DNA from: a virus
Taxonomy: Duplodnaviria; Heunggongvirae; Uroviricota; Caudoviricetes
Length of the DNA stretch: 53,288 nucleotides
Virus record (IMG/VR): IMGVR_UViG_3300025133_006513
Location: 1 to 53,288 of that record
Reading direction: 5' to 3' (one strand)
Shown here: positions 1 to 53,288 of the stretch, piece after piece
How positions within the stretch are numbered: position 1 is the first letter of the stretch
How the letters are laid out: every line of letters starts with the position of its first letter
Program-made: the position numbers and the translations under genes
Notes under the pieces: model-generated
Told to the model about the DNA's origin: nothing
What the model saw: only the letters and a program-made list of their open reading frames with translations
Databases searched by the model: none

Positions 1-2
1 GT

Positions 3-3000
3 CATCGCTATTTCCTGGACCCAGAGACTGGCATCTTTAGAGTCCAGTTTGGGCAAGCACGTATGCCGTTGATGCCAGTGCTCAAAGCACTGGGTGCCAC
101 GGACAGTCAGCTCCGTAAGGCGTGGGGCAACGAGTTATTCGTTGCCAACGCCAAGAAGACGGACCCGACTACGCTCAAGAAGCTCTACCGCAAGGTTACC
201 CGGAACAAGTCGCCTGAGAATGACGAAGAGATGCATCAGGCTATCCGGAACGCCTTCGCTGACATGGAGCTCGATCCCGAGGTTACTGCTCGAACCCTCG
301 GTAAACCATACGCCACTGTGAACCCAGAGGTTATCTTGGCTTCGACTGCCAAGCTGCTGCGGGTGCATAAGGGTGAGGAGAAGTCCGACGATCGTGATGC
401 TATGGCGTATCAGCGGGTTATGGGTCCAGAGGATCTATTCGCTGAGCGTATGCGTAAAGCTGGCGGTACCATGCGGAATGCCCTATGGAAAGCCACGCTT
501 CCAGGCAATCTAAAGCGTGTACCCCCTGGCCTGATGGACAAGATTGTCCGCGGGGCTATCATCGAGACAGGCCTGGGTAACCCCCTGGAAGAGATCAACC
601 CTGCGGAACTGTACGATCAACGCGTACGAGTGACACGCATGGGCGAAGGCGGTATCCCTAGTAACGACTCAGTGCCAGACGAGGCACGTAACGTACAGCC
701 AAGCCACTTGGGCTTCGTCGACCCAGTCCACACACCAGAATCAGGCAAGATCGGTATCGACGGACGCTTTGCTGTCAGAACCCTCAAGGGCAACGATGGC
801 CGGCTCTACGCTCGCTTCACCGATCCTAAGAATGGCAAACCAATCTGGAAGTCTCCCCAAGATGTTGCTGACGCGATCGTTGCGTTTCCAGGGGAGTTAG
901 AAAAGGGCGAACCTCATGTTCGTGTGCAGCATAAAGGCAAGCTGAAATTTGTTCCTAGGAACAAAGTTGACTATCAGCTTGGCCATATGACAGAGGCTTT
1001 CGGGCCCCTAGCGTCGATGATCCCGCTGAAGGGTGCAGCCTTCGGGCAGCGTATCTCTATGGGTAGTCGATTTCTTTCGCAGGCGCTACCGTTGGTCAAC
1101 GCAGAGTCCCCGCTCGTGCAATCGGGTGTCCCTGGTATGAAGGACACGTCGTTCGAAGACTTGCTTGGCGCCGATATGGGTGCTGTGAAGAGCGAAGTCG
1201 ACGGGACTGTGCTTGAGGTTACACCCAGTCACGTCAAAATACGAGGGAGGGATCGCCGTGTTCATTACGCCGAGCTCTACGAAAACCATCCGTATAACCG
1301 GAAAACCTTTGTTCACAATCGACCCACCGTTAAGGCGGGTGATGCAGTCAAAGCAGGACAACTGCTCGCTGCTTCCAATTTCACAGATGATGGAGGTACG
1401 ACAGCGCTTGGCAAGAACGCCCGAGTCGCGTACCTGCCCTACAAGGGATACAACTTCGAAGACGCAATCGTCGTCTCTGAGTCCTTCGCCAAGCGGGCTT
1501 CGAGCGAACACATGTACCAACACAGCCTCGATCTTGGCGAGGGCGTTAAAGCTAGCAAAAACGCTTACACCGCCATCCTCCCGGGTGAATACGATCGCAA
1601 ACAGCTAGATCGCTACGATGACGACGGAGTTATCAAGATTGGCGAGACAGTCCAGATGGACGAAGCACTGGTGCTGGCAGTGAAAGAACGACAGACGGGT
1701 CCACGACTTGGGCGACGTAAAGCCTCCTGGGGCGATGCATCGATTAAGTGGGAACACCATGAGGAGGGTATTGTTACCGATGTACACAAAGGCAAAAAAG
1801 GCTATTCGGTCGTCGTTAAATCCGTACACCCAACCAAGGTCGGCGATAAGTTCGCGGGTCGATACGGTGACAAAGGGGTTGTCGCAGCGATCGTACCCGA
1901 CGAAGACATGCCGCACGGGGCGGATAAAAGGCCCTACGAAGTGCTACTCAACCCGCTGGGCGTCATCGGCCGAGGTAATCCATCCCAAATCATCGAAACG
2001 CAGCTCGGTAAGATCGCCGCGATCACGGGCAAACCGTACAAACTGATTGACTTCGATGACTTGCGTGATCTTCGTGAGTTCACCGAGCAAGAGCTGCGTA
2101 AGCACGGGCTCAACGACACAGAGGACCTGATCGATCCTAAGACTGGGCGTACGCTCAAAGGCATCGAAGCAGGGAATCGATTCATGATGAAGCTCCACCA
2201 CACTGCAGAGGTTAAGCTCGGCGGTCGTGGTGCTGCTGGTGGTTATACGGCTGAGGGGGCACCCGCTAAGGGCGGAAAGTCGGGATCTAAGCGAGTTGGT
2301 ATGTTAGAGCTCAACGCTCTTTTGTCTCACGGAGCTTATCAGACTATCCGTGATGCCAACGTGGTACGCGGTCAGCGAAACGAAGATCACTGGCGAATGC
2401 TCATGTCCGGGTATACACCCCCAGAGCCTAAAGTTCCCTTCATGTACCAGAAGTTCATGGCACAGTTGAAGGGTGCTGGTATCAATCCAATCAAGGAGGG
2501 GTCCAAGCTCCAGATTCTGGCTATGACTGGCGAGGGGGCCAAAGAGCTTACTGGTAACAGGGAGATCAGAAGCTCTGAAACCGTCGACTGGCGTGTAAAC
2601 AAGCTCTCACCTATTAAAGGGGGTTTGTTCGACGAGGCCCTTACAGGTGGGCACGGAGGTAATCGCTGGAGTTACATCAAGCTACCAGAGCCTTTACCTA
2701 ACCCAGTGATGGAAGAACCTATCAGACGCATCCTCGGGCTAACGCAGAAACAGTACGCCTCTATCTTAAGTGGCGCAGACCACGTGCCTGGTCAGGAAGG
2801 ATTAACTGGGCCGATCGGTATTCAGACGGCATTAGAGGGGATCAACCTCGATAAGGAGATCGTCAAAGCCCGCGCGGATATCAAGTCAGGACGTAAGACA
2901 TACAGGGATAAAGCAGTTCGACGCTTAGAGTTCCTCAAGTCTGCCCAGAAGAACAAGCAACATCCTCGTGAGTGGATGATGGACAGAATCCCGGTATTAC

Positions 3001-3908
3001 CGCCGATCTTCCGTCCAGTGAGCATGTTCGCTGAGACTAACACGCAACTGGTCGATGACTCGAACTACCTCTACAAGGAGGCGTTCGAAGCCGCCGAGAA
3101 CCTAAAGGCACTCGGGAAGATCAGTGATGATGTGTCTGAGGAGCGATTAGCGGTCTACAAGGCTTTCAAGGCTGTCACCGGCCTGGGCGACCCTTTATCC
3201 CCTGAATTCAAGGAACAAGATGTCAAAGGTATCCTTAAGCACGTCTTCGGAACCAGTCCTAAGCATGGTACAGTGCAGAAGAAGCTGCTTGGTAGCACTG
3301 TCGACCTCGTCGGACGGGCTACTATTACGCCAAACCCTAACCTGGATATGGATCAAGTAGGGTTACCGATCGAGGAAGCGTGGACGCTGTATCAGCCGTT
3401 TGTTATTCGTAGGTTGGTTCGTCGTGGGATGGGAAAAGTCAAAGCAATGGAGGAGGCTAAGGCCCGATCGCCTTTAGCGTTGAAGGAGCTGCAGGGCGAG
3501 ATGAAAGAGCGTCCAGTGGTTATTAACCGTGCACCGGTATTGCACCGCTACGGGGTTATGAGCTTCTGGCCACAGCTTACGTCATCGAGCACGCTGGAGA
3601 TTCCGCCGCTAGTCGTCGGGGGTTTTGGGGCTGACTTCGATGGTGATGCGATGCAGTTTCACATCCCTGCGAGTGAGGGAGCAGTTGAGGAAGCAAAATC
3701 AACGTTGATGCCGTCACGAAACTTACACGCTGCTGGTGACTTCGATGTACACTATAAGCCGAGCCATGAGTATGTAGGCGGGTTATGGGCAGCGTCGACG
3801 AAGGACTCGAAGAAACCACCCAGAGTATTTAAGACAAAGAAGGACGCGATCGCTGCTTACCGCAAAGGATCGATCGATGTTGGACAGCGTGTTGAGATCA
3901 TGGAGTAA
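3..3908 (+). CDS. rpoB-rpoC fusion: Phage multisubunit RNA polymerase: beta subunit (5'-truncated at window edge) fused in frame to N-terminal half of beta'
   Basis: Frame is open from nt 3 to the ATG at 63, so the gene begins upstream. Beta motifs: RNVQPSHLGFVDPVHTPES, GYNFEDAIVVSE, GDKFAGRYGDKGVV, LLNPLGV, KRVGMLELNAL. Beta' motifs follow without a stop: GLFDEALTG, PVLPPIFRP, LLGSTVDLVGRATI, NRAPVLHR, catalytic GADFDGD (3627-3647). Confidence 0.96.
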   Translation, partial: HRYFLDPETGIFRVQFGQARMPLMPVLKALGATDSQLRKAWGNELFVANAKKTDPTTLKKLYRKVTRNKSPENDEEMHQAIRNAFADMELDPEVTARTLGKPYATVNPEVILASTAKLLRVHKGEEKSDDRDAMAYQRVMGPEDLFAERMRKAGGTMRNALWKATLPGNLKRVPPGLMDKIVRGAIIETGLGNPLEEINPAELYDQRVRVTRMGEGGIPSNDSVPDEARNVQPSHLGFVDPVHTPESGKIGIDGRFAVRTLKGNDGRLYARFTDPKNGKPIWKSPQDVADAIVAFPGELEKGEPHVRVQHKGKLKFVPRNKVDYQLGHMTEAFGPLASMIPLKGAAFGQRISMGSRFLSQALPLVNAESPLVQSGVPGMKDTSFEDLLGADMGAVKSEVDGTVLEVTPSHVKIRGRDRRVHYAELYENHPYNRKTFVHNRPTVKAGDAVKAGQLLAASNFTDDGGTTALGKNARVAYLPYKGYNFEDAIVVSESFAKRASSEHMYQHSLDLGEGVKASKNAYTAILPGEYDRKQLDRYDDDGVIKIGETVQMDEALVLAVKERQTGPRLGRRKASWGDASIKWEHHEEGIVTDVHKGKKGYSVVVKSVHPTKVGDKFAGRYGDKGVVAAIVPDEDMPHGADKRPYEVLLNPLGVIGRGNPSQIIETQLGKIAAITGKPYKLIDFDDLRDLREFTEQELRKHGLNDTEDLIDPKTGRTLKGIEAGNRFMMKLHHTAEVKLGGRGAAGGYTAEGAPAKGGKSGSKRVGMLELNALLSHGAYQTIRDANVVRGQRNEDHWRMLMSGYTPPEPKVPFMYQKFMAQLKGAGINPIKEGSKLQILAMTGEGAKELTGNREIRSSETVDWRVNKLSPIKGGLFDEALTGGHGGNRWSYIKLPEPLPNPVMEEPIRRILGLTQKQYASILSGADHVPGQEGLTGPIGIQTALEGINLDKEIVKARADIKSGRKTYRDKAVRRLEFLKSAQKNKQHPREWMMDRIPVLPPIFRPVSMFAETNTQLVDDSNYLYKEAFEAAENLKALGKISDDVSEERLAVYKAFKAVTGLGDPLSPEFKEQDVKGILKHVFGTSPKHGTVQKKLLGSTVDLVGRATITPNPNLDMDQVGLPIEEAWTLYQPFVIRRLVRRGMGKVKAMEEAKARSPLALKELQGEMKERPVVINRAPVLHRYGVMSFWPQLTSSSTLEIPPLVVGGFGADFDGDAMQFHIPASEGAVEEAKSTLMPSRNLHAAGDFDVHYKPSHEYVGGLWAASTKDSKKPPRVFKTKKDAIAAYRKGSIDVGQRVEIME

Positions 3909-4020
3909 GCCATGCCAGTAGTGCTGTCAAAATTTTCGTCAAAACCCAATACGGAATTGTGTAAACAATCAGCTACAGATATGCTGGTAAGATATCACTG
4001 ACCCAAATGGAGTTCGCCTC

Positions 4021-4746
4021 ATGGCTAAACACGAAATGAACATGACGCTTTTTGATGTCGCCGCGTGGCGACTGCAGGGCGAGGCAGAGAAGCAAGCCTT
4101 CGTCCCTCAAGGAGCGACCGACCCCGCCGCTGGCGGTGGAGCACCTCCAATGGACCCAGCAATGGGTGGCGCACCTCCAATGGACCCAGCAATGGGTGGG
4201 ATTCCCCCTGGCATGCCTCCTGGTGCACCTCCAATGGACCCAGCTGCAATGGGCATGCCTCCAGCAGCTCCGCCTGCGGCACCTCCCGCGGCCCCTGGCG
4301 CTCCAGCAGCGGGCGGCAAGCCCAAGATTGACCCAACCTTCATCTACATGGAGCTGAGCCGCGTGCGTAAGCTTCTGACGCACATGATGAAGCACACAGG
4401 CATCGACATGCCACCTGATATCCTCGACGACGGTGCGACGGCGATGATCGCCAACGGCCAGATGCCAGAGAGTCAACCGATCGGGCAGCCGGGTGCCGAG
4501 GGTGCTCCCCCTGAAGGAGGGGGAGCACCGGGTGGCCTACCAAGCATCGGGCAGTCGCCGGCGATCGATCCGATCGCTGCTGCTGGTGGTCCTGGAGGCC
4601 CTGGCGGTCCTGAGAAGGGTGCCGGTGATGTGCTTTCAATGTTCCGTGGGCCAGCACCTGCTGACGATGCTTCGCCAAACTACGCTGCGGCTGAGCAACG
4701 CATCAACGCACTATGTGACCTGTCACGAAGCCTCAACGGAAGCTAA
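4021..4746 (+). CDS. Pro/Gly/Met/Ala-rich low-complexity protein, putative internal head protein
   Basis: 241 aa ORF with GGAG RBS, APPMDPAMGG repeats and AEKQA at aa 22-26. Function is inferred from the motif and neighbourhood. Confidence 0.8.
   Translation: MAKHEMNMTLFDVAAWRLQGEAEKQAFVPQGATDPAAGGGAPPMDPAMGGAPPMDPAMGGIPPGMPPGAPPMDPAAMGMPPAAPPAAPPAAPGAPAAGGKPKIDPTFIYMELSRVRKLLTHMMKHTGIDMPPDILDDGATAMIANGQMPESQPIGQPGAEGAPPEGGGAPGGLPSIGQSPAIDPIAAAGGPGGPGGPEKGAGDVLSMFRGPAPADDASPNYAAAEQRINALCDLSRSLNGS
4141..4244 (+). repeat. In-frame 30-bp tandem repeat (two copies plus a partial third)
   Basis: GCACCTCCAATGGACCCAGCAATGGGTGG at 4141-4170 and 4171-4200; first 20 nt recur at 4225-4244; encodes APPMDPAMGG. 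Confidence 0.95.
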
Positions 4747-5007
4747 TTGATGATCGTTGAGTTGCATAATAAGCTAGGACAGCCCCAGCGTATTGAAGCC
4801 ACACGCATCGTAATACGCTCCCCTAACGGGGAAGCGTTATGCGTGGCGGTGGAAGCGGGGCCTGGCCAGTATTTCATCACACACCGTGGTGATGGGGACG
4901 AGGACATGAATCGATCCCTACGCTCGCTGGGTATTAATGAGACCGTCATCAGTGATATGCAAAATATGCCGAAGCCGCCAGGCACGCTGTGGACGCCGGG
5001 GAGTTAA
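4747..5007 (+). CDS. Hypothetical protein (86 aa) between the two beta' halves
   Basis: ORF abuts the upstream stop (TTG 4747 or ATG 4750) and fills the gap to the beta'C start. Confidence 0.75.
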   Translation: MMIVELHNKLGQPQRIEATRIVIRSPNGEALCVAVEAGPGQYFITHRGDGDEDMNRSLRSLGINETVISDMQNMPKPPGTLWTPGS

Positions 5008-5010
5008 CCT

Positions 5011-6894
5011 GTGCTGCGTACTACTATCGGACAGTTGATGACTAACGAGGCGTTGCCTCCCGATATGCGCGATTACACCCGGGTCATGGATAAAAAAGGA
5101 ATCACGGAGGTATTACGTGTTCTTGCCGAGAAACACCCAGACAAATACCGCGAAGTGGCTAAGAAGCTTTCAGACGTGGGGCGAGATATTGCTTACACTA
5201 CCGGCGGAAGCTCCTTTGGTCTTAAGCATATGCGTCCTACACCTTCTGTACTGATGTCCCGTCAGCGGTTGAATAGACGCCTCCGCGATATCCTCTCCAA
5301 CCCTCAATGGGATGATGATATCAAAGAGCAGAAGGTTGTTGAGGCCACATCGGTCGAACACGAGCGACTCCAGAAAGAGATCCTGGAAGAGGCTAAGAAG
5401 TCTGGGAACCCTCTGGCAGATCAGGTGGTATCTGGTGCCCGTGGTAACCCCGCTGGACTGAAACGCTTGATCGGTGGTGACATGATGTATGTCGATCACC
5501 ATGAGGATGTAATCCCGTTCCCTGTCCAGCGTAGCTTCGCTGAGGGCCTCGGCCCGGCCGACTTCTGGGCGTCGACGTATGGAGCCCGTAAGGGCTTGAT
5601 CGACGTGAAGTTCGCTACACAGGACGCAGGGTTCTTCTCCAAACAACTCAACCAACTGGCACATCGACTGCTCGTTACCCATCATGACGACGAAAACGAA
5701 GCAGATCCTACGGCACCTGTGCGAGGGATGCCTGTCGATGTAAGTGATGGCGACAGCGAAGGATCGCTGTTAGCCGCACCGGTTGGTGAGTATCCACGAA
5801 ACACCACGCTGACTCCCAAGATCCTCCAGGACCTGGAAAACCAGGGCATTGCGAAGATTTTGGTCAGAAGCCCTATCGTTGGTGGCCCTCCTGGTGGTGG
5901 TGTCTACTCCCGAGACGTTGGCGTGAGAGAACGAGGCGGTATGGCCCCGATAGGGGATATGGTTGGTATCGCCGCAGCACAGACACTGTCTGAGAAGCTA
6001 ACCCAAGGCCAGTTGTCATCCAAGCACTCAGGTGGTGTTAAGGGTGAAGCCAAGAGCGTGACAGGCTTCCAGCACGTCAATCAGCTTGTGCAGGTGCCCA
6101 AGACCTTTAAGGGCGGAGCAGCCCACGCACAGATCGACGGCAAGGTTACAAACGTGGAAGAAGCCCCGGCTGGCGGGCAGTACGTTACCGTTAATGCCAA
6201 ACGTCACTTCGTGGCGCCAGGCTTTGACCTCAAAGTTAAGCGAGGCGACCATGTCGAAGCAGGAGACGTCATCTCCGAGGGAATTCCCAACCCCTCGGAG
6301 ATCGTTAAACACAAAGGCATTGGGGAAGGGCGTCGATACTTCGTTGATACTTTTGCTGATGCTTATCGTGCTGGCGGCATGTATGCCAATCGTCGCAATA
6401 TTGAGCTGGTGGCTCGTGGGTTGATCGATCATGTCGAGATGATGGACGAAGATGACGACCACGTACCCGGCGATGTAGTTGGATACCAGCAGCTGGAAAC
6501 CAACTGGAAGCCCCGCGACGGCTCTCAACGACTACAACCAGATGAAGCGACGGGCAAGTACCTCGAACGCCCCGTGTTGCATTACACGATCGGTACGAAG
6601 GTAAAGCCATCAATGCTGCCACAATTCAAACAGTTCGGTGTTAATGACCTGGAAGTGCATGACGAAGAGCCCCCGTTCAAACCACATATGGTGCGAGCAA
6701 TGGCATCCATCGGACACGACCCTGACTGGATGACCCGGTTCCTGGGTTCCAATCAGAAGAAGAGCTTGTTGAACGCAACGCACAGAGGTGCTACATCTTC
6801 CGCGGAGAATACGAGTTTTGTGCCAGCAATGGCGGAAGGCTTAGATTTCGGGAAGACGTGGCCACAATCGATATTGAAGCCCCCTACCACCTAG
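5011..6894 (+). CDS. rpoC (C-half): Phage RNA polymerase beta' subunit, C-terminal half
   Basis: GTG start with GGGGAG RBS. TTIGQL (cf. TTVGR), SGARG, bridge-helix region STYGARKGLIDVKFATQDAGFFSKQL, trigger loop GIAAAQTLSEKLTQGQLSSKHSGG. Confidence 0.95.
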   Translation: MLRTTIGQLMTNEALPPDMRDYTRVMDKKGITEVLRVLAEKHPDKYREVAKKLSDVGRDIAYTTGGSSFGLKHMRPTPSVLMSRQRLNRRLRDILSNPQWDDDIKEQKVVEATSVEHERLQKEILEEAKKSGNPLADQVVSGARGNPAGLKRLIGGDMMYVDHHEDVIPFPVQRSFAEGLGPADFWASTYGARKGLIDVKFATQDAGFFSKQLNQLAHRLLVTHHDDENEADPTAPVRGMPVDVSDGDSEGSLLAAPVGEYPRNTTLTPKILQDLENQGIAKILVRSPIVGGPPGGGVYSRDVGVRERGGMAPIGDMVGIAAAQTLSEKLTQGQLSSKHSGGVKGEAKSVTGFQHVNQLVQVPKTFKGGAAHAQIDGKVTNVEEAPAGGQYVTVNAKRHFVAPGFDLKVKRGDHVEAGDVISEGIPNPSEIVKHKGIGEGRRYFVDTFADAYRAGGMYANRRNIELVARGLIDHVEMMDEDDDHVPGDVVGYQQLETNWKPRDGSQRLQPDEATGKYLERPVLHYTIGTKVKPSMLPQFKQFGVNDLEVHDEEPPFKPHMVRAMASIGHDPDWMTRFLGSNQKKSLLNATHRGATSSAENTSFVPAMAEGLDFGKTWPQSILKPPTT

Positions 6895-6902
6895 CCGTTG
6901 CC

Positions 6903-6930
6903 CTGACCTCTGCGGTTCTGTTACCATAAT
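6903..6930 (+). promoter_or_regulatory. Possible sigma70-like promoter upstream of the 797 aa gene
   Basis: CTGACC-N16-CATAAT in the intergenic gap; imperfect match. Confidence 0.3.
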
Positions 6931-6986
6931 AACAAGTCGCTTCGGCTAGGCTGGACGCCAAATTTTCCCAAGGACGAGGGTACCCC

Positions 6987-9380
6987 ATGAGCACTACGCA
7001 GCTCTCAAAGCCTGTTGCTCATTGGCAACGTGTTTGTCAATCGCATATTCGCACGCCAAATATTAAGCGTGCTGACCTGGGTGGTGATGGCCAATCCGTG
7101 CCGTTTGAGCAAGCATTTTCCAATCTTGCACACGCCTACCTTAAGGATCGCGCCCCGCAGCTTCTCGACCACGAACTGGGTTTCCAGCTCTTAGAGAAGA
7201 ACGAGGACAATGATCGCGCGGTCGGTATCTTTGGCTTCCGTGTCGGGAGTCAACTGCTCTATGCGCCAGTCTTCTTCCTCAATGGTGAATTGAAGGGTCA
7301 CGAGCTCCTGTATCTGAAGGACTCGGATACCTTTGTGCCGATGAAGGAGAACTGGATCAACTACGTGTTGAACCGCAAACCCAATATCATCGGTGAAGAG
7401 CTGGGCCCCAACCTGGCCAACGCAGGCGTCGATCGACCGAACATGGATGTCTTTCGTGAGTCGCCCGCCAAGTACGCAGCAGATCAGGCAGATCAGGCAG
7501 ACTGGCTGGCGCCGGCACTTCCCGGCCTGATGCACGTACTCGGCAACGCTATCCGCCCAGAGATGCAATGTCACGGGCTGGTCAAAGAGAACGCTGACTG
7601 TGCGCACATGTTCCTGCAGCTCCTGGACAAGCACCCCTCACTGGTATCCCCAGTCACAGAGGTCTACGGGAAGCAGATGATCAAGGACGCTATCGATACA
7701 GCGAAGACGCTGGATACGGTATCGCCCACGGGTGTGCCACGTAAACGCAAGTCTACCCACATCACCGGCAGCATCTTCACAGAGAAGTCTGCTAGCGATC
7801 TGGCTCAAGAACAACTTGCCGGTAAGCTCAAGATCTGGAAGTACGACGACAGCTCGCCAACGCGTGCCCGTCAGTGTGCAGCAGGGCTGACAGAGAAGCA
7901 GGCTCAGAACCTCAAGCGTGATGGTGTCTACGTCTCGGACGAACGCACCGAGGGCGAGGTCAGCAAAGCATACAAAGTCCAAGAGCCACTCAGCCTGATG
8001 AACCCGGACGCGAGCGGCATCTACCAGGTACTTACGAAGCCTGATGACTTCGAAGAGTGCCTGTACATCCATGGCCCCTTCAACGCCCGCGGCACCAAGC
8101 CCAACGGTGTGTTGGTGCGGATCGGCGATGGCGACAAAGCCTGGACAGAAACACACCCAGCTGCGATATACACGTCTGACGAGTATACCGGCGATACGTA
8201 CAGCGACTGGTTCGAGAAGCAACCTGAGGCAAAGAGCCTCTCCGTCGGATCGACTTACGTCCTGGTTGCCCCTAACGGCCAAGGCACAAGTGTGTTTGAG
8301 GTTGAGAGTACGCTACCGGCCGAGGGCGAGGAAAAAAGCTACGAGGTGAGGTGGCGTAACCGATGGGGTGCCCGCCGACCGGATCATCTGCCCCCAATTG
8401 CCGAACGCCGCCATGAGTATGATAGTGATTGTGCGGGTGCCGATACAGTTATGATGAATCGAATCAAGGGCCGCAAGTTCGTGGCTCGTCTTAACTGCCT
8501 GTACGTACCTGAGGGTGCCAAGGCCGTTAAGATCAAAGGTCCGGAGAAGCCCAAGAAGCACGATGGCCTCGCATATGTCGGCGATCACGAGGAATCAAGC
8601 GATCCTCCAGCCTTACGACCTGGCAACCACGTCGATCTCCAGATGGGCATCTACAAGATTTCGGAAGAACTGCAAGTCTTCAACAACGGCACTGAAGCTA
8701 TTGTTGATGGCCGACACATGACTCCGCTTGGTGCATTCGTACACTTGGTGCGCGACTACGGTTTGCGTGAAAAAACAGCCAAGGCATTGCTCACAGAAGC
8801 AGAGCTCAAGCGGGGTGTTAAGTGTCGTGTGAAGATGGCGTCGCCATACCAGGCACTCGGGCATGCCCCGACAGCGCCAGCGTTCCCTGAACCTGATCGT
8901 GGTACGGATATGTTCATGGGCTCAAACGTGCCCACTACGAACAGCTTCCAAGGCGATGAGATGGAGCTACCCGTCCAAGGGATGCAGGGTTCACCTAACC
9001 GACAACTGATGTCGGACCCTGTTGAACCACAGATGGGCCAACAGATACAAGAGGCTGCCCAGACAGGCCAGAAGGAGGTACTCGATACCGCGATGATGTC
9101 GAACCTGTTGAAGGGGACACAGAATGAGACGCTTATCGACAAGCACCTGTCGAACCTGATGAAGGGGCTCGATAGCCTCGGTCGCCTGTTGTTCAACATG
9201 TACTGGCACCACGACAAGTTCGAGGACCGGTATGGCGGCAATAACCTGCCAGAAATGACCGACGCCATGCGGAATGCCTTTGAGTCCTTGGGCGACGTTA
9301 CCCTCGAACTCAAGCAGAAATCTGTCGAGCCTTACCCAGATGAAGGTGTTGACATGGGCTTCGGCGAAGGCGAAATGTAA
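6987..9380 (+). CDS. Large putative internal head protein (797 aa)
   Basis: Long ORF with an N-terminal NIKRA and about 7 K-x-A motifs; no recognisable enzyme motif; lies in the head cluster. Confidence 0.75.
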   Translation: MSTTQLSKPVAHWQRVCQSHIRTPNIKRADLGGDGQSVPFEQAFSNLAHAYLKDRAPQLLDHELGFQLLEKNEDNDRAVGIFGFRVGSQLLYAPVFFLNGELKGHELLYLKDSDTFVPMKENWINYVLNRKPNIIGEELGPNLANAGVDRPNMDVFRESPAKYAADQADQADWLAPALPGLMHVLGNAIRPEMQCHGLVKENADCAHMFLQLLDKHPSLVSPVTEVYGKQMIKDAIDTAKTLDTVSPTGVPRKRKSTHITGSIFTEKSASDLAQEQLAGKLKIWKYDDSSPTRARQCAAGLTEKQAQNLKRDGVYVSDERTEGEVSKAYKVQEPLSLMNPDASGIYQVLTKPDDFEECLYIHGPFNARGTKPNGVLVRIGDGDKAWTETHPAAIYTSDEYTGDTYSDWFEKQPEAKSLSVGSTYVLVAPNGQGTSVFEVESTLPAEGEEKSYEVRWRNRWGARRPDHLPPIAERRHEYDSDCAGADTVMMNRIKGRKFVARLNCLYVPEGAKAVKIKGPEKPKKHDGLAYVGDHEESSDPPALRPGNHVDLQMGIYKISEELQVFNNGTEAIVDGRHMTPLGAFVHLVRDYGLREKTAKALLTEAELKRGVKCRVKMASPYQALGHAPTAPAFPEPDRGTDMFMGSNVPTTNSFQGDEMELPVQGMQGSPNRQLMSDPVEPQMGQQIQEAAQTGQKEVLDTAMMSNLLKGTQNETLIDKHLSNLMKGLDSLGRLLFNMYWHHDKFEDRYGGNNLPEMTDAMRNAFESLGDVTLELKQKSVEPYPDEGVDMGFGEGEM

Positions 9381-9390
9381 AAGGTAAAAC

Positions 9391-9855
9391 ATGCACATTT
9401 ACAAACGCGAATTTGCCGAGTCTGAAGGGACAGAGCTGATTCTACCTAGCGGTACCACTGAGCAGTGTTGGGCCATTGGCTTCCCTCCTGAAGGGAAGAT
9501 CACTCGCTTCATCCTGCAGCAATCAGCTGGTTCAAACGTAGGGGCCACGGTGAATCTGCTTGATAGGCAGGTATGTCAGGCCGGTAGCGGCAGCTCCGCA
9601 AGTCTGTCTGCGGCAGATCCTATGGCTATCGAACTAGCACAGATCTTCCCTGAGCAAACGCTAACCTCCGGCAATACATTGTCGTTGCGTGCGGGCCTGG
9701 ATGACGGCGGGCCGTGGAGTTACCGTAACCGTGAAGGCAGCTTCTCTGTGCCTGTGCGTGCGGTATACCTCTTCCTGAACATCGATGCAGGCAACGCTGA
9801 TGGCAAGCAGTTTGAGTTAGCTATCGAGTGCCAAATGGGTGGTGAACTTAACTAA
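9391..9855 (+). CDS. Hypothetical beta-rich protein (154 aa), possibly structural
   Basis: Continuous + strand ORF with a Ser/Gly linker (GSGSSASLS). Confidence 0.75.
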   Translation: MHIYKREFAESEGTELILPSGTTEQCWAIGFPPEGKITRFILQQSAGSNVGATVNLLDRQVCQAGSGSSASLSAADPMAIELAQIFPEQTLTSGNTLSLRAGLDDGGPWSYRNREGSFSVPVRAVYLFLNIDAGNADGKQFELAIECQMGGELN

Positions 9856-9857
9856 GC

Positions 9858-9881
9858 AATCTTGTTCAGCTGAACAAAATC
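9858..9881. promoter_or_regulatory. Palindromic operator-like motif, copy 1
   Basis: AATCTTGTTCAGCTGAACAAAATC with a perfect 16-bp palindrome at 9862-9877; ends 1 nt before ATG 9883. Confidence 0.7.
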
Positions 9882-9882
9882 T

Positions 9883-10833
9883 ATGAGCATCCTGGTAAAC
9901 AGACCTGATAACAAAAGGCGTCCAGCAAACTGGCGGTGGATGCGAGCGTGCGAACTTGCAGACGGAGCACGCTTAGTCCGCGGTCGCGATGATGAGATTG
10001 TGCGTTTTGCCAGTAAATTTCGTCGTCTGATGGACCGATGTGAATCGGACGAGGATAAGCTGGAGGCGCTTGACGCACAACCCGCGATGTTCGAAGCATA
10101 CACGATCTACATGGGTGAAGATGATGCGAGCGAGGTTAAGTGGGAGCTGGAAGCACGACTGCTTGGCGGCGAACCTGTAGCCTCGATCGAAGCGAAGCTG
10201 GGAATCGACCCTGCTACGATCTTCACATATGAGCGTGTGTTCTTCGATGTACTGAGCCGACGACACTCTACGAGCTTAATGGTCCATGTGGTGATCGGAC
10301 GGTCTGTACAGACTGGCCTTGCGGAGCGCGAGTACGACTGCCTATGGAAGCTCTTTAGTTATTTCGCCGGTATCCCAGTGCTGGACGCCTATATCTGGAA
10401 GTTTAATGGCGTGAAACACGTTGAAAGTGCAGATGGGGTGCGGACGGCATTCCGAGAAATTGCAAAAGATACCATAATGTCAAAGGCAGCTGTCACTGCG
10501 TTGACGCTACCAGCTAACTGGCAGAACAATGAGTTGATCCTGGGCACATGGCAGCAAATATGTGGGCAGGAGCAGATGGCCGGGCAAGCTAGTGGTGGTA
10601 CTGAAGTGATGATGCAGAACGTCGCTGTTTTGGTTGAAGGGTTCCAGCCGCTACTGCACAAGCACATACACGGCGTGGATCCAACACCAGGCGGTATTAT
10701 CGATGAGATCGAAGACACAGGTGTACGGTTACGCTCTGACGAGCTAGCTGCTATTGCCACAGGCAACGATGTGTCTGGGTTTGAACACTTCATTACCGCT
10801 AAGTTCCCTGATTCCCAAGGTGAGGACAAATGA
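9883..10833 (+). CDS. Protein with a putative helix-turn-helix (terminase small subunit-like or regulator)
   Basis: 316 aa; EPVASIEAKLGIDPATIFTYERVF resembles an HTH; no Shine-Dalgarno upstream. Confidence 0.6.
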   Translation: MSILVNRPDNKRRPANWRWMRACELADGARLVRGRDDEIVRFASKFRRLMDRCESDEDKLEALDAQPAMFEAYTIYMGEDDASEVKWELEARLLGGEPVASIEAKLGIDPATIFTYERVFFDVLSRRHSTSLMVHVVIGRSVQTGLAEREYDCLWKLFSYFAGIPVLDAYIWKFNGVKHVESADGVRTAFREIAKDTIMSKAAVTALTLPANWQNNELILGTWQQICGQEQMAGQASGGTEVMMQNVAVLVEGFQPLLHKHIHGVDPTPGGIIDEIEDTGVRLRSDELAAIATGNDVSGFEHFITAKFPDSQGEDK

Positions 10834-12557
10834 GCAACATTCCGAGACTAAGCAAACAGAGCGAGGAGTTAATCAGCTCCGCACTGTCTGCTGTAACGGA
10901 GCGCACAAACAGCGGTGAGAGTCCAAACGATGCGATCGTAAAGGTTGCATCTGATAAGGGCATCACAGCTGGACACGTGCGACTCATGGTGCGAGCGTTT
11001 AACAACGGCCGCAGCCTGGGGCATATCCGTGAACACAGCGGACTCCATGAAAAAGCAGCATCGTTTTCCCTGGCAGATGCCGGTGAGATCCTTGAGCGTA
11101 TGTTCCCGTCTAAGATTCCAACGCAAGCTGAGAAGCAGGCGTCGGTCGCTGTCGGGTCAGACTACTCTCGATCGCCGCAAGCCTGGCTGAAGCGACGCGC
11201 AGGCGGTAAGGTTCGCACAGAGATGGTCAAGACAGCCGCGGCGGCAACGCCAAAGCAACGACCAGCCTCTGCGTACGAATACCGCGACGGGCGTAAGGCT
11301 CTCAGCAATCTGGCTGATATCCGCCGGGAGCATGATCGCGTGAAAGACGCCGCGATCAAGGCTGCTTACAAGGTGGCTGCTGACGTCAGCGAGCTTGGCG
11401 AATACTTCCGCCGGCCAGACGCATTGCCCGCTGCAGAGGTGGCTACGAACGCTGCCTACATGTACGGGGAACCTGCGAATAAGCTGGTCACCCACGCTGG
11501 TGCCATGCAGAAAAGTGCACGAGTAGCCAACAGGGCACGACCCGTTGACTGGAATGCTACACCTTACTCGTTGATCAAACAAGCACTCAGCAGCATGACT
11601 GACTTCACAATGAAGCGGGCATCGCTCGATACACATGCGAGTGGCTTGGCTGAAAAGAAAGCGGAGGAACTCCGCCCTTTTGGGTTAGGCCTCGAGAACG
11701 TGATTACCGGCTCGCTATGGGACAATCAATCGCAGATTGAGAAGCAGGCTGTTGGCCTGTTTGGTCTGGGGTTGGTTGGAGCGACCGGTGGTATGGCTCG
11801 AGGCATGGCACAAAAGATGTCACCGAAGACACGTGAAGATCTTGTTCAGGATCGATTGTTTGAGCTATCTAGCCCGCAGCATGAGGATAAGTTGCGGGCT
11901 ATCAGGGTGCGGACTATGCTGCACGAATTGATGAACTCGGATCCAATCATCAGCGGTTATGACCCACAGGAGGTGCTGGAAGCGTATAACCACCTTGCTG
12001 AGGTATCACCGCAGGTAATGCAGCAACGTATTACCGCGCAGGGTTTGCTGCGTAAATACCTGGAACAAGCGTCAGCACTCGACGCATTCGATGCAAACGA
12101 GATGTTGAGTGTAGAGAAGGGCATCACTGAGCGAAACTCACCGAAAGCCTTGTCGAAGACACACCAGACGGGTGCTGCCCGTGAGCTTGGTCCTGCAATC
12201 GGTACCGACACAGCTAAAGGGGCAGATGGCGACCCGCTGGCTAAGGCGTTAAGTGGTTACGAACGTATCACTGAAAAGCCAGCCGCGAACGGCAAGAGTC
12301 TCGCTGAGCAGTACGATAGGTTAGGATGGCGAGAAGCACTCTTTGGTGGTGAGAAGAAGGAACCAGAAGAGGACTCAGGCCCTGGGGTTGTAATTAGTGA
12401 CAAGCGCCCAGAGAAACCAGAAGCAACGGAAGAACCCGAAGCTACGCTACCGCCACCACCTGCACCAATGGATCTCGACGCCTGGTTCGCAGACTCGAAC
12501 GCAGACGCAAGACAACAAGAGAAGTCTGACCTTGAGCAGGGTATTTTCCCCACGTAG
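10830..12557 (+). CDS. Putative internal head/ejection protein with a Gly-rich hydrophobic segment
   Basis: 575 aa, about 14 K-x-A motifs, no Cys; VGLFGLGLVGATGG follows IEKQA; ATGA overlap with the upstream gene. Confidence 0.75.
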   Translation: MSNIPRLSKQSEELISSALSAVTERTNSGESPNDAIVKVASDKGITAGHVRLMVRAFNNGRSLGHIREHSGLHEKAASFSLADAGEILERMFPSKIPTQAEKQASVAVGSDYSRSPQAWLKRRAGGKVRTEMVKTAAAATPKQRPASAYEYRDGRKALSNLADIRREHDRVKDAAIKAAYKVAADVSELGEYFRRPDALPAAEVATNAAYMYGEPANKLVTHAGAMQKSARVANRARPVDWNATPYSLIKQALSSMTDFTMKRASLDTHASGLAEKKAEELRPFGLGLENVITGSLWDNQSQIEKQAVGLFGLGLVGATGGMARGMAQKMSPKTREDLVQDRLFELSSPQHEDKLRAIRVRTMLHELMNSDPIISGYDPQEVLEAYNHLAEVSPQVMQQRITAQGLLRKYLEQASALDAFDANEMLSVEKGITERNSPKALSKTHQTGAARELGPAIGTDTAKGADGDPLAKALSGYERITEKPAANGKSLAEQYDRLGWREALFGGEKKEPEEDSGPGVVISDKRPEKPEATEEPEATLPPPPAPMDLDAWFADSNADARQQEKSDLEQGIFPT

Positions 12558-12582
12558 TAAATCAGGTTTAATGGAGTCCGTA

Positions 12583-13854
12583 ATGGATTACGACAATCTC
12601 ACATACGCTGACGCCAAAGGCATGCTCAAGCAAGCTGACGGCGACTGGATGCAAGCTTTAGCCCAGGGGGCTAAAGACTTCGGCAATACGGCTGTGCAAG
12701 GCGCTAAAGACCTTGGCAATATTGCTGTGGAGTCTTTCAACAATCAAGATCACAGGATCCCCTGGCATGCAGGTCTGGGTGCTCTCACAGGGGCAGGACT
12801 TGGTGCCGTCTCATCGAGGTTCCAGCCTAAGAAGCGACGCAACACGCTGGGGCGTATGCTGACTGGCGGTATGCTCGGGTCACTTGGTGGGCTCGGACTC
12901 GCGGCTGCAACTGATACAACGATCGCCGACAACCAGGCGGCTGATACAAAAGCGAAGCAAGATAAGGTGGACATAGCTACGTTCGAAGATTTGAATAATC
13001 CAAGCCCGCCCCTGACGGTGGAGCAGATAGTTATGGACCTAGGTAACGCAGGGCGTGATGCGTACGTAGGGGTGCGCGATCACTCAGACGTCGAAGGTAA
13101 GCTGGGCGATATAACCACCCGCGGCGGGCGGTACCTAGCGAACCTATACACCGGCACGGGTACCGATGAATCTAACAAAGCGTGGGCGAAATCTACGCCT
13201 GTGTTTGGTCAGTTTGCTGACGATGAATGGGCGGGCCCCCTCGCTAACCCATCACCGTACCTAGGTGCGACTATGGGTGCTTATCTTGGCGGCTGGCGGC
13301 ACCGGCCCGGGCGGTTAGCGGCTTATATCCCACGCTTTGGGCAAGAAGCGTTCTACAAGGCGGTGCAGAAGGACTTACAAAAAGCCAATCGAGGGCAAGG
13401 CCACATGTCTGTTCCGGATGGCGCTACGGATGGGAAAGCGACACTGACAGCCCACCAACTGCGTGACGCTCGCACTGCCAAAGTTAACCATGAAAAAGCA
13501 CAGAGGAAACCTAACACAGACGGCACACTGACACCGGCTGGACAGCAGGAAAAAGCATTCCTAAGGCGGATATTCAAAGGCCCCGGCACTGCCGCCGCGT
13601 TGAAGGGGGACTACCCTGGAGCCACGCATACCGACCCTAACTGGGACGATGCGGTGCAGCGGCAACGACGAGTCAAAGCCACCAAGTGGAAACAGATACG
13701 CAAGGCGGGGCTGTACGGATTACTCGCACACTTAGGTATACGGTTCACCCAAGACATGTATGGGGACCGCCCTGACGCGGTGATGCGTGAAGCACTACGC
13801 GCCGCGGCGAGAACTAAAGCAATAGCGGACGCGGCTGCGGCCGCGGAGCAATAA
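12583..13854 (+). CDS. Putative ejection protein with glycine-zipper membrane segments (423 aa)
   Basis: Start re-called at ATG 12583 (GGAG at 12573-12576, after the upstream stop). MLKQA at aa 14-18; GLGALTGAGLGAV, GGMLGSLGGLGL, LGATMGAYLGG; no Cys. Confidence 0.75.
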   Translation: MDYDNLTYADAKGMLKQADGDWMQALAQGAKDFGNTAVQGAKDLGNIAVESFNNQDHRIPWHAGLGALTGAGLGAVSSRFQPKKRRNTLGRMLTGGMLGSLGGLGLAAATDTTIADNQAADTKAKQDKVDIATFEDLNNPSPPLTVEQIVMDLGNAGRDAYVGVRDHSDVEGKLGDITTRGGRYLANLYTGTGTDESNKAWAKSTPVFGQFADDEWAGPLANPSPYLGATMGAYLGGWRHRPGRLAAYIPRFGQEAFYKAVQKDLQKANRGQGHMSVPDGATDGKATLTAHQLRDARTAKVNHEKAQRKPNTDGTLTPAGQQEKAFLRRIFKGPGTAAALKGDYPGATHTDPNWDDAVQRQRRVKATKWKQIRKAGLYGLLAHLGIRFTQDMYGDRPDAVMREALRAAARTKAIADAAAAAEQ

Positions 13855-13889
13855 GGAAGGACCATTCCTTAATCGTAAGGTAATAACAC

Positions 13890-15389
13890 ATGGCACATAC
13901 AAAACTCATCACACCTGGATCGCAGAACTTCCACGAGCCTATCGCGCAACGTGTGAAGATCTCCGGCGGCAGGCTGCGCGGTCTTGATCTCCAAGACTTC
14001 GTTAAGCGTGCATCTGTGCAATTCATCGATAAGATTGCATCAGTCAAGCTGCAACCAGGCGAGGTACCTGTACACCTATTGGCTGTCGGTGCTGAGGAAT
14101 ACTACGGGTTCAATCGTAACGGTGATGGCTTCAAAGAGGCTGTATGCAAGGAGTACCATCCTACCTTCGAGAAGTTCGCCCGCTGGTACCGTGACCACCA
14201 GAACAAAGATGTGAGCAAGGGCCGCGGTATCATCAAGGCATCTGCCTACAATGGTGACATGCGACGTATCGAGCTGCTGGTAGCCCTCAACGGCACCAAA
14301 GAGGCTGCTGATCGCAATGGTGGCTTGGTTGCCGACGAAGAGCTGGAGAAGCTCGCCAAAGACGAGGATATCCCTGTATCGATGGCTTGCCGTGTCAGTC
14401 ATGACGTTTGCTCTGGCTGCGGGAACAAAGCTAAGAATCGATCGGAATACTGTGGTCCAGAGATGTGTAAGTACGGCGGTTGCCGCGATAACCTCGCGAA
14501 GACCTTCGACGATGGCACGACCCTGGGCGTCTACAACCCCGATCCCAGGTTCTTCGATATCAGTAAGGTCTTTCGCCCAGCAGACAGAATCGCCTATACT
14601 CTAGGTATGGCAAAGGCAGCAGCCGACTATCAAATGCTTCTCAAGGAAGCAGGTGACATGTACGGTGCCGATCGCAGCTCTGCTGCACTTGCCGACAAGA
14701 TGGGTGTGACACCGCCGCTCTGGTTGCTCTCTGACGGTCCTTGGGCTGACCCCAAGATTGTTGGACAACTCAAGATGGCGAACGCACTCATCAACCTTGA
14801 AGAGGAGCTTAACCAAGATACAACGCCTTCAAGAGCATCCCGGGCGTTTATGTCAGAGGTTCAACCTCTGCGAAACGATGCCCCGGATGTAAGACAGGGA
14901 CCATTCAAACTTGCCCACGTTGTGACAGCATTGGCTGCAGAACGATGCATGCTGCCGGTGGATACTTTCATCGCCATGCTGGCGGGCAACGAGAATGTGA
15001 AAACAGCAGCTGACGCCGTCACAGCACGACTCTCCGGAATCTACAATCGATTGGCGTCGGACCCTACGTTGGAGAACGATCTGCGGAATAACCCTTATTT
15101 ACCGGGTCCCCCAGCTCCTCGCCGCGTAAAACACTGGGTGTTGAAGCACGCCTCTGAGTGGTCGCTCGATAAGAGTAGCGTCGTTCAAAGGCTTCAACTC
15201 TCGACGTTACGACATCCGGCACCCCCTAAGGGTAACCGGGAAATGTTGAAGATTGCGATGGAGGATAGCAGCGAAGCATTGGCCAAACAGTACGCTCTGT
15301 ACCAGCTTGGTTTCCTCACTGCTAACGCTGAACAACCCGAAGCTACGTTCATGCAGGAAATGGCAATACGGTCTAATATCGCCATTTAA
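13890..15389 (+). CDS. Prohead maturation serine protease (HK97/assemblin-type) with a Cys-rich insertion
   Basis: WYRDHQN (candidate His), VSMACRVSHDVCSGCG (candidate Ser plus Zn ribbon), FFDISKVFRPAD; immediately precedes scaffold and capsid genes. Confidence 0.85.
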   Translation: MAHTKLITPGSQNFHEPIAQRVKISGGRLRGLDLQDFVKRASVQFIDKIASVKLQPGEVPVHLLAVGAEEYYGFNRNGDGFKEAVCKEYHPTFEKFARWYRDHQNKDVSKGRGIIKASAYNGDMRRIELLVALNGTKEAADRNGGLVADEELEKLAKDEDIPVSMACRVSHDVCSGCGNKAKNRSEYCGPEMCKYGGCRDNLAKTFDDGTTLGVYNPDPRFFDISKVFRPADRIAYTLGMAKAAADYQMLLKEAGDMYGADRSSAALADKMGVTPPLWLLSDGPWADPKIVGQLKMANALINLEEELNQDTTPSRASRAFMSEVQPLRNDAPDVRQGPFKLAHVVTALAAERCMLPVDTFIAMLAGNENVKTAADAVTARLSGIYNRLASDPTLENDLRNNPYLPGPPAPRRVKHWVLKHASEWSLDKSSVVQRLQLSTLRHPAPPKGNREMLKIAMEDSSEALAKQYALYQLGFLTANAEQPEATFMQEMAIRSNIAI

Positions 15390-15411
15390 CGAACCAGTAG
15401 CAGGTTATGCC

Positions 15412-15441
15412 TTGACGGCATGACTGCTTTTACGACAAAAT
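15412..15441 (+). promoter_or_regulatory. Possible promoter for the scaffold-capsid genes
   Basis: TTGACG-N18-CAAAAT in the intergenic region; GGAGG RBS before 15495. Confidence 0.35.
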
Positions 15442-15494
15442 AAACCACGACGGGTGCAAATTCAAAAGCCCGAAGTTCACCGGAGGATAACTTA

Positions 15495-16757
15495 ATGCCT
15501 ACCTCATTGTTCGATCGCGTTGCTGGTCTCTGCGACGAGATTGGTGCCGAGAAGACAGCTGCTGCAGCGGAGAAGCGTGCCGAGACCGGCATTCCTGATC
15601 CGGGTGGCGCTGAGGGCGCTACCTCGCATCCGTCCAAAAAGACAGATGATGATTTGCAGCCCGCCTCTGAAGGAGAGCAATCTGCGGATAACACCCGGAT
15701 TGTCAAAGAAACAGTTCCAGACTCTGTCGACTCCAAGTCGGACGAGACGCATGAGGGTGCTCCAAAGGCAACCGACGTGCAACTGGGCAGCGAGACTGCT
15801 AAGCCAACTGGCGACGATCCTTCTGCTGAAGGTGACTACAAAGCCAAGTTGGAAGGCGACAAGCGACAAGGTGACCAAGGTGGGACATCTCACCCAGCCA
15901 CCGGTTCTTATGGCGAAAAGTACTCAGCTGATGCAGTTACGTCGATGTCCGACGAAGCTCTGCTCAAGAGTGCTTGTGATCTCGGCAACGAGCTGACATC
16001 TGATCTCGCCAACGGCTTGCTATCGCCAACGGCAAAAAACTTTAACGGGGCGGGTCGCACCCCTACCACGAAGCAAGCAGCCGCAGCTGGTCAGCGAACT
16101 GCTGCGCAAGCTGGCGCGATGGGCAATCAACTTGAAAAAGTTGCCTCTGGTGTTGTTCAGCAAGTGGTGAAGGAAGCCTACGGTCAGGCTGATCTTGTCA
16201 CTGATCACCTTGCCCGCGAGTTGGCTATCTTGAAAAAGCAAGCCCACGAAGAGGAAACTGAAGGTGAAGATCCAACCGGCGGTGCCGGTGAAGGGGAAGA
16301 CCACGGCACAGAAGAAGCCGGCGGTCCTCCTGTGGCAGGTGGTGGCGAAGAGCTACCTCCGGAAGCTGCTGAAAGCCTGCTTGCCGCAATGGGCGGTGGA
16401 GAGATGGGCGGAGGCGGTGGCCTTGATGGTGGCCTCGGCGGAGACCCAGGAATGGGCGGCATGGGCGGTCCAGAAATGGGCGGTGAACTCGGTGGCGCTC
16501 CTCCAGAAATGGGCGGAATGGGCGACCAAGATGCACTGCAGCAGCTCGCCATGGCACTTATGGAAGCAGGAATCGATCCACAACAGTTGGCTGCATTGGC
16601 CGGCGGTGATGGTCAGAAGATCGCTTCGGCAGTTTACAATTACAAACGAGCGGGCCACTTTGCCTTCAGTGAGGCTAAGCAAGGTTCCGATCAACGCAAA
16701 GTCCGCGACTACATGAAGGGCTTCGTGTTGGAGCTCTACAACCGCAGTCGTAAGTAG
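15495..16757 (+). CDS. Capsid scaffolding/core protein
   Basis: 420 aa, acidic, largely low-complexity (Gly/Met/Glu/Pro), 9 K-x-A motifs, helical C-terminal tail; lies between protease and capsid genes. Confidence 0.7.
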   Translation: MPTSLFDRVAGLCDEIGAEKTAAAAEKRAETGIPDPGGAEGATSHPSKKTDDDLQPASEGEQSADNTRIVKETVPDSVDSKSDETHEGAPKATDVQLGSETAKPTGDDPSAEGDYKAKLEGDKRQGDQGGTSHPATGSYGEKYSADAVTSMSDEALLKSACDLGNELTSDLANGLLSPTAKNFNGAGRTPTTKQAAAAGQRTAAQAGAMGNQLEKVASGVVQQVVKEAYGQADLVTDHLARELAILKKQAHEEETEGEDPTGGAGEGEDHGTEEAGGPPVAGGGEELPPEAAESLLAAMGGGEMGGGGGLDGGLGGDPGMGGMGGPEMGGELGGAPPEMGGMGDQDALQQLAMALMEAGIDPQQLAALAGGDGQKIASAVYNYKRAGHFAFSEAKQGSDQRKVRDYMKGFVLELYNRSRK

Positions 16758-16770
16758 TTTCACCCAAAAC

Positions 16771-16797
16771 CCTGTTCTCACTATCGAGTGAAATAGG
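16771..16797 (+). other. Intergenic RNA hairpin
   Basis: CCTGTT-C-TCACT-ATCG-AGTGA-AATAGG, 11 bp with one bulge and one G.U pair. Confidence 0.6.
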
Positions 16798-16825
16798 TTA
16801 ATCTGAGTGAACATGGAGGATAAAC

Positions 16826-17227
16826 ATGTCCACAAGTTCCGCACCACAGAAGGTATTAGCTCACCTTCGCATGTCTAACGAGATTGCCAAGCGTCACCAG
16901 AATCACCTGGAAAAGACAGCAGCAGTCTCCGCAGCCGCGCGACAGGCAGCTCCTGAAGCTATCGCAGCTTTGGTTGCTAACGAGCGTGTCTTCGAACATC
17001 AACAAGAAGCTGTCTTGGAGAAGATCGCGGGAAGCCACGTGGCTTGCCTCGAGTTGATCCGAGACTTGGCTAAGCATCGGAACGCCGCGGAGCTTGACTC
17101 CATCGGCTCTCCTGCTGGCCAGGAAAAGACAGCCTCAGCCGGTAGCTCCATCACTGGTGCTGCCGTAGCAGACTTCGATGAAACGGAGTCTGGAGACGCT
17201 TTCCGTCGAAAGTTGCTGGGTCAGTAA
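16826..17227 (+). CDS. Small head-associated protein (133 aa)
   Basis: GGAGG RBS; LEKTA, LEKIA and QEKTA motifs. Confidence 0.8.
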   Translation: MSTSSAPQKVLAHLRMSNEIAKRHQNHLEKTAAVSAAARQAAPEAIAALVANERVFEHQQEAVLEKIAGSHVACLELIRDLAKHRNAAELDSIGSPAGQEKTASAGSSITGAAVADFDETESGDAFRRKLLGQ

Positions 17228-17246
17228 CTTTTTGAAACTAAACTTC

Positions 17247-17265
17247 AATCGTGCTTAGCACGATT
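17247..17265 (+). other. Intergenic RNA hairpin
   Basis: AATCGTGC-TTA-GCACGATT, perfect 8-bp stem. Confidence 0.6.
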
Positions 17266-17294
17266 TACTCTGTCTTGACATTGGAGGTCACACG

Positions 17295-17882
17295 ATGCCT
17301 GGTCAAGTCGCACAAATGTTTGAGCAAGCAATGGACCCAATCAAAGGTTGGTTCCACCTGTCTGCCTTGGACAAATCAGCGAAGTTGTCTAGCACGCTTC
17401 TTGGGTCTACGGACGTCCCCGCTGGTCGTGTTGCTGTTATCAATGATTCTGGTGAGTTCGTAACGGACCGTACCAGTATCACGAATACTGAAACAGCAAT
17501 GCCGATCTACTTGTGGAACGGTTCAGATCACCCCGACGTTTATAACGACGGGACAAGCAGCGTCACAAGTACTGTGCACTGGTATGGTATCGCACCAACC
17601 GGTGTCATGTCTGGTCTTGTCGCAACTGGTGGTTACGAATTGCAAACCACTGAGTTCGATGCCACTCAGACATACGTCGCCAATGATTTGCTCACAGCAG
17701 CAACCACTGGTATCATGACGAACGCTTCTGCTGTCCAGTATACAAACTGGATCTGCGGTATCTGTTCGTTCCACGCGCAGGGCGCCCAGGGCGACACTGC
17801 GGCCACAAGTCCCGAAGGTGTCAACGCACACGGCGTTGCTACCCTCACGTTCTGGAGCTACTTCCTACCAGCCGCAGCGTAA
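17295..17882 (+). CDS. Capsid decoration/cement protein
   Basis: 195 aa beta-rich protein directly upstream of the MCP, the usual position for a decoration protein; GGAGG RBS; LDKSA at aa 25-29. Confidence 0.65.
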   Translation: MPGQVAQMFEQAMDPIKGWFHLSALDKSAKLSSTLLGSTDVPAGRVAVINDSGEFVTDRTSITNTETAMPIYLWNGSDHPDVYNDGTSSVTSTVHWYGIAPTGVMSGLVATGGYELQTTEFDATQTYVANDLLTAATTGIMTNASAVQYTNWICGICSFHAQGAQGDTAATSPEGVNAHGVATLTFWSYFLPAAA

Positions 17883-17924
17883 GAATAACGGTGAGCTGTT
17901 AGTTGTCGCATAAACTGTAATCAA

Positions 17925-17948
17925 TCATCCCCAGGGAATTGGGGATGA
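17925..17948 (+). other. Intergenic RNA hairpin upstream of the MCP RBS
   Basis: TCATCCCCA-GGGAAT-TGGGGATGA, perfect 9-bp stem; AAGGAGG RBS at 17958-17964. Confidence 0.65.
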
Positions 17949-17971
17949 ACATCAATCAAGGAGGTTGATCG

Positions 17972-18898
17972 ATGTCTTCGCCCTCTAGCGTTCAAGTCCT
18001 GAACGAAGAGCTGTTCGCGCAGCTCGAAACGCCGGGGATGGAGAAGAATGCATTAGACGCGGTGAACGAATTCACCCGCGTTCGCGTTCGTGAGGATGGC
18101 TTCTACCGGAAGATCATCCCGCCAGTTCAAGTCAGCAATGATGACCTCGACCGTCAGGTCGACACGGATAAGCCCGTGATCGTTGTGGACAAGGAGCCTG
18201 GTTCTCCTGCTGCTATCAGCATTCCCTTCGCCACGTTGCCGATCAACGTGTACATTCGTGGTCCTCGTTACCGCGTGATGTTCGATCGAATCGTGACACC
18301 GCGTTTCGTCAAGGATATTGACGAACTACGCACATGGCAGATGGATATCCGCCAAGTGCTTTCCGACAATGCTATCAAGGACATGCTCGCGGAAGAGGAC
18401 AGTAAGTTCCTCACAGCCGTGAACACCGCTCTTGTTGGCGCCAACCAAATTGTGCCTACCTCTGGTGTTATCCAGTGGGAAACCGTTTGGGGTGGTATCA
18501 GCCGCGATACTGTCCAAGAAGCGTTGAAGATCATGCCCAAGACTCCGTCTCACCTCGAGACGAATACTGTGCTGGTCAACAACGTCACCATTCGCGAAAT
18601 CCTAAAGTGGGGTTACGACGAAGCTGGTGGATCGCTGTCTGGCGATTTTCTGAAGAATGGTTGGTCCGAGATCGACCTGATGGGTGTCAAGTGGGTCGTT
18701 ACAATCAAGCGTGACTTGGTTCCTGACGACACCATGTATTTCTTCGGTGACCCTAGGTTCATCGGGAAATCGTATCTTCTCGAAGATACGACGATGCACA
18801 TCAAGAGAGAGGCATTCATGATCGAGTTCTTTGCATATGAAACATGCGGCGGAACAATCGGTCATACGGGTGGCCTCGCTCGTGCTGACTTCGCGTAA
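17972..18898 (+). CDS. Major capsid protein (HK97 fold, compact 308 aa)
   Basis: Protease-scaffold-decoration-MCP synteny, a strong AAGGAGG RBS and a downstream hairpin; RIVTPRFVKDIDELRTWQMDIRQVL pattern resembles HK97/encapsulin-type shells; MEKNA at aa 23-27. Confidence 0.85.
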   Translation: MSSPSSVQVLNEELFAQLETPGMEKNALDAVNEFTRVRVREDGFYRKIIPPVQVSNDDLDRQVDTDKPVIVVDKEPGSPAAISIPFATLPINVYIRGPRYRVMFDRIVTPRFVKDIDELRTWQMDIRQVLSDNAIKDMLAEEDSKFLTAVNTALVGANQIVPTSGVIQWETVWGGISRDTVQEALKIMPKTPSHLETNTVLVNNVTIREILKWGYDEAGGSLSGDFLKNGWSEIDLMGVKWVVTIKRDLVPDDTMYFFGDPRFIGKSYLLEDTTMHIKREAFMIEFFAYETCGGTIGHTGGLARADFA

Positions 18899-18916
18899 GC
18901 CATAGTTACGGCCAGC

Positions 18917-18943
18917 GGCTTCCCTGGAAGGCCCAGGGAAGCC
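18917..18943 (+). terminator. Strong hairpin after the MCP (terminator or mRNA 3' stabiliser)
   Basis: GGCTTCCCTGG-AAGGC-CCAGGGAAGCC, perfect 11-bp stem; no clean U-tract. Confidence 0.6.
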
Positions 18944-18988
18944 CCGGCTGTTCTGTGATTCATTTTCCTGAAACTGGAATGTATATCC

Positions 18989-19375
18989 ATGACAACTCCA
19001 CTTCCTTCCAGAGAGCAAGCCGACCAGGCTTACTCATTCATGGTCGACAAGGTTCACGTTCCAGCCTTCTTCGAGAAGCTTGCTGCGAATGGACTGGAAC
19101 CACAGACAGAATCAGAAGCACAACAACTCTTGCAGTTGGGTGCTGTTTTGTCTCAGGCATACGCTGAGGGGCAAGTTAAGCAGGCTGAGGCGGGTAACCC
19201 CTTCCTCAACCATGTGATGTCCCGTGCGATTCCTACGCAACAGCCTAACGTCGGCTCGTTGGTTAAGCAAAGTGCTGACCACATGATTGGTAACAGCGCT
19301 ATGGCCCAAACGGCAGCATTGGTTTACGCCCATGCAGTCTCGGGCGGAGAGCTGGCAGAAACTGAACAATCCTAA
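18989..19375 (+). CDS. Small head-associated protein (128 aa)
   Basis: FEKLA and QVKQA motifs; no Cys. Confidence 0.8.
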   Translation: MTTPLPSREQADQAYSFMVDKVHVPAFFEKLAANGLEPQTESEAQQLLQLGAVLSQAYAEGQVKQAEAGNPFLNHVMSRAIPTQQPNVGSLVKQSADHMIGNSAMAQTAALVYAHAVSGGELAETEQS

Positions 19376-19382
19376 GCAGCTG

Positions 19383-19406
19383 AACTTTGTTTAGCTGAAC
19401 AAGATT
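19383..19406. promoter_or_regulatory. Palindromic operator-like motif, copy 2
   Basis: AACTTTGTTTAGCTGAACAAGATT, overlapping the TTGACA at 19405-19410. Confidence 0.65.
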
Positions 19407-19433
19407 GACACTGAAATGTAACCCTCATATAGG
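19405..19433 (+). promoter_or_regulatory. Sigma70-like promoter
   Basis: TTGACA-N17-TATAGG; -35 and spacing are perfect, -10 is imperfect. Confidence 0.5.
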
Positions 19434-19444
19434 GGATAACCCCG

Positions 19445-19825
19445 ATGACACTTCTCGCAACACCTACGGCCACCGAGTGCCTTTACTCGACTGTCCGTAA
19501 TACTGCATTGACGGAGAAGTTCTTCGGCTTCTTGCCACCACACGGTCGTCGGTTGGCATGTGGCGAAGAAATCACCGTCTGGGGTGATATTCAGCACTGG
19601 CTCACGCGGTTCACACCAAATGACCGTGCCAAACGATCCCTCGAAATCGCCCTGGGTGGCGACGGCACGTACGCCGCTGTTTTGGCCTTGGTCAAGACTC
19701 CTTCGGTACACGTCTTCGACGACACCCTTGACGAAACACGTATCTTTACATTGGTCAACGGCTCGGCTGTTTACGCAGACCCGTGCTGGGGCTCTTATAG
19801 CTCTGAAGCACTGGCTTGTACATAA
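19445..19825 (+). CDS. Hypothetical protein (126 aa), probable virion protein
   Basis: ORF is flanked by a candidate promoter and a clear terminator. Confidence 0.8.
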   Translation: MTLLATPTATECLYSTVRNTALTEKFFGFLPPHGRRLACGEEITVWGDIQHWLTRFTPNDRAKRSLEIALGGDGTYAAVLALVKTPSVHVFDDTLDETRIFTLVNGSAVYADPCWGSYSSEALACT

Positions 19826-19853
19826 ACCGGTCCAACTGTGTATTGAACGTCTT

Positions 19854-19887
19854 AAGGCGGTGGCATTACGCCACCGCCTTTTCTTTT
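19854..19887 (+). terminator. Rho-independent terminator
   Basis: AAGGCGGTGGC-ATTAC-GCCACCGCCTT followed by TTCTTTT. Confidence 0.9.
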
Positions 19888-19895
19888 GGTATACT
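19887..19895 (+). promoter_or_regulatory. Extended -10 promoter (TGnTATACT) for the accessory cassette
   Basis: TGGTATACT immediately after the terminator; AAAGGA RBS before 19929. Confidence 0.55.
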
Positions 19896-19928
19896 GCGGG
19901 AAACACTCCCTAATAAAGGAACAATGAC

Positions 19929-20327
19929 ATGGCTGGACTATTCGATCGATTAAGCCGCACAGGCGAAGGCCCAGGCGGTCTCTGGGCTCACCTGATCTGC
20001 AGTGGCTTCTCTCTCTACGTCAGCGACCTGGGCCCCACAGGGAGCGACGACGTGACTCCCCAGAAGATCATCAACGCGATCAACGAGCACGTGCTGATGA
20101 AAGACCCTACCGAGGAGCTGTACAAGCAGCTGACTGCTGAGGACATCGTAGACCTGACGGCGATGAAGAATAACATCGACGCTATCACCAACGCGAATCC
20201 AGACATACAGTACGGTCGCCGCATGGCCTATGTCGAGAAGATTCGCTCCACATTGGACTTCCTCCAGTCTGGTGCCACCTTCCCTGAGGCTACGTGGCGG
20301 GTGTGGCTGAACATTGTGATCGTATAA
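19929..20327 (+). CDS. Hypothetical protein (132 aa)
   Basis: First ORF of the cassette, with an RBS. Confidence 0.75.
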   Translation: MAGLFDRLSRTGEGPGGLWAHLICSGFSLYVSDLGPTGSDDVTPQKIINAINEHVLMKDPTEELYKQLTAEDIVDLTAMKNNIDAITNANPDIQYGRRMAYVEKIRSTLDFLQSGATFPEATWRVWLNIVIV

Positions 20328-20339
20328 CCGGAGTAAACT

Positions 20340-21632
20340 ATGGCTGATAATGGGCTGGACTCCGACGTATACTGGAAGAGTGCTAGTACAACCTCGTATA
20401 ATGTAACGCCCACATTCCAGACCCCAGGCGCGACGACACTACCTCCGCAGTTAGTGCTGTTCAATACGATTATACGCGCCACCATAAACTCACCTAACAG
20501 CAACTTTTGTGCGTGGGGGAATGGCTGTGCGCATGGCGAGAACATTGCGAGATCAGCGTTCTCCTGGCATGAAGATAACCAACCCACTAGCGATGTATCA
20601 CGCACCACCAATTCGAATTCGCCGATTGTCATCTACAACAATGCAGATGTTGAGACGAAATGTCGTGCAGAGACTTGGGGCGGTTATAGCGGCGGACGCG
20701 GCTTCCGTGTAAATATGGTCGATCAGGACGCCACTGCGTATATCTGCCATACGTCACTACGTTTTGGTGACGCACCCTGGATGAGTGGTAGTATAGCCGT
20801 ACCGCAGGCTGATGAGACCACTTTGCAGATAGCCATGCCCTTCGCACCTGATTGGATATGGATATGGTCTAACGTATATGGTGGTGATGAGTGGATATCA
20901 CCATACTATGCAACCAGTGCGACGTGGACGGAATCATTTTCGCACAGAGACGGTACGTACGAGAACTGGGGTATGTGGGATGAAGATAACCAGAACTACA
21001 CCGACTCTGAAACACTATATTCACAATCAGCTTGTGGAAAAATACCAGTCAACGGGGTGGATTACGCCGTACGTATCAAGACATTAACATGGAATGACAA
21101 CGGTGTTGTAGCCGACTGGGAAAACGGCAATAACACCCTCGGCTATAGATACCATTTCATCGCAGGGAAAAATGCGAATAGCAAGGTCGGGAACTTCATA
21201 CTATCGACCTCAGCCCCAGGCGATGATGCCGAGTATCGCGCATCAGACGGTACAATTAAGATCACCACAGGCTTCAAGCCTAAGATGGTGTTCTTCATAG
21301 GTGGGAATCGATCGACTGAGGGTATCTCGAACCATATCACGATGGGGCGGGGGTTTGCGGGCGAGGCCGATGAGTGGGCGATGGCGATGAGCATACAAGA
21401 TAACGACAACACATCTGATGTGTATTGTGGCCAGTGGAACGAGCGATGTTTCGCGAGATTAGCTTACAACTCTACAACCCTAAACGATTACTGCTCACTC
21501 AACGCGATGGAGGATGACGGCTTCAGAGTCAATCTCGACGACGCAGGCTCGTATGCTATATCGTACCTAGCGATGGGCGACCCGCCAGCGAAACTCGTCT
21601 TACCATATCAGCCCTCGATCCTAAGGGTTTAA
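20340..21632 (+). CDS. Beta-rich putative virion surface protein, paralog A
   Basis: 430 aa; FAPDWIWIW and GFKPKMVFF motifs; colinear with the next gene. Confidence 0.75.
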   Translation: MADNGLDSDVYWKSASTTSYNVTPTFQTPGATTLPPQLVLFNTIIRATINSPNSNFCAWGNGCAHGENIARSAFSWHEDNQPTSDVSRTTNSNSPIVIYNNADVETKCRAETWGGYSGGRGFRVNMVDQDATAYICHTSLRFGDAPWMSGSIAVPQADETTLQIAMPFAPDWIWIWSNVYGGDEWISPYYATSATWTESFSHRDGTYENWGMWDEDNQNYTDSETLYSQSACGKIPVNGVDYAVRIKTLTWNDNGVVADWENGNNTLGYRYHFIAGKNANSKVGNFILSTSAPGDDAEYRASDGTIKITTGFKPKMVFFIGGNRSTEGISNHITMGRGFAGEADEWAMAMSIQDNDNTSDVYCGQWNERCFARLAYNSTTLNDYCSLNAMEDDGFRVNLDDAGSYAISYLAMGDPPAKLVLPYQPSILRV

Positions 21633-21635
21633 TTG

Positions 21636-22925
21636 ATGGCCTTAGACTCAGACGTATATTGGAAGAGCGTGACCGGTACCACTGATTACGGGTTCACGCC
21701 CACCTTCCAGAACGCCGGGGAGACAACCCTGCCGCCTGAGCTGATTCTATGCAATACCGTGCTGCATTCTGGTTACACCTCTGCACAGGGCGACGCGATG
21801 TGGGGGCAGAGTATGGGTTTCACCAATCGGCAGTGGCCTTCAAACTACCAACGTCACGAGGATAATGCCAACTATTCAGATTGTTATCGCAGTAAGTTAT
21901 GTGCGTATCCTTATGCGGCAGTGCGTAGTGCCGCTAATCAGGAAATGACTCGTGTAAACGGTTGGGGCTACCTCAATGACGGGCGGTCCATATATATGGA
22001 TGTGGTCCTTCAAACAAACAACCACCACACGTGTTACACATCTTTACGCTTCAATCCGATGCCTTGGCAGTTGTTGAGCGTCAGCACACCCGCGGCAACT
22101 GATGCAGATTGGAAAGTTGATTTTGGGTTCGCTCCTGACTGGGTTTGGATGTTCACTTCGCAACACCTGGGTGCTGATTCAGAGCATTCTGGTAACTGGA
22201 GTAGGACCCACGCCTATTACGGCGAAAGCTTTGCCCACCGCGACGGTGATGTAGAGAACTGGAACTACTGGTCAGAAGATAACCAAAACACATGTGACAA
22301 CGGCACCGCCTACTACAACGACGGCACCTTCTTCCAGCCTTGGTGGAATGGAGCTGCGTACGCAGAGTCCTTTGACTCGATCACGTGGTATGACTCTGGT
22401 ATCGAATTAGACTTCCAGACCAGTTACACCACCCAGCGATCACTTAACATCCTGGCAGGCAAGAACGCCAACAGCAAGGTAGGCCGGTTCAAGCTCGCAT
22501 CAAGCGACTACGGAGACGGGGTGTACCGCGCGTCAGACAGCACGATCAAAGTCACTACTGGCTTCAAGCCTAAGATGGTGTTCTTCCTGGGTGGGCGTAT
22601 AGGCTCGGAAAACGGGCATACCACCAGCGTACAGAATGGGCGAGGGTTCGCGAGCGAGAACGACCAGTGGGCGCAGTCGATGAGCCTGCGAGATAATATG
22701 ACATACACAGATGTGTTCCGCTCGAACGCTAACGATATGTGCTTCAGACGGCTTAACTACAGCGCTGCCTCCGTATACGACGAGTGTTCCTTAAATGCGA
22801 TGGAGTCTGACGGCTTCCGCGTTAATCTCGACAACGCGGGTAGTTACCCAGTATCCTATCTGGCCTTGGGCGATCCACCTGCAGAATTAGTTCTTCCATA
22901 CCAACAATCAATAGTATCGGTGTAG
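21636..22925 (+). CDS. Beta-rich putative virion surface protein, paralog B
   Basis: Shares LDSDVYWKS, AGKNANSKVG, TTGFKPKMVFF and LVLPYQ with paralog A; ATG 21636 preferred over TTG 21633. Confidence 0.75.
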   Translation: MALDSDVYWKSVTGTTDYGFTPTFQNAGETTLPPELILCNTVLHSGYTSAQGDAMWGQSMGFTNRQWPSNYQRHEDNANYSDCYRSKLCAYPYAAVRSAANQEMTRVNGWGYLNDGRSIYMDVVLQTNNHHTCYTSLRFNPMPWQLLSVSTPAATDADWKVDFGFAPDWVWMFTSQHLGADSEHSGNWSRTHAYYGESFAHRDGDVENWNYWSEDNQNTCDNGTAYYNDGTFFQPWWNGAAYAESFDSITWYDSGIELDFQTSYTTQRSLNILAGKNANSKVGRFKLASSDYGDGVYRASDSTIKVTTGFKPKMVFFLGGRIGSENGHTTSVQNGRGFASENDQWAQSMSLRDNMTYTDVFRSNANDMCFRRLNYSAASVYDECSLNAMESDGFRVNLDNAGSYPVSYLALGDPPAELVLPYQQSIVSV

Positions 22926-22926
22926 C

Positions 22927-24132
22927 ATGTTTGAGATTCCAGAAGACAAAGTGTTGTGTATCACAGGTGATCCGCGTAGTGGTACGTCCCTAGAGATCAA
23001 AACCGTGAAGTTGTTGGGCATCCCTGTGGCTGGCGATAAGTGGCCCCAGGAGGATCGGCAGCGACGTGAGCATGCAGACCCAGATAGACGAGCAGAGCTC
23101 GACGAGCAACACGCAAAGAGGCTCGAACACGCCAAAGAGATGAATCCCCGGGGCTTCTACGAGGTTCCAGGCACCGTTATGCAGGGGCTCAAGGAAATTG
23201 GCGAACACGGCGGCAAGGCGATCAAGATCGTCAGCGCCAGCAGCTACCCCCACGACAGCAGCAGGCGACTGGGCACAGACCCTGCCCTGATCCACAAATG
23301 GATCTGGATGCTCCGCGACCCCTCGTCGGTGGCTGTTAGTCAAAACGAGCGAACATCTTCTACTGAGGTCAAGGTGGTCAGTGAGGACGGCGAGTGGGAG
23401 CGACCAGCTAAGCCACTGTCGCCACAGCAGTTTGTGCTGAACAACGGCGGGCTGGCTGAGTTCTTCCAGAACAATCCAGACCGCTTTGCAGACTGCCTTG
23501 TTGTCGACTATGACGAGATGACAGCCAACCCAGAGCAAGAGATTGATCGCTTGTGCGAGTTCTTGGGCCACGAGCCGACTGATGAACAGCGACAAGCTGC
23601 GACCGACAACGTCGACACCAAGCTACGCCGTAGTCCTAAGAAGTTCACCGAGTGGGAGGGGCGTAACATCGCTGTGGCCACGCTTGCAGACGATCTACGG
23701 GAGAGTATCGTCTCTCGCCAGCTCACCAAGGCTGTCGTCGCTGTGGATAAGGGGCGAGAGCTGGCGGTCATGGAAGCCAAGGAAGTAACCCGCTATTACG
23801 ACCCTGAGACAGGCTGCTTTGGCCCTTCAGCGTTGCACGAGAAGGTGAAGTGCGATGAAGAGTACTGCAATGAATACTGCACCGGTGCCCGCAAGGAGAT
23901 CATGTGTGGGCTTCACCCGCAGTGCAGCATAGAGTTCGAGCGGCCACCACATGACGTGATGTACGAGATCGACCTAGGCGGGTATGGCGTGCTCACACGG
24001 CCCAAGGTCGTCTACCGTGGTGTGCTGACCACCTGGGAGCTTGCTTTCCAGCAGCATCAGCGATTGTATCCAAGCAAGGTGACGTTGATCCCACTTGCAG
24101 ACCGCAAGGTATTAGCAGAGGCAATTAAGTAA
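22927..24132 (+). CDS. PAPS-dependent sulfotransferase family protein
   Basis: 5'-PSB loop TGDPRSGTS; NPRGFYE; 3'-PB motif MLRDPSSVAVSQ; YDEMTANPEQEIDRLCEFLG. Confidence 0.88.
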   Translation: MFEIPEDKVLCITGDPRSGTSLEIKTVKLLGIPVAGDKWPQEDRQRREHADPDRRAELDEQHAKRLEHAKEMNPRGFYEVPGTVMQGLKEIGEHGGKAIKIVSASSYPHDSSRRLGTDPALIHKWIWMLRDPSSVAVSQNERTSSTEVKVVSEDGEWERPAKPLSPQQFVLNNGGLAEFFQNNPDRFADCLVVDYDEMTANPEQEIDRLCEFLGHEPTDEQRQAATDNVDTKLRRSPKKFTEWEGRNIAVATLADDLRESIVSRQLTKAVVAVDKGRELAVMEAKEVTRYYDPETGCFGPSALHEKVKCDEEYCNEYCTGARKEIMCGLHPQCSIEFERPPHDVMYEIDLGGYGVLTRPKVVYRGVLTTWELAFQQHQRLYPSKVTLIPLADRKVLAEAIK

Positions 24133-25808
24133 TGGCACTCGTAGGCTTTCCAGAATATGGCGGTTCGACTGGACTCAAAGCGGTTCTTGGTGCGGCATGG
24201 GCTTCACACAACAACATGACTTTAGGCACTATCCTCGTCTTGCAGCGAGCCGACAACAATAGTGATTCTGCCTACTTCACCGAGGATGGGACCACGACAG
24301 GTGACGTACAATCGAACCGATTACGCGTGTATTTCAGCGGGTCTTCAAACACCATTTACCGTTCATTTTATGCAATAACAACCGGAGCGTCGTCACACTG
24401 GTTGGGTTATGGCTACGGCAACGGTGTTACCAGTCCAGATTATTCCTTTGGGGAACTACAAGCCTGGACGACTGCCGAGTATGGCGGGAATTCCTGGGGT
24501 GGTTGGAGTCCCCATTTAGATAGTTCGTCTATTGATCCAACAACGATGCTGTCTGCCCTAACCATCGCACCTCTCAACACATTCCAAGTCACGCAAGGTG
24601 GAAACATCATCCCGAACGGTGAGCAGTATTGGGGCTACGATCACCCCACCTCGATGTACTCCGGTGACGCCGATATAACCTTCACGTTCGCAGTGGAAAA
24701 TCTTGGCGAAGGTGTGCTTGCTGTTGACTCAGTGACGTTGGGGGATAACGGTAAGGGTAACTTCGCATTAGACGGAACGAACGCTGTAACTACTGGAACA
24801 CTCATTGGTGCGGCAAGCTCCGCTAACCTCGTCATTAAGTGGACGAACGATGACGCGGCTGACCTGCACCAGGATCGTGTGCTAATCACTGTCAGCACTT
24901 CCGCAGGGGATTATGTGTTTCCGGTGCAAATCAATTACTTCGGAACACATACAGGGGGAACAAAAGCATTGAAGGCGGTGTTGACGGGTGCAGCGTGGAA
25001 CGACAACCCACACAGCCAGAGCGACATCATCTACCTGCAACCCTGCCACTATGATTCCTCCTACCACTATTGGTCCGAAAATGGGGAGTACGATGACCCC
25101 GGACCCACCAATCGTATGCAGATTTACTGGGGATTCTCCTACCCCGGTACAGGTAGCTCTTGCTCGAAAGTTATGTCTATCAATCTTCTGAGCACGGGGA
25201 GTGCAGGTTTTGCAGTTGCCAATTGGAACTGCTGGGGTGTCGGTTCAGCACATCCTAACGCACCTACTACCTGGACAAGTGCAGTCTTCGCAGATTGGTT
25301 GCAAACAATGACGTCGGCGCAGAGTGCTTGGGCAAGTTCTTATCTGTCTAGTTGGAACACCTTCTTCACGACGAGCGCTCCGGCTGTTATTAACCAACCC
25401 CTCGATGTATTCACGGTCACGAAAGTCTCAGACCCCGGCACCTTACAAATCACACAAGAGGGTCGCGTGCTTTCGGATGCTGTTGGTTCCTATCACATCG
25501 GTACAAGAGTTTCTGCCGATGTTGCAATTGCCACCAAACGAACGTGGACGTTCACAATTGAAAACACAGACGTGACGGATGGATTGACCATTTCAGGTAT
25601 CGTACCTCCAGCCGGTTTCACGGTAGACTATGATACAGCGTTCCTCGGCCCTGGCGCGACCCTTGATGTGACTGTAGAGATAGCACCTGGAGATCCAGCA
25701 TCGCTTTCCGGGGACATACATATCTTCTCGTCAGATAATGCCGATTTTACCATCCCGATCACCGGTGTCCGGATGATCCAGCCCACATCCTTGCAGGTAG
25801 GCGCATGA
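24132..25808 (+). CDS. Virion surface protein with two Ig-like (ASPM/choice-of-anchor-type) domains
   Basis: 558 aa with an internal duplication (LKAVLGAAW...N / LKAVLTGAAWN), each half followed by FTF(A/T)(V/I)EN...L(A/T)(V/I). Confidence 0.65.
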   Translation: MALVGFPEYGGSTGLKAVLGAAWASHNNMTLGTILVLQRADNNSDSAYFTEDGTTTGDVQSNRLRVYFSGSSNTIYRSFYAITTGASSHWLGYGYGNGVTSPDYSFGELQAWTTAEYGGNSWGGWSPHLDSSSIDPTTMLSALTIAPLNTFQVTQGGNIIPNGEQYWGYDHPTSMYSGDADITFTFAVENLGEGVLAVDSVTLGDNGKGNFALDGTNAVTTGTLIGAASSANLVIKWTNDDAADLHQDRVLITVSTSAGDYVFPVQINYFGTHTGGTKALKAVLTGAAWNDNPHSQSDIIYLQPCHYDSSYHYWSENGEYDDPGPTNRMQIYWGFSYPGTGSSCSKVMSINLLSTGSAGFAVANWNCWGVGSAHPNAPTTWTSAVFADWLQTMTSAQSAWASSYLSSWNTFFTTSAPAVINQPLDVFTVTKVSDPGTLQITQEGRVLSDAVGSYHIGTRVSADVAIATKRTWTFTIENTDVTDGLTISGIVPPAGFTVDYDTAFLGPGATLDVTVEIAPGDPASLSGDIHIFSSDNADFTIPITGVRMIQPTSLQVGA

Positions 25809-26386
25809 CCACAGTACGACTGGATGATACGTACAGAAACGGCATCGGTACTCGCGATCCCGCGGGTGGCGGTATGGTTGCAGCAGACTCCACGCCCACA
25901 TGGGCTGTGTATGAGGACGCCAGCGATACAGCCATCCGCACCGGTAACTTCACGGCAAGAGCCGCCGTCACCGGCCGCTACCGCATGTCTGAGTCGATCA
26001 CCGAGGCCAACGGCTATGAGCTCTTCAAATACTACGAGGTCTGGGCCGAGACGACCGTCAACACCATTGACGAGGATGTTCCGATCGATCGGTTCATTGT
26101 GCTGCCTCAGCGACTAAGCTTGATCTGTGAGGTCAACGTGGTCACCGACAATGGTGATTTCACCCTGACAGACGTGGATACCCTGACCGGTACGAACGAT
26201 ATCCACAACGGCCAGTTCTTCGTATTCCTGACTGGCAACAACAGGGGTATTGCACGTAAAATTACGGATTACGTAGGCAGCACGCAGCAGGTCACATTCG
26301 AAGGTGCCGCTGGTGAAGCTGATGAAGAGTTCCCACTGACAGTGACCAGTGGCGACTTCTGCGAAATCATAGGATTGAATCGCTAA
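25805..26386 (+). CDS. Putative virion structural protein (Ig-like, 193 aa)
   Basis: ATGA coupling; ADSTPTWAVYE and beta-strand pattern. Confidence 0.7.
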   Translation: MTTVRLDDTYRNGIGTRDPAGGGMVAADSTPTWAVYEDASDTAIRTGNFTARAAVTGRYRMSESITEANGYELFKYYEVWAETTVNTIDEDVPIDRFIVLPQRLSLICEVNVVTDNGDFTLTDVDTLTGTNDIHNGQFFVFLTGNNRGIARKITDYVGSTQQVTFEGAAGEADEEFPLTVTSGDFCEIIGLNR

Positions 26387-26404
26387 TTTAACAAGGAGGT
26401 TATC

Positions 26405-26842
26405 ATGGCCAGTAAGGTCTACCACGAAGCCATTAAGCAAATGATGGAGGCTTACCTTGCATCATCGGACGATATCCGCTGTGCGTTGCTGATGACGAGT
26501 ACAGATGCCAACGTCACCGTCGACGCTGCGTTCCTGGATGATCTGTCGTTGGATGAATGCGATGGTACGAACTACGCTCGTAAGACGTTCAGTTCGGAAG
26601 CTGTAACAGATGACGATACCAACGATCGCGCGGAGTTCGATGCTGAGGATCTGGTTTGGTCCGCCCTCGGCAACGGTGCCCGTGAGATTGAAGGCGCGTT
26701 GATCTACCTGCACGTGACAGACGACACCGACAGCGTTCCCATTTGCTATATTGAGTTCGCCTCTACTATCAACCCTGGTGGTGGTGATCTGACGGTTACT
26801 TGGGATACAGAAGGTATCTTGCAGGGTTCATCTGCAACGTAA
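26405..26842 (+). CDS. Minor virion structural protein (145 aa)
   Basis: AAGGAGG RBS; YARKT, FDAEDLVW and GGDLTVTW patterns resemble small phage fibre-base/collar proteins. Confidence 0.7.
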   Translation: MASKVYHEAIKQMMEAYLASSDDIRCALLMTSTDANVTVDAAFLDDLSLDECDGTNYARKTFSSEAVTDDDTNDRAEFDAEDLVWSALGNGAREIEGALIYLHVTDDTDSVPICYIEFASTINPGGGDLTVTWDTEGILQGSSAT

Positions 26843-26854
26843 GGTTGGTGATGA

Positions 26855-27508
26855 ATGCTTCAAGAACGCTTCTATTTCTTTGTAGGTGCTGAAGCGGCTG
26901 CGGGTGGTGAAACTGCCACCCCCAGTCCTGCCGTGATTACTTTTACGGCTGTTGCACCTACACTAGACCTGAGCGTTAGCCCGAGTCCTGCTGTGATTGA
27001 CTTCACAGCGGTGGCTCCGGCACCCTCTATCAGCGTCACAGCAACAGCCGCAGCGATCGATTTCACCGCGGTGACGCCAACGGTCAGTGTAAGCGTGTCA
27101 CCGTCGCCAGCAGCTATTACATTCACCGCCGTATCGCCGACGCTTGCCGTCAGCGTGGCGCCCGCAGCTGCAGCAATTGACTTCGCAGCCGTAGTGCCTT
27201 CGTTGGGCCTCAGCGTAAGCCCCAGCCCTGCTGCGATCACGTTTACAGCAGGCACAGGAACCCCAGCACTCGGGGCCATTACGATACCCAGCCCGGCTGT
27301 GATCACGTTTACAGCAGTGACGCCGACCTTAGACCTCAGCGTAGCGACAAGCCCCGCAGTGATCGATTTCACGGCTGTGGCCCCATCTGTGGCGATTAGC
27401 GTTAGCCCGAGCCCCGCCGTGATCGATTTCGTACCGGTGGTTCCCTTAGCTAGCGCGGGCAGTATTGCGTTATACTGGCATCACCTGAACACCATGCACA
27501 CGAGATAA
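26855..27508 (+). CDS. Ala/Pro/Thr/Ser-rich repeat fibre protein (217 aa)
   Basis: Nine approximately 20-aa repeats, consensus SPAVI(T/D)FTAV.P...SVSP. Confidence 0.8.
   Translation: MLQERFYFFVGAEAAAGGETATPSPAVITFTAVAPTLDLSVSPSPAVIDFTAVAPAPSISVTATAAAIDFTAVTPTVSVSVSPSPAAITFTAVSPTLAVSVAPAAAAIDFAAVVPSLGLSVSPSPAAITFTAGTGTPALGAITIPSPAVITFTAVTPTLDLSVATSPAVIDFTAVAPSVAISVSPSPAVIDFVPVVPLASAGSIALYWHHLNTMHTR
26924..27454 (+). repeat. Degenerate 60-bp in-frame tandem repeat (9 units)
   Basis: Recurrent AGYCCYGCHGTGATY...TTCACDGC.GT units encoding the 20-aa repeat. Confidence 0.85.
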
Positions 27509-27510
27509 TT

Positions 27511-28104
27511 ATGGCCACAATCATCAGACAATCCACAGCGGCGGTAGTCCGCGTCGGTCCAGCCGTGAATAGCACGGATGGCGTTACGCCAATCACCACG
27601 CTGGCGTTAGCCGCTGCCGACCAGGCAGAGGTCTTGAAGGCTGCGGGTGCAGCTACTGTTGATATCAGTGGTGGTACTATGGCGGCGGTGGCGGGCGCAG
27701 ACGGGTGGTATGACCTAACCCTCACTGCGGCGTACACGAACACGATAGGCGATCTGTCGATCATTATCCAAGACGCGTCGCTGTGTTTACCAGTATTCGC
27801 TAAGTTCCAGGTTGTTGAAGAGACGGTGTACGACGCGTTGTATGCTGCTGGCGCTGTGGGCTACGGCGGGGTTGGTAGCGGAGCATCTGCCACGACCATC
27901 ATCTGCCAAGTCAGTGGGCTGCCGATCGACGGCGTGGAGGTCTGGATTACCACAGACGCTGCAGGTTTGAATGTTGTAGCGGGTACGCTGGTAAGCGATG
28001 CATTAGGCGAAGCAGACTTCATGTTGGATCCTGGTACGTACTACGCATGGCGACAGAAAAGCGGTTACAACTTCACTAACCCCACATCCATAACGGTGAG
28101 CTAA
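27511..28104 (+). CDS. Putative virion structural protein with a C-terminal Ig/transthyretin-like domain
   Basis: 197 aa; RQSTAAVVRVGP, GWYDLTLT and LDPGTYYAWRQKSGY. Confidence 0.7.
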   Translation: MATIIRQSTAAVVRVGPAVNSTDGVTPITTLALAAADQAEVLKAAGAATVDISGGTMAAVAGADGWYDLTLTAAYTNTIGDLSIIIQDASLCLPVFAKFQVVEETVYDALYAAGAVGYGGVGSGASATTIICQVSGLPIDGVEVWITTDAAGLNVVAGTLVSDALGEADFMLDPGTYYAWRQKSGYNFTNPTSITVS

Positions 28105-28105
28105 C

Positions 28106-29062
28106 ATGGCTGACATTACGATCAATGAAGGCGAATTGGCAACAGCTGACCTGTCACAAGCCGCGACAGATCAAAGTATGGATATCTGTGCGCCTGTGGT
28201 TAGTGAAGCGTTTGACGAGCAGCTGCTCTCTAAGAAGCGAGCATGCATGGTTCGCGAGGCTACAGTACCTACGCTGCAGATCACTATGCGGGACAAGGTA
28301 GGCAACGCACTCGACCTGACGCAGTATTCGATCGGCTCTGGGAGCTCAAGCTCTAGCTCGGGCTCGCTCGGCGGTACTGTGCAGATTCGCTTCCGTGAGG
28401 CTTCCCTGGTTGTCTCCACGACATATGCTGTGTCTGCGACCATTGTCGAGGCCACGGCAGGACTAGTCTCCTGCACCGTACCAACACAGGTAATGTCGCG
28501 TCCGGGAATCTGGTTCGCTGAAGCAGGGGCGCTGGACTCTGATGACAACCTGATGTTCACAGAAGAAGTATACCTCTGGGTTGAGCACTCGGCCTGGACA
28601 GCCAGTCCATCCAGTTACGTACACGGCCCGCCGGCGGTCGACGAACTGCGGCTCGCACTACGGGATAACAGCCCGTACGAGAACGAGCTCACAGAGGAGT
28701 ACGACTATGGCATCGTGGAGATGTGCCACGCTGCTATCCGTACGATCAACTACTGGAACGAGCAACCACCGATCATCGCGATCGCCCGGTACTCAACAAT
28801 TACCTTCCCGTTCCGGGAGATCTGGACACGGGGTACCAAGCTGTTCTTGTTCCAGATGGCAGAAGAACACTATCGGCGTAATCACTTCAAGCACAGCTCT
28901 GGCGGTGTGACCTCGGACGACAAGAACCGGCATCGCGAGTATAACGCGGCTGTGCGAGAGGAGTTCGCGCTCTTCCGTCAGTTGGTTATGCACCAGAAGG
29001 CCCGTATCAACGCAGGTCAATGCTTCTCCACCTTGGGCAGTGGTTACGGCTTTCAACAGTAA
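28106..29062 (+). CDS. Head-tail adaptor/neck protein with an N-terminal BppU-like Ig domain
   Basis: Ig-like N-half (GLVSCTVP, GIWFAEAG) then helical ELRLALRD...AIRTINYWNEQPP; first gene of the neck-tail block. Confidence 0.65.
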   Translation: MADITINEGELATADLSQAATDQSMDICAPVVSEAFDEQLLSKKRACMVREATVPTLQITMRDKVGNALDLTQYSIGSGSSSSSSGSLGGTVQIRFREASLVVSTTYAVSATIVEATAGLVSCTVPTQVMSRPGIWFAEAGALDSDDNLMFTEEVYLWVEHSAWTASPSSYVHGPPAVDELRLALRDNSPYENELTEEYDYGIVEMCHAAIRTINYWNEQPPIIAIARYSTITFPFREIWTRGTKLFLFQMAEEHYRRNHFKHSSGGVTSDDKNRHREYNAAVREEFALFRQLVMHQKARINAGQCFSTLGSGYGFQQ

Positions 29063-29074
29063 TAGGAGCCAATC

Positions 29075-29443
29075 ATGGCCACTAACGTAATTAACGTCAA
29101 TGTTACAGGGTCGGTAGCCAACGGCGTCACTGAGTCATTTTCGCCAGGAGCCGTGAAGATCGATCAAGATGCGATTGGTATGCACGGTACGTTGGTATCC
29201 GTGGGCTTTGCCGCTGAGGAAGATATGCCCGTCGGTGACGTTACCGTCATGGGGTGGCTCTTCCTGCTTAACATCGACGAAACTAACTACGTCACCTGGG
29301 GTCCGAAGTCTGGAACCATGGTGGCCTGTGGTCGTCTTGAGCCTGGAGAGCCTGCGTGCCTCAGAGTCGAGCCTGGCGTAACAATCAGATGGCAGGCTGA
29401 CACCGCTGATGTGCAAGTGAAAATGCTACTGCTCGAAGACTAA
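29075..29443 (+). CDS. Small beta-sandwich virion protein (122 aa)
   Basis: GGAG RBS; GWLFLLNIDETNYV and LEPGEPA. Confidence 0.7.
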   Translation: MATNVINVNVTGSVANGVTESFSPGAVKIDQDAIGMHGTLVSVGFAAEEDMPVGDVTVMGWLFLLNIDETNYVTWGPKSGTMVACGRLEPGEPACLRVEPGVTIRWQADTADVQVKMLLLED

Positions 29444-29465
29444 TCTTGTTCATGAGATCAAAATC
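29442..29465. promoter_or_regulatory. Palindromic operator-like motif, copy 3
   Basis: AATCTTGTTCATGAGATCAAAATC directly abutting ATG 29466; no SD. Confidence 0.65.
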
Positions 29466-30272
29466 ATGCCATTAACTCGCAGCACTGAAGCGTTTGAACG
29501 CATCTATGTCGACTACGCTGTGCCCGGCTCGGCCACGGTGACATGGGAGGTACGTAAGAGCCTTCTGGATACCCAGCCCTGGACATTCCAGTTGCAGGTT
29601 AATCGGGACGGTGGTGGCGAGACATGGTCTAACGTAGGTTCTGCGGTAGTCAACGCCTACACAGCGATTGATGACACGCAGCGGCAGTATGGTAAATCGC
29701 TTCGTCTGGGCTACCGGGTCGTCCTGACGACGCCCGAGGACACGTACACGAGCAATGAGGCCCAGGTGCTTGGCAAGCTGTCCAAGCGTCAGTGGTTACA
29801 GGCACGTGCTATTCGCCGTAGAGCTACCCTAGAGGCACGCGGGCTCACCAGTTTGCCTGGGTATCTGATGAAGCGTAAGTTGTACGGGACGGCCTGTACG
29901 GTCTGCATAGACCCTATCACCAAGGGTATCCTCAACTCCGACTGTACGACATGCAACGGTACAGGCATGACAGACGGGTACTGGACCGCCGTCCAAGATA
30001 CCATGATCGATATTCAGCCCGAGGGTAACGACACCAAGCGTAGCCAGACGGGTACTGTCAATGATATCGGTTTGATGGCTAAGTTCGTCGCACCGCCTAT
30101 GATGCACAGGAACGACATCTGGATCGATGCGAATAGCGATCGTCGTTATGTCGTGCATGCTGTGAAGAGTCTCGCTGAAGTCAACCGTGTACCTGTCGTT
30201 ATCGCCGCCGAGCTACGGCTGGCTGAGTTCAATGACGTCATCTACACTATAGACCCCACTGAGGGCAGCTAA
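29466..30272 (+). CDS. Head closure/neck protein with a zinc-binding insertion
   Basis: CTVC...CTTCNGTG; C-terminal IWIDANSDRRYVVHAV beta-barrel typical of head-closure proteins; synteny. Confidence 0.7.
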   Translation: MPLTRSTEAFERIYVDYAVPGSATVTWEVRKSLLDTQPWTFQLQVNRDGGGETWSNVGSAVVNAYTAIDDTQRQYGKSLRLGYRVVLTTPEDTYTSNEAQVLGKLSKRQWLQARAIRRRATLEARGLTSLPGYLMKRKLYGTACTVCIDPITKGILNSDCTTCNGTGMTDGYWTAVQDTMIDIQPEGNDTKRSQTGTVNDIGLMAKFVAPPMMHRNDIWIDANSDRRYVVHAVKSLAEVNRVPVVIAAELRLAEFNDVIYTIDPTEGS

Positions 30273-30445
30273 TGACTGAGCAAAGTAAGTTACAAGAGAA
30301 GAAGCAGGAGGTGGAGCACCCTTTTCTGGAAAAGATCAGTATCCATGAGTGGATACCTGATGTGGAGGTGTTCGAGAGCATCGATCGATTCATGGAGGCT
30401 GTCGGTAAGGATAAGGGTCCAGAACAGTGGCACAAGAAAAAGTAG
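30272..30445 (+). CDS. Small hypothetical protein (57 aa), absent from the ORF track
   Basis: TAATG coupling at 30270-30274; MTEQSKLQEKKQEVEHPFLEKISIHEWIPDVEVFESIDRFMEAVGKDKGPEQWHKKK; fills the gap exactly. Confidence 0.65.
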   Translation: MTEQSKLQEKKQEVEHPFLEKISIHEWIPDVEVFESIDRFMEAVGKDKGPEQWHKKK

Positions 30446-30454
30446 GGCTAACTG

Positions 30455-31114
30455 ATGACTGAAGACAGAACATTCCAAGAAAGCAACCTGTGCTCGCTCG
30501 GGCCACGACCCCAGATCATGACTGGGCTGTTTATCACAGAGCTGCGCAAGCACTTCTCCTCAGCAGACAACATTGAGCACGATGTATTTCGTGAGCGATT
30601 GTTCACCCAAACTACAGCTACAGCTACCACAGCGTCGGACACAACAGGCATCCTGATCGAAGACGCTACTGTCTGGACACCCACACGCACCCAGAACCGT
30701 CCGGCCATCGTGGTGAAGCGAAACGCCTGGAAGCACTTGAAACGACTCACAATGGCCAACTCAGGTGTCGACAGCGATGGTAACACCCAGCACGTGAAAT
30801 TCTGGCGTGGAAGTCATACAATGTTCTGTATAGCCCCAAACGGCGGGGAAGCGGAAACATTAGCAGCAGAGACGTACCGCTTCCTGATGCATTGGGGTCC
30901 GTTTATGCGGAAGTACTTCTCGCTGCTGCTGTTCGAGTTAGTCGACGTTGGACCGGTAACTATAGTAAAAGAAGCGTCAAACCATTACGCTGTACCGATC
31001 ACGGTGGCGTATGGTTGGAGTGAGCAGTGGACTATTCGTAAGCACGTTCCTCCGCTTGAGGATCTACGACTATCCCAGCTCTTCCAGACATACAGAGACG
31101 CTGAGGACACTTAA
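30455..31114 (+). CDS. Tail terminator/tail completion protein
   Basis: 219 aa directly before the sheath; RPAIVVKR...GSHTMFC...EAETLA pattern. Confidence 0.65.
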   Translation: MTEDRTFQESNLCSLGPRPQIMTGLFITELRKHFSSADNIEHDVFRERLFTQTTATATTASDTTGILIEDATVWTPTRTQNRPAIVVKRNAWKHLKRLTMANSGVDSDGNTQHVKFWRGSHTMFCIAPNGGEAETLAAETYRFLMHWGPFMRKYFSLLLFELVDVGPVTIVKEASNHYAVPITVAYGWSEQWTIRKHVPPLEDLRLSQLFQTYRDAEDT

Positions 31115-31125
31115 AGGAGAGATAC

Positions 31126-33033
31126 ATGTCTTTTGTCTTCACTCATGAGCAAGTCATGAGAGAGGGGCACACGTTTGGCGTAAACGTACTAGCTTCACAA
31201 CGCGTTGTCATTGTCGGCGAGAATGCCCAAACCTTCAGCCACGAACCTGTCGGTACATATACCGGGGGTGCTGCTGCATATCCGTACCCGCAGCTGCCTG
31301 ATGACGCTATCGTTGACACACGCGGGGCCAGCGTCACAGCAACAAACGTCTTGCTCAGATACGCCCAAGCTGAGGCATCGCCCGTGGCTGCAACCCAGCC
31401 GAACCACCTAGGTGTTAAAACTGAGGTGGCAGGTGCCCGTGGGTTCCGCGTAGGTGATATTGTCAAACTGCCGGGGCGTAGTGCTGAGATCATGGCAGTC
31501 ATGCCTGGCGATGATGGGTTCTCTACGCTGGTGCTGAGTCGCAATATCCCTGTGGATTGCCGGGAAGCCGCTGTGTTTGATGTAGACTTCTGTCTGCTGA
31601 TAAACAATGTGTCGCTACCGCAGGCCTCCTGTACCAAAGAGCGATTCACGATACCTCGCGATCTGCGATTGCTGACATCAGCGTGGGCCCCCGACAATAA
31701 ACCGATCGCTCTGCCTGTTATCGAGGCTGACATCGCGATCACCTACAAAATCTGGTACAGTACCGACGCTGCCGCTGTTAAGACGATCCACTGCGATGAG
31801 GATCTCCAGGCTATCCGCGGAGATGTCGTCAGCGAGAATGATCTGAAAATGGCTACGTCGTTGGCTTTCCTCAACGCTGGCGGACGCCCTGTCTCCTACA
31901 TCGCAGTGCCCGAGCCCTTGGCCACACAATCATGGATTGCCGCTCTCAACCGTATAGATGATGGCTACAGCATTGTGCCGTGCACGACAGACCCCGAGGT
32001 CCTCACTGCAGTCACTGACTTCGTGGATCAACGGTCCAAACCAGAAGTCGGCCGAGAGTGTGTGGCGTGGTTCTCGCTGGCGACCCCCAACAGGCGTGTG
32101 ATTGCAGATGCCAGCAACAGCGTCGATTTCGAGCCGTTGGCTGGGGAATTGGTTAGCACAGGTGGCGGTGCTGTAGTCGAGGTGCCTGCGGGAAATGCCC
32201 GATTCATGTCGCTGGGAGTGGAAAAAGGCGACATATTACACGTACATGGCGCCGACGAGTACGTAATTGAGGAAGTCGTTAACGACGACAGCATACGCCT
32301 ACAGGGCGATCAATTTGACCATACAGGCCCCGTGGCTATCCACATATGGCGAAGATTGGATGCTGACGGTGTAGCCACAGCAATCGCAGATAAGGCAGCC
32401 TCCTACAGGAATAAACGTATCAGAGCAGTATGGCCAAACACGCTGACGGTCAACTATGACGACGACAGGTACGCTGGCGGCTGGTGCTTATGTGCAGCGT
32501 TGGCTGGGCTACGATCGGGCTGCGTGCCCCACCGGGACCTAACGGGTGTTCAATTGCTGGGTATCTCGCATATCCCAGCTTCCCCTCGCCTAGATAGCGA
32601 TCAATTGGATATGATGGCTGAATGCGGGGTGTGGGTCGTGGAACAGCAGGGTGATAACATCATCACACGGCGTGCCATCACTACTGCCGGATTGACCGAT
32701 CCCGGTTCGCGTGCTGAGGCAATTGTCACGAATCTTGACTCGATTAACAGGGGATTACGCGACTCCCTGCGGAAAGCAATGCAAACTGTGGCAATTACGG
32801 GTCGGTTCCAAGCCCGCGTTGCTGGTAAACTACGGAAGACGATGGAGGGATTAATTGGACGCAAGGCTACCTCCATTGGTGCTCAACTGATAGCAGGAGA
32901 TATCGAGGTGATGCGTCGACACGTATTCCTCGAAGGTAGTTTGGTTTTGAATGTAAAACTCACGATCCCGACCGGTTTCGGAAGTGATCGGAGCACCCCC
33001 ACGATAGATGTACATCAGACGGTGATCGCATAA
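31126..33033 (+). CDS. Contractile tail sheath protein (divergent)
   Basis: AAAGGAG RBS; 635 aa before the tube; CAALAGLRSG.VPHRDLT, LDMMAECGVWVV and ITRRAITT resemble the sheath C-terminal domain. Confidence 0.75.
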   Translation: MSFVFTHEQVMREGHTFGVNVLASQRVVIVGENAQTFSHEPVGTYTGGAAAYPYPQLPDDAIVDTRGASVTATNVLLRYAQAEASPVAATQPNHLGVKTEVAGARGFRVGDIVKLPGRSAEIMAVMPGDDGFSTLVLSRNIPVDCREAAVFDVDFCLLINNVSLPQASCTKERFTIPRDLRLLTSAWAPDNKPIALPVIEADIAITYKIWYSTDAAAVKTIHCDEDLQAIRGDVVSENDLKMATSLAFLNAGGRPVSYIAVPEPLATQSWIAALNRIDDGYSIVPCTTDPEVLTAVTDFVDQRSKPEVGRECVAWFSLATPNRRVIADASNSVDFEPLAGELVSTGGGAVVEVPAGNARFMSLGVEKGDILHVHGADEYVIEEVVNDDSIRLQGDQFDHTGPVAIHIWRRLDADGVATAIADKAASYRNKRIRAVWPNTLTVNYDDDRYAGGWCLCAALAGLRSGCVPHRDLTGVQLLGISHIPASPRLDSDQLDMMAECGVWVVEQQGDNIITRRAITTAGLTDPGSRAEAIVTNLDSINRGLRDSLRKAMQTVAITGRFQARVAGKLRKTMEGLIGRKATSIGAQLIAGDIEVMRRHVFLEGSLVLNVKLTIPTGFGSDRSTPTIDVHQTVIA

Positions 33034-33106
33034 GGTGCCGGCCGGCAACGGTATAAAGCCAAGACCACAGGGAAGTGGCAGTCCTTGTTTTATAAGGAGG
33101 TAGTTC

Positions 33107-33571
33107 ATGGCTACCGACATTTTTTCAAATACCGTAACGTATGGTGGTGCTTTCGCCGCGGATGGTGCCTCCATTACGTTCGACTCCAAGTACACTGGAC
33201 TCCTCGTCCAACAACTACAGTGGGGGTACATGCAGAACATTAGTCGTCTGTATGATGTGACCTCAACTGACATCGTGCTTGTGAGTGGACGAACTCAAGG
33301 CCAAGGAAGTATGGCCCGTGTTATGGGACCGTCAGCACTTACTGCTGCGTTCTTCACGAAATATGGTAATGTCTGTTACGCCGATACCAACACCCTCACC
33401 GTTGACGCTGAGGTTGAGTGTGGTCAGGGCGGAGGCAATGACTCCGTGACCTTGGTTATGAATGGTGTTGTGCTTAACAGCTACGGCGGTGCCATTTCGT
33501 CCCAAGACATGGTCGTTAACGAACAAATTGGCTTCCTCTTCCTGTGGATGACGTACACACTCACCACGTAA
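33107..33571 (+). CDS. Tail tube protein
   Basis: AAGGAGGT RBS; 154 aa after the sheath; QQLQWGYMQNISRLYDV...GRTQGQGSMARVMG. Confidence 0.8.
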   Translation: MATDIFSNTVTYGGAFAADGASITFDSKYTGLLVQQLQWGYMQNISRLYDVTSTDIVLVSGRTQGQGSMARVMGPSALTAAFFTKYGNVCYADTNTLTVDAEVECGQGGGNDSVTLVMNGVVLNSYGGAISSQDMVVNEQIGFLFLWMTYTLTT

Positions 33572-33636
33572 TGGTGGTGGCGTGGTATTGGAGGCTTGTC
33601 CTCTAGGGCCCTGGAGCCCATAACCGGACCACAAAC

Positions 33637-36465
33637 ATGTCAATTTTAGACTTACTTGCCCAAGGGCTTGAAAATGTAGGGCGGCTTGGCCAGTCCGTGG
33701 ATTGGTTTGCGCGCATGTGCCCAAACCTAGACGGGGATCAGACGCACGTCTCAGATCCTGGCGGGGCTATGCTCAGCGCCCAGACAGACCTGGCCCAGGC
33801 ACCACAGTGGGAGTTCGGCTTTGTTGTCGATGCTCTCCCTCTCGTACGTTGCTATCGCGTACAGCCTGATGGCGGTGGCCCAACCATCGACTGCGCTAAG
33901 AGTGTTAGTGGTGGTGTCAGCCCTATCGGTGTTTACGATGCCGACACGCTGACAGTCGGCTCGGGCGTGTACTTCATCCGCTCGGCCACCGCTGCATCTG
34001 GCGTCATCATTGCGTGCGCACCTGGATTTATGTGGGATCCTGCTAAGTGCCTTGGCGATGCGATCAGCCAAGGCTCGAACACAGGCCTGCATACTGAGAC
34101 AGGTTTCCATGAACCATTTAACCTCGGTGGTACTCAAGGGACCATGAGCCTCAATGGCGGTATCACCGACTGGTCTGGACGCACACCTTTCGACAGTCTC
34201 GAGATCGGGGAGTTCAACCGCTCGAGCGAGCTGGGTACCATGATTCACCTGGACTCGTACATGGGCTTCCTCCGTGCTGACGAGTACACGGGCATCTGGT
34301 GCTTCTACTGGGACGGGTTATGCCGTATCGCCGGGCAGCAGTTCCAGGAGTGGGCTGGGCCTACAGAACGAGAAGTCTACGACGATGAAGGCGAGACGAT
34401 GTACTATCACGGCATCGCAACGTATCCGTGGGAGCACTCGGGTATGCTCACCGGGCCGTACGATGTGCACTCTGAGCAATCAGCTGATTTCAGCCAAAAC
34501 ACCAGTCCGCACTACGGGCGTATCGAGCCGACTTATGATGACCTGCAGCCCTTCCATCGCTTCCGCACGTATGGCGGGTACTTAGGTCAGGCCCAGAAGC
34601 AGATAGTCTGTGCGCCTGTGATAACGCTGAGTGGCGGCGGGCAGATGGAAGACGAGCACCGGTACACAGATACTGATTACAGGCCGATCGGGCTGTATGA
34701 GTCACAGATCAACATGTCAGGGCACTGGGGTATCAGGTCTGCTCTGGGCTTCACTATCGCTAAGCGTCCCATTATCCCTGTACCTAAACGCATCAAACGC
34801 GTACAGGATGCAGACGGGGACACCCCTACTAACTACAAAGCATCTGATCAGTTCGGCAGCGGTTCCTCCCACCTTGTCGACGCGACTCCGGCCATCGGCG
34901 GTACTGTCTCCGATGACGAGAAGGCGTTGTACCGCAACTGCGTGATGCAGGATCTACATGCGCACCTGTTTAACTGGGAGGGTGCAAATGCGTTCCATTA
35001 CCATGAGTATGATTACTACTACCCCGAGGAAAGCCAATACGACCACGTAAGCTACAATCAAGAGATCCCCACTTGGTCAGACCTGAATAGTCAGTACCAA
35101 TGGTACCTGGACGTACCTACAAGCGACACGCTCATGTTTGACCATCGCACAGGCGGTAGCGTCGAGGCGTATCGCAATACCGCATATTTCACCATCACAG
35201 ATGAAGGTGGTGTATGTATTGGCGATGGCTGGGGCTCTGAGATCCGCATGACAGGCGGTAATATCTTCCTAGAGTGTGCTGGCGACGTGTTCGCGGCACC
35301 GGGGCGTAACTTCATCGCCTGGGGTGGTCGTGACATCTGCCTGCGAGCTTGGAACTCTGTGGATATCTCAGCCAGCGAGAAAGATGTTCGCATCAAAGCT
35401 GAGGAAAACCTGAACATGCTCGGCGGTAATGGTGAAGGCCCCTTCGGCGTCTTCATCGAAAGCCGAGGACATGCTGACACGCTCGCCGTTGGTTACGGCG
35501 AAGGTCCCGGTAAATCGAAATACGCGTGGGCGTATGTTGGCGAGGATGCGGAACACACAGGTATCGTATTCAAGGCTAAGAACTCAGAGATTGTTACTTG
35601 GGCTCGTAACATTTACATGATGACTAAGATGGACACGGCGGCACTCGCGCAAGGCCCGCCATCATCAGGCCCAAGCTCATGTTTTGCCACACAACCCAAA
35701 GAAGGAGACATCGTTCTCGACACCAAGGGTAAGGGTGATATTGTCACACGCAGCCAGTACGTTAAGCACTGGGTGCAATGTGCAGTCATGCACGCGTGGC
35801 CTCAAACAGCAAACACGCGACAGGTTAACTTCTTCACCGAGGCAGGGGCTACACTCTGTCGTGACGTCTATGTCGATGGGGATATCCTGAACTACGGGTC
35901 ACACCTGGTCAAAGATAACGTGCTTGTGGGTACTGGGCACTTCTACTCGGGAAGTGGTGGTCTTGTTACCAAGGCTGACCCAACCACAGTAACGGCTGCT
36001 ATCAACAAGGGCCACAATTACGAAGCCACGCTACGCACATGGAGCTCAGGGCGGTGGGCAATCGATCTCCAGGATATGTGGTACGATTCCAACAGACCTG
36101 GAAACCCTGCTGTGGTCGCTAGTGCTTGGTTTGATATGCGGATAGAAGGTGACTACGGGTCGTCAGGATTTACGCTCTGGGAGGCACGCTGGGCACAGAT
36201 GGCCCGGCAAAATGGTGATACAATAAATCAGTGGAGTGAGAATCTAGTAGAGAGCAACAAGGCAGCTTGGGATACCTATCCGTTCCCTGGCAAGGACCCA
36301 TTGGTTACTGCTTCAAGGTTTAAGCGGGTGAACCTGTCGCTTACAAGCACAGCAAGCGATTTGTACGCTACAGACCGCGGGTCGGACTACGAGTCTCCAT
36401 GCACACTGAACGCACAACTAACTGATGTTTCAATTGACGGTAACTATTACCACATTGGCAATTAA
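33637..36465 (+). CDS. Baseplate central spike (gp5/VgrG-like: OB fold plus beta-helix)
   Basis: N-terminal GFVVDAL...YRVQ...GSGVYF OB-like region; C-terminal short beta repeats (GSEIRMTGGNIFLECAGDV...RDICLRAWNSVDISA..DVRIKAEENL). Confidence 0.7.
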   Translation: MSILDLLAQGLENVGRLGQSVDWFARMCPNLDGDQTHVSDPGGAMLSAQTDLAQAPQWEFGFVVDALPLVRCYRVQPDGGGPTIDCAKSVSGGVSPIGVYDADTLTVGSGVYFIRSATAASGVIIACAPGFMWDPAKCLGDAISQGSNTGLHTETGFHEPFNLGGTQGTMSLNGGITDWSGRTPFDSLEIGEFNRSSELGTMIHLDSYMGFLRADEYTGIWCFYWDGLCRIAGQQFQEWAGPTEREVYDDEGETMYYHGIATYPWEHSGMLTGPYDVHSEQSADFSQNTSPHYGRIEPTYDDLQPFHRFRTYGGYLGQAQKQIVCAPVITLSGGGQMEDEHRYTDTDYRPIGLYESQINMSGHWGIRSALGFTIAKRPIIPVPKRIKRVQDADGDTPTNYKASDQFGSGSSHLVDATPAIGGTVSDDEKALYRNCVMQDLHAHLFNWEGANAFHYHEYDYYYPEESQYDHVSYNQEIPTWSDLNSQYQWYLDVPTSDTLMFDHRTGGSVEAYRNTAYFTITDEGGVCIGDGWGSEIRMTGGNIFLECAGDVFAAPGRNFIAWGGRDICLRAWNSVDISASEKDVRIKAEENLNMLGGNGEGPFGVFIESRGHADTLAVGYGEGPGKSKYAWAYVGEDAEHTGIVFKAKNSEIVTWARNIYMMTKMDTAALAQGPPSSGPSSCFATQPKEGDIVLDTKGKGDIVTRSQYVKHWVQCAVMHAWPQTANTRQVNFFTEAGATLCRDVYVDGDILNYGSHLVKDNVLVGTGHFYSGSGGLVTKADPTTVTAAINKGHNYEATLRTWSSGRWAIDLQDMWYDSNRPGNPAVVASAWFDMRIEGDYGSSGFTLWEARWAQMARQNGDTINQWSENLVESNKAAWDTYPFPGKDPLVTASRFKRVNLSLTSTASDLYATDRGSDYESPCTLNAQLTDVSIDGNYYHIGN

Positions 36466-36473
36466 GGAGTGAA

Positions 36474-37703
36474 GTGATGGCTAAATTTCCAGTCCCACCT
36501 CCAGTCGGTACCCCAGCTGCAGGCTTCTTGCCTTCAGCACCCGGTACAGTCATTGGGCGTATCCCTATGGACGACGTAAAGGACACAGAATCCCTGACTG
36601 AGAGTGAACGTGAGTTGGTCGAGCAAGCCGGGTGGAAACCTGGTGACTCTGTGCCCAACCTACGAGGCACACAGGTCGGGCAACAACTCCAAGCAGAAGT
36701 GGATAAGTTCCGCAACAGCGAGGAGGACTATGCAGGGATAGTGCCGATGGACCCAAGTACGCCTCCGCTTGATCCGCCTGAGCCTGTCGACGTCAGTGCG
36801 ATGAGTGCAGAAGAGCTCGCTGCGGCTGAGCAGACATTCGCGGAGATGGATGAACTCCAAGACCGCGTGAACGCTGCACGAAAGCAACGCAAAGATAAGA
36901 AACTAGCACAGGAGCCGTCATTGCCACCCAGTGTGATGGCCACCCCTGGAGCAGCCCAGGCGATTGCTGCTGCCGAGCACGCGGCGGCTGTAGAGGCACA
37001 ACGCAACCCGAGCGTGATGAAACTGATCAATGACCTGCCAGAGTCCACCGGGGATATGCCCGTGCGTGAGGCTACGACACCGTTCAAGATCAAGGCAGAG
37101 GAAACACAGCCACAACCACAGCCTGAAATTAGTTCACCTGAACAAGATTCACCTGATGTCGGTGCAGACCTGACCGGGCATACAACATACTGCCCGCGAT
37201 GCAACTTCGATCTGAATAAGACGGTACCTGAGCCCACAGAGCTGGATATCGCTGGCTACCTGGCTTGCGTATTAGATGGTGGGCGGTTCCGCAAGGAAGT
37301 CTCGCTGTTTGGTGGGCGTATCACCGTGGTGTTCCGCACACTAACCCCCCTAGAGGTGGATGCGGCTATCTCGCAAGCTGACGCTGAAATGGCGGAAGAC
37401 AAGATCACAAATATCCTGCAATACACGCGTATTGTCGAGGGATACAAGCTGGTCGCCGGTATCGAGATGGTTTCACGACCAAATACGGGTCCGATTACCT
37501 TCCCTGAATTAGGTAAAATCGCAGAAGGTGATGTCCCGCCAATCGTGGAGGTATACAACTACTTCAACAACGAGGTGTTCACCACCGACAGTCTTCGCAG
37601 TATCGTTGGCGTGGAGTGGGTGACCTTTAAGAACTTGGTGCAGTTTTTGGAAGCTAAAGCGAGTGACCCTAATTTTTTCGGAAGCGGAGATTATCAGGTC
37701 TAA
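36474..37703 (+). CDS. Tail assembly chaperone (gpG-like)
   Basis: AAGGAG RBS; upstream of the tape measure; ends in a slippery T TTT TTC with the next ORF in the -1 frame. Confidence 0.75.
   Translation: MMAKFPVPPPVGTPAAGFLPSAPGTVIGRIPMDDVKDTESLTESERELVEQAGWKPGDSVPNLRGTQVGQQLQAEVDKFRNSEEDYAGIVPMDPSTPPLDPPEPVDVSAMSAEELAAAEQTFAEMDELQDRVNAARKQRKDKKLAQEPSLPPSVMATPGAAQAIAAAEHAAAVEAQRNPSVMKLINDLPESTGDMPVREATTPFKIKAEETQPQPQPEISSPEQDSPDVGADLTGHTTYCPRCNFDLNKTVPEPTELDIAGYLACVLDGGRFRKEVSLFGGRITVVFRTLTPLEVDAAISQADAEMAEDKITNILQYTRIVEGYKLVAGIEMVSRPNTGPITFPELGKIAEGDVPPIVEVYNYFNNEVFTTDSLRSIVGVEWVTFKNLVQFLEAKASDPNFFGSGDYQV
37673..37679 (+). other. Programmed -1 ribosomal frameshift slippery heptamer
   Basis: T TTT TTC in X XXY YYZ phase; the -1 frame is open (RKRRLSGL) into ATG 37703. 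Confidence 0.8.
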
Positions 37704-38137
37704 TGCTCCACGCCTATTGTACGGGCGTGCTTGATCTCCGTGGCGACATATTAGACCTGAAATACTGGCAGAGAATCAGGATGGTTGTCGATCATATCGA
37801 GAGCTCGCTGTGGGTGGAGTATTACAAACATCAGCATGACTTCAATTTGGCGTTGATCGACTACAGCAATGAGGATGACACCTTTAAGCTGCATCATCGC
37901 CAGTTGGAGCAGCTTAGGAGCAGCATGGCCAAAGAACGTATGCCGTGGGAGAAGCTCGGTGATGACACACTGCAAGATACGATTGGAGCACTACGTGAAG
38001 GTTACTTAAAACGGTTCCCTGCTCCGCGTAGCGAGAAGGGCAAGGAAGCCATCGCAAAACAATTAGCCATCTGGAAGGAGCAACGCCGTGGGATCGTTTC
38101 AGGGCCCAAATCAGCCAAGCGGGAGTTATTCCGGTAA
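37703..38137 (+). CDS. Tail assembly chaperone C-terminal extension (gpT-like)
   Basis: In the -1 frame relative to the upstream chaperone; likely expressed as a G-T fusion. Confidence 0.75.
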   Translation: MLHAYCTGVLDLRGDILDLKYWQRIRMVVDHIESSLWVEYYKHQHDFNLALIDYSNEDDTFKLHHRQLEQLRSSMAKERMPWEKLGDDTLQDTIGALREGYLKRFPAPRSEKGKEAIAKQLAIWKEQRRGIVSGPKSAKRELFR

Positions 38138-40076
38138 CGCGATGCTGGACATGATGGTCCAAATGTTTGGATCTAAGCTCCTGCCTCCCGGTATGGTCTT
38201 AGGGCAATGGAACCCTAACCAGCCACTGGGTGACACCTTAGAGGCTCGCGAGTTTGGCCAAGGCCAAATGGGTGCAGCTATGGGTCTCGGCGGGCCTGCA
38301 GCTACACAGCACGTCCAAGAGCTAATCCAAGGCCGCGCCGGCAGTACGAATGGCGGGCTTGTTGGGATGGGTGTGCTCGACGAGAGCATATTTGGTGCCG
38401 GTAACCTGCAGACTGAGGATATTTCTAAGGCTGTCGGCGCTGCCATGCCGTACCTGTCGATGGCGTCTCCACAGCTGTTAGATATGATGGGTCCGGGCGC
38501 AGGGATGAGCGGGATGGGCTCCAACTATGCCTCAATGATGAGAGGCAATGGCTTGAATTCGGGCCAGCTCACAGACCGAGCTGTTACACTTGGGCAGGAC
38601 GTCAGCAGCCAGCTCTACGGCGGGAACAGTGGTGATTTCTCCCAGACCATGGGAATCGGGTACTCCGAAGGTAGTGCCCTGCTTCGCGGTGCCGGCAACA
38701 TGGGTATTGCACCCACAGGTGCACAGTTACTCGGTATGGGCAGGACAGAAGCCCGTGAAGCTGCGTCAAAGGCTACGATGGACCTGTCACACGGTTCTGC
38801 GGCTATTCGTGACCTGGGTGGGCATTATGCTGCAATGAACCCCGAACAACGAATGACGACGCTCGATCAGCTATCGATGGGTAGGTTGTCCGCTGGCGAG
38901 AATGCTGCAGGTCTCGGTATGCAGGTACGCCAATTCAAGCAGACCACCAGGGCGGCAGGGCTCAGTCTCGGGGAAGGCCAGGGCTTGATGCAGATTGCTG
39001 GCGCTCGTTCGGCCGCGCTTGGCGGTAACATGCAGTCAGGGACAGTAGGGGGCTCACACGCTGCCGCTTACGGTGCCTTCTTGAACAGTGATAAAGGTGC
39101 AGGCTATGTCTCGGCGGCTGGCGTTAGTTCGAATACGCTGCTGCAGCAAGATGCTGTGCTTACAGCCCAGGCCGGGCGGAGCAATACAGCGGCAAACGCC
39201 TCAGCACTGATGGAAATGGGTGAGGCAGGTATGCTAGAGGGCGAAGCACTGAAAAAATATGAGTCCTTGAAAGAAGGTAAGTACGAGGCCATGGGTGACG
39301 GTGCCTTCCGTAGCATGCTTAAAAAGAGTGGTATGAATATGAACGTAGCCAGTACGATTATGAGCAACCGCGAGGAGAACCTTGCGAATCACGGGGACTC
39401 TGTAGCTGGTGCTGTCCGCGGCAGCCAATGGAACGCGGATATCGCGCCATCCATGCAGCGTGACGTTGCCAACGCGATGGGTGCAGCCGGAGGTGGAGCA
39501 TTCTCGACCAAGCAGACGATGAACGCTGGGGCTATGGTCGCAGAAACATTGAAAGGCATGGGCGGGAAGTCGCGTAAGGAAATGATAGACGCAGTGGCGG
39601 CTAAGTACCAAGCTGACGGCATGAACGAACAGCAGGCCCAGAACGCCGCACGTGTTAGCGTGAGTGCTGCAGGGATGTCGGTAAGGAAGAAGGGCTATAA
39701 GGGCGGCATTGGCCACGCTGTGTCGCTGCATGGGGATGAAGTCGCAGGCGGTGTTGCCGATCAAGAGGGCAGGGCAGCAACAAAAGCGCAAGAAGAAGCA
39801 GATACCGCAGATCAGGGGCAAAAAGGCCCGTGGGCGCGACTCGCAGACGGTATCAAGGATGGTACTAAAAGTGCCGCAGAGTTCTTTGCCAAAGTGATTG
39901 GTGGCGTTAAGAAACCAGCAAGCGGTAGTGGAGACACAGATGCCAGCGGCAGTGACAGCGACGGCAGTGGCGGTATTCCAAAGGTGAAAATCGATGGTAC
40001 CGTTTCCGTGGTCGTGCACGGTGCAGGTGATGTGCCCGATACAGGGTCGGGAATGGGTTCAACGATGGGGCCATAA
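38088..40076 (+). CDS. Tape measure protein
   Basis: 662 aa, Gly/Ala/Met-rich and helical, follows the G/GT pair; GTG start with AAGGAG (alternative ATG 38142); no Cys. Confidence 0.8.
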   Translation: MGSFQGPNQPSGSYSGNAMLDMMVQMFGSKLLPPGMVLGQWNPNQPLGDTLEAREFGQGQMGAAMGLGGPAATQHVQELIQGRAGSTNGGLVGMGVLDESIFGAGNLQTEDISKAVGAAMPYLSMASPQLLDMMGPGAGMSGMGSNYASMMRGNGLNSGQLTDRAVTLGQDVSSQLYGGNSGDFSQTMGIGYSEGSALLRGAGNMGIAPTGAQLLGMGRTEAREAASKATMDLSHGSAAIRDLGGHYAAMNPEQRMTTLDQLSMGRLSAGENAAGLGMQVRQFKQTTRAAGLSLGEGQGLMQIAGARSAALGGNMQSGTVGGSHAAAYGAFLNSDKGAGYVSAAGVSSNTLLQQDAVLTAQAGRSNTAANASALMEMGEAGMLEGEALKKYESLKEGKYEAMGDGAFRSMLKKSGMNMNVASTIMSNREENLANHGDSVAGAVRGSQWNADIAPSMQRDVANAMGAAGGGAFSTKQTMNAGAMVAETLKGMGGKSRKEMIDAVAAKYQADGMNEQQAQNAARVSVSAAGMSVRKKGYKGGIGHAVSLHGDEVAGGVADQEGRAATKAQEEADTADQGQKGPWARLADGIKDGTKSAAEFFAKVIGGVKKPASGSGDTDASGSDSDGSGGIPKVKIDGTVSVVVHGAGDVPDTGSGMGSTMGP

Positions 40077-40090
40077 TAGGAGCCAATGGA

Positions 40091-40555
40091 ATGGCATTTA
40101 TATTCGGTGGTGTTGGTGGTGACCCTGGCATCATGCAAGTGTTTACAGGGTCAGGGACGATGGGCACGCTCACCTTCGGGCTAGGCGGCTGGACTAGCGG
40201 TGCGTCTGCACAGAACGCTGTGCTTACAGGTATTAGCGCCAGCACACAAGGTAACTACCAGTTCCTCCTTACAATGCGTAACTACACCTACGTTTACTTG
40301 TTTGGCGAGAAGATGGGTGATATGACTGTTACTGGCATAGGACTTAAGGAATGCCCGACTGGAACAACAAATGGTCTGACAAACGCTATCGCCTACTACA
40401 ACACATACGCAATCTCTGTCACAGGAGCGCCCGTCGGGATCACCTTCGCAGGTTTCACCTTATGGGCATTCCTAGTTGGTGGGTCATTTGCTTACCTGGA
40501 CCCTACAAATCGACTATCCCAATTCCAATTTAAGTTTAAGATTATCTCCCAATGA
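40091..40555 (+). CDS. Tube-like baseplate/tube initiator protein
   Basis: 154 aa after the TMP with a tube-fold-like strand pattern (VLTGISASTQGNYQF...YVYLFGEKMGDMTVTG). Confidence 0.6.
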   Translation: MAFIFGGVGGDPGIMQVFTGSGTMGTLTFGLGGWTSGASAQNAVLTGISASTQGNYQFLLTMRNYTYVYLFGEKMGDMTVTGIGLKECPTGTTNGLTNAIAYYNTYAISVTGAPVGITFAGFTLWAFLVGGSFAYLDPTNRLSQFQFKFKIISQ

Positions 40556-41013
40556 TCAACCACGTGCGAACGCTGCTGCAGAATAGATCACATAAACACC
40601 CTAGCGACGAATTTGTACCACCTGATTTCACACCGATGGCGTGCCCGCCGGTTGTGCAGAAGATCAAGCGAATCCTCTGGGGTCGCACTCCTGTCAGTCA
40701 GTTACGTATCTGGCAGGTTATGCAGTTACTACATGCGTCAGAGTTAGAAGAGCACGTGCTTGCGACAGACGGCCGTGTAACTTACCTGCCGTTTGATGAT
40801 AAGTACTTCGGGAAGGTGGACATAGATCTGACAGTCTTCATACCTGAGTTACAGACGACACTGACACCTGATGACGACATCGCACTGTTCGACGACCTGT
40901 CGATCGAACCCAATCGCACATTCTACGAGTTGTGGAAGAAACACGATCAAGTTCCATATAAACTAGGCGGGCTTATGCTGGCCGTCGTAGCTGCCACAGA
41001 AAGGGCACGTTAA
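40552..41013 (+). CDS. Hypothetical baseplate-region protein (153 aa)
   Basis: ATGA coupling; lies within the baseplate block. Confidence 0.75.
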   Translation: MINHVRTLLQNRSHKHPSDEFVPPDFTPMACPPVVQKIKRILWGRTPVSQLRIWQVMQLLHASELEEHVLATDGRVTYLPFDDKYFGKVDIDLTVFIPELQTTLTPDDDIALFDDLSIEPNRTFYELWKKHDQVPYKLGGLMLAVVAATERAR

Positions 41014-42677
41014 TGTCTTACGCCTCAATTGATTTCAACTTGTGGGCAGATATCGACGGCACTGTTGTCGAGCTGGTGCAGTTCGCTTGCAACTACGAAA
41101 TGAATAACATTCCCAGCTGCACAGCTGTGCTTCCCGTCGGGTATACAGCTGTGTTTCCGCACTTGCCGTCAACCGCGCACGGTGCGACAGCGGGATTGCA
41201 GCTACAGGTCCCACTCACTGTTTGGGTCACATCCACCTTGGCCAGCAGCGACTCCGCAGGTATCTGGCCTGCAGGTACGTACAAACTATTCTGCGGTTGG
41301 GTTACGGGTGTAGGCTACCGCCGTACGCATACCGGCTACGCCATGACGATCGAAGGCACGCACTGGCTCTCAGCCTTATCCTTTGCATCGACACTGAGCT
41401 CTACAAGCCACCCGCATAACCCTGCGGATTTCATCTTCAACAGTCAGATCGAGATGGATGGGAGTGGTGGCTCGTTGACGCATCAAACTGTACGTACTGC
41501 CGCACAATCTGTCTGCACAGGCCCTAATATTCAGAAGGACCTCTGGGGTGACGCATTGAAGCCCTGGTTTGATGAGCTTGCGTGTAAAGATCGCATCAAC
41601 ATCTTGTATTTCCCCGCAGGGGATAAGAACGATAGTACGAAGTTTCAAGCCAAAGCTGCGTTAGACCTGATTAACGCGGGACCGGGTGCCCCTACATTAC
41701 CATTTAATGTAGGCGGTGCTGACGCAAATCATGCTGCTCTGGCGATCGCTGACGATATTGCTGTGTCTACGCTAACGCCGTCCAACGCCGGTAATACCAT
41801 GAACGCGATGGCACACACCACGTTCTGGGATAAGATCGTTGGCGAGCTGTCGGGGAAATACCACTTCAAATTAATACCATTTCCAGATAGGGCGTCGATC
41901 GTACCCTTTGTCCCTGGTCTGCGGGCTGAGTGGAACCCCGGCGGCGGCGCTGCCACGCTTCTCGCTAGAGATATGAGTCATCAAGACCTCAATTGTCACC
42001 TGCCACGCCCTATCCGCGGTGTAGGGTACTTCGCAGGACAAGGCGCGAAATCAGGCGGTAATCTGTCGCACAACGACAGCGTAACTAATGGTGACATGGG
42101 TGGGATGTACATCGGAAGAGATGACGGTATGGTGATCATTAAGCGAGCACCCAAGTATCTCTCTGAATACATGCTCCCCGTCGTATATTCGCGTAATGCA
42201 GCGGGACTCGCGGATGTGCGAGGTAACGCGTTCAACCACCCGGGGGTCGGCACTAAAGACGCTAACCCTAAGGACCCTGATGCTGTTAAGGGTGACCAGA
42301 AGATATTACTCGTTGAGCTCGCACACGCCACGTATGTGAATGAGTTACTCAGGCAGCGGTATGGTGATATTGTAGGAGCCGTGCGGTTCGACATCTCACC
42401 GGGGTCTACAATATCCTTCCAAGGCACAGAAGGTAGCTTACTTCCTACTGGCGGCGAGAAAAGGTACGGTGCGGTGATGCGTGTATCGCATTTCTTCGAT
42501 GCACAGCACCAGCGGTGTCAGACAGGCTTCCGGCTGACCCATGTACGTACAGAAGCTGAGCATTACAGCGACAATTACACAGTTACAGCACATCCGCTAT
42601 ATAGCCAGGCGTTTGACGGTGACTACAATCTGTATCTCGGCGGCGCTTCTTGTCCGTCCATGATAGGTAGTTGTTAA
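41013..42677 (+). CDS. Baseplate hub protein (gp27/gp44-like)
   Basis: 554 aa; ELVQFACNYEMNNIPSCTAVL...LFCGWVTGVGY...MTIEG; C-terminal VRFDISPGS...VMRVSH. Confidence 0.7.
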   Translation: MSYASIDFNLWADIDGTVVELVQFACNYEMNNIPSCTAVLPVGYTAVFPHLPSTAHGATAGLQLQVPLTVWVTSTLASSDSAGIWPAGTYKLFCGWVTGVGYRRTHTGYAMTIEGTHWLSALSFASTLSSTSHPHNPADFIFNSQIEMDGSGGSLTHQTVRTAAQSVCTGPNIQKDLWGDALKPWFDELACKDRINILYFPAGDKNDSTKFQAKAALDLINAGPGAPTLPFNVGGADANHAALAIADDIAVSTLTPSNAGNTMNAMAHTTFWDKIVGELSGKYHFKLIPFPDRASIVPFVPGLRAEWNPGGGAATLLARDMSHQDLNCHLPRPIRGVGYFAGQGAKSGGNLSHNDSVTNGDMGGMYIGRDDGMVIIKRAPKYLSEYMLPVVYSRNAAGLADVRGNAFNHPGVGTKDANPKDPDAVKGDQKILLVELAHATYVNELLRQRYGDIVGAVRFDISPGSTISFQGTEGSLLPTGGEKRYGAVMRVSHFFDAQHQRCQTGFRLTHVRTEAEHYSDNYTVTAHPLYSQAFDGDYNLYLGGASCPSMIGSC

Positions 42678-42689
42678 CAGGAGAAACCC

Positions 42690-43430
42690 ATGCCAAAGAA
42701 TATGCTAGAGCCTGACTACCAGTTGCCATATGACAATTGGGTAGCTGATCCATCCCCTACGAACACTGGGCAGCTGATTAAAGCTGTCAAACCGGTGCTG
42801 AGTTCAGCGGTGCGAGCGTACGGGGGTACGTCTGCCAGGAGCACGAACATTAAGTCACAGGCCAAGCGTATGGCTGCCGACGCCTTCAGTTCGTATGATC
42901 CAGCACGGGGCACATTGAAATCACACCTCATGTCACGCCTTCAGCGGTTACGCCGAGTGGCAGCCCAGCAGCGGCAGGTCATCCGTGTCCCAGAGCAGGT
43001 AGCTCTCGATCAGATGCGATCGGACGCTGCGACACGTGAATTGGAAGAGAGCCTGGGTTATCCTCCATCAGACCAGCAACTCGCGGATTACACGAATTTG
43101 TCGCTTAAACGCCTCGCATACATCAGAGGGAGTGAGCGCCCACTCGCGGAGAGTACGATTTCGCGTGGTGGCGAGGAGGGCCTTGGTGGCTACGATCCGC
43201 GGGTTCGATCGCTAGCAAAACCCGCAGACGCGTGGGAGGAGCTTATCTACGATGACATCGATGAGACTAACCAGTTCATTATGGAGCGTGTGCTCGGAAT
43301 GCACGGACATCAGCCAACCAAGCCCAGTCAGGTGGCTGTGATGTTGAAAATTAGCCCTGCCGCCGTAAGCCATCGCATGGCCCAGATTCAAGCAAAACTG
43401 GACAAGCGAGAAGACTTGGGGATGATCTAA
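42690..43430 (+). CDS. Sigma70-family sigma factor (group 3, FliA/WhiG-like)
   Basis: Region 2 LIKAVKPVLSSAVRAY...YDPARG; IRVP; region 3 LEESLGYPPSDQQLADYTNLS; region 4 HTH TKPSQVAVMLKISPAAVSHR; GGAG RBS. Confidence 0.9.
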   Translation: MPKNMLEPDYQLPYDNWVADPSPTNTGQLIKAVKPVLSSAVRAYGGTSARSTNIKSQAKRMAADAFSSYDPARGTLKSHLMSRLQRLRRVAAQQRQVIRVPEQVALDQMRSDAATRELEESLGYPPSDQQLADYTNLSLKRLAYIRGSERPLAESTISRGGEEGLGGYDPRVRSLAKPADAWEELIYDDIDETNQFIMERVLGMHGHQPTKPSQVAVMLKISPAAVSHRMAQIQAKLDKREDLGMI

Positions 43431-43858
43431 TGCCACTAGCTGTTGACGCACAATTCACCATCTTAATGACGTCGATGTGCACGTTCTCGGACTCGATCGC
43501 GGATTATTATAAGGATGCCGGCACACAGCGGGTGTGGATGGTACCGACCGCTGTTGGCTGGTCCCTCGACTCCGTCGACCCGTCCGATATGAGCGACCCT
43601 TTCGATCGTATCGGACCTAATGGGCTGTACACGGCAGAGTATGATGGTACCGGTAGTGACGAGGTTCGAGGCATCATGGGATCACACATACAAATTGGTT
43701 ACATGGGCATGATGGAGCGATCGTTTCGCGAGCGGCACAAAACACCTACCCGCGCCATGCTGCATGTCGCTGGCCGACGCATGGCTCACGGCGACACGGT
43801 AGATGGCGTACATAAGGCAGGTGTTGAAAACTACGTTACGGATTTATTCAACGCATGA
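43430..43858 (+). CDS. Hypothetical protein (142 aa)
   Basis: TAATG coupling to the sigma gene. Confidence 0.75.
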   Translation: MPLAVDAQFTILMTSMCTFSDSIADYYKDAGTQRVWMVPTAVGWSLDSVDPSDMSDPFDRIGPNGLYTAEYDGTGSDEVRGIMGSHIQIGYMGMMERSFRERHKTPTRAMLHVAGRRMAHGDTVDGVHKAGVENYVTDLFNA

Positions 43859-44277
43859 GCACCGATATTACAGCATGGCAACTCGTTGATGACTTCATTA
43901 TCCCGCAGTATGATGATGGACAGCTTGCTGAGGGTACTTTCGATGTCCTGCAGCGGGTGCTGATGATCTTGTTGTCCGAGACTGACAGTGCCAGGTATGC
44001 GTTTGATCGCGACGCTCAGCGGGCCTGTGCGTTTATGTCTGCTTGGCGGCAGGGTGACATCAGTAACGAAGCAGATGTGTTACGTATATTCTCACTCTGC
44101 CAGAGCCAAGTCAAAATGGCTATGGACAGCCAAGAGACAGATGAGGACCCACCAGAGAGGCAGTTCAAATCGCTGGAGATACTGCGGATTGTTGTGCAGC
44201 CAGGGACTGTGCAGCTGCGTTGCAAGTTAGAGACACAAGCAGACTCACTGCTATTCACGTTACCGATACCGATCTAG
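43855..44277 (+). CDS. Baseplate wedge gp25/GpW-like protein
   Basis: 140 aa before baseplate J; VLQRVLMILLSE...EDPPERQFKSLEIL...VQLRCKL. Confidence 0.7.
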   Translation: MSTDITAWQLVDDFIIPQYDDGQLAEGTFDVLQRVLMILLSETDSARYAFDRDAQRACAFMSAWRQGDISNEADVLRIFSLCQSQVKMAMDSQETDEDPPERQFKSLEILRIVVQPGTVQLRCKLETQADSLLFTLPIPI

Positions 44278-44285
44278 GAGATACG

Positions 44286-45443
44286 ATGTACTGGCCGGGA
44301 CTTGATGAGCTAGATGCAGAGCATGTGGAGTTTGCACACGCGATAATCCTGCAGATGATCGAAGAGAAGTGTCCTTCTTTGAACGCTGACCGCGGTGTCG
44401 TCGGGTCTTTGGTCACGGAGCTGCACGCCATCTTCCAAGGCTGCAGCATGCAAGCGATCGACAAGCTCCAGCACTCACTATGTGCCCGCGATGTTGCGGT
44501 AGACCCCAGCAGTGCACTCCCCGCAGCGGTCGACGCCTTGGCGTCTAACTTCCGGGTACACCGTAAGATTTCCAGAAAAGCCACAGGAACCATCACTGTC
44601 GTGCTTAATCGCGCGTCTGGTGATAGTTTTGGTACGAATACCAAGTTTCGCGCGAACGGGCAGTTCTTTTACGTGACACAGAAGGTTATCGTTAAGCCAC
44701 AGGTCCGCGGACCGCATGATGTCGCGGCGGTACAGCTTGAAGCAGGCACATACAGCGTACAAATCCCAGTAATTGCCAATGAAGTGCACCCAGCCGCCAT
44801 GCTGCATCGTTTTGACAAGCTGGTGCCCTTGATACGCCCGCCGGGCTTCGTCGACGCGTATGCGACAGCTGATTTTGTCGGCGGTGTGACTCCCCAATCA
44901 AATAAGCAACTCGTTGACCAGTTTAGAGTTAGCCTCGCTACCCCTGGATTTTCCAACGTAGATTGCATTAAGGCACTTGTACATCAGAGTGGCGTCGACG
45001 TTTCGGATATTGCGGTTATCGGAGCTCGTGATGACGAGATGACCCGCGACCATAACGCTGATGGCGTGTCTGTCGGTGGTTGCCTGGACATTTACATCCG
45101 GATCGACGGGCCTTGGGCTCGCCACATCGCTGACATCCAGGAATATCTGGATAATCCAGATGTGAGACAGCCCGGGCTAAGTGTGAAAGTCATGGCAGCC
45201 ACTCCCGTGCAGGTCGACGTACAGGTGAAGGCCAAAGGCTTCGCTGACCATGACGCCATTCACGAAAACCTAGCTAAATATGTGAATGGATTACCCATTG
45301 GCACGCCACCCACGCAGTTCCAACTGGTCCGGGCGGTGCAAGACATAGATGGTGTTGAAGATGTGTCATTCGAGATGGCCAACGCCTTCGATAAGACGTG
45401 TGCAGCCTACTTAAACCGTGATATTCTGATCAAATTGCAGTGA
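44286..45443 (+). CDS. Baseplate J-like wedge protein
   Basis: Start re-called at ATG 44286 (TAGGAG RBS); KATGTITV, ATADFVGG, VIGARDDEMTRD, GGCLDIYIR, VMAATPVQV. Confidence 0.8.
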   Translation: MYWPGLDELDAEHVEFAHAIILQMIEEKCPSLNADRGVVGSLVTELHAIFQGCSMQAIDKLQHSLCARDVAVDPSSALPAAVDALASNFRVHRKISRKATGTITVVLNRASGDSFGTNTKFRANGQFFYVTQKVIVKPQVRGPHDVAAVQLEAGTYSVQIPVIANEVHPAAMLHRFDKLVPLIRPPGFVDAYATADFVGGVTPQSNKQLVDQFRVSLATPGFSNVDCIKALVHQSGVDVSDIAVIGARDDEMTRDHNADGVSVGGCLDIYIRIDGPWARHIADIQEYLDNPDVRQPGLSVKVMAATPVQVDVQVKAKGFADHDAIHENLAKYVNGLPIGTPPTQFQLVRAVQDIDGVEDVSFEMANAFDKTCAAYLNRDILIKLQ

Positions 45444-46387
45444 CCATGTACAAATACCCTGAACTCACCCGCGATGACCCTGCGCACGTCCTTGGCTTGC
45501 TCGGATCACTCTGGACCCTCTATTATGGGGGGCGCGCCCCCCTTCTTGCGCTCGTGCAGGCTAATTTAGAGTTAATTAAGCAAAGTAAGCAGAACCTGGA
45601 CGAAGCAGCCGCGTGCGCGAGCCGCTTTACAGTCCCCCTTGCACATACCGAGGTTTGGACCCTATTTCAGCTCAAAGGCTCTGAATGCACCGAGAAATCG
45701 TTCCCAGCCCCGCCTGGACTGCTAAGTATGCCTGTGATGATGAATCGGATGACCGACGCCACGCTGATGCTGCAGGAGGGGATCGATTACCGCTTAAACG
45801 CTAATCGTCTAGAGTTCGCTAAAGACCCCTTTGAAGACGACAGAATCCCACAAATGGACGATACAGTGTACCTCTGGGGCTTCCGAGGCCTGTTTAATCG
45901 CAAATACGTCGATCGATCGATCAGTCACGCCATGAACGTCGTTATTTCGGATGCAACGCAGAAGAGATACCGCGATACCACCAACGCTATCACAAATTGT
46001 GCTGTCGGTGGCACCACAATCACTAATTTGACCGCTGTTTTGGCCACATACCTGGATATTCCGCTGGCTGACGGTGAGGAGGTCATAGAGGGCGTCGGAG
46101 AGGACCGCAGGGGGCGTTTCCTGATGACATCGCGGCACATAAGGCGGATGACGCCTGAAACCGTAGTAAGCCTCAAAACAGGCTCTCAGCCGCCCGCAGG
46201 GACGCCATTATTCGATTGTTTCCGTATTTTGGACGATTCTGAGCTCCCAACTACTAATTCGTCACAAATTAGTAGTAAATTAGTAGTTGAGCTCGCATCG
46301 CCACTGGTTACAGACGAATTGCAAGCAATACTGCACCGCGTGGTGCCCCCGCAGATAGGATTGGCGTTCGTATCGCCTGAGGAATAA
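45440..46387 (+). CDS. Baseplate wedge protein (gpI/gp7-like)
   Basis: Follows baseplate J; LGLLGSLW N-terminus and LHRVVPPQ C-terminus. Confidence 0.65.
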   Translation: MTMYKYPELTRDDPAHVLGLLGSLWTLYYGGRAPLLALVQANLELIKQSKQNLDEAAACASRFTVPLAHTEVWTLFQLKGSECTEKSFPAPPGLLSMPVMMNRMTDATLMLQEGIDYRLNANRLEFAKDPFEDDRIPQMDDTVYLWGFRGLFNRKYVDRSISHAMNVVISDATQKRYRDTTNAITNCAVGGTTITNLTAVLATYLDIPLADGEEVIEGVGEDRRGRFLMTSRHIRRMTPETVVSLKTGSQPPAGTPLFDCFRILDDSELPTTNSSQISSKLVVELASPLVTDELQAILHRVVPPQIGLAFVSPEE

Positions 46388-48390
46388 TGGTCAACCTAGA
46401 GTCCTGCTCACACTCAGAATTTTCCTACGACTGGAAAAGCCCCACCCCTGGCGATTCCAGCCTTAGTTTCCCCAATGGCGAGTGCTCATTCTGGAAATGG
46501 TGCCCATGTTGGCCGTACGAGTGGGATATATGCTCACGATCGTCCTCATCCTGTCCGATGGAGGACGTGACGAACGAAGGCTGCGACAGGGACGGTGCGT
46601 GGTACAACGTGTGCGGCGACGCGTGTCTCGGACCTCCGGGCTACGCAGGTACATTCTTTGGCGAAATGTCGATGATATGCCGCTGCCCGAACACGCAGCA
46701 TAACTCTAGCTCGTCATTGGTTCCCGATGACGGCGGAAGTTACTCTTGCCCTGTAGATTTCCCTGTGGGTGCCCCCTTTCCGTGGGATATGCACCGCTAT
46801 CCCACTGTAAACCAAGCAGAACAGGTGCCGCAGTACATTTTTCCGCCAGAACCGTGGGGCGAAGGCTCAAAAGGCTACTGGACGTGGTGTGCGAACGACG
46901 ATAATGACGAGGCGACGTATGTCGGTATGGGGCGATGCTTCCGCGCGTACGACCCCAATCGCGAAGAACCTTGCGACATCATCGACACGTATTGCCGTGA
47001 CGGTATGCTTGGCGGGAAACCAAAATACAGCAGCAGTAACGGTTGCTGGTGCGTGTGGTGGAACGGGTATTACTGGGTACTGTCTGCAGTGTGTAACGTA
47101 GCGTCGGGGGATGTCTGGATACTGGCACCAGAGAACGAAGACTGCCCGCTGGGCGAGTACACGCCACTCTCTGGTGACGCAGAAGGCAATATCCTGCTAA
47201 CACCCGACTGCGAAGATACAGATAAGTCGTTGACAGACTACGGCACAGGTAAATGGGTGTTCCGCGGCGGGCAGGAGCAACTAGGCCCGCCAAGTGATTA
47301 TGGTGTGGATGGCCGCTTTTACGGTGAGACAATCGCAGTAGGTTACTGCTGTGGCTCGTCCAGCTCACTGAAGGATGACTCAGAGTCATTTTCCTCGTCC
47401 AGTTTAAGCACATCCTGCTCGATGCCTGCTTATCCTTGGTTTGGCTGGGACGATAACCTTGAAGTATACCAAGCACCTGATAACGGTATTGTGGGCCTAG
47501 GTACTGGTGGCGAGGGTTGCGAGATACCTTACGGGTGTGCTGCGTGGTTGTGGTGCCAATGTAGCGACGGCCGGGCAAATAACTGTGCCACACACAACAC
47601 GGTGCCCTACACAGACCCAGGACGGTGGAAGCTCAACGAAGATTACGACATCATCGTCGAACCACAACAGCTGGCACACGGCGCCCCGCCAATACTCGGA
47701 CGATTCTTTGGTGAGATCTTGTGGTACTGCCCGTGCGATCACAGCGAGTCATCGCCATCTGTACCAATTAACTCGTCATCTTGTGGTGCTTTTGGCGGCT
47801 GTTCGATCGCCGATACCTTCACTGACGAGGACGATACCAGCATCCTCGACCATACGATGGACTCAGGGCACTCCTGGACAGCCGTCGAAGACCAAGCTGC
47901 GTTTATCGTAGGTAGCCGACTAGATATTGAATCAGGTGCTTTCCCGTCGCTGCATGATCACGGGTACTGGGTAGATTGTGGCAGCACTGTGCATGAGGTT
48001 TCAGGTGAGTTCGTGCTGAATGGCTGGCTGGTTGGGTTGATCGTGCGAGGCACAGGCACTAGGCCTGATTTTATAGCTGTGCACACAGAAGTAACCCAAG
48101 ATGAAATTTGTGTCTCTTCTGTGTCAGATGGCGGTGGTTACCTTGTTTACACCAATATCTACACCTACTCAATGTCGCTGAGTGCTGAACAATCGCTTAG
48201 CCTTCGTTGCCGCGTATGTAAGCATAGAATCAAGGTCTGGGCGGATGGCGACCTGGTGATTAATGAACCCACTACGCCGGCCATGTTCCCAGATACGGGC
48301 ACATGGGTGGGTATAGCCCACGATTGGAGCTCTGGTATTAATTGCTACGCCGACAACTTCTTCTGCAAAATCGGGTGTGAGGATTACTAG
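46387..48390 (+). CDS. Cys/Trp/Ser-rich tail fibre or receptor-binding protein with a C-terminal lectin-like beta-sandwich
   Basis: 667 aa with about 40 Cys; three GxF(F/Y)GE...CxC/CC...SSS modules; ConA/LamG-like C-terminus (GLIVRG...RIKVWADG...GTWVGI); located after the wedge genes. Confidence 0.65.
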   Translation: MVNLESCSHSEFSYDWKSPTPGDSSLSFPNGECSFWKWCPCWPYEWDICSRSSSSCPMEDVTNEGCDRDGAWYNVCGDACLGPPGYAGTFFGEMSMICRCPNTQHNSSSSLVPDDGGSYSCPVDFPVGAPFPWDMHRYPTVNQAEQVPQYIFPPEPWGEGSKGYWTWCANDDNDEATYVGMGRCFRAYDPNREEPCDIIDTYCRDGMLGGKPKYSSSNGCWCVWWNGYYWVLSAVCNVASGDVWILAPENEDCPLGEYTPLSGDAEGNILLTPDCEDTDKSLTDYGTGKWVFRGGQEQLGPPSDYGVDGRFYGETIAVGYCCGSSSSLKDDSESFSSSSLSTSCSMPAYPWFGWDDNLEVYQAPDNGIVGLGTGGEGCEIPYGCAAWLWCQCSDGRANNCATHNTVPYTDPGRWKLNEDYDIIVEPQQLAHGAPPILGRFFGEILWYCPCDHSESSPSVPINSSSCGAFGGCSIADTFTDEDDTSILDHTMDSGHSWTAVEDQAAFIVGSRLDIESGAFPSLHDHGYWVDCGSTVHEVSGEFVLNGWLVGLIVRGTGTRPDFIAVHTEVTQDEICVSSVSDGGGYLVYTNIYTYSMSLSAEQSLSLRCRVCKHRIKVWADGDLVINEPTTPAMFPDTGTWVGIAHDWSSGINCYADNFFCKIGCEDY

Positions 48391-48451
48391 CACCGGACCC
48401 TAGCACCCAGTAGACTGAGCTCTACGCTCATAGCCTTGCTTATCATGATTG

Positions 48452-48475
48452 GATTTTGTTCATGGGATCAAATTC
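48452..48475. promoter_or_regulatory. Palindromic operator-like motif, copy 4
   Basis: GATTTTGTTCATGGGATCAAATTC overlapping the glycosyltransferase start. Confidence 0.55.
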
Positions 48476-50459
48476 TCCCACACAGTTGTGCCTCCGTCTA
48501 GGATGTGCTCCTGGCGATATTACCTGCCTGTCTGCTTTGCCACGAGACATTGCCGCCACCTACCCAGGTAAGTATGAAATCCACATGGCGACGAACTGCA
48601 AGACGCTATGGGACCATAACCCGCACGTAGCGAGCAGTCATGCAAGAGATAGTCCGCCGCGGGGTATGCAACAGATCAAAGTGGAGTACGGGAAGTACAT
48701 CGCCCAAGCTAACAAGCTAAAGCTGCACTTCGTCACAGCCTTTCACCGAGAGTTCCAGGCGAAGACAGGCGTGGCGGTCCCAGTGCTACATAGCAAGGGT
48801 GACCTGCACTTACCGCCAGACAAGATGATCAAACCGCCAATCAGCGGACGTTACTGGGTTATTGTCCCAGGCCATAAGTCAGACTTCACAACTAAAGCAT
48901 GGTCAATGACGCGGTGGCAGCAGCTTGTCGACAAACTGCAGGATAAAGGCATACGTGTTGTGCAGGTGGGTGCTGATCACGGCGGGAACACCAACCCCAT
49001 GCTAGATGGCGTCCTGAATCTTGTGGGTAAGACGAACCTGAGAGACGCACTGTGGTTGATTAAACATGCCGAAGGTGTCATTTGCCCAATTACCTTCTTC
49101 ATGCACGCTGCCGCGGCGTTTGATAAGCCATGCATCTGCATCGCCGGCGGACGTGAGCATTGGTGGTGGGAGGCATACGTCAATGTCGAGGGCACTGAGA
49201 TCTTCGGCCCATATGCTCAGCCTGTTGTCATGCCACATCGCTACCTGCACACACAGGGCCAGCTAGATTGCTGTATCGATCGAGGCTGCTGGAAGAACAA
49301 GGTGCTCTCAAGCGAGCCAGACAAAAACAAATCGTATTGTAGATACCCAGAAGGTGACGACTACGGGCAGCAGATCCCCAGATGCCTGAAAATGATCACC
49401 GTTGACCACGTAGTGGAGGCTGTCATGAGCTATTACAAAGGTGGTGACTTACCACCAATCGGAAAACCAGGTGAGATTGTGATTCCCGACACCGCGGCAC
49501 CTCCGCGGCGGGTACTGGCCAACAAAGCAGTAGACCTATTTGCACCGGTCGGTGAGATTCTAGGTGCTGCCGACGACGTACCGACAGAAGCCAGCGTCCC
49601 TGAGCTCATCGAGGCGTTCGAAGGCGAGCAGAAGAAGCAAGCGAGCGGACCCAAACCTATCTCTGAGGATCCCTTTGACCACCCAATCATCGGTGGTTCC
49701 ATGACCATCTGCATCCTTATGTATGGTGACTACCCTGATATGCACCGGGCATGCCTTGGATCGATCCTCAAGACCACATCACCCCAGCGACGCGAGATTC
49801 GTATCGTCACCAACCAACTAGCGCTACCAACACGGGGCTGGCTGGATGGGCTCAAGGCTGAGGGTTCAATCCACACGCTGATCCACAATGATGACAACAT
49901 CAAGAAGTACCCAGCAATGCGACAGTTGTTCTGGGACGAGGAAAACCCAATAACAACCAAATGGATCACGTGGTTCGACGATGACTCGATCGCTAACCGT
50001 GATCCGCAGTGGTATCAGCACTTGGCACAGAAGATCATTGCTGACTACGGTAAGAAAGCCCGTATGGTCGGCGACCTGCGGTTCTGGACGATGAATCAAG
50101 CACAGCTAGCGTGGGCGAGGACACGGCCGTGGTGGACTGACAGGCATCTGCAAACCAAGCAGAAGACAGAGGCAGCCAGTGGCCAGCACATCTTCTTCGC
50201 GGCAGGGGGCTTCTGGGCGATCGAGACAGAGGCTATGCGGGAAGCCCAGATACCTGACCCGCAAATCGGACATAACGGTGGCGACTACATGGTGGCCCTC
50301 CAATTATGGCAGCAAGGCTATCGGACAGCCGCCTGGAACCACAATAAGAAGCACGTATTCACATCCAGTGTGGGCCGTCGCGGCTTAAATGAAATGCACA
50401 CCGGTATGGCTGGTTGGAAACCTGGTGGTGTTCCTAAGAACAAACGCGCTGCTGTATAA
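48462..50459 (+). CDS. Two-domain glycosyltransferase: GT9 (heptosyltransferase-like, GT-B) plus GT2-like (GT-A)
   Basis: N-terminal APGDITCLSALPRDI, KAWSMTRWQQLVD, LVGKTNLRD...IKHAEGVICPITFFMHAAAAFDKP; C-terminal TICILMYG, WFDDDS (DxD), GGFWAI, GGDYMV. Start uncertain (TTG 48456, ATG 48462 or TTG 48486). Confidence 0.85.
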   Translation: MGSNSPTQLCLRLGCAPGDITCLSALPRDIAATYPGKYEIHMATNCKTLWDHNPHVASSHARDSPPRGMQQIKVEYGKYIAQANKLKLHFVTAFHREFQAKTGVAVPVLHSKGDLHLPPDKMIKPPISGRYWVIVPGHKSDFTTKAWSMTRWQQLVDKLQDKGIRVVQVGADHGGNTNPMLDGVLNLVGKTNLRDALWLIKHAEGVICPITFFMHAAAAFDKPCICIAGGREHWWWEAYVNVEGTEIFGPYAQPVVMPHRYLHTQGQLDCCIDRGCWKNKVLSSEPDKNKSYCRYPEGDDYGQQIPRCLKMITVDHVVEAVMSYYKGGDLPPIGKPGEIVIPDTAAPPRRVLANKAVDLFAPVGEILGAADDVPTEASVPELIEAFEGEQKKQASGPKPISEDPFDHPIIGGSMTICILMYGDYPDMHRACLGSILKTTSPQRREIRIVTNQLALPTRGWLDGLKAEGSIHTLIHNDDNIKKYPAMRQLFWDEENPITTKWITWFDDDSIANRDPQWYQHLAQKIIADYGKKARMVGDLRFWTMNQAQLAWARTRPWWTDRHLQTKQKTEAASGQHIFFAAGGFWAIETEAMREAQIPDPQIGHNGGDYMVALQLWQQGYRTAAWNHNKKHVFTSSVGRRGLNEMHTGMAGWKPGGVPKNKRAAV

Positions 50460-50498
50460 TGTTCGAAACTCCCTAGTTCCTGCCAAGGAGGTCGAGGA

Positions 50499-50936
50499 AT
50501 GCCACTAGTATCATCATCCAGCTTTAGCTGTGCCGACGAAATCTGGTTAAGGATGAAACCTTACTTCCAGCGTGACTACACCGTAGGTACGTCTGTAGGC
50601 TTCCGCCTCAAGATAGTGGTTGAAGACTCCTGCGGTATCGATCGGGAAGTCTTCCGGTACTACCAGAAGCCTTTGAACCTGGAGGGCGTCCTTGAGAGTG
50701 TATTCTCTGGGGTATGCTCCTGGCCCGACCTCGTCGAGCTCCCTATCACCGAGCCTGAGTTCGATACCAGTCCTGCGGGGTTCAGGACCCGCGAGATCGA
50801 CATGATCGTGGATAGTGAGTCCATGGCTAACGCGATCTGGACGCTTATCAAGACACAGACAGACGAACTGGTACAGACGGTGAAGGACGGGCAATTGCTG
50901 GAAGCAGCAGCTGCTTATACTTCAACATCTATCTAG
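50499..50936 (+). CDS. Hypothetical protein (145 aa)
   Basis: AAGGAGG RBS; continuous ORF. Confidence 0.75.
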   Translation: MPLVSSSSFSCADEIWLRMKPYFQRDYTVGTSVGFRLKIVVEDSCGIDREVFRYYQKPLNLEGVLESVFSGVCSWPDLVELPITEPEFDTSPAGFRTREIDMIVDSESMANAIWTLIKTQTDELVQTVKDGQLLEAAAAYTSTSI

Positions 50937-50945
50937 AGGTAACCC

Positions 50946-51281
50946 ATGGCACGAATCGTATTACTATCGCACAACGTGATTGATCGTATGGTCAGTGATG
51001 TATCGTTCCATGAGTTCGCTGTGGCTGCTAACCCGCCCAGGCTCAAGAAGGCTATCGTCGTGGCCCGCACAGGCGGGTGCGGCGGTTGTCGGCGTAATAA
51101 GCGTAAGGCTGTGGCAAAGTCGCAGAAAGCGATCGGCGCAGTAGATTACAACGCATTCAAGCAGCAAGTCATAGCGTTACCGCCAGACCAGCTCGCAGCA
51201 CTCAAAGACAAGCTACAATGCACAGGCATCAAAGTGCAGGTCAGCGACCAACGCAAGACTATCCAGCGTAGCGTTATCTAG
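50946..51281 (+). CDS. Small basic protein with a CxxC motif (111 aa)
   Basis: GAGG RBS; GGCGGCRRNKRK. Confidence 0.75.
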   Translation: MARIVLLSHNVIDRMVSDVSFHEFAVAANPPRLKKAIVVARTGGCGGCRRNKRKAVAKSQKAIGAVDYNAFKQQVIALPPDQLAALKDKLQCTGIKVQVSDQRKTIQRSVI

Positions 51282-51285
51282 CCTC

Positions 51286-51311
51286 CGCCATCGTGAAGAA
51301 TGGCGTCTTTT
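51286..51311 (+). terminator. Terminator ending the structural operon
   Basis: CGCCAT-CGTGAAGA-ATGGCG-TCTTTT. Confidence 0.6.
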
Positions 51312-51318
51312 CGGGCAT

Positions 51319-51324
51319 TATAAT
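51319..51324 (+). promoter_or_regulatory. -10 element (TATAAT) of a probable new transcription unit
   Basis: Perfect TATAAT after the terminator; no good -35. Confidence 0.4.
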
Positions 51325-51398
51325 ATGAGCGTCGTTTAGTTCACGACGCGTGGTCTTAAGTTAGACCATAAGGAGCCCGACCCCCATGGAGGTATGCT

Positions 51399-51710
51399 AT
51401 GTCGTCGGAAAATCCAGAAAGTCTGGGATCCATGTACGGACTTCACCTCGAACCCCACCCGCAAGTTTCGCGAGAGTGTGAAGCGTTCGAAGTTCAAACC
51501 GATCGTGCGAAGTGCCTTATGTGCAACGCATTGGTGTCTAAGGGACTATACCCAGGACACGACGATCTGATTGAACAACCTGCCGTACAGGGATTAATCA
51601 CGGAGTTATTCTTAGAGTTGAGCACGGAGCTCGACAACACTGTTGCTATCGCATGTCCATTTCCGAAGGAGGAAATATGCACATTACTGAAAATACAGCC
51701 GCGGCTGTAA
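51399..51710 (+). CDS. Hypothetical protein (103 aa) with CxxC
   Basis: GGAGG RBS; KCLMCN. Confidence 0.65.
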   Translation: MSSENPESLGSMYGLHLEPHPQVSRECEAFEVQTDRAKCLMCNALVSKGLYPGHDDLIEQPAVQGLITELFLELSTELDNTVAIACPFPKEEICTLLKIQPRL

Positions 51711-51883
51711 CGCTCTGCCGGGCTTGTCGTACTGAGACTACTCCCGGGTCTCCATCCATCCAATCACCTGACGGTGCGGGATGGGCGTGTAGTCAAGAAT
51801 GCTCGAATAAATTAGAGGATGAGCACCTTGACGCACAGAATGCTGTCAAAGCAGTATTCGATGGTATCATTGACGGGATGTAA
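51677..51883 (+). CDS. Small zinc-finger-like protein (68 aa)
   Basis: Start re-called at ATG 51677 (AAGGAGG RBS); CRAC...CSQEC. Confidence 0.65.
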   Translation: MHITENTAAAVTLCRACRTETTPGSPSIQSPDGAGWACSQECSNKLEDEHLDAQNAVKAVFDGIIDGM

Positions 51884-51909
51884 ACTCGTCGCTACCGGGT
51901 GATTTATCG

Positions 51910-52236
51910 TTGAAAAACGACACATTATCCGGCATTATAAAGTGGTCGGACTTACTGCTGGTAAGTTGTGACATAGCCCCACGATACCCCTGTGTTTTTC
52001 TCCTTTATCACAGGGGTAGAGTGGGCATTTGGGAGTGTGGACCACACACGCTTCATACCAAGTTGTGTGGGGATCCTGGGTTCAAACCAGCACTCCCGCC
52101 TATTCCGCGGCATCGTATCAATTGCTCGGAATCATGGGATGGCGGTAACGTCGTAGTCTGTGTCAACTACATTGATGCGGATATCCCATCGGGACCTAAC
52201 GGACCCATGCTTACGTCGATGGGAACGTCGACGTAA
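51910..52236 (+). CDS. Hypothetical protein (108 aa), uncertain
   Basis: TTG start without a clear RBS; the stop lies inside a terminator-like hairpin. Confidence 0.35.
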   Translation: MKNDTLSGIIKWSDLLLVSCDIAPRYPCVFLLYHRGRVGIWECGPHTLHTKLCGDPGFKPALPPIPRHRINCSESWDGGNVVVCVNYIDADIPSGPNGPMLTSMGTST

Positions 52237-52242
52237 GTCTTT
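52210..52242 (+). terminator. Terminator-like hairpin
   Basis: CTTACGTCGA-TGGGAACG-TCGACGTAAG-TCTTT, 10-bp stem. Confidence 0.65.
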
Positions 52243-52336
52243 AGGTGCGCTCGTAGTAACTCTTCAATACGCCGTGCATTGATACGGAGATCCAGGTGGA
52301 AGTCCTGGGCGCACAGCTTTAACCAACCCCTGAAGG

Positions 52337-52369
52337 AAAGGAGACCACCTGTCAGTAGTCTCTTTTTTT
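52337..52369 (+). terminator. Terminator-like hairpin
   Basis: AAAGGAGAC...GTCTCTTTTTTT (GAGAC/GTCTC stem, 7 T). Confidence 0.5.
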
Positions 52370-52371
52370 AG

Positions 52372-52413
52372 AGCGTCACCCAGCTTGTAGTTGGGTGACG
52401 CTTGTTCTTTTCT
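52372..52413 (+). terminator. Long terminator-like hairpin
   Basis: AGCGTCACCCAGCT-TGT-AGTTGGGTGACGCT (14 bp, one G.U) followed by TGTTCTTTTCT. Confidence 0.7.
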
Positions 52414-52784
52414 CAATACCTGGCCGGCCGGTCCGGCACCCGCGAGGGTACTCGTCATGAGTGGGGTTCGTTACTCCGGACTCCGGGGAGGGTCGCAGGC
52501 GCCGCCCGTAGCGACATAGACAGGATCAACACCTGTAATGGAGTAACACTTTTCTACAAGCGTGTCCCGTTCGGGGTTCGTGGGGTTCGGTCCCCAGCAC
52601 GTTTCTGAGATGCCGTCGTGACAACGTCCAGTCAACTGCCGCTTGCGTGCGGTTGTTTGCCTTGAGACTGCAAGCCAGCCTAGCTCGCTTGCTCATGATC
52701 TCGCCGGGCGACGGCGTCTCTTTTTGTTTTTCAGGAGCCCTCGAAAGGGCTTTAGGTTCTCTCTTACGATATTGGAGGTATGCC

Positions 52785-53288
52785 ATGTATCGTCGAAGTT
52801 GGATGGTCCCCCTATTAGTGGGACTCGCATTCACTGCACAAGCTGCAGTGGTAAGTTACGTACCAGACGTTGGTACGCGGTTTTGGTCGGTCTTCACACC
52901 TGGGCTGGTCTGTGCAGTTTCTGTTTGGTTCGTCTGGGGGCGAGGCTACCAGAAAGAGCTGAAAAAGATTAGCCCTAGGGACCTGCCTGCTCCTGGTGAG
53001 AAAGCAGGCCCCAAGGAGAAGATGACAATCAGCGTTATCGCCACAGGCACACCGGGTGCTGCAGATGGCGGTATCAATGATTTTCTTCAGCGCATGGCAG
53101 TGCTGGACCAGATGCTGTTGATGCTCAACAGATATGGCCCAGGGACTCCTGCGAACTATGGCGGCATGGTAGCCGCACTCGAGCTGGAGAAGAACAGGAC
53201 TGGCGTTCTGGAGACAGAACGCGATCAGCTTCGCGGGCAACTTACCACGTTAAAGGCCCTGGCCGAGAAACGTGTAGAAGTCAAAGCC
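52785..53288 (+). CDS. Membrane protein (two hydrophobic segments plus coiled coil), 3'-truncated, absent from the ORF track
   Basis: GGAGGT RBS at 52774-52779; open frame to the window end: MYRRSWMVPLLVGLAFTAQAAVV...GLVCAVSVWFVWG...LETERDQLRGQLTTLKALAEKRVEVKA. Confidence 0.75.
   Translation, partial: MYRRSWMVPLLVGLAFTAQAAVVSYVPDVGTRFWSVFTPGLVCAVSVWFVWGRGYQKELKKISPRDLPAPGEKAGPKEKMTISVIATGTPGAADGGINDFLQRMAVLDQMLLMLNRYGPGTPANYGGMVAALELEKNRTGVLETERDQLRGQLTTLKALAEKRVEVKA

Follow-up and report, generated by a model that had tools for sequence, protein, structure and literature searches.

The window, by which we mean the whole stretch of DNA analysed (53,288 nucleotides of a 153-kb contig), marks the start of the virion-gene block in an uncultured phage, about 200 kb in size, that belongs to the lineage of Salmonella phage Arash. 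A tail sheath gene indicates a contractile tail. The features on which the analysis rests are listed below.

3..3908, + strand: beta-beta'N of RNA polymerase (RNAP), i.e. beta fused to the N-terminal part of beta'; Pfam Rpb2_6, 1.4e-54, and Rpb1_2, 2.1e-23
4021..4746, + strand: Ala/Pro/Gly/Met-rich protein of 241 aa between the RNAP genes, 1 Cys; probably largely disordered, judged by sequence and composition
4747..5007, + strand: ORF of 86 aa with 1 Cys, also between the RNAP genes; a gene call in L130
5011..6894, + strand: beta'C, the C-terminal part of beta'; Pfam Rpb1_5, 2.4e-21; 4-Cys zinc site replaced
6987..9380, + strand: conserved virion-block protein of 797 aa, 8 Cys; phmmer 8.8e-13 to Arash gp218
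10830..12557, + strand: Cys-free protein of 575 aa with one hydrophobic glycine-zipper-like segment; candidate internal/ejection protein
12571..13854, + strand: Cys-free protein of 427 aa with two glycine-zipper-like hydrophobic segments; candidate ejection/membrane protein
13890..15389, + strand: conserved virion protein of 499 aa, 8 Cys; tblastn 8.8e-30 to Arash gp222
17972..18898, + strand: major capsid protein (MCP); 30% identity along the whole protein to Arash gp226, itself annotated as MCP, E=5e-37
31126..33033, + strand: tail sheath, 10 Cys; phrog_279, 8.9e-9
38088..40076, + strand: Gly/Ala/Ser/Met-rich protein of 662 aa, 0 Cys; probable tape measure by position and composition alone
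42690..43430, + strand: 246-aa sigma factor, a divergent member of the sigma-70 family; domains sigma2, sigma3 and sigma4; profile, AlphaFold/Foldseek and orthology to Gp10
44220..45443, + strand: baseplate wedge protein (gp6-like); phrog_6, 2.3e-20; homologous to Arash gp13

PHROGs matches were obtained for 4 of the 40 window proteins tested, namely the sheath, the baseplate wedge and two members of function-less families. No match in Pfam or PHROG was found for the 241-aa protein, the 575-aa protein, or the probable tape measure. The start of the 427-aa protein was set at the ATG past an upstream stop. Arash homology puts the capsid gene at 17972-18898 and the portal gene at 131970-133985 of the contig; hence, 6987-9380 as portal and 13890-15389 as capsid were rejected. 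A scaffold at 12397-13854 was dropped as well, because the glycine-zipper segments argue against it. The Arash counterpart of the 797-aa protein, gp218, is described as a 'structural protein' by mass spectrometry (PMC10585845).

The sequence-only reading had placed the RNAP genes at the head of the head-protein block and the sigma gene among late structural genes. The analysis confirmed this arrangement and found it kept in relatives as distant as Arash. In this phage, in the complete relative G002, and in Arash, the sigma gene lies approximately 40 kb downstream of the RNAP genes, inside the baseplate genes; here its neighbourhood was recognized as baseplate because the wedge gene is nearby. 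The gene of the probable tape measure is flanked by the sheath/tube genes on one side and by the baseplate genes on the other. The orthologues of the 241-aa protein, at the same position, have 228 aa in G005 and 251 aa in G002 and no Cys in either, and the ORFs at the position of the 86-aa ORF have 95 and 71 aa, respectively. A nucleotide search of positions 1-7000 against 50,697 phage records gave no match. Related loci were found with an alignment as the query and none with a single protein.

The RNAP and the sigma factor

The Pfam domains Rpb2_6, Rpb2_3, and Rpb1_2 were recognized in ORF 3-3908, and Rpb1_5 in ORF 5011-6894. beta-beta'N carries the catalytic motif GADFDGD, aligns to beta' up to approximately residue 550, and ends shortly past DFDGD; beta'C is a separate gene. 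Judged from the alignments, the catalytic motifs are intact and strongly conserved. The N-terminal zinc-binding region of beta' is deleted. The canonical 4-Cys zinc site is kept in 10 aligned remoter relatives, Arash gp216 included, and reads T/G/Y/D here; both beta' zinc sites of the cellular type are thus gone. The alpha-subunit profile RNA_pol_A_bac, which matched 14 of 14 control genomes, had no match at E<=1 in five genomes of the lineage, and none of four complete relatives encodes an alpha subunit. Taken together, the sequences describe a pared-down bacterial-type RNAP of two chains, without an alpha gene and without zinc sites. A search with Rpb2_6 gave one match in each of the four complete relatives (approximately 200 kb each) and one in this contig, and no second, non-virion RNAP was found in any of them. 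The C-terminal extension of beta'C in relatives was considered as a counterpart of the 797-aa protein encoded 3' of beta'C here; the two have no homology, and the candidate was rejected.

The sigma gene had been described as encoding a canonical sigma70 factor. The family assignment stood, and the word canonical did not. Profile matches were to SigA/SigB/RpoS (E=2.8e-6). The AlphaFold model had a pLDDT of 79.5, and sigma factors made up all of its best 50 Foldseek matches in the PDB (probability 1.00, E as low as 5e-7); by its predicted fold, the protein is a genuine, divergent member of the sigma-70 family. In Pfam, only Sigma70_r3 was matched, at 21.4 bits, below the cut-off of 25.3; Sigma70_r2 had no match anywhere in the genome, and r4 was below the cut-off in relatives. 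The Tyr and the pair of Trp in region 2.3 are the aromatic residues that melt the -10 element. In a profile alignment with E. coli RpoS, the Tyr is replaced by an invariant His and the two Trp by Ser and Arg. A phmmer search with Arash gp10 gave one significant match per genome in five genomes (1.5e-9 to 4e-19), and this was the sigma in each. The sigma is single in each of the three complete relatives checked by profile, and neither a second sigma nor a homologue of Arash gp196 was found in these or in the contig by the same check.

Complex prediction supported the pairing of sigma with beta'N weakly, with a score of 0.57 against 0.00 for the best of 3 controls; that the mark was reached may reflect memory of solved sigma-beta' complexes. 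Of 80 solved complexes, 58 attained this mark, as did 2 of 110 mismatched pairs; scores of <=0.60 were found in only 7 of the 80 solved complexes and in both mismatches that reached the mark. At least 43% of the contacts agreed between the prediction runs, and the pLDDT of the partner was at least 69.

Cysteine content of the RNAP and the sigma factor

By direct count, beta-beta'N (1301 aa, open at the contig start), beta'C (627 aa), and the sigma (246 aa) contain 0 Cys in 2,174 residues, as the sequence-only reading had claimed. The cut beta gene was not lengthened by joining the contig end to the contig start; its 5' end was taken from another assembly of the same phage (P0061/L130). At full length (P0061, 1456 aa), beta-beta'N also has 0 Cys, and it is 100% identical to the window ORF over the common part. 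Because Cys makes up on average 1.25% of the 49 window ORFs and 1.68% of the proteins of the 153-kb contig, 27-36 Cys would be expected in the RNAP and sigma. It was also true that some other window proteins are Cys-rich, for example the product of 46387-48390 with 40 Cys (6.0%).

E. coli beta and beta' together have 22 Cys in 2,749 aa, and the positions that are normally Cys were found by alignment to be replaced one by one, in agreement with the earlier claim. In beta, C559 is replaced by D, C636 by V, C764 by F, C770 by T, and C838 by L; in beta', C198 is replaced by I, C366 by V, C454 by V, and C517 by T. The GLFC-type and LVC-type motifs of RNAP were aligned and have lost their Cys likewise.

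A short protein can be Cys-free by chance (p ~0.05 for 246 aa at 1.25% Cys), and chance or a genome-wide composition bias might be held to account for the whole pattern. For the three proteins jointly, however, the probability of finding no Cys is approximately 1e-12 to 1e-16; the Cys-free state is kept in hundreds of homologues, and inserts within the same ORFs have approximately 3% Cys. Family counts already refute this explanation, and its likelihood is practically nil.

Conservation of the cysteine purge among relatives

A comparison of homologous RNAP and sigma sets bore the purge out. Among the 120 best homologues of beta-beta'N (52-100% identical), 95 have 0 Cys and 7 have 1 Cys. Approximately 100 of the 120 share the layout of 1,440-1,560 aa; the rest are mostly longer and insert-bearing. 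Every homologue with >2 Cys bears an insert, with the Cys confined to one stretch of 300-500 residues, and intein or LAGLIDADG domains were recognized in many of them. In 150 representatives of beta'C, the aligned cores have 0.087% Cys vs. 0.56% in the non-aligned parts. Not one Cys occurs in the 14,072 aa of the 57 sigma homologues, whose identity goes down to 36%. Remoter relatives, which are approximately 33% identical and have beta and beta' fully fused, mostly have about 4 Cys.

When the proteins common to five clade genomes were compared, the sigma alone lacked Cys in every one of them; for each of the RNAP chains, the count was 0 in four genomes and 2 in the fifth. A 128-aa protein, matched in two clade genomes, has 0 Cys in both, and the 575-aa protein has 0-3 Cys across the clade genomes and 0.31% over twelve homologues. 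The 427-aa protein has a counterpart of 459 aa with 0 Cys in G005. The probable tape measure has an orthologue of 833 aa with 0 Cys in the same genome, and is Cys-free in both genomes matched. Most of the remaining common proteins have Cys in every genome; the orthologues of the 797-aa protein have 8-9 Cys in all five. In relatives, the gene directly upstream of the RNAP gene encodes a membrane-type protein with almost no Cys. In complete relatives, a gp217-like helicase is Cys-free, and so is a protein of 655 aa that carries 2H-phosphoesterase and NUDIX domains; the helicase gene was not found in this incomplete contig. Domains of these two kinds, 2H-phosphoesterase and NUDIX, occur in 'polyvalent' proteins predicted to be injected.

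The Cys purge of the RNAP and the sigma is therefore a product of selection and not an effect of composition. E. coli RpoS also has 0 Cys in 330 aa, so a Cys-free sigma by itself is unremarkable; for the sigma, the weight rests on the family-wide conservation of Cys absence.

Selection need not have acted on virion cargo. The RNAP and the sigma could be unpackaged intracellular enzymes, purged of Cys for robustness to oxidative or electrophile stress, for independence of zinc or thiol redox, or for immunity to a thiol-directed attack on RNAP; each of these is a possibility. Such an enzyme would fit the loss of both zinc sites, as metal independence, and the existence of Cys-free cellular sigmas such as RpoS. 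It would leave unexplained the purge of the probable tape measure, the membrane-type neighbours, the helicase, and the long disordered tails of beta'C, as well as the fixed place of the genes among virion genes. Most other common proteins, including those of 652 to 1075 aa encoded outside the virion block, keep their Cys, which also speaks against it. Together with the particle data given below, these points make an unpackaged enzyme unlikely.

Comparison with the cultured phage Arash

Arash (OQ632216) resembles this phage in having beta fused to beta'N and a separate beta'C, the RNAP genes ahead of the capsid block, an orthologous sigma within the tail/baseplate genes, and a tail indicated to be contractile. 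By tblastn, gp206 is 31.8% identical to beta-beta'N over 97% of the query; beta'C (7e-42), capsid (5e-37), terminase (4e-53), portal (3e-53), and baseplate proteins are also homologous. The Cys content is very low in Arash too, with 1 Cys in the 1,525 aa of gp206 and none in the 234 aa of gp10. Arash differs in that its beta'C keeps the 4-Cys zinc site, the gene of the helicase Gp217 adjoins beta'C, and a second, RpoS-like sigma (gp196, 3 Cys) is encoded. The relationship is remote: identity is 31-32% for the RNAP and 24% for the sigma.

Arash particles purified by sucrose gradient were analysed by LC-MS (PMC10585845). Gp206 (beta-beta'N) was the most abundant protein, with 3,516 spectra; Gp216 (beta'C) has 1,210, and the sigma Gp10 has 467 at 100% coverage. 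The second sigma, gp196, is not among the table rows examined. From these counts (PMC10585845), the spectra per residue are 2.3 for Gp206, 2.0 for Gp216, and 2.0 for Gp10, amounts that are compatible with equimolar RNAP chains and sigma. Since the cultured relative has the same proteins in its particles, packaging in this phage is probable and well supported by homology. The 116 'virion' proteins of the Arash study include ribonucleotide reductases and RNA ligases, and its authors allow for carry-over of abundant proteins (PMC10585845). Such contamination by abundant enzymes would suit unpackaged RNAP and sigma; it would leave unexplained why Gp206 exceeds the capsid protein in spectra. The gene numbers of Arash partly disagree between PMC10585845 and the sequence record.

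Promoters and known virion RNAPs

Sigma70-like host promoters in the late region had been taken to fit an N4-like division of labour. This claim was not supported. In positions 1-20000, 8 sigma-70-like promoters were found vs. 11.5 +/- 3.4 in shuffles, and host sigma-70 promoters as drivers of the late region were dropped for want of any excess. Because there is no promoter excess, one RNAP set, and one sigma, N4-like sharing with the host RNAP is unsupported. No phage-specific promoter motif was found by a k-mer search upstream of genes in four genomes, which returned only the ribosome-binding site and terminator-like palindromes.

The statement that the N4 virion RNAP is Cys-free holds: not one of the 3,500 residues of gp50 is a Cys, and gp51 and gp52 lack Cys as well. 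Cys suppression across the ejection operon is a conserved feature of N4-like phages (Schitoviridae) (PMC11445570). N4 and this phage have in common that Cys is wholly suppressed in a transcription enzyme and its companions, which in N4 are packaged and ejected and here would be, and that the genes lie among late virion genes with neighbours of a membrane-active type. They differ in that gp50 is a single-chain T7-like polymerase without sigma from a short-tailed phage, and N4 encodes a second RNAP and uses the host RNAP late, whereas this phage has a two-barrel bacterial-type RNAP with a sigma, a contractile tail, and no second RNAP found.

Phages of the phiKZ/AR9 type also encode multisubunit beta/beta' relatives without alpha, with genes beside the head genes, and theirs are packaged. 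The phiKZ type has four or five chains and a paralogous non-virion RNAP, and its enzymes use no sigma-70-family factor (PMC7824862). The RNAP described here is much nearer to cellular RNAP (Pfam E=1e-54) than the phiKZ type. The virion RNAP of phiKZ has 0.61% Cys (16 in 2,614 aa) vs. 1.16% in its non-virion enzyme. This depletion is only about two-fold, so the absence of Cys does not characterise packaged multisubunit RNAPs in general, and packaging does not demand a Cys purge. The two-barrel RNAPs of crAss-like phi14:2 (gp66) and Thermus phage P23-45 (fused to the tape measure) are delivered with the DNA (PMC10770324), but they are single-chain, highly divergent, and sigma-independent. A second, non-virion RNAP, as in N4, phiKZ, AR9, and P23-45, is absent here.

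To our knowledge, the characterised virion RNAPs (N4, phiKZ/AR9, crAss-like, and P23-45) all function without a sigma-70-family factor.

This phage probably belongs to the mReC group (multisubunit-RNAP-encoding Caudovirales), likewise metagenomic tailed phages, some of >200 kb, with deep-branching beta/beta' matched by cellular profiles. The paper on that group (Weinheimer and Aylward, 2020; PMC7481178) is silent on cysteine, inteins, sigma, and packaging in the virion, and crAssphage is the one case in which it speaks of a fusion.

Discussion

The best explanation of these observations, to which we give a probability of roughly 0.65, is that the Cys-purged RNAP and sigma are loaded into the particle, ejected with the DNA, and start phage transcription. 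Both would be synthesised late, alongside the structural proteins, and loaded into the particle; in the next cell, they would exit with the DNA and begin phage transcription, the sigma presumably acting on the phage core. Such cargo would wait in an oxidising environment, cross the tail and the envelope unfolded, and refold unaided. Disulfides and thiol oxidation would damage it, and Cys would be purged as a result, an explanation already proposed for the N4 ejection proteins. The earlier proposal that RNAP and sigma are packaged and ejected is thus supported by homology in its first half, through the LC-MS of Arash; ejection and early transcription we infer.

Some points weigh against this explanation. 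The particle data come from Arash alone, whose RNAP shares just 31-32% identity with the one described here. The search for a phage-specific promoter motif returned none. The sheath and the gp218-like and gp222-like virion proteins of this phage have a normal Cys content, and the packaging argument therefore needs the extra assumption that the constraint falls on ejected cargo only. Because a single RNAP is encoded, the same enzyme must also serve as the non-virion enzyme.

The proteins might also be packaged without forming a working injected holoenzyme, either as structural or DNA-organising head cargo, or with the core alone delivered and the sigma acting on the host RNAP. Many phage sigmas redirect the host RNAP, and the predicted sigma-beta'N complex is weakly supported (0.57 against 0.00 for the controls). 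The injected core may need host parts, because no alpha subunit is encoded in the four complete relatives. The intact and strongly conserved catalytic motifs point the other way, as do the RNAP being the sole one in four complete genomes and the sigma the sole one in the three checked by profile. The same unusual constraint also acts on both RNAP and sigma, and in Arash the two have similar spectra per residue. A reading of this kind is quite unlikely.

A fuller version of ejection with the DNA is offered tentatively, as somewhat doubtful. A complete sigma-dependent holoenzyme of beta-beta'N, beta'C, and sigma, without alpha, zinc, or Cys, would be carried in the head with a Cys-free helicase and other cargo, refold without metal or disulfide chemistry, and serve as the sole RNAP throughout infection. 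If so, the lineage would be independent of the host RNAP from the first minute by means of one enzyme, and its list of Cys-free proteins would be a read-out of the ejected proteome from sequence. A packaged bacterial-type RNAP with a true sigma would represent a novel means by which a phage supplies its own transcription, and a natural minimal RNAP of two chains that lacks alpha, zinc, and Cys would be of interest for RNAP assembly and folding. If the link between purge and ejection extends past the N4-like phages, Cys content would offer an inexpensive way to predict which proteins of uncultured phages are injected.

This is a very large lineage, and its environmental homologues number in the thousands. 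It has cultured members, namely Arash on Salmonella and D69, D148, and D181 on Vibrio; therefore, the idea is testable at the bench now. As a minor observation, beta'C of relatives bears a long low-complexity tail, which loosely recalls a fusion to an ejected or tail-internal protein.

Cysteine content and identity of the three proteins

The IMG/VR viral contig whose first 53,288 nt form the window is linear, 153,465 nt long and 71% complete (CheckV). Every large ORF of the window lies on the + strand, and three were analyzed by direct counting of cysteine.

3-3908, + strand: beta-beta'N fusion of RNA polymerase (RNAP), 1301 aa, 0 Cys
5011-6894, + strand: beta'C, 627 aa, 0 Cys
42690-43430, + strand: sigma factor, 246 aa, 0 Cys

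When the contig was joined end to start, its end did not continue the first ORF; the truncation of the beta gene hence simply reflects where the contig begins. The full-length gene of the same phage, found in another assembly, encodes 1456 aa, is identical in the shared part, and also has no Cys. The sequence-only reading, that RNAP and sigma are devoid of Cys, is thus borne out over 2,174 residues. Mean Cys content is 1.25% across 49 window ORFs and 1.68% across the whole contig, from which 27-36 Cys would be expected in these residues, with a probability of finding none of approximately 1e-12 to 1e-16. Cys-rich proteins also exist in the window, as had been claimed, the maximum being 40 Cys in 667 aa (6.0%) at 46387-48390. 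This protein, encoded downstream of the baseplate genes, also has 28 Trp; its orthologue in the related phage genome G005 has 43 Cys, and it is possibly a disulfide- or metal-stabilized fibre or receptor-binding protein.

The first ORF contains, in order, Rpb2 domains 3 and 6 and Rpb1 domains 1 and 2 (Pfam). Its product is a fusion of beta with the N-terminal portion of beta' that stops a short way past GADFDGD. Rpb1 domain 5 identifies the second ORF as beta'C. E. coli beta and beta' contain 22 Cys in 2,749 aa; in the alignment, all alignable ones are replaced by D, V, F, T, L or I in the window proteins. Aligning the window enzyme with B. subtilis beta' recovered the individual replacements listed earlier and showed a deletion of the N-terminal zinc-binding region.

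The split of beta' (window 3780-3908 / 5011) lies at nearly the same point as in cyanobacterial beta'; beta'N can be aligned with the cyanobacterial gamma subunit as far as approximately residue 552-556 of 624-626. Between the two RNAP genes, 4021-4746 encodes a 241-aa protein with repeated GGAPPMDPAM-type units and 18 Met, whose position is conserved and whose sequence is barely so.

Conservation of the cysteine purge

The proposed counts in the upstream part of beta and in homologous RNAP and sigma sets showed that the purge is kept across the family. Among the 120 closest beta-beta'N homologues (52-100% identical), 95 have no Cys and 7 have one. Those with more than two Cys are all long and insert-bearing, often with intein-type domains in the inserts, and their Cys are confined to one stretch of 300-500 residues. 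That Cys-rich inserts occur within otherwise Cys-free proteins excludes mutation or composition as the cause of the purge. For beta'C, the part aligning to the window protein contains 81 Cys in 92,626 aa (0.087%) over 150 representatives. All 57 sigma homologues (identity down to 36%; 14,072 aa in total) are without Cys.

The clade was compared using the contig and the entire records of four related genomes, three of them 98-100% complete. Sigma alone lacks Cys in every one of the five; the two RNAP chains each have none in four genomes and 2 in the remaining one. Both matched copies of the probable tape measure are without Cys, and the remaining common proteins mostly retain Cys. Remoter relatives (approximately 33% identity) mostly have one beta-beta' chain of approximately 2,050-2,150 aa that usually contains about 4 Cys. 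In the 10 of these that were aligned, four Cys correspond to the canonical C...C...CxxC zinc-binding residues of beta', and the same columns read T, G, Y and D in the window's clade. Low Cys is thus old in the family, and the window's clade took it to completion.

Outside the window, the RNAP genes of many relatives (homologues P0067-P0165 and P0181-P0330) are interrupted by Cys-rich inserts at several different sites. Many inserts have intein or LAGLIDADG domains, and the inserts contrast naturally with the Cys-free protein around them; a single junction Cys may persist in some spliced products.

Comparison with N4, phiKZ and RpoS

In N4, gp50 (3,500 aa) lacks Cys altogether, as do gp51 and gp52 from the same operon; the replication proteins of this phage contain 1.1-1.4%. 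Published work describes Cys suppression as a conserved trait of the N4-like ejection operon (PMC11445570) and links it to passage through the periplasm (PMC11445570; PMC3915230). In having 0 Cys, the window RNAP is like gp50 of that operon. E. coli RpoS also has 0 Cys, so a Cys-free sigma alone would prove little. The chain set that we take to form the phiKZ virion RNAP agrees with the record labels 'structural head protein'; it retains 16 Cys in 2,614 aa, whereas the window RNAP has none. The non-virion phiKZ enzyme has 33 in 2,850 aa (composition from PMC4666361). phiKZ therefore breaks a strict Cys-purge rule.

The sigma factor

The product of 42690-43430 fell below the Pfam cut-off. A profile of 33 homologues matched SigA, SigB and RpoS from region 2 to region 4.2 (E=2.8e-6), and, with an AlphaFold model (pLDDT 79.5), the 50 best Foldseek matches were all sigma factors. 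By profile and model, it is a real sigma-70-family protein, but a divergent one. In region 2.3, an invariant His aligns with the usual Tyr, and Ser and Arg with the Trp pair; -10 recognition or promoter melting may therefore differ from that of sigma-70.

The proposed modelling of an RNAP-sigma complex was run for sigma and beta'N and gave weak support: the score was 0.57 versus 0.00 for the best of three controls, the runs agreeing in at least 43% of contacts and the partner having a pLDDT of at least 69. For calibration, 58 of 80 solved complexes and 2 of 110 mismatched pairs attained the mark used, and scores of 0.60 or less included only 7 of the 80 solved complexes but both passing mismatches. 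Prior exposure of the predictor to solved sigma-beta' complexes may account for the pass.

Virion proteins of a cultured relative

A protein search of a phage collection found Vibrio phages D69, D148 and D181 and Salmonella phage Arash (OQ632216) as cultured relatives. Arash gp206 is a beta-beta'N fusion (31.8% identical, 97% of the query covered), gp216 is beta'C, and gp10, a 234-aa sigma encoded among the tail and baseplate genes, is orthologous to the window sigma. Arash also has homologues of the window's capsid, baseplate wedge, terminase, portal, and gp218-like and gp222-like virion proteins. Its particles were purified by sucrose gradient and analyzed by LC-MS (PMC10585845).

Table. Arash proteins in LC-MS of purified particles, from PMC10585845. 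Spectra per residue were calculated here from the paper's numbers and are semi-quantitative only.
Protein; spectra; spectra per residue
Gp206 (beta-beta'N); 3,516, the highest of all proteins; 2.3
Gp216 (beta'C); 1,210; 2.0
Gp217 (helicase); 1,148; 2.4
Gp10 (sigma); 467, 100% coverage; 2.0
Portal; 877; 1.5

The Cys counts fit the pattern: 1 in gp206, 4 in gp216 (zinc site), and 0 in gp10 and gp217. A second Arash sigma, gp196, has 3 Cys and is absent among the MS table rows examined (PMC10585845). The Arash authors offer two possibilities, early transcription and carry-over of abundant proteins, and do not discuss cysteine (PMC10585845). Particle evidence for the lineage is the Arash MS table only.

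Gene neighborhood and candidate ejected proteins

In the window phage, its complete relative G002, and Arash, the sigma gene lies approximately 40 kb downstream of the RNAP genes, within the baseplate chain. A nearly Cys-free protein of 260-440 aa adjoins the RNAP gene upstream in relatives, with glycine-rich hydrophobic segments in the two copies inspected; for the window phage, its last 102 residues are seen on L130 (2-310), the locus from the other assembly. Two further proteins flank the RNAP genes.

10830-12557, + strand: Cys-free protein, one hydrophobic glycine-zipper-like segment
12571-13854, + strand: Cys-free protein, hydrophobic glycine-zipper-like segments, as in the RNAP-upstream protein

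These three, all Cys-free, are candidate membrane-active ejection proteins, loosely resembling N4 gp51/gp52 or T7 gp14-16. In many relatives, beta'C is extended C-terminally by 340-1,100 highly variable, Ala/Pro/Gly/Gln-rich and essentially Cys-free residues (alignment A3); a few extensions contain DUF5661, DUF4269, NUDIX, SNF2 helicase, kinase-like or acylphosphatase domains, and the window's own beta'C has no extension. Complete relatives encode a Cys-free gp217-like helicase and another protein devoid of Cys, whose 2H-phosphoesterase and NUDIX domains are of a kind seen in 'polyvalent' proteins predicted to be injected.

Proposed role in infection

The explanation we consider most probable (about 0.65) is that RNAP and sigma are produced alongside the virion proteins, are loaded into the head, and enter the new host together with the DNA to initiate transcription there. 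The loss of Cys and zinc sites would then reflect the need of ejected cargo to withstand conditions outside the cell and to refold once it has passed through. Of the packaged and ejected machine proposed from sequence, packaging gains support through homology to Arash, by which it would extend to the window phage; ejection and early transcription are what we infer.

An N4-like hand-over to host RNAP, also proposed, is not indicated, because only one RNAP and one sigma were found: each of four complete relatives (approximately 200 kb) has one RNAP set and no detected alpha subunit, and profile searches of the contig and three of these relatives gave one sigma each and no gp196 homologue. The same phage RNAP probably serves throughout infection. 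The suggested sigma-70-like promoters were not enriched in 1-20000 (8 versus 11.5 ± 3.4 in shuffles), and no phage-specific promoter motif was found.

The lineage was described from metagenomes as 'mReC', with sigma, virion and cysteine unmentioned (PMC7481178), and a comparison of 224 jumbo phages reported no sigma factor in any RNAP-encoding group (PMC7824862). In the literature, we found no report noting a Cys purge in these enzymes or treating them as a virion holoenzyme.

Other features of the window

The strongest terminator-like hairpin of the first 20 kb (19854-19880; 11 pairs, 8 G-C, then a T run) lies approximately 1 kb downstream of the capsid gene, directly after ORF 19445-19825. 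In block 19929-28104, nearly all ORFs are without an orthologue in four relatives. ORF 26855-27508, with no homologue in these relatives, encodes a Cys-free protein of 217 aa, rich in Ala, Val, Thr, Pro and Ser, consisting almost wholly of about ten repeats like SPSPAVIDFTAVAP....SV. Within the same block, 22927-24132 encodes a sulfotransferase-domain protein (Pfam 3.5e-7) among virion genes.

Follow-up and report, generated by a model that had tools for sequence, protein, structure and literature searches.

The window, i.e. the whole stretch of 53,288 nt analysed here (Caudoviricetes record IMGVR_UViG_3300025133_006513, from a large, uncultured phage of marine origin), opens with two genes for the large subunits of a bacterial-type multisubunit RNA polymerase (RNAP), separated by two small genes, and carries a probable sigma-like gene far downstream. 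The features, all on the plus strand, are:

3..3908, plus strand: beta::beta'N gene, i.e. beta fused to the N-terminal half of beta' (Pfam, phmmer against the PDB, full-length copy P0002)
2466..2528, plus strand: beta/beta' junction, LKGAGINP followed by the connector IKEGSK and then LQILAMT; the same in an independent contig
2622..2669, plus strand: site of the deleted beta' N-terminal zinc ribbon, where GLFDEALTGGHGGNRW replaces GLFCARIFGP...CxC...CxxC...RMGH (alignment)
3627..3647, plus strand: catalytic Mg-binding motif GADFDGD of beta' (sequence, Pfam)
3888..3908, plus strand: end of beta'N and split point, RVEIME then TAA, equivalent to about residue 554 of E. coli beta'; the same end in Arash gp206 and D69 0261
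4021..4746, plus strand: first gap gene, coding for 241 aa that are rich in Pro/Ala/Gly/Met and include a short helical core (positional counterparts)
4747..5007, plus strand: second gap gene, an 86-aa protein (family conserved directly upstream of beta'C)
5011..6894, plus strand: beta'C gene, i.e. the C-terminal half of beta', 627 aa (Pfam Rpb1_5, phmmer against the PDB, alignments)
5683-5712 (HDDENE) and 5878-5922 (VGGPPGGGVYSRDVG), plus strand: replaced second zinc site in beta'C (alignments)
42690..43430, plus strand: probable divergent sigma-70-family factor, 246 aa, no cysteine (Sigma70_r3, weak PDB hits, match to Arash gp10)

The beta::beta'N ORF is open at the contig start and hence 5'-truncated, with 1301 of 1456 codons present, as judged from the identical full-length protein P0002 (1456 aa). 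Pfam places Rpb2_2/3/6 at residues 48-742 of the 1301-aa ORF, followed by Rpb1_1/Rpb1_2 at residues 970-1234; the beta domains include PF00562 (Rpb2_6, double-psi barrel region; E 1.4e-54), PF04565 and PF04561, and the catalytic barrel of beta' (PF00623; E 2e-23) carries GADFDGD. By phmmer against the PDB, residues 9-830 correspond to bacterial beta 164-1057, with beta chains matching at E values down to 5e-61, and residues 906-1299 to about residues 143-539 of beta'. These searches confirm what the first-pass annotation had read from the letters, i.e. that beta runs into the beta' N-terminus: the beta C-terminus LKGAGINP (nt 2466-2489) is joined by a connector of only six residues, IKEGSK (nt 2490-2507), to LQILAMT (nt 2508-2528), where beta' resumes. 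Missing at this junction are the tail of bacterial beta and some 15 residues of the beta' N-terminus.

The polypeptide stops, as had also been claimed, shortly after the catalytic motif, the TAA at 3906-3908 lying 86 codons past GADFDGD. The split falls in the loop before TTxGR, at about 554/570 of E. coli beta', and the bacterial version of this loop (about 554-570 in E. coli beta') has 12-20 extra residues. The beta'C ORF has a GTG start, with TTIGQ at residues 4-8, and its 627-aa product aligns with M. tuberculosis beta' 663-1190 (PDB phmmer); it holds the bridge-helix/trigger-loop region (Rpb1_5, PF04998; E 2.4e-21) and lacks the NADxDGD motif, which sits in the form GADFDGD on the beta::beta'N ORF. 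The second gene therefore does begin at TTIGQ as annotated, but it is not adjacent to the first, since 1.1 kb with two conserved ORFs (4021-4746 and 4747-5007) lies in between.

A stop codon that interrupts a protein known as one chain in relatives might be taken for damage, i.e. a broken beta' gene heading for loss, or for an assembly or frameshift artefact. However, contigs of four other marine metagenome studies are identical over 2300-4186 and 4270-5300, so that independent assemblies agree exactly across the beta/beta' junction, the stop codon and the beta'C start. When the fusion and split points were mapped across relatives, as had been proposed, both the fusion and the exact break point recurred in 75 or more viral contigs (41-79 % identity), and the same break in two cultured lineages at 31 % identity, i.e. 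Salmonella phage Arash and Vibrio phage D69. Split homologues keep both halves intact (50-80 % identical), conserved genes occupy the gap, and both Arash halves were detected as proteins (PMC10585845). The reading as damage or artefact, to which we assign next to no probability, is thus refuted by the conservation and the independent assemblies, and the two-protein layout is confirmed as real and common to many related phages.

Metagenome searches gave 1839 beta'N hits at E <= 1e-5 among the scored candidates and 4682 representative beta'C hits at E <= 1e-3. In two incomplete contigs (L066 and L069), no beta'C turned up less than 8 kb from the fused gene. As for the novelty suggested by the first-pass annotation, we found no publication describing the fused-and-split layout, and the jumbo-phage reviews PMC7824862 and PMC13282480 make no mention of a fused beta::beta' or Arash-type polymerase, but the layout is standard for a large lineage including Arash and D69 and is not peculiar to the window's genome. 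The moraphages (PMC12619734) were considered as a published account of this lineage and ruled out, as those phages have no RNAP genes.

The 241-aa gap protein has counterparts of the same build and position across the window's subclade, and a proline-rich repeat in its gene (4150-4290) is the sole stretch that varies between samples. The 86-aa gene stops 3 nt before the beta'C start, and in about 50 related contigs a member of its family occupies the position immediately before beta'C; the family is absent from Arash and D69. An AF2 model of the 86-aa protein (pLDDT 88.6) shows five strands and one helix, for which fold and sequence searches returned nothing convincing (Foldseek against the PDB, best E 0.6; VIA-align wide, best Z 2.8; PDB profile search, best E 0.21); neither gap gene has a Pfam or PHROGs match. 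A scan for sigma-70 promoters and terminators over 3700-7100 gave nothing above the shuffled expectation.

Many homologues of these genes contain inteins (PF14528 and PF14890), which are very frequent in the family, and insertions of about 1 kb are seen at several sites. One might therefore imagine that a split intein, or RNA splicing over the gap, restores a single chain from the two halves. This is very improbable: the end of beta'N and the start of beta'C are contiguous residues in the full fusions, which leaves no room for intein halves; the gap encodes two conserved proteins; an Rfam search of nt 3700-5200 found no intron, its sole match being a chance-level sRNA; and Gp206 and Gp216 of Arash were identified as separate proteins in the proteome (PMC10585845). 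A split intein in particular was rejected, as there are no extra residues at either end of the break.

The polymerase also departs from its bacterial counterparts in its zinc sites. The deletion of the N-terminal zinc ribbon is common to the whole fused clade, the ribbon being kept in bacteria and in the metagenomic RNAP-encoding phages (mReC), and the second (Cys4) site is replaced in the window's subclade, so that neither beta' zinc site is present there. Furthermore, there is no cysteine at all in the 1456, 627 and 246 aa of beta::beta'N, beta'C and the sigma-like protein, respectively, against about 4 in most of the fused clade, 26-35 in the mReC and a window mean of 1.2 %. Such a loss, throughout the clade, of cysteines together with both zinc sites would suit a protein that spends time outside cells.

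Each genome holds one beta and one beta' barrel locus, i.e. a single polymerase set. Alpha (PF01000) was not found in five genomes (G000, a 100 %-complete relative, Arash, D69 and the contig of L072), in a search whose control was positive in 14/14 genomes; the window's contig is 71 % complete, and its absence of alpha rests on the relatives. The phage polymerase could still draw on alpha of the host. The ORF at 42690-43430 matches Sigma70_r3 below the cut-off (E 2.8e-4; 21.4 bits against 25.3), all 17 of its 17 weak PDB hits are sigma factors and colinear with it (best E 0.027), and it matches Arash gp10, which is annotated as sigma (E 2.9e-9). Homologues occur in the genomes of D69, L002, L072 and L097, i.e. 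the gene is conserved across the clade, and it is likely to encode the initiation factor of the phage polymerase.

Trees were computed under LG+G4 (64 rows) and C20-PMSF (36 rows) with quick searches, rooted on three bacteria and complemented by an AU test. Single beta::beta' ORFs of 2038-2213 aa, with no break at the split site, occur in L072/L073 and in about 50 other fetched viral contigs. In both trees the phage fused clade stands apart from the three bacterial rows with a support of 100, which supports the fusion plus fission proposed in the first-pass annotation as independent of the Helicobacter/Wolbachia fusions and of the cyanobacterial split. The full fusions hold all deep branches of the fused clade, and the split rows fall into one 13-row clade (support 100). 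The order of events shown by these trees is a full beta::beta' fusion first and the split later, because the split forms lie inside the fused clade. One full fusion on a long branch (L097) nests within the split clade (SH-aLRT 85-87), a placement that would have to be explained by a second fission, by one re-fusion or by an error in the position of that branch; the AU test did not reject a single origin of the split (p-AU 0.113).

By these results, the enzyme descends from a single-chain beta::beta' polymerase of a kind widespread in large uncultured phages. On the way to the window's phage, Arash and D69, a surface loop of this chain was cut, and genes later came to sit between the two halves. 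Taken together, the identity, the architecture and this history of fusion followed by fission are very probably correct. The lineage also offers a clean natural experiment in how proteins fuse and split, with a cut close to, yet not at, the cyanobacterial split site.

Regarding function, we propose, with a probability of about 60 % for the explanation as a whole, that the phage makes its own bacterial-type multisubunit RNAP, whose catalytic core consists of the two polypeptides encoded by these genes and is carried in the virion. The first chain presents beta head-to-tail with beta'N, including the clamp and the catalytic double-psi barrel with GADFDGD, and the second contributes the bridge helix, trigger loop, jaw and cleft of beta'C. 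The two halves presumably reassemble non-covalently, like the cyanobacterial gamma and beta' subunits, with the beta::beta' link replacing the alpha-dimer scaffold and the phage's own sigma-like protein directing initiation. Packed in the capsid and delivered with the DNA, the enzyme would then start transcription independently of the host, and, with a single polymerase set in each genome, it would probably serve later stages of infection too.

The evidence for virion carriage comes from Arash, at 31 % identity. When Arash virion preparations were analysed by mass spectrometry, Gp206 ranked first among all proteins with 3516 spectra, and Gp216 (1210) and the sigma factor Gp10 (467) were detected as well (PMC10585845). 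In addition, the beta::beta'N gene directly follows the portal gene in both Arash and D69. The same two-chain polymerase might instead be left unpackaged and made after infection for middle and late genes, with the host RNAP, perhaps redirected by the phage sigma, reading the early ones. In fact, the Arash authors caution that highly expressed enzymes of the cytoplasm may co-purify with the particles and so contaminate the preparation (PMC10585845), and the sigma-like protein could serve the host core enzyme too. Neither Pfam nor PHROGs recognised a portal or head gene beside the RNAP genes in the window: the downstream ORFs (6987-9380, 9391-9855, 9883-10833 and 10830-12557) have no match, and a 797-aa ORF has no detectable relation to the Arash portal. 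Against this stand the top spectral count of Gp206 together with its sigma and beta'C partners, the position behind the portal gene and the loss of cysteines and zinc sites, and we consider an unpackaged enzyme possible but the less likely of the two.

It is conceivable, albeit rather unlikely in all its parts, that the whole fused clade represents a distinct virion-adapted RNAP, i.e. a one- or two-chain, alpha-free, zinc-free or nearly zinc-free, almost cysteine-less and sigma-dependent enzyme that is ejected with the DNA and acts as the sole transcriptase. The 241-aa and 86-aa gap proteins would then be new polymerase-associated factors for the assembly, packaging or ejection of the halves in the window's subclade. 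To our knowledge, every known bacterial RNAP needs an alpha dimer to unite beta and beta' and uses the beta' zinc sites. In this phage lineage the RNAP apparently works without alpha, and in the window's subclade also without zinc sites or any cysteine; the enzyme is still bacterial-like enough for modelling and apparently still uses a sigma-type factor. It would thus offer a minimal sigma-dependent RNAP from nature, compact at about 2080 residues and made of one or two chains, and cultured members, i.e. Arash and D69, are available for biochemistry and cryo-EM.

The closest known systems are Arash, with Gp206, Gp216 and the sigma factor Gp10 (OQ632216.1; PMC10585845), and the Vibrio phages D69, D148 and D181, which share the architecture and the break point. 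In the Arash/D69 type, a beta::beta'N of 1525-1527 aa is followed by a beta'C of 606-609 aa on a separate downstream gene; both fall into the same tree clade as the window (support 100) and carry a homologous sigma-like gene. Their proteins are only 26-31 % identical to those of the window and, in contrast to them, retain all four cysteines at the second zinc site. The gap is also filled differently, with nine genes (4.7 kb) in Arash and two tiny ORFs in D69. The Arash paper mentions neither fusion nor split (PMC10585845). The Arash and D69 records label their RNAP proteins as 'beta', 'beta-prime' or 'hypothetical'. The single-chain beta::beta' phages (L072/L086, L090-L097 and L166-L218) belong to the same family, with the same junction, ribbon deletion and cysteine depletion, but have one ORF of about 2040-2210 aa, with neither break nor gap genes, and most keep the second zinc site.

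The mReC, to which the first-pass annotation had likened this RNAP, also encode a bacteria-like beta and beta' recognised by Pfam and COG models (Weinheimer & Aylward 2020, PMC7481178) and form the group next to the fused clade in the trees rooted on three bacteria. Their beta and beta' are two separate genes, with beta' before beta in the fetched contigs, and their beta' is unsplit (900-1390 aa) and retains the N-terminal zinc ribbon; 16-35 cysteines are present. In the trees, 13 two-gene phage rows, including the putative mReC counterparts L197 and L213, form a clade at a support of 100 without any fused row. The mReC were defined by separate beta and beta' genes of at least 800 aa each, with NADxDGD in beta' (PMC7481178), whereas here one ORF holds beta and the catalytic motif and the remaining beta' piece has 627 aa. 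Among the rows examined of the mReC table, no single protein serves as both subunits (PMC7481178). The window's enzyme is thus related to the mReC without being one of them, given their two-gene layout, their retained zinc ribbon and their separate clade in the trees. The mReC survey does not list the fused family, and its requirement for two large subunits may be why (PMC7481178).

In cyanobacteria and plastids, beta' is likewise cut shortly after the catalytic barrel, into RpoC1 (gamma) and RpoC2, and the chains reassemble. There, however, the break lies about 20-45 residues further C-terminal by a coordinate-based estimate, in agreement with the earlier statement that TTxGR stays on the N-terminal half; beta is unfused, the two genes lie side by side and the split arose independently. 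The RpoB-RpoC proteins of Helicobacter and Wolbachia join the beta C-terminus to the beta' N-terminus in one polypeptide, as cellular enzymes with alpha, omega, both zinc sites and an unsplit beta'; in the trees, the phage clade lies apart from the three bacterial rows, none of which is Helicobacter or Wolbachia. Finally, the msRNAPs of phiKZ and AR9 also have beta' divided after the catalytic barrel, one set in the virion and no alpha (PMC7824862). They consist of four or five far more divergent pieces, with beta split too, in two sets per genome and with no sigma factor, whereas the window's phage has one set, an intact and fused beta, a sigma-like gene and a similarity to bacterial RNAP that is easily detected by Pfam and PDB searches, bearing out the view that it is more bacteria-like than the phiKZ enzyme.

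The window covers the opening 53 kb of a linear viral contig from IMG/VR that measures 153 kb and is put at 71 % completeness. Its RNA polymerase region is arranged as follows:

3-3908, + strand: ORF beta::beta'N (beta fused to the front half of beta'), open at the contig start
2466-2489, + strand: end of beta (LKGAGINP), followed by the six residues IKEGSK
2508, + strand: beginning of beta' (LQILAMT), directly after IKEGSK
3627-3647, + strand: catalytic motif GADFDGD, in beta::beta'N
3906-3908, + strand: TAA stop codon of beta::beta'N
4021-4746, + strand: first gap gene, 241 aa; its stop abuts the start of the 86-aa gene
4747-5007, + strand: second gap gene, 86 aa; ends 3 nt short of the start codon of beta'C
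5011-6894, + strand: ORF beta'C (the rest of beta'), 627 aa, GTG start, begins MLRTTIGQ
6987-9380: 797-aa ORF, next after beta'C in nearly all subclade relatives (34-72 % identity)

The fusion of beta to beta'N and the splitting off of beta'C, as read by the first-pass annotation, were borne out by Pfam domain order, phmmer matches against the PDB, and the coordinates of the junction and the stop; a point missing there is the 1.1 kb that separates the two polymerase genes and holds two ORFs. The fused ORF carries Rpb2_2, Rpb2_3 and Rpb2_6 at residues 48-742, then the beta' domains Rpb1_1 and Rpb1_2 at 970-1234, and its residues 9-830 and 906-1299 match bacterial beta 164-1057 (cyanobacterial numbering) and B. 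subtilis beta' at about 143-539, respectively. The first 155 codons, absent from the window, are present in P0002, an identical full-length beta::beta'N of 1456 aa from another assembly, in which residues 96-983 correspond to beta 117-1336 and residues 1068-1454 to beta' 160-550 (Salmonella/E. coli numbering). Both the acidic tail of bacterial beta and about 15 N-terminal beta' residues are missing, leaving essentially no linker at the junction. The beta'C protein contains Rpb1_5 (Pfam) and matches M. tuberculosis beta' 663-1190 as well as E. coli beta' 713-939 and 1196-1320, without the E. coli lineage-specific insert. The two window proteins are the beta and beta' modules of a polymerase of bacterial type, and its catalytic motif is intact.

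Support for the junctions came from contigs of other studies, which are identical where beta passes into beta', at the stop codon and at the start of beta'C. In Logan contigs of four other marine metagenome studies, nt 2300-4186 and 4270-5300 were free of any difference, and the sole variable stretch was 4150-4290, where the 241-aa ORF has a PPMDPAMGG-type repeat. Indels distinguish the metagenome samples in this repeat, at which short-read assemblies break. An IMG/VR scan with the junction region identified 79 contigs with a reading frame continuous across the junction; in 75 of them, the last residue of the fused ORF is the same (GxIxxxxxVxIxE, then the stop), and beta'C starts with ML[KR]TT[IL]GQ wherever it sits on the same fragment. 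Among 8000 candidates scored in a protein search, 1839 were homologues at E ≤ 1e-5, the best 120 of which are all fused (Rpb2_6 plus Rpb1_2), with intein domains in the longer ones of 1790-2244 aa. The fused-and-split layout is conserved.

Cultured relatives were found by tblastn against GenBank phages; the window's own subclade has no cultured member so far. Salmonella phage Arash has the same architecture, i.e. a 1525-aa Gp206 annotated as 'beta' and, 4.7 kb and nine genes downstream, a 606-aa Gp216, as do Vibrio phages D69, D148 and D181; the D69 proteins (1527 and 609 aa, 0.6 kb apart) are all annotated as 'hypothetical'. The break point in Arash and D69 equals that of the window to within about two residues. 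In D181 and D148, a homing endonuclease is annotated within the gene. Another cultured group with a bacteria-like polymerase subunit is formed by Kleczkowskaviridae phages of about 207 kb, e.g. Rhizobium phage RHph_Y65 (accession number MN988525.1), which encodes an ordinary unsplit beta' of 1127 aa with 16 cysteines at 8959-12342.

In E. coli numbering, the break is bounded by RVKVRITE (547-554) on the N-terminal side and TTVGR (572-576) on the C-terminal side. The loop at this position comprises 12-20 residues in bacteria and is minimal in phages with an unbroken beta::beta' chain (full fusions), so the cut lies in a surface loop of variable length. The cyanobacterial gamma/beta' break is located roughly 20-45 residues further on, a figure estimated from PDB-match coordinates (gamma 8syi_D, cyanobacterial beta' 8h3v_B) and not from a sequence alignment; this estimate agrees with the earlier statement that the cyanobacterial split leaves TTxGR on the N-terminal half. 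A split intein was rejected as there are no spare residues at either end of the break, and no intron was found by an Rfam search of the gap. Inserts of about 1 kb are common in the polymerase genes of this family, at fused residues of about 225-247, 435, 618-662, 760 and 1090 and beta'C residues of about 203-210 and 320-353 (carriers: L003, L017, L030, L050, L052, L058, L060, L063-L065, L071, L074, L080, L089 and L098-L106), and many homologues, with ORFs of up to about 3000 aa, contain intein/LAGLIDADG domains (PF14528, PF14890).

Complete beta::beta' ORFs were present on about 50 viral contigs (2038-2213 aa, up to about 3000 aa with inteins). Two more distant contigs in addition, L072 and L073 (35 % identical), have one ORF each, of 2078 and 2064 aa, which is continuous through the break, reading ...VNQAMKVGA-K-TICAGQV... 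in contrast to ...VGQRVEIME, stop, and MLRTTIGQL... in the window. Trees were estimated in quick searches from concatenated beta and beta', rooted on three bacterial rows, using 64 rows under LG+G4 or 36 rows under C20-PMSF. In both trees, the two-gene phages form one clade (support 100) and the fused forms all fall into another (100), every deep branch of which is a full fusion, while all split forms lie within one 13-row clade (100). The layout therefore derives from a single-chain ancestor, and fusion first, followed by one later fission, is the best reading. L097, a full fusion on a very long branch, nests in the split clade (SH-aLRT 85-87). A single clade for all split rows is not rejected by the AU test (delta lnL 8.45, p 0.113), and given one fission L097 would be either misplaced or re-fused.

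In-frame TGA codons occur in the polymerase gene of two contigs. The beta::beta' gene of L220 (IMGVR_UViG_3300035698_022190; 2815-8838, 36 % GC) is intact except for three in-frame TGA codons (2926, 3331 and 7105), one of them near the split site, which suggests that this phage reads TGA as a sense codon. In L188 (IMGVR_UViG_3300007510_000032; 53 % GC), the beta::beta' gene is full apart from one in-frame TGA at 4951, within beta; this codon could be an error, be recoded or mark another kind of split.

Two genes occupy the gap in almost all members of the window's subclade. The first encodes a protein of about 240 aa that has a helix at its N-terminus, repeats rich in Pro, Ala, Gly and Met, a conserved short helical core and further low-complexity sequence, and the second, of 70-90 aa, directly abuts beta'C. 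Of 75 loci, 61 have a small ORF abutting beta'C, and about 50 of these ORFs are clear members of one family. AlphaFold2 models the 86-aa protein with confidence (pLDDT 88.6) as five strands and a helix, a model that matched no known fold. This family was found in contig L066 but not in the Arash, D69, L072 or L097 genomes; the cassette was therefore gained after the split, within the window's subclade. The 797-aa ORF downstream matched nothing in Pfam, PHROG or the atlas, and similarity to the Arash portal was not detectable. Among the 150 best beta'C cluster representatives (P0123-P0271), 107 are extended at the C-terminus by roughly 300-1100 aa; the seven extensions examined start with Pro/Ala/Gln/Gly-rich low-complexity sequence followed by variable regions, with DUF5661 in two and DUF4269 in one. 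They are unrelated to the 797-aa neighbour, and the window's own beta'C has no such extension.

Alpha (PF01000) was not detected in the window's contig, a 100 %-complete close relative, Arash, D69 or the L072 contig, while the same search was positive in 14/14 control genomes. Each of these genomes has exactly one beta-barrel and one beta'-barrel locus and therefore a single polymerase. An ORF at 42690-43430 (+ strand) gave weak matches, all to sigma-70-family factors; it matches Arash Gp10 at E 2.9e-9, and the D69, L002, L072 and L097 genomes encode homologues. The N-terminal zinc ribbon of beta' is missing across the fused clade (GLFDEALTGG-HGG-NRW in the window). Most polymerases of this clade contain about four cysteines, which in the aligned sequences make up the second zinc site; this site too is lost from the window's subclade (HDDENE... 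and VGGPPGGGVYSRDVG), and the window's polymerase has zero cysteines in 2083 residues, as has the sigma-like protein (mReC, the published two-gene phage group, 26-35; bacterial rows 16-28; window ORF mean 1.2 %).

In the Arash virion proteome, Gp206 has the top spectral count of all proteins (3516), with 1210 spectra for Gp216 and 467 for the sigma factor Gp10 (PMC10585845), and in both Arash and D69 the polymerase gene neighbours the portal gene. Together with the loss of cysteines and zinc sites, this suggests that the polymerase probably travels in the capsid and begins transcription on entry (probability roughly 0.6). The authors of the Arash study warn of possible co-purification of abundant enzymes with the particles (PMC10585845). 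A middle or late polymerase that is not packaged is the main rival and is considered less likely. The two chains would reassemble as cyanobacterial gamma and beta' do, the covalent beta-beta' link would substitute for the alpha scaffold, and initiation would proceed through the phage sigma-like protein.

These proteins are already in public records as beta, beta' or hypothetical, and one paper shows them in a virion (PMC10585845); it is silent on both the Gp206 fusion and the beta' split. No paper describing a single-chain or fused-and-split form was found in the literature covered, which is incomplete and leaves such absence unproven. New here are the order of events (trees and AU test), the exact cut loop, the conserved two-gene gap cassette, the loss of the zinc ribbon throughout the clade and of the second zinc site in the subclade alone, the finding of one polymerase set per genome, and the support of both junctions by independent assemblies.

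The first-pass annotation noted a likeness to mReC. The published mReC type was recovered by the scan that also gave the complete beta::beta' ORFs; in the trees, the two-gene phages form their own clade apart from the fused forms. Every row examined in the mReC supplementary table lists two different proteins for beta and beta', and the text of that paper uses 'fused' for crAssphage only. On mReC-type contigs (L197, 149,482 bp; L213, 152,423 bp), two distinct genes encode beta' (about 900-1070 aa) and beta (about 1000-1070 aa). The beta' gene comes first, whereas bacterial rpoB-rpoC and the fused phage genes have the opposite order; beta' before beta was seen in L187, L189, L194, L195, L197, L202-L205, L208, L211-L213, L216 and L219. 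mReC and bacteria also keep the N-terminal zinc ribbon, which the fused clade lacks, and phiKZ and AR9 possess two polymerase sets, whereas the window's lineage has one.

Follow-up and report, generated by a model that had tools for sequence, protein, structure and literature searches.

A two-chain phage RNA polymerase without cysteine and without the two beta' zinc-binding sites

The window analysed here, 53,288 nucleotides at the start of a 153-kb contig from an uncultured large marine phage, encodes a multisubunit RNA polymerase (RNAP) which has lost both zinc-binding sites of beta' and does not contain a single cysteine in its two chains. The two beta' zinc sites are regarded as common features of cellular multisubunit RNAPs. 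We propose, by analogy, that this enzyme is probably delivered by the virion and subject to a cysteine avoidance similar to that of N4-like phages.

The polymerase is composed of a chain in which beta is fused to the N-terminal half of beta', and of a separate C-terminal beta' chain. The fused chain is truncated at its 5' end by the contig start, the full length being 1456 aa in the relative L003. The main features are listed below, with site II residues numbered on the 627-aa ORF.

3–3908, plus strand: beta/beta'-N fusion, 1301 aa, no Cys; Pfam Rpb2_3, Rpb2_6 and Rpb1_2; PDB matches to beta and beta'
2586–2594, plus strand: zipper-like Asp-Trp-Arg, aligned at E. coli beta' N45-Y46-R47 and retained beside the deleted zinc domain
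2619–2684, plus strand: zinc site I stump, with GGLFD from 2619, the turn GHGGNR at 2649–2666 and WSYIKL at 2667–2684
3627–3647, plus strand: catalytic Mg-binding motif GADFDGD, all three Asp intact
5011–6894, plus strand: beta'-C chain, 627 aa, no Cys; Pfam Rpb1_5; PDB matches to beta'
5674–5700, plus strand: first half of site II (VTHHDDENE); the C814 position is Asp227, variable within the clade
5866–5922, plus strand: second half of site II (RSP..VYSRDVG); C888 corresponds to Gly291, C895 to Tyr299 and C898 to Asp302, the last invariant within the clade
13890–15389, plus strand: prohead-protease-like gene, homologue of Arash gp222; Cys kept (2.1% in homologues), used as the control gene
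17972–18898, plus strand: HK97-fold major capsid protein, homologue of Arash gp226 (E 9e-37); NF042927 below cut-off (E 3e-7)
42690–43430, plus strand: sigma70-like factor, 246 aa, no Cys; homologue of Arash gp10

The signatures of a two-barrel multisubunit RNAP were present (GADFDGD; Pfam Rpb2_6, Rpb1_2 and Rpb1_5). DFDGD was conserved in 120/120 fused-chain homologues, and the zipper-like Trp was nearly invariant (94 homologues). The beta'-C model matched bacterial beta' with a Z of about 29 and an rmsd of about 22 Å owing to domain placement; whole-chain matches with such large rmsd values confirm the fold only. The sigma70-like factor, devoid of Cys in 6/6 close homologues, is likely the partner of this polymerase. 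No match to the alpha gene (PF01193) was found in the contig itself (71% complete), in three near-complete relatives, in phage Arash or in TM30, and a divergent or host alpha is possible. Related loci were retrieved with an alignment query, a single fused-protein query having given none, and PHROGs provided no names for the head-module genes. The best-covered sequencing runs for this phage were marine metagenomes. The contigs of MAG-binned relatives were labelled with many different phyla, and no host was assigned from them.

In E. coli beta', 38 residues including C70, C72, C85 and C88 lie between G63 and M102. Six are left in the alignment of the window, corresponding to a deletion of 32 residues. 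The initial annotation had described the loss of an N-terminal four-cysteine zinc domain of about 30 aa, and this is borne out, the site being missing in 120/120 fused-chain homologues. In the AF2 prediction, the stump formed a short loop running into a strand (block pLDDT 86–94). A six-frame motif search of the contig for a separately encoded domain yielded two matches, both in short frames beside stops. Outside the fused gene, PF04997 had no match in four near-complete relatives and Arash, one relative being without any match. The loss of site I was early and common to the whole split lineage.

The four ligands of site II were replaced by Asp, Gly, Tyr and Asp, in agreement with the earlier description of this site as cysteine-less. 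Cysteines were absent from the site in 111/111 aligned close beta'C homologues and in 149/149 cluster representatives, 9 of which were gapped at the last motif, and every close homologue examined showed both zinc-site losses. The His pair of VTHH was not conserved in the clade. The second half of the site was predicted with a block pLDDT of 86–95. Neither of the zinc traits of canonical bacterial RNAPs, the site I domain and site II, was present; the view that no canonical zinc site remains is well supported, the ligands not being replaced by any His/Cys set. The viral fold search detected no closer structural relative without both zinc sites.

The depletion of cysteine extended to the whole polymerase. 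The two window chains and the full-length L003 chain contained none. Over 2083 aa, the non-ligand rate of cellular RNAPs predicts 8.9 Cys (P about 1e-4), and the rate of the rest of the genome 34; the baseline was the 0.43% non-ligand Cys of cellular RNAPs, since the genome-wide 1.6% would overstate the expectation. At the family level, the fused-chain alignment comprised 170,249 residues, 15 of them Cys, and intein-free beta'C contained 0.01% Cys. The non-ligand depletion was roughly 40-fold. The spliced-out inteins contained 1.9% Cys versus 0.04% in the long unrelated C-terminal extensions. Tested as a polymerase-specific trait, the depletion was confirmed: at 80 viral loci, the Cys content was 0.02–0.05% in the RNAP chains, 2.1% in the protease-like gene, and 0.9% and 0.5% in two other head-module genes. 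The capsid and other structural proteins were also Cys-poor (0 Cys in the Arash capsid), and the low content may reflect residence in the particle and not transit through the periplasm. The cysteine-free state of both entire chains had been overlooked in the initial annotation.

The RNAP of the Salmonella phage Arash (gp206 and gp216, with sigma gp10; OQ632216, PMC10585845) is, like that of the window, composed of a beta/beta'-N fusion and a separate beta'-C, with a whole-chain identity of 31%. The capsid, portal, terminase, protease-like gene and sigma are also homologous, and the traits of the Arash-like lineage (two-chain split, site I deletion and gp226-type HK97 capsid) were all found in the window. 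In Arash and in the Vibrio phages D69, D181 and D148, the RNAP similarly shows the site I deletion and a near-total Cys purge. Unlike the window, Arash and D69 keep site II, and gp216 has no Cys besides C232, C284, C291 and C294. Both RNAP chains and sigma were detected in Arash particle preparations, with 3516 spectra for gp206, 1210 for gp216, 467 for gp10, 1333 for the capsid and 877 for the portal (PMC10585845), or by our own arithmetic about 2.3, 2.0, 2.0, 4.3 and 1.5 per residue, respectively. The preparation was made by sucrose gradient only, the 116 proteins listed include metabolic enzymes, and the authors allow co-purification (PMC10585845). As Arash keeps site II and its RNAP sits in particle preparations, the loss of site II is unnecessary for packaging. 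The K-x-A/S motif was enriched in head-module proteins (45 versus 18 expected) and was present in the first 70 residues of 75/107 of the relatives' beta'C extensions (local shuffles: mean 33, maximum 47). The window's own RNAP chains showed no excess of this motif.

A tree was built without the zinc columns (a fast IQ-TREE run, in which the outgroup raised a long-branch warning). The 36 rows lacking site II grouped on a single branch (SH-aLRT 99), placed within lineages that keep the site. Retention of site II, a trait of the cultured Arash-like members, is thus absent from the window as a derived loss of a nested clade. In the same tree, L115 possibly represents a second loss. The Vibrio phage Va2 has apparently lost site II with 17 Cys remaining. 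In the Arash clade, the four site II Cys were kept in 120/120, and the 72,993 residues contained just 7 further Cys. Because these ligands are almost the sole Cys of the sister clades, the Cys purge came first and the loss of site II last, in the window's clade. Site I and site II were lost on separate occasions, probably for different reasons. The sister clades may hold the intermediate stage, a natural stepwise series for the removal of a zinc site thought to be needed in assembly.

In the model that we propose, the single RNAP of this Arash-related large phage, formed of two chains with a phage sigma factor, would be packed in the head, cross the envelope into the host together with the DNA and initiate transcription. 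Cysteine avoidance in the N4-like ejected RNAPs presumably keeps disulfides from forming in the particle or the periplasm. A similar selection may first have stripped the non-ligand Cys from both chains. An early deletion in the split lineage would have reduced the surface four-Cys domain of site I to a short turn. The final Cys group would have been that of site II, for which the window's clade would have substituted a metal-free fold binding no zinc: the Tyr at the C895 position probably fills the cavity, the invariant Asp at the C898 position probably assumes the hydrogen bonds of the thiolate, and Gly-rich turns would close the loop. The initial annotation had viewed a zinc-free enzyme as one that may unfold and refold more easily during ejection. 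The link with ejection is indirectly supported by the Cys purge, the head-module position and the Arash proteomics, but refolding as the cause is too simple, given that the Arash RNAP occurs in particle preparations with site II kept, that the AR9 enzyme without site I is non-virion and that Va2 apparently combines site II loss with numerous Cys. A fuller version is tentative and falls somewhat short of probable: the beta/beta' RNAP of this uncultured clade would work without structural zinc, Cys or alpha, be head-loaded with a Cys-free sigma and refold after injection, many relatives bearing protease-released cargo on beta'C.

A functional streamlining unrelated to ejection is the leading alternative, though unlikely overall. 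With its own sigma and promoters, the phage could dispense with the site I domain and discard its roles in steadying upstream DNA and docking host factors (RapA, ribosome coupling, antitermination); site II would later have drifted away, the fold by then being held by other contacts. If site I is taken by itself, the streamlining explanation is as likely as the best one. The AR9 nvRNAP without site I (PMC7618050) is in its favor, as is the E. coli RNAP without the ZBD, which could be made and assayed, the listed ZBD roles being regulatory (PMC8501970). The apparent disappearance of site II from Va2 with no Cys purge, and perhaps from L115, points the same way. Streamlining does not account for the extent of the non-ligand Cys depletion, the low Cys content of the unrelated extensions, the lack of Cys in sigma or the sister clades in which the four ligands are the only Cys.

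It is improbable that the phage adapted to zinc scarcity, sparing zinc in a marine host. Zinc sparing has a precedent in the zinc-free paralogues of ribosomal proteins, where Cys-to-Asp and Cys-to-aromatic swaps are typical, and these swaps, as well as the marine origin of the best-covered runs, were counted toward it. However, 10 ORFs with at least two CxxC motifs are retained in the same genome, the portal and a primase-like zinc finger being among them, and zinc economy does not predict the loss of non-ligand Cys.

Similarly improbable is a Cys-free enzyme binding metal through a site rebuilt from His and Asp. Asp302, a novelty of this clade, never varies within it, and the stump His is kept beside an invariant Asp in 119/120 homologues. 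Against this, Asp302 is the sole new invariant Asp at any site II ligand position, the remaining three being variable, Gly and Tyr; the conserved His218 and Asp226 near site II also occur in relatives keeping the Cys ligands, and the stump His is replaced by Pro in Arash and D69. A decayed gene or assembly artefact, for which no support was found, was rejected as refuted by conservation and has next to no probability, since the frames are open with an intact catalytic triad, both losses recur in hundreds of homologues, the identical beta'C protein is present on 6 contigs, and independent marine-run contigs covering site I (X3, X4, X5) and site II (X3, X5) show zero differences there.

A literature search found no description of a virion multisubunit phage RNAP without cysteine and zinc. 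Site II was reportedly tied to enzyme assembly by Markov et al. (1999). With a natural enzyme lacking both sites and relatives holding one, the role of site II and the few substitutions replacing it become directly testable. A minimal two-chain, oxidation-proof RNAP is also on offer, together with a model for the injection and reassembly of a multisubunit enzyme, flagged as an open question in PMC7598289.

The RNAPs of the mReC phages (PMC7481178) and of the cultured RHph_TM30, YerA41, RP13 and IME392 are readily aligned with bacterial beta/beta', like that of the window. Unlike the window, these four cultured phages have both four-Cys sites and a normal Cys content. The mReC capsids are Gp23-type whereas the window's clade has none: PF07068 had no match in the contig itself, three near-complete relatives and Arash, and matched the positive control TM30. 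Zinc and cysteine are never mentioned in the mReC paper (Weinheimer and Aylward 2020, PMC7481178). The multisubunit RNAPs of the jumbo phages AR9 and phiKZ have a split beta', as in the window. The N-terminal zinc domain is absent from the AR9 nvRNAP (non-virion; PMC7618050), and both zinc sites are kept in the phiKZ nvRNAP (PMC8287921, PMC7618050). Each of these phage genomes encodes two RNAPs, with four to five chains, whereas the window has a single two-chain RNAP and a sigma70-like factor that can be recognised as such; instead of the two RNAP sets of the Chimalliviridae/AR9 type, four near-complete relatives and Arash each had one PF00623 locus. With bacterial beta', the window shares the fold, catalytic triad, zipper position, bridge helix and trigger-loop region; it differs by the absence of both zinc sites, the split of beta' and the fusion of beta to the beta' N-half. 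The N4-like (Schitoviridae) virion RNAP, particle-borne and ejected (PMC11445570, PMC3715699), shares the Cys-free state, with 0.00075% Cys in N4-like vRNAPs versus 0.865% in their own proteomes (PMC11445570). It has an unrelated single-subunit T7-like fold, and the resemblance is convergent. Each ingredient is already precedented, the loss of site I by AR9 and the avoidance of Cys by N4, and this makes the finding less surprising.

The virus record is linear, 153,465 bp long and estimated to be 71% complete, with the window at its bases 1–53,288; the sequencing runs that cover most of it are marine metagenomes. Ten genes have homologues in the Salmonella phage Arash, including the capsid, portal, terminase, protease-like and sigma factor genes. 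Complete relatives carry one RNAP each, and no alpha subunit was detectable in those examined.

RNAP-related features of the window
3–3908: fused chain, RNAP beta plus the N-terminal half of beta', truncated by the contig start (the full chain has 1456 aa in the related locus L003)
5011–6894: C-half of beta' (beta'C)
42690–43430: sigma-like ORF, Cys-free

Between the two RNAP genes, positions 4021–4746 encode a Pro/Gly/Met-rich repeat protein, conserved and Cys-poor (0.05%) in relatives. In relatives, both RNAP chains often carry inteins (homologues P0127–P0234 and others), at several sites in the fused chain. The portal homologue (131970–133985 of the whole contig, G000) has a pair of CxxC motifs that may mark a zinc-finger insertion.

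The initial annotation proposed that beta' had lost both zinc sites, and the two losses were confirmed at the positions it gave (2622–5940). The 38 residues that separate G63 from M102 in E. coli beta', which in the alignment include all four ligands of the N-terminal site (site I: C70, C72, C85 and C88), are reduced to six. At site II, alignment to E. coli beta' places Asp227, Gly291, Tyr299 and Asp302 opposite C814, C888, C895 and C898. The losses agree across independent assemblies and sequencing runs. Site I was absent from all 120 fused-chain homologues, and site II held no Cys in any of the 149 cluster representatives or of the 111 close beta'C homologues that were aligned. The AF2 models were confident over both altered regions and matched bacterial beta'. 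The catalytic triad was intact in 120/120 homologues and, at the zipper position adjoining site I, the aromatic residue was retained and the basic one usually retained. The first residue of the catalytic motif (3627–3647) is Gly where E. coli has N458; among the 120 homologues it is Gly (86), Asn (29), Ala (3) or Ser (2).

Judging from the aligned residues, a metal site has probably not been rebuilt, and the remaining chance of one appears small. Asp302 is the sole new invariant residue at any site II ligand position; the residue opposite C814 varies freely. His218 and Asp226 were already present before site II was lost. The His of the site I stump, present in 119/120 close homologues, is Pro in Arash. 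Canonical zinc is very likely absent from this RNAP.

Both sites are kept in cellular beta' and in the phage RNAPs of TM30, YerA41, RP13 and IME392. Site I is absent from all two-chain enzymes examined, including those of Arash, D69 and the L108–L111 group of loci. The Arash clade keeps site II (120/120), with only 7 Cys besides the ligands in 72,993 residues; closer sister groups also keep it, and their intein-free beta'C has exactly four Cys. A tree (quick search, zinc columns excluded, rooted on cellular beta' and TM30; nine Arash-clade rows, seven gappy or divergent rows and two near-duplicate outgroups left out) gathered the 36 site-II-less rows on one branch (SH-aLRT 99), nested among site II keepers. 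Free Cys and site I were therefore lost first, and site II last. Locus L115 may represent a second site II loss. In the sister group L108 (3428), L110 (851) and L111 (3466), beta is split further and the fused chain, of about 995 aa, starts in mid-beta; site I is absent and site II kept.

Neither RNAP chain contains any Cys. Since non-ligand Cys make up 0.43% of cellular RNAPs, about 9 would be expected (P about 1e-4); the figure across the window RNAP family is about 0.01%. This purge is selective: Cys make up 1.9% of the inteins in RNAP genes but 0.04% of long unrelated beta'C extensions. In 80 viral loci the RNAP chains contain 0.02–0.05%, compared with 2.1% for the protease-like gene and with 0.9% and 0.5% for two further neighbouring genes. 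The sigma-like ORF, six close homologues of it and the Arash sigma factor gp10 are also Cys-free. Further Cys-free ORFs at 10830–12557, 12571–13854 (weakly matching the glycine-zipper entry NF053611, E 0.025), 38088–40076 and 26855–27508 are candidate ejection proteins.

The ejected proteins of N4-like phages are characteristically depleted in Cys, a trait ascribed to transit through the disulfide-forming periplasm (PMC11445570, PMC3715699). In Arash particle preparations (PMC10585845), gp206, the fused chain, is the most detected of the listed proteins; spectra per residue are similar for gp206, gp216 (beta'C) and gp10, above the portal and about half of the capsid. None of the proteins listed is gp196, the second sigma factor. 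These particles were purified by sucrose only, and the authors allow for co-purification. In the head module (4021–19375), a K-x-A/S motif, its class picked after the motif was seen, is enriched 2.5-fold (45 versus 18 expected); elsewhere in the genome it is not enriched, save in one protein (G000 64473–65687, minus strand; 8 versus 1.9). It is also enriched in Arash gp220 and gp222–224, marks the beta'C/extension junction in 75/107 relatives, and an unbiased scan of these junctions ranked K-x-A first among pairs. K-x-A/S is thus a probable prohead-protease cleavage site; if so, beta'C would lie within the prohead. C-terminal extensions of 170–1700 aa, mostly unrelated and Cys-poor, occur in 107/149 beta'C cluster representatives (P0241–P0387); usually beginning near this motif, they are possible cargo packaged with the RNAP. 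Packaging of the RNAP in the particle is likely. We favour, somewhat less firmly, a model in which the holoenzyme is packaged and delivered, and Cys avoidance would in the end have removed site II.

The initial annotation also linked zinc loss to easier unfolding and refolding during ejection. The selective, N4-like Cys purge speaks indirectly for a link to ejection, but zinc loss is no condition for packaging because Arash keeps site II. The Vibrio phage Va2 (L094, 3734–7312) shows the opposite pattern to the window clade, with an unsplit beta', site I kept and three of the four site II Cys apparently lost; this apparent loss without any Cys purge counts against a simple link between zinc loss and ejection. 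The non-virion RNAP of AR9 likewise lacks site I (PMC7618050), and the functions known for this site are regulatory (PMC8501970); a phage that relies on a sigma factor and promoters of its own may therefore have lost it. Many CxxC proteins are retained in the genome, which makes zinc economy an unlikely main cause.

Double zinc-site loss with a Cys purge is real and conserved, and apparently unpublished: a targeted literature search found no paper describing a zinc-site-less, Cys-free phage RNAP, and zinc and cysteine go unmentioned in the mReC paper. The single RNAP of two chains rules out a Chimalliviridae/AR9-type system, and the Gp23 capsid feature of mReC was not found. The N4 vRNAP is alike in composition but unrelated. 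The two-chain layout is common to the window, Arash and the Vibrio phages D69, D181 and D148, and the window RNAP belongs to a derived, site-II-less clade within this Arash-like lineage.

Follow-up and report, generated by a model that had tools for sequence, protein, structure and literature searches.

Genes and palindromic elements in the window

The window analysed here (53,288 nucleotides) comes from a 153-kb phage contig, G000, assembled from a marine metagenome, of which it forms the first 53 kb. It opens with the gene for a fused beta / beta'-N RNA polymerase subunit (3..3908, + strand), which is truncated by the contig start and belongs to the phage's only multisubunit RNA polymerase; the beta'-C subunit is encoded at 5011..6894 (+). 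A sigma70-family-like factor with a region 4.2-like HTH, a core gene of the phage family, lies at 42690..43430 (+). G000 is a jumbo phage with an RNA polymerase of its own, and phages with the fused polymerase, which accounts for more than 1,900 protein clusters in public data, are a very large, uncultivated family. No type IIA topoisomerase subunit is encoded. Searches of four genomes, of which two are complete, yielded neither an integrase nor an S24 peptidase or HTH_3 protein, although divergent proteins could escape detection. The phage has a virulent look, and a repressor of the immunity type would therefore have no obvious role in it.

Four copies of a 24-bp palindrome had been described at or near gene starts in a first-pass annotation of this DNA. 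We located them exactly at 9858-9881, 19383-19406, 29442-29465 and 48452-48475, and 13 of their 24 columns are invariant, as claimed. Copy 1 (9858..9881; core TTGTTCAGCTGAACAA) fills the 27-nt gap between the stop at 9855 and ATG 9883, ending 1 nt before that ATG, while copy 3 (29442..29465; TTGTTCATGAGATCAA) lies between the stop at 29443 and ATG 29466, directly at the latter, with the tail sheath gene 1.7 kb downstream; both ATGs lack an SD, in agreement with the annotation. Copy 2 (19383..19406; TTGTTTAGCTGAACAA) lies 11 nt past the stop at 19375 and does overlap the -35 of a predicted sigma70-like promoter (19405..19433, + strand), which consists of TTGACA at 19405-19410, 17 nt, and TATAGG at 19428-19433. 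This promoter would serve a conserved 126-aa gene (19445-19825) with a strong terminator past its end, at 19854-19880. The start overlap reported for copy 4 (48452..48475; TTGTTCATGGGATCAA) is likewise real: the centre of the palindrome holds ATG 48462, which opens a 665-aa glycosyltransferase ORF.

Aligned over the whole contig, which carries about 15 good copies, the element reads A-T-T-TTGWTCA-NN-TGAWCAA-A-A-T. Its information profile is that of a self-contained 24-bp unit, with no conserved position outside; position 4 is freely A or T, and the seventh base and the flanks are conserved. The core TTGTTYANNNGAWCAA, with at most one mismatch, gave 11 strand-matches in the window versus 0.20 expected from 100 dinucleotide shuffles (sd 0.47, maximum 2). 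On the full 153-kb contig the 16-mer had 14 exact and about 19 near matches, versus 1 match per strand for the reversed pattern used as a control. Spacing between the G000 sites was more even than random (CV 0.41, P=0.0004).

Some weaker matches in the window fall within genes. An exact match to a looser core (TTGTTCCTAGGAACAA, 949..964) lies in the RNA polymerase gene, where it encodes the conserved peptide F-V-P-R-N-K; relatives have no site at that place, and this match is probably inert. It and the other in-gene matches at 40652 and 50428 are probably inert or due to chance, and the one at 37130..37145 (one mismatch, within a 409-aa gene) may be so too.

Gene junctions and lineage-specific versions of the element

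The majority of copies are flanked by a stop codon on one side and the next start on the other. Gene interiors make up approximately 90% of the DNA, yet 10/14, 19/25, 8/9 and 25/31 sites of four site sets fell outside them (P from 6e-7 to 7e-21). The lineage of G009 is an exception, with about 60% of its sites within called genes. Sites also occur between tRNA genes, and none was found in 18 divergent or 18 convergent gaps. The distance from the element to the start codon ranged from -10 to +42 nt, the commonest class being a start codon 1 nt after the element. The central free 4 nt read AGGA or CAGG only where a start codon followed within 7 nt downstream (9/21 vs 0/30, P=1e-4). Since the element can contain both SD sequences and the start codon, the mRNA passes through it.

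Relatives of G000 carry their own versions of the palindrome. In G001 (79% RNA polymerase identity) there are 25 exact sites, most of them TTGATC; G002 and G004 (72%) use TTATTC-N4-GAATAA, and G003 (61%) uses TTGTCTG-N4-CAGACAA. The natural variants thus include G to A at position 3, A or T at position 4, and a different spacer. Among these relatives, 5-7 of 10 tested genes had a site at the same junction, and both halves of the site were altered in concert between related phages. The junction of copy 1 is a case in point, each of its orthologues in G001, G002 and G003 having its own lineage's version. The orthologous site of copy 3 is present in G001. The G001 orthologue of the copy 4 gene also starts at the central ATG, while that of G002 starts 1 nt after the palindrome. 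At the orthologous junction of copy 2, no palindrome was found in G001 or G002, and the TATAGG element is retained. More distant lineages have unrelated palindromes: that of G006 is a perfect 20-bp palindrome with 31 copies, 30 of them identical, and those of G007-G009 have 18-26 copies. Complete relatives carry 25-30 sites each, and spacing was over-even in 6/7 genomes (CV 0.41-0.68 vs about 0.9, P 0.0004 to 0.015).

Since the copies are short, palindromic, intergenic and numerous, one could also see in them a REP- or MITE-like dispersed repeat, selfish or neutral, that does nothing for the phage. We regard this as highly improbable: the element is just 24 bp long, no associated transposase-like gene was noticed, spacing is even, and orthologous junctions are kept while the element sequence shifts in concert. 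Furthermore, the exact 16-mer occurs in 23 unrelated viral contigs once per contig only.

Symmetry of the element and its likely reader

At the variable pairs (-3/20, -1/18, 0/17, 4/13, 7/10 and 8/9), Watson-Crick pairing was no commoner than for independent sides; C0 and G17 never occurred together, and deviations tended toward one half only. Variant halves and central bases were found in both orientations, with no asymmetry beyond the constraints of stop and start codons. RNA folds were weak (-2 to -4.9 kcal/mol, z from 0 to -2), the RNA of copy 3 did not fold in the palindromic register, and 15/25 sites in G001 had a mid-stem A-A or T-T mismatch. There was no match to an Rfam family. The lack of covariation and the weak folds point to duplex DNA with a half-site for each subunit of a symmetric dimer rather than to a hairpin, for which there is no selection.

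These data bear directly on the proposal of an RNA-level hairpin in a polycistronic mRNA, which might act as a translational operator, a processing site or a stabiliser of flanking cistrons. Such a hairpin would be consistent with an element that is transcribed, as the SDs and start codons within it indicate, that sits exactly at translation starts, and whose loop would hold an SD-like AGGA in some copies. We nevertheless consider it very unlikely, as no site-by-site compensatory change was seen, mismatched pairs are at chance level, and sites lie between tRNA genes and directly past terminators. An intrinsic terminator was rejected as well: the stem is AT-rich and of the same low stability, with a T-run before and an A-run after it, the opposite of the expected arrangement.

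The first-pass annotation had also suggested host LexA, which would couple the phage to the SOS response and hint at a PVC host. Fully symmetric copies in G000 (9862, 91053, 151548 and others) indeed share both core and spacing with TGTTC-N4-GAACA, which we take to be the Verrucomicrobia LexA box and which Erill and colleagues are said to have reported in 2016. A title on the Verrucomicrobia LexA stands in the reference list of PMC8565304. However, GATCA stands in one half of approximately every second G000 site and in most half-sites of G001; G002 has GAATA, and G003 and G006-G009 have other sequences and geometry at equivalent places, so that relatives use TGATC, TATTC or a third geometry where a box fixed by the host would stay the same. 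In addition, the flanks and the seventh base of the element are conserved beyond the box, and location and copy number are unlike those of an SOS regulon, with 15-30 sites at cistron junctions and not over the promoters of a lysis-lysogeny switch. LexA boxes overlap promoters of damage-inducible or switch genes, whereas these sites occupy the gaps from stop to start in regions of structural, replication and tRNA genes alike. The phage also has its own polymerase and sigma factor, and neither an integrase nor an S24 peptidase or LexA-like gene was found. Host LexA boxes tying phage expression to DNA damage therefore have a close to negligible probability, and we reject this reading.

Two further known palindromes were compared and discarded. 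The FNR consensus is TTGAT-N4-ATCAA, whereas G001 has TTGAT-N6-ATCAA, which speaks against an FNR/CRP-type box. The parS site is a 16-bp palindrome with a half-site one base longer than that of the element, and no ParB_N match was found in four genomes; a parS/ParB partition site was not retained.

Because related phages have their own versions of the site at the same junctions, the palindromes are most likely binding sites of a phage-encoded, dimeric DNA-binding protein, and not host LexA boxes or hairpins. Of the interpretations offered earlier, that of a phage dimeric regulator thus gains from two-fold symmetry without hairpin covariation and from the co-change of the halves at orthologous junctions, while those of host LexA and of an RNA operator fall away. 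G000, G001 and G002 differ in the palindrome but share one and the same recognition helix in the sigma-like factor, suggesting that another protein reads the palindrome. Searches for a candidate binder among HTH_3, RHH, S24, ParB_N and integrase families were negative or sub-threshold in four genomes, and the 316-aa protein at 9883, the HTH binder proposed earlier, gave no interpretable fold.

Possible roles of the site array

We tentatively favour a reading in which the sites are an array of operators for a global regulator that the phage would encode and that would gate transcription at gene junctions and at some promoters. The site would be 24 bp of two-fold symmetric duplex DNA, with half-sites A-T-T-TTGWTCA centred one helical turn from each other, and its reader would be a homodimeric, sequence-specific DNA-binding protein of the phage's own. 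Sites are spread evenly over long same-strand gene arrays, and a few lie upstream of or over sigma-type -35 regions: copy 2, G000 151548, and G001 71240 and 72869 are just upstream of predicted sigma-type -10 elements. At such promoter-proximal sites a bound dimer might act as a classical operator. At the junctions, it would block or pause RNA polymerase reading through from upstream, so that the genome might be divided into segments of approximately 10 kb, released once the protein is absent or displaced. This logic would be that of the operator/stoperator network of L5, with a symmetric site and the phage's own polymerase.

Dispersed intergenic repressor sites that halt elongation have a published precedent (PMC9283540), the stoperators of Cluster A mycobacteriophages (L5 gp71, Bxb1 and the TipsytheTRex repressor; PMC9283540, PMC6550527). 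Like the palindromes, stoperators occur in more than 20 copies genome-wide, mostly in short same-strand intergenic gaps with few at promoters (in the present phage, predicted ones), and their sequence differs among related phages, there together with the cognate protein. Unlike the palindromes, they are 13-mers without symmetry, to which a monomer binds, and they function in one orientation relative to transcription only. The 24-bp sites seen here are evenly spaced, and we found no asymmetric, oriented site. The phages that carry them are temperate, use the host polymerase and have a known immunity repressor, whereas the present phage has its own polymerase and no lysogeny genes were found in it. 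The operators of RK2 KorA/KorB and P1 C1 are another precedent: ten to twenty dispersed, mostly palindromic sites, by which one dimeric protein governs many transcription units on a large plasmid or plasmid-prophage (KorB is a ParB-family protein). These lie at or near promoters, however, and are not squeezed between stop and start codons, and the KorA operator has in common with copy 2 only a central AGCT that is not conserved among the copies.

Several observations count against an operator array, among them the negative searches for a binder, the virulent look of the phage and the scarcity of other promoter-like motifs. In addition, simple operators would give no reason to expect over-even spacing, the in-gene sites of G009 fit a role independent of junctions, and all 18 divergent and 18 convergent gaps are without a site.

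Alternatively, the palindrome could be a promoter or entry site of the phage's own RNA polymerase, recruited through a dimeric specificity factor to units of about 5-10 kb. Other than the SD, no intergenic motif of G001 and G002 is as abundant as the palindrome. Other promoter-like motifs amount to 4-6 sigma70-like ones per genome, and none was found in the window's 50-kb structural block, which leaves room for the palindromes as main promoters. Intrinsic terminators sit directly upstream of several sites, even spacing would hold all genes close to a start site, and the commonest start codon, 1 nt past the element, is compatible with leaderless mRNAs. T7-like phages have lineage-specific 23-mer promoters for the phage polymerase in short same-strand gaps, and the palindromes resemble such promoters, as well as those of AR9 and phiKZ, in being lineage-specific, near-identical, AT-rich and multi-copy. 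Known promoters of phage polymerases are asymmetric, however, with a fixed start point, including those of multisubunit phage polymerases (AR9 early AAATATATATTAT-(6N)-G and late AACA-(6N)-TA/G, and phiKZ late TATG; PMC5312081). The element has two-fold symmetry, which is perfect in G006, and gives no direction, and the positions that flank it are not conserved. If transcripts began at its 3' edge, the embedded SDs and start codons would be lost. The distance to the start codon is variable. Moreover, the element is absent from divergent gaps, where plus-strand transcription must restart, and its changes are not matched by changes in the conserved sigma-like factor. This reading is quite unlikely. 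A promoter of the sigma70 type was rejected, since the half-sites are 4 bp apart and are not hexamers at 16-18 bp, and a -10 at 17 bp past TTGWTC would sit within the downstream ORF at tight junctions; sigma-type promoters are a class separate from the palindrome.

Even spacing could also reflect architectural, DNA-level anchors for a nucleoid-type dimer of the phage, serving looping, compaction, membrane or capsid attachment, replication or recombination. The sites might then be intergenic only because a fixed 24-mer is hard to place in coding sequence. Over-even spacing in 6/7 genomes, sites between tRNA genes, the mostly in-gene sites of the G009 lineage, and a symmetric, orientation-independent element with no fixed relation to start codons are all consistent with such anchors. 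There are cellular precedents: matS/MatP, NBS/Noc, SBS/SlmA and parS/ParB comprise tens of dispersed 13-16-bp palindromes, read by a dimer independently of orientation. Those sites differ from the present ones in being confined to chromosome domains and not tied to junctions. The strong, conserved preference for specific orthologous junctions despite large divergence argues against anchors, as do the sites over -35 regions and a dense cluster (6 sites in 8 kb) among small genes with their own promoters and terminators. Neither a ParB_N domain nor a type IIA topoisomerase subunit is encoded. Both an anchoring role and the proposed cause of intergenic placement are rather unlikely.

Beyond a set of repressor operators, it is possible, if on the unlikely side, that the 20-30 lineage-specific palindromes at regular 4-10-kb intervals and their fast-evolving dimeric reader form an undescribed system, either of polymerase entry sites or of a genome ruler. 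In the first case, a family of jumbo phages from marine and aquatic settings, whose fused beta-beta' RNA polymerase is of the virion type, would have a promoter architecture of a new kind; in the second, its genomes would be segmented or anchored by the ruler. Either way, large phages would organise their genomes on a principle not described before. At stake is whether the genomes of large phages with their own polymerase are partitioned by roadblocks, a new kind of promoter or architectural anchors. A 24-bp signal every 10 kb or so, conserved in position and variable between lineages, offers a direct experimental handle and a bait for the regulator, with the natural specificity variants as ready-made controls. 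The motif is also of use in annotation, as it pins true gene starts, including those that lack an SD and the start that lies within the motif itself.

The palindromic element and its surroundings

The whole contig of this record (G000), the first 53 kb of which are the window, is 153 kb long, approximately 71% complete and 53.6% G+C, derives from marine metagenomes (DNA runs) and carries nearly all of its genes on the same strand. It starts inside a gene for a fused beta / beta'-N RNA polymerase (RNAP), with beta'-C next, and these form the sole polymerase set of the genome. The core genes shared by the whole phage family include one for a sigma70-family-like protein (window 42690-43430), whose ortholog in the related phage G001 scores above the Pfam Sigma70_r3 cut-off. 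The nearest cultured relatives, Salmonella phage Arash and Vibrio phage D69, share only 31% polymerase identity; in Arash, polymerase and sigma are present in the virion (PMC10585845). Many relatives of 200-227 kb are found in metagenomes, and no near-identical relative was found by megablast against the phage collection or in IMG/VR with a single protein.

The first-pass annotation had reported four 24-bp palindromes, copies 1-4, at 9858-9881, 19383-19406, 29442-29465 and 48452-48475. All four are exact at these coordinates, and 13/24 columns are indeed invariant among them. With one mismatch allowed, the core pattern gave 11 strand-matches in the window versus 0.20 expected from dinucleotide shuffles. 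The 16-mer has 14 exact and approximately 19 near matches in the whole contig, versus one match per strand for the control, the pattern reversed; in unrelated viral contigs the exact 16-mer was found once each in 23 contigs, which is chance level.

We then aligned 52 sites from G000 and two relatives. Information content is sharply raised between -3 and +20 and flat on either side of this span, which makes the element a self-contained 24-mer. Its consensus is A-T-T-TTGWTCA-NN-TGAWCAA-A-A-T, with T1, T2, T5, A12, A15 and A16 invariant, and the centres of the half-site cores are separated by one helical turn (10 bp). The majority of copies occupy the gap between one gene's stop codon and the next gene's start, with the left flank frequently merged with the stop (TAA) and a start codon 1-7 nt, or a Shine-Dalgarno (SD) sequence 2-8 nt, beyond the right flank. 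In four genomes, 10/14, 19/25, 8/9 and 25/31 sites lie outside gene interiors, in a compartment that makes up approximately 10% of the DNA, with P values between 6e-7 and 7e-21. We consider it extremely unlikely that the copies are a selfish repeat.

Palindromes of related phages

A polymerase profile search of IMG/VR returned 80 related loci; six further genomes were examined whole, and motif enrichment in genomes was assessed by k-mer counts. The complete 226-kb genome of G001 (79% RNAP identity) has 25 exact sites of the same geometry, mostly TTGATC. The half-sites are TTATTC-N4-GAATAA in G002 and G004 (72%), and the palindrome is TTGTCTG-N4-CAGACAA in the complete G003 (61%). G007-G009 (49%) carry 18-26 copies of AAAWTCYRGAWTTT, and G006 (41%) carries 31 copies, 30 of them identical, of TTTTGACTCCGGAGTCAAAA. 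In G001, G002 and partly G003, the lineage's own palindrome stands at the junctions orthologous to those of copies 1 and 4 and of five further G000 sites; copy 3 has an orthologous site in G001 only, and copy 2 in none of the compared relatives. No enrichment of accessory genes was seen downstream of the sites.

The system is conserved in place and kind, and its sequence shifts in concert in both halves, which argues for a cognate reader, that is, a putative dimeric protein binding the palindromes, that evolves with the phage. Since the sites are lineage-specific, this reader would be phage-encoded, and we think it very probable that the palindromes form an array of binding sites for a dimeric double-strand DNA-binding protein specific to the lineage. 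The reader is not the sigma-like factor, because G000, G001 and G002 differ in their palindromes but share one and the same C-terminal helix-turn-helix (HTH) of this factor, recognition helix included. G002 has a sigma70 gene with no homologue in the other genomes.

A host LexA site had also been suggested. The Verrucomicrobia LexA box is TGTTC-N4-GAACA, and the symmetric G000 copies do match it. However, the nearest relatives replace its critical bases (GATCA, GAATA), other relatives have a different geometry, and the phage, which brings its own polymerase and sigma, carries the sites at junctions between cistrons. Family scans found no S24 / LexA-like protein or integrase. A host LexA box is thus a vanishingly unlikely reading of the array. 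An FNR box, parS and a KorA operator were ruled out by spacing or by the non-conserved centre. A strong gyrase / topoisomerase II site was also rejected, as the phage encodes no topoisomerase and the host enzyme would leave the lineage specificity without explanation.

Duplex DNA site versus RNA hairpin

An RNA-level translational operator, an option that the first-pass annotation had raised, would be expected to act as a hairpin. We compared Watson-Crick pairing at every variable pair of symmetric positions, within genomes, with the expectation for independent sides, and it was never above that expectation. Pairing was seen in 30/54 cases at positions 4/13 (27 expected), in 21 at positions 0/17 (28 expected, with no C-G pairs at all) and in 20 at positions 7/10 (27 expected). 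The middle of the stem would hold an A-A or T-T clash in 15/25 G001 sites. RNA folds of the four window copies are weak, at -2 to -4.9 kcal/mol with z from 0 to -2, and copy 3 folds in a register other than the palindromic one; an Rfam search with the element gave no match. The putative stem is preceded by a T-run and followed by an A-run, the opposite of a terminator. Covariation is seen only between genomes, with all sites changing together, the predicted signature of two half-sites for a symmetric dimer on duplex DNA, and a weak half beside a consensus half would be tolerated in such a site. The dimeric regulator site proposed at first pass is thus favored by these patterns, and RNA-level action of the element is very unlikely.

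The mRNA passes through the element, as indicated by its central bases. These four bases are unconstrained, and they read AGGA or CAGG, SD-like and correctly spaced, in 9/21 sites with a start codon at most 7 nt downstream and in 0/30 of the other sites (P=1e-4). In copy 4 the central ATG (48462) is the start codon of a gene for a 665-aa GT9 + GT2 glycosyltransferase, and the G001 ortholog likewise starts at the central ATG; in G002 the orthologous gene starts 1 nt after its palindrome. In G006, GGAG lies within the fixed centre and start codons adjoin the palindrome.

Spacing, promoters and candidate readers

Intervals between sites average 4-14 kb and are more even than random gene junctions or positions (random CV approximately 0.9) in six of seven genomes: G000 (CV 0.41, P=0.0004), G001 (0.59, P=0.004), G002 (0.47, P=0.0095), G006 (0.68, P=0.015), G008 (0.58, P=0.003) and G009 (0.63, P=0.010), the exception being G007 (0.75, not significant). 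Even spacing, together with the G009 lineage, in which approximately 60% of sites lie inside called genes, would suit an architectural role for the sites, which we regard as doubtful.

By analogy with L5 and related mycobacteriophages, which have an operator/stoperator network (PMC9283540), we tentatively propose that the array serves a transcription-gating regulator. Sites close to promoters would then work as operators, and at junctions the bound regulator would be a roadblock or cause a pause. Unlike in the L5 network, the site here is palindromic, the spacing is even and the phage is apparently virulent and encodes a polymerase.

Alternatively, the palindrome could itself be a promoter. 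The scarcity of other promoter motifs speaks for this reading. A sigma70 consensus scan of 9.5-29.5 kb gave 12 matches versus 12.5 expected and is uninformative. However, the element is perfectly symmetric, has translation signals embedded in it and stands at variable distances from starts, and no site was found in 18 divergent gaps (nor in 18 convergent ones), which makes a promoter unlikely. Two specific versions failed: read as an AR9-type AACA-(6N)-TW motif, the right half stands at inconsistent distances from start codons, and an extended -10 (TG..CAAAAT) would place the start point within the ORF.

A separate sigma70-like promoter class (AAAAACGACA, approximately 9 nt, CGGCAT, TATAAG/TATAAA) is kept in G000-G003 at 4-6 copies per genome. 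At G000 151548, G001 71240 and G001 72869 the order is terminator, TAGCYATCAG box, palindrome and a promoter of this class; copy 2 adjoins TTGACA-17-TATAGG. G001 has a six-site cluster within 8 kb, among small genes with their own terminators, and palindromes are also found directly between tRNA genes.

As for the reader itself, Pfam and PHROGs searches with approximately 45 proteins adjoining sites, in the site cluster or in the core gave nothing above threshold or convincing, and six family scans (HTH_3, S24, RHH_1, integrase, ParB_N, GyrA/ParC) yielded either no match or sub-threshold ones. The candidate named at first pass, a 316-aa protein encoded at 9883, is the product of a fast-evolving core gene with a site upstream in four genomes. 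It has an HTH-like stretch by eye (residues ~97-120) inside a confidently modelled helical N-terminal part, and it matched nothing in Pfam, PHROGs or PDB. Its Atlas model is of low confidence, the AF2 model has a mean pLDDT of 54 with only residues ~12-125 confident, and Foldseek against PDB returned nothing below E=0.4. The protein is a candidate only. Separately, immediately downstream of one G001 palindrome lies a gene for a 224-aa protein (L136:8858-9532, minus strand) whose HhH and RNA polymerase alpha-CTD matches are sub-threshold (E ~5e-4); this protein could assist the phage polymerase as a DNA-binding accessory.

Several other features were observed. Copies of the AAAAACGACA-class promoter lie at window 51314-51345 and 51905-51945 and at G000 91419 and 128151; one near 51931 heads an ORF-free stretch of approximately 900 nt (51883-52785), and several have a hairpin and T-run within approximately 35 nt, as though the transcripts made from them were very short or were attenuated leaders. 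The ten-base TAGCYATCAG box follows the T-run of intrinsic terminators in G000 (143832, 151535), G001 and G003, sometimes directly before a palindrome. The head-gene region contains a small 126-aa gene (window 19445-19880) that is highly conserved, at 65-79% identity among G000-G003, and makes up a separate unit with its sigma70-like promoter and strong terminator. The final 35 kb of G001 (L138-L140) hold 39 tRNA genes, and G000 has only tRNA-Glu and tRNA-Gln (69658-69806). G003 carries approximately 20 copies of a long repeat ending in a perfect TATAAT (…AGCAAAGCACACTTTACTACCAAGACCAACAGAA-TATAAT; L150, at approximately 5-10 kb in the reversed record), which resembles a strong-promoter array or a repeat region. 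Outside the window, at contig positions 146,060-147,700, G000 has approximately 15 hairpin repeats with a period of ~90 bp and compensatory changes in their stems.

Follow-up and report, generated by a model that had tools for sequence, protein, structure and literature searches.

What does a sigma factor do inside the baseplate operon of a phage, and which RNA polymerase (RNAP) does it serve? The question is raised by a gene on a 53,288-nt stretch of DNA (IMG/VR record IMGVR_UViG_3300025133_006513, positions 1 to 53,288; hereafter the window). The source phage is a marine jumbo phage, and the stretch is present in marine metagenome DNA runs of several studies, with no RNA run among those listed. 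A first-pass annotation had described the gene product as a sigma factor with a degenerate melting region, made late together with virion parts for use in the next infection or as late positive feedback.

The sigma protein and its predicted promoter-reading residues

The gene and the domains assigned to its product are as follows.

42690..43430, + strand: sigma ORF, 246 aa, no cysteine (P0001; ORF calling)
42711..42989, + strand: sigma domain 2, aa 8-100 (AF2 helices; HMMER alignment to SigB)
aa 47-63, + strand: putative core-binding helix within sigma domain 2 (AF2 helices; predicted contacts with phage beta' 995-1033)
aa 74-90, + strand: region 2.3/2.4-like segment with His79, Gln85 and Arg89 (HMMER alignment; column statistics)
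42993..43130, + strand: sigma domain 3 (region 3.0/3.1), aa 102-147 (sub-threshold Pfam Sigma70_r3)
43134..43223, + strand: low-confidence acidic/Gly linker, aa 149-178 (pLDDT <50)
43230..43415, + strand: sigma domain 4 with helix-turn-helix, aa 181-242 (profile alignment, column statistics)

Pfam alone did not bear out the assignment as a sigma factor. The sole match was Sigma70_r3 (E 2.8e-4), whose 21.4 bits lie under the cut-off of 25.3, and neither Sigma70_r2 nor Sigma70_r4 matched the 246-aa protein. The best NCBIfam score was likewise under threshold (19.4 bits, cut-off 384.5), PHROGs returned only sub-threshold, meaningless matches, and a tblastn search of 50,697 phage records matched nothing. 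The assignment did stand by family profile and fold search. The top matches of the family profile (A1) in the PDB were all sigma factors (SigA 4e-7, SigB 3.6e-6, RpoS 8e-6), with E values from 4e-7 to 1e-5 and a coverage of positions ~55-240. A Foldseek search with the AF2 model (pLDDT 78.6) gave only sigma factors among the top 50 matches (E from 1.8e-7, probability 1.00), and hhalign aligned the family with E. coli FliA (E 3.3e-5) and with the C-terminal half of RpoD (E 4.1e-5). By profile and predicted fold, the product is a divergent sigma-70-family protein with the layout sigma2-sigma3-sigma4, and the searches place it in a divergent subfamily that lacks a curated family model of its own.

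The individual domains were recovered to different extents. Region 2 of SigB and RpoS is aligned by the family profile from about position 55, and a sigma2 domain with a clamp-helix-binding region 2.1/2.2 helix was found in silico. Region 3 aligns to SigA, SigB and RpoS, and PF04539 is recorded (precomputed) on most of the relatives. The acidic/Gly linker probably corresponds to region 3.2, judging from its position. The profile alignment takes in region 4.2 of SigB and ends at position 240, domain 4 carries the family motif (I/L)(S/T)P(G/A)A(V/I)SQR, and Sigma70_r4 gave sub-threshold matches (E 4.5e-4 to 7e-3) to orthologues in four relatives (G001, G003, G004, G005); the protein P0058 carries PF04545. 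Both sigma3 and a sigma4 with the region 4.2 helix-turn-helix of the sigma-70 family are present. Like the group 3 sigma factors (sigma-28/FliA, SigB/SigF), the protein is a compact sigma2-sigma3-sigma4 factor of ~240 aa that contains neither region 1.1 nor the non-conserved insert. It differs from them in falling under the Pfam and NCBIfam cut-offs, in carrying His instead of Tyr at the Y430 equivalent, in its region 4.2 recognition helix SPAAVS(H/Q)R, and in its location in a virion structural operon with a viral RNAP as probable partner.

Recognition and melting of the -10 element by E. coli sigma-70 involve Y430, W433, W434, Q437 and R441. The peptides that the first-pass annotation had compared for the melting region and the region 4.2 helix could be retrieved as quoted: SPAAVSHR at sigma residues 222-229 and, in E. 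coli MG1655, TRERIRQ at 583 of RpoD and FTTYAVQRIRG at 67 of FliA. The segment to be compared is GTLKSHLMSRLQR (sigma residues 74-86), and its RpoD counterpart GYKFSTYATWWIRQ is found at 424. In the HMMER register, which is uncertain by 2-3 residues in this segment as the hhalign alignment with FliA differs from it, the Y430 position corresponds to His79, with His in 97, Phe in 24 and Tyr in 15 of 136 family representatives. In the same register the W433 column holds Ser, Asn or Thr, the W434 column holds Gln, His or Asn (Arg83 in the window sigma), Q437 corresponds to Gln85, and R441 to Arg89, an arginine in 135/136 representatives. The claim that the aromatic melting residues are absent is therefore correct for W433 and W434, but in this register not for the Y430 position, which is filled by His, Phe or Tyr. 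To call the melting region degenerate was an overstatement: the segment resembles that of sigma-28, and FliA likewise lacks both tryptophans. The suggested need for pre-melted, hairpin or supercoiled templates was premised on this degeneracy and found no support, since region 2.3 is in fact sigma-28-like, with a ring residue in the Y430 column of the HMMER register.

Hairpin promoters are used by the virion RNAP of phage N4, a single polypeptide without sigma that is carried in the particle, injected and reads the early genes; nothing comparable to these promoters was shown in the window phage. The crAss-like phage gp66 is reportedly another single-polypeptide, particle-carried transcription enzyme that is injected and works without sigma.

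The residues of the region 4.2 recognition helix differ from those of sigma-70, while Gln85, Arg89 and the S-Q-R of this helix are nearly invariant across the sigma family. Searches of the 153-kb record by k-mer enrichment and a home-made EM procedure returned T-runs, Shine-Dalgarno sites, a weak GGCATTATAA motif (4 copies) and a hairpin-repeat array, and no convincing promoter motif for the sigma factor. From the altered helix we infer that the protein may recognize non-host promoters, and we keep this earlier suggestion at that level because no promoter motif could be defined.

The baseplate block

The genes and signals around the sigma gene are listed below.

38088..40076, + strand: tape-measure-like gene, 662 aa, Gly/Ala/Met-rich, no cysteine (position, composition)
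41013..42677, + strand: baseplate hub gene, 554 aa, gpD/gp44/VgrG-like (Atlas structure search)
42680..42684, + strand: Shine-Dalgarno sequence AGGAG (direct sequence reading)
43430..43858, + strand: conserved 142-aa gene, coupled to sigma by TAATG (conserved in relatives)
43855..44277, + strand: gp25/sheath-initiator-like baseplate gene, 140 aa (Atlas TM 0.62, Sheath_initiator clusters)
44220..45443, + strand: gpJ/gp6-like baseplate wedge gene (phrog_6 baseplate wedge subunit, E 2.3e-20)
51286..51305, + strand: terminator-like hairpin and T-run, directly after the last co-directional structural gene (pattern scan only)

The translational embedding reported by the first-pass annotation was confirmed throughout. 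The hub ORF stops at 42677 and the sigma ORF starts at 42690, with the Shine-Dalgarno sequence inside the 12-nt gap. The sigma stop codon TAA occupies 43428-43430, and its final A is the first base of the ATG of the following ORF, which gives the TAATG overlap. The upstream gene is indeed hub-like, with TM values of 0.50-0.55 (by query) to Phage_GPD, VgrG and gp44-like clusters. A visible promoter or terminator had not been seen around the sigma gene either, and our scans of 36-52 kb agree: 12 sigma-70-type sites compare with 13.0 expected, a consensus that is uninformative on phage-specific promoters, and 14 terminator-like structures with 12.1 expected, nothing above chance. The 142-aa gene product is helical in its AF2 model (pLDDT 69), for which no fold match was found in the PDB. 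It was considered as a spike or an anti-sigma factor and could be assigned to neither; the Atlas gave weak leads to YomW and tail-terminator clusters.

The sigma gene lies on one strand with the RNAP genes (63-6894), the major capsid protein gene (17972), the sheath gene (31126) and the baseplate genes, and from 19929 to 51281 the gaps between genes do not exceed about 180 nt. By gene order, the transcription genes are co-oriented with the late structural genes. Among 20 other window proteins, PHROGs identified only the tail sheath (31126), apart from a match to one family without known function. The tape-measure gene, which probably deserves its name by position and composition, and the hub gene are conserved upstream of sigma in relatives.

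Synteny of sigma with baseplate genes, which the first-pass annotation had proposed as a check, held well beyond this phage. Hub, sigma, small genes and gpJ-like wedge follow one another in this order in 29 uncultured relatives, among which sigma identity falls as low as 26%. In most of them the gaps flanking sigma measure between -38 and +33 nt, which leaves no room for an intergenic promoter. A sigma gene inside the tail/baseplate block was also found in two cultured phages, Salmonella phage Arash (gp10) and Vibrio phage D69 (VPHD69_0011), both detected by profile search and not by tblastn. Arash gp13 is a weak tblastn match of the wedge gene. Being locked into the baseplate block of its relatives, the sigma factor would be made late with virion parts, and this part of the earlier proposal is thus borne out indirectly.

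The phage RNA polymerase

The window encodes an RNAP of its own in two genes.

63..3908, + strand: RNAP beta-beta'N fusion, no cysteine, gene cut by the contig start (Pfam)
5011..6894, + strand: RNAP beta' C-terminal subunit, 627 aa, no cysteine (Pfam Rpb1_5 2.4e-21)

The fusion protein matches Rpb2_6 (1.4e-54), Rpb1_2 (2e-23), Rpb2_3 and Rpb1_1; an identical full-length version has 1456 aa (P0059), and the catalytic motif DFDGD is intact. The beta'C subunit matches Arash gp216 (tblastn 7e-42). Among the sigma-bearing records, the RNAP fusion is present in 20/29, always upstream of sigma and on the same strand, with one RNAP set per genome. If both RNAP and sigma are late products, this single set would leave the transcription of middle and late genes unaccounted for, a point against the proposal made below.

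The predicted complex of sigma with residues 800-1281 of the phage beta'N reached an ipSAE of 0.66, compared to 0.00 for the best of 3 controls, a mark that is attained by 58/80 solved complexes and 2/110 mismatched pairs and that does not discriminate between phage core and host core. The three runs shared at least 60% of the contacts, with a partner pLDDT of at least 73. The interface brings beta' 995-1033 together with sigma 21-31, 47-63 and 94-101, which is the canonical geometry of sigma2 on the clamp helix. The model may have passed through the abundance of sigma-beta' complexes among solved structures. From the gene content, we regard the multisubunit RNAP of the phage, which the first-pass annotation of the sigma gene had not mentioned, as a likelier partner of the sigma factor than the host core.

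We propose, with a probability of about 0.6, that the sigma factor is the specificity subunit of this two-gene RNAP, and that it is made with virion parts, packed, injected and used to start transcription in the next host. Most likely it would confer promoter specificity on an enzyme composed of the beta-beta'N fusion and beta'C. The RNAP genes lie beside head genes and sigma lies between hub and wedge genes; since both belong to one co-directional structural block, they would be made together with the virion parts. The holoenzyme or its parts would then be packed into the particle and enter the next host with the DNA, where phage transcription could begin independently of host sigma and host core. 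Predicted steps of this proposal are that sigma binds the phage core, is expressed late, is packaged by this phage and injected, and determines which promoters are used. Late synthesis and packaging for the next infection derive indirect support from synteny, mass spectrometry of Arash, the absence of cysteine and the binding model.

Alternatively, a conventional sigma factor could redirect the host core to late or middle phage promoters in the manner of SPO1 gp28/gp34 and T4 gp55. The position in the baseplate operon would then reflect late, possibly self-reinforcing expression only, and a virion signal would be carry-over. In its favour, reviews describe host RNAP as the usual target of phage sigma homologues (PMC13282480, PMC7824862), and the protein, a sigma-70-family member, has a helix resembling the region 2.2 helix by which such factors bind bacterial beta'. 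Furthermore, two Pfam models and the A3 profile detected no RNAP in one sigma-bearing relative (G003, estimated 95% complete), whose RNAP gene may be located in the genome end that the record lacks. We nevertheless consider this explanation unlikely. The phage RNAP co-occurs with sigma in 7/8 of the near-complete genomes (at least 90% complete), and sigma is the sole Pfam-detectable sigma-like gene in 3/5 of the relatives scanned at this completeness (G001, G003, G004). Cysteine avoidance and spectral counts, described below, also argue against it.

Probable virion association and possible wider occurrence

The average cysteine content in the genome is 1.67%, and only 7/84 ORFs of at least 200 aa are free of cysteine, a group to which sigma, the tape measure and the two RNAP subunits belong. 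In the sigma family, 38,471 aa contain 8 cysteines and 140/148 representatives have none; in the RNAP family, 88/120 are cysteine-free. Since E. coli FliA is also cysteine-free, the lack of cysteine in one sigma factor says little by itself. Speaking against the use of host core, the avoidance is common to the sigma family, the RNAP and the tape measure, but is not shared by Arash gp196, a sigma that is not among the listed virion proteins (3 cysteines in 345 aa, versus 0 in the 234 aa of gp10). Arash Gp206 contains 1 cysteine in 1525 aa and Gp216 4 in 606 aa.

Arash offers direct data on virion content for a comparable system. Its Gp10, annotated as 'RNA polymerase sigma factor RpoS' (OQ632216), is a homologous sigma (profile E 6.8e-21) that is only 19% identical to the window sigma. 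Arash also shares the position of sigma in the tail/baseplate block and an RNAP made of a beta-beta'N fusion (Gp206) and beta'C (Gp216). It differs in that the C-terminal helix of gp10 lacks the SPAAVSQR motif and in possessing a second, larger sigma, gp196. Membership of gp196 in the sigma family described here was rejected (hhalign probability 1.2, no relation beyond noise).

In purified Arash virions, Gp10 was detected by LC-MS with 100% coverage, 24 unique peptides and 467 spectra, together with Gp206 (3516 spectra) and Gp216 (1210 spectra) (PMC10585845). Gp196 is missing from the listed virion rows, which include Gp194 and Gp197 (PMC10585845). These proteins were tabulated, and the system was left unanalysed in that paper (PMC10585845). 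When we normalized the counts for length, Gp206, Gp216 and Gp10 gave 2.3, 2.0 and 2.0 spectra per residue, whereas the baseplate neighbours Gp8, Gp13 and Gp14 gave 0.66-0.98. The virion list is long, with 116 proteins that include cytoplasmic enzymes such as ribonucleotide reductases, and its authors allow for carry-over of abundant proteins (PMC10585845), as a sigma factor acting on host core would require. Against this stands the equality of the normalized counts of Gp10 and the RNAP subunits. Use in the next infection, as claimed earlier for the window sigma, is thereby borne out indirectly, and its packaging in virions of the window phage is probable by analogy.

Very unlikely, in our view, is a structural or assembly role in the baseplate or tail tip for a sigma-descended protein whose role in transcription was lost. 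Such a component would fit the gene's slot, which in many myophages is that of the central spike, its strictly conserved position between hub and gp25-like gene, the presence of a homologue in Arash particles, and the scores of regions 2 and 4 under Pfam thresholds. But the complete sigma2-sigma3-linker-sigma4 architecture is retained, residues that usually take part in DNA reading hardly vary, the clamp-helix-binding surface is confidently predicted, and spectral abundance in Arash follows the RNAP and not the baseplate neighbours. Least credible is that the injected protein imitates a sigma factor, sits on host core RNAP and silences the host's genes, with promoter opening prevented by the lack of the two tryptophans: the missing W433/W434 equivalents and the virion association in Arash would suit it, but FliA is a working sigma without the same tryptophans, a ring residue apparently remains at the Y430 position, and a pure core-blocking decoy would not need the strongly conserved region 4.2 helix-turn-helix.

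A sigma factor serving the phage's own RNAP would depart from known systems. Phages phiKZ and AR9 also encode a beta/beta'-type RNAP; the enzyme packaged in their virions is injected and transcribes early genes, and promoter recognition requires an additional subunit (gp68, gp226) (PMC13282480). They differ in having two RNAP sets, virion and non-virion, split into 4-5 polypeptides, compared to one set with a beta-beta'N fusion in the window phage, and in lacking a sequence-recognizable sigma homologue (PMC13282480, PMC7824862), whereas the window factor can be recognized by profile as sigma-70 family. According to the reviews, the multisubunit RNAPs of jumbo phages go without sigma homologues, and phage sigma factors occur in RNAP-less phages that borrow the host core (PMC13282480, PMC7824862). 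The window lineage combines both. If the proposal is true, the reviewed rule of either RNAP or sigma would be broken, and a viral multisubunit RNAP would for the first time have an initiation factor of its own that is recognizable by sequence as sigma-family. Structural and evolutionary studies of sigma-core co-evolution would also gain a simple sigma-dependent RNAP of three polypeptides. Sigma-driven viral RNAP and holoenzyme injection are directly testable in the cultured phages Arash and D69. Literature on marine jumbo phages and 'moraphages' was considered as a match and rejected, as it concerns different lineages, either without RNAP or phiKZ-like.

Whether the proposal extends to a very large, mostly marine and aquatic clade of ~150-230 kb phages is an even bet. 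These phages would carry a self-contained, sigma-dependent RNAP, composed of the beta-beta'N fusion, beta'C and a genuine sigma-70-family subunit, that is assembled late, packed and injected, and a near-complete lack of cysteine would single out the proteins that are injected (RNAP, sigma, tape measure and a few others without an assigned role). Cysteine avoidance would then be a sequence signature that predicts injected proteins, and the start of infection independent of host transcription would be explained for an abundant group of marine phages. The clade comprises at least 640 sigma clusters (50% identity) and more than 1,600 RNAP fusion proteins.

Identity and gene neighbourhood of the σ factor

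The first-pass annotation had placed a σ factor gene inside the baseplate operon. The ORF is indeed present (42690..43430, + strand) and encodes a protein of 246 aa, P0001. Searches with the single sequence gave little: Pfam matched Sigma70_r3 alone (21.4 bits, under the 25.3 cut-off), the RpoD-type NCBIfam matches were all sub-threshold, and tblastn against 50,697 phage records yielded no match. A first search nonetheless collected 57 homologues, and among 1.84 billion representatives a profile search returned 640 clusters at E ≤1e-30 and 1379 at E ≤1e-10. Compared with PDB sequences, the family profile (27 members) matched σ factors best (SigA 4e-7, SigB 3.6e-6, RpoS 8e-6), with alignments running from region 2.2 through region 4.2. 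Profile alignment by hhalign gave E 3.3e-5 for E. coli FliA and 4.1e-5 for the C-terminal half of RpoD. The AlphaFold2 model (pLDDT 78.6) is disordered only at residues 149-178, and its best 50 Foldseek matches were all σ factors, from E 1.8e-7. We conclude that P0001 is a divergent, compact σ2-σ3-σ4 member of the σ70 family, belonging to a subfamily without a curated model.

The claimed spacing and overlap were both found. The upstream 554-aa ORF, gpD/gp44/VgrG-like in structure searches (TM 0.50-0.55), stops at 42677, and an AGGAG Shine-Dalgarno site can be read within the 12-nt gap. At the other end, the last base of the σ stop codon TAA (43428-43430) is also the first base of the next gene's ATG:

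43430-43858, + strand: conserved gene (142 aa), its translation coupled to the σ stop through TAATG

The lack of a visible promoter or terminator was also borne out, since a consensus scan of 36-52 kb stayed at chance level (12 σ70-like promoters found, 13.0 expected; 14 intrinsic terminators found, 12.1 expected). Between ~19.9 and 51.3 kb, no gap of more than about 180 nt separates successive + strand genes, and a pattern scan placed a terminator-like hairpin at 51286, directly 3' of the last gene of this block.

The 142-aa protein is predicted to be helical (pLDDT 69), found no fold match in the PDB, and has Trp36, Pro39, Glu96 and several Arg as invariant residues. Its positional counterpart in Salmonella phage Arash, gp11, was seen in virions (PMC10585845). 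It may belong to the baseplate or act as a partner of the σ factor.

Synteny was followed through 29 IMG/VR loci encoding σ relatives of 73% down to 26% identity. The order hub, σ, small genes, gpJ-like wedge recurs in nearly all of them, and in most the σ ORF lies -38 to +33 nt from the hub ORF and -23 to +40 nt from the next one. In the window, ORF 43855 resembles gp25/sheath initiators (TM 0.62, structure search) and ORF 44220 matches the baseplate wedge family phrog_6 (2.3e-20).

The phage RNA polymerase and a proposed role of the σ factor

An IMG/VR record of 153 kb, estimated to be 71% complete, has the window as its first third; the phage should therefore measure roughly 200 kb at least, and its sequence was found in marine metagenomes. 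Two genes of the window encode a multisubunit RNAP, and both products belong to the cysteine-free proteins of the record.

The cysteine-free ORFs of at least 200 aa in the 153-kb record (7 of 84)
63..3908, + strand: RNAP β-β'N fusion, 1281 aa (Pfam Rpb2_6 1.4e-54, Rpb2_3, Rpb1_1, Rpb1_2 2e-23)
5011..6894, + strand: RNAP β' C-terminal half, 627 aa (Pfam Rpb1_5 2.4e-21)
10830-12557: ORF
26855-27508: ORF
38088-40076, + strand: tape-measure-like protein, 662 aa
42690-43430, + strand: σ factor, 246 aa
G000:C1:125668-126387 (coordinates of the whole record): ORF

The fusion gene is interrupted by the contig start; an identical full-length protein has 1456 aa. The catalytic DFDGD is kept. Related fusion proteins number over 1,600, many from contigs of 200-227 kb and many with intein domains (PF14528, PF14890). 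Neither a second RNAP set nor another Pfam-detectable σ factor was found in the 153-kb record. Among the σ-bearing records, 20 of 29 encode the fusion, including seven of the eight that are at least 90% complete, with one set each, tens of kb upstream of the σ gene and on the same strand. Extra canonical σ genes are sporadic; among the five related genomes scanned for them, G002 and G005 carry one.

We consider it likely, with a probability of about 0.6, that the σ factor directs initiation by the phage RNAP and travels in the virion. RNAP and σ genes would be expressed together with the structural block, and their products packed into progeny particles; on entering the next cell, they would read the first phage promoters. 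Because the majority of complete relatives possess a single RNAP set and this one σ factor, the same holoenzyme may also serve later gene classes, with timing set by other factors.

The closest cultured phages by RNAP are Arash and Vibrio phages D69, D148 and D181 (31% identity over the full length). The family profile found Arash gp10 (234 aa, annotated as σ factor; E 6.8e-21) and VPHD69_0011 of D69 (annotated as hypothetical; E 1.5e-18), both within a tail/baseplate gene block. In Arash, gp10 comes after gp8, a structural cell-wall hydrolase of 1165 aa, and the small gp9, and before the structural proteins gp11-gp14. LC-MS of purified Arash particles gave 3516 spectra for Gp206 (RNAP β), the top of all proteins, 1210 for Gp216, and 467 for Gp10, with 24 unique peptides and 100% coverage; Gp10 stands in the published virion protein list, a virion-associated set of 116 proteins that includes ribonucleotide reductases and for which the authors allow carry-over (PMC10585845). 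By our own crude arithmetic on these data, spectra per residue were 2.3 for Gp206, 2.0 for Gp216 and 2.0 for Gp10, compared with 0.66-0.98 for the baseplate neighbours Gp8, Gp13 and Gp14. Since the value for Gp10 equals that of the RNAP and exceeds that of its neighbours, its abundance suggests that it tracks the RNAP, not the baseplate. That the protein is a baseplate structural component descended from a σ factor, as its place in the operon might indicate, is quite improbable.

A late σ factor for the host core is the most probable of the rival readings, though still doubtful. In one relative (G003; 187 kb, estimated 95% complete) the σ gene is present and two Pfam models plus the fusion profile detected no RNAP β/β'; the RNAP gene may sit in an end that the record lacks, or else this lineage relies on the host core. 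An injected σ mimic that blocks the core, which would likewise travel in the particle, is the least probable reading.

With the phage RNAP as partner, complex prediction for the σ factor and fusion residues 800-1281 gave an ipSAE of 0.66, whereas the best of three controls scored 0.00. In the tool's calibration this mark is reached by 58 of the 80 solved complexes and by 2 of the 110 mismatched pairs; these counts are rough here because our own alignments were used. At least 60% of the contacts were common to three runs, and partner pLDDT was at least 73. The predicted interface joins β' 995-1033 to σ residues 21-31, 47-63 and 94-101, which is the canonical contact between σ2 and the clamp helix. 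Many σ-β' complexes have been solved, so this modelled pass indicates likeness, not binding of this particular pair, and does not discriminate between phage and host core.

Some family members already carry the name σ factor by automatic annotation (JGI names; Arash record OQ632216). Reviews of jumbo phages from 2021 and 2026 describe phage multisubunit RNAPs as having no σ homologues and assign phage σ factors to RNAP-less phages (PMC7824862, PMC13282480), whereas the present lineage has both a σ70-family gene and RNAP genes. No published analysis of such a system was found in the literature. On these two points we place it with virion-packaged phage transcription machinery as a new form, set apart by its σ70-family subunit, fixed baseplate-operon site and cysteine-free signature.

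Cysteine avoidance

The predicted ORFs of the 153-kb record contain 1.67% cysteine on average. Within the σ family, 148 representatives hold 8 cysteines in 38,471 residues and 140 are cysteine-free. The same applies to 88 of 120 RNAP family members, the remaining cysteines lying mostly in long intein-bearing forms. Arash gp10 and gp4 (1097 aa) have no cysteine and gp206 has one in 1525 aa. E. coli FliA is likewise cysteine-free, so absence in a single σ factor proves little. Across the clade, cysteine-free σ factor, RNAP and tape measure would fit a common constraint on ejected proteins of an extracellular particle; the tape-measure-like protein presumably exits via the tail. Judged from sequence, this protein and the ORFs at 10830, 26855 and 125668 are candidate co-ejected proteins. 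As the phage RNAP proteins lack cysteine, both bacterial β' zinc sites must be gone, going by their sequences.

Arash encodes a second, larger σ factor, gp196 (positions 10048-11085 of locus L003), among helicase genes. It is called non-virion, has 3 cysteines in 345 aa compared with 0 in gp10, and was absent among the virion-table rows listed (PMC10585845). It is unrelated to the baseplate σ family and is possibly a middle or late specificity factor.

A 667-aa fibre-region protein (46387-48390) contains 40 cysteines (6%) and probably forms a receptor-binding structure that disulfides or metal stabilise. The ORF next to it, also of 667 aa, has 14 cysteines.

Putative DNA-contacting regions and promoter-like sequences

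The peptides quoted by the first-pass annotation were correct, and the E. coli strings were confirmed on MG1655. In the HMMER register, with 136 family representatives, region 2.3/2.4 aligns with σ70 as follows:

F427-S-T-Y430-A: L76-K-S-H79-L in P0001
Y430: position 79; H in 97, F in 24, Y in 15
W433: Ser82; S/N/T in the family
W434: Arg83; Q/H/N in the family
Q437: Gln85; Q in 99
R441: Arg89; R in 135

The aromatic melting residues had been called absent. This holds for both tryptophans, but in the HMMER register the Tyr430 position retains a ring residue, and FliA, a working σ factor (FTTYAVQRIRG), also lacks both tryptophans. The conserved Gly-to-Pro segment is two residues shorter in P0001 than in σ70, which leaves the register of region 2.3 uncertain by 2-3 residues, and the hhalign register to FliA differs in this segment. 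Nothing was found to argue against DNA melting by P0001, and to call the melting region degenerate overstates the case. The region 4.2 helix does differ from TRERIRQ: its motif (I/L)(S/T)P(G/A)A(V/I)SQR is strongly conserved in the family, from which a -35-type specificity different from that of σ70 is a fair inference.

Motif searches of the 153-kb record found no promoter motif for the σ factor. The sequence GGCATTATAA(G/T) occurs in four copies (window 51315 and 51932; G000:C1:91420 and 128152), three of them in intergenic DNA where a + strand gene begins 72-84 nt downstream. The motif is extended -10-like and could mark a promoter class, host or phage. Beyond the window, G000:C1:146000-147700 holds ~15 copies of a ~40-nt hairpin unit, TTGCCCCATCCAGGTCTAACGGTCTGGCTGGGGATTGCTT, placed 86-112 nt apart, with two stem variants that show compensatory changes and with GT-rich spacers.
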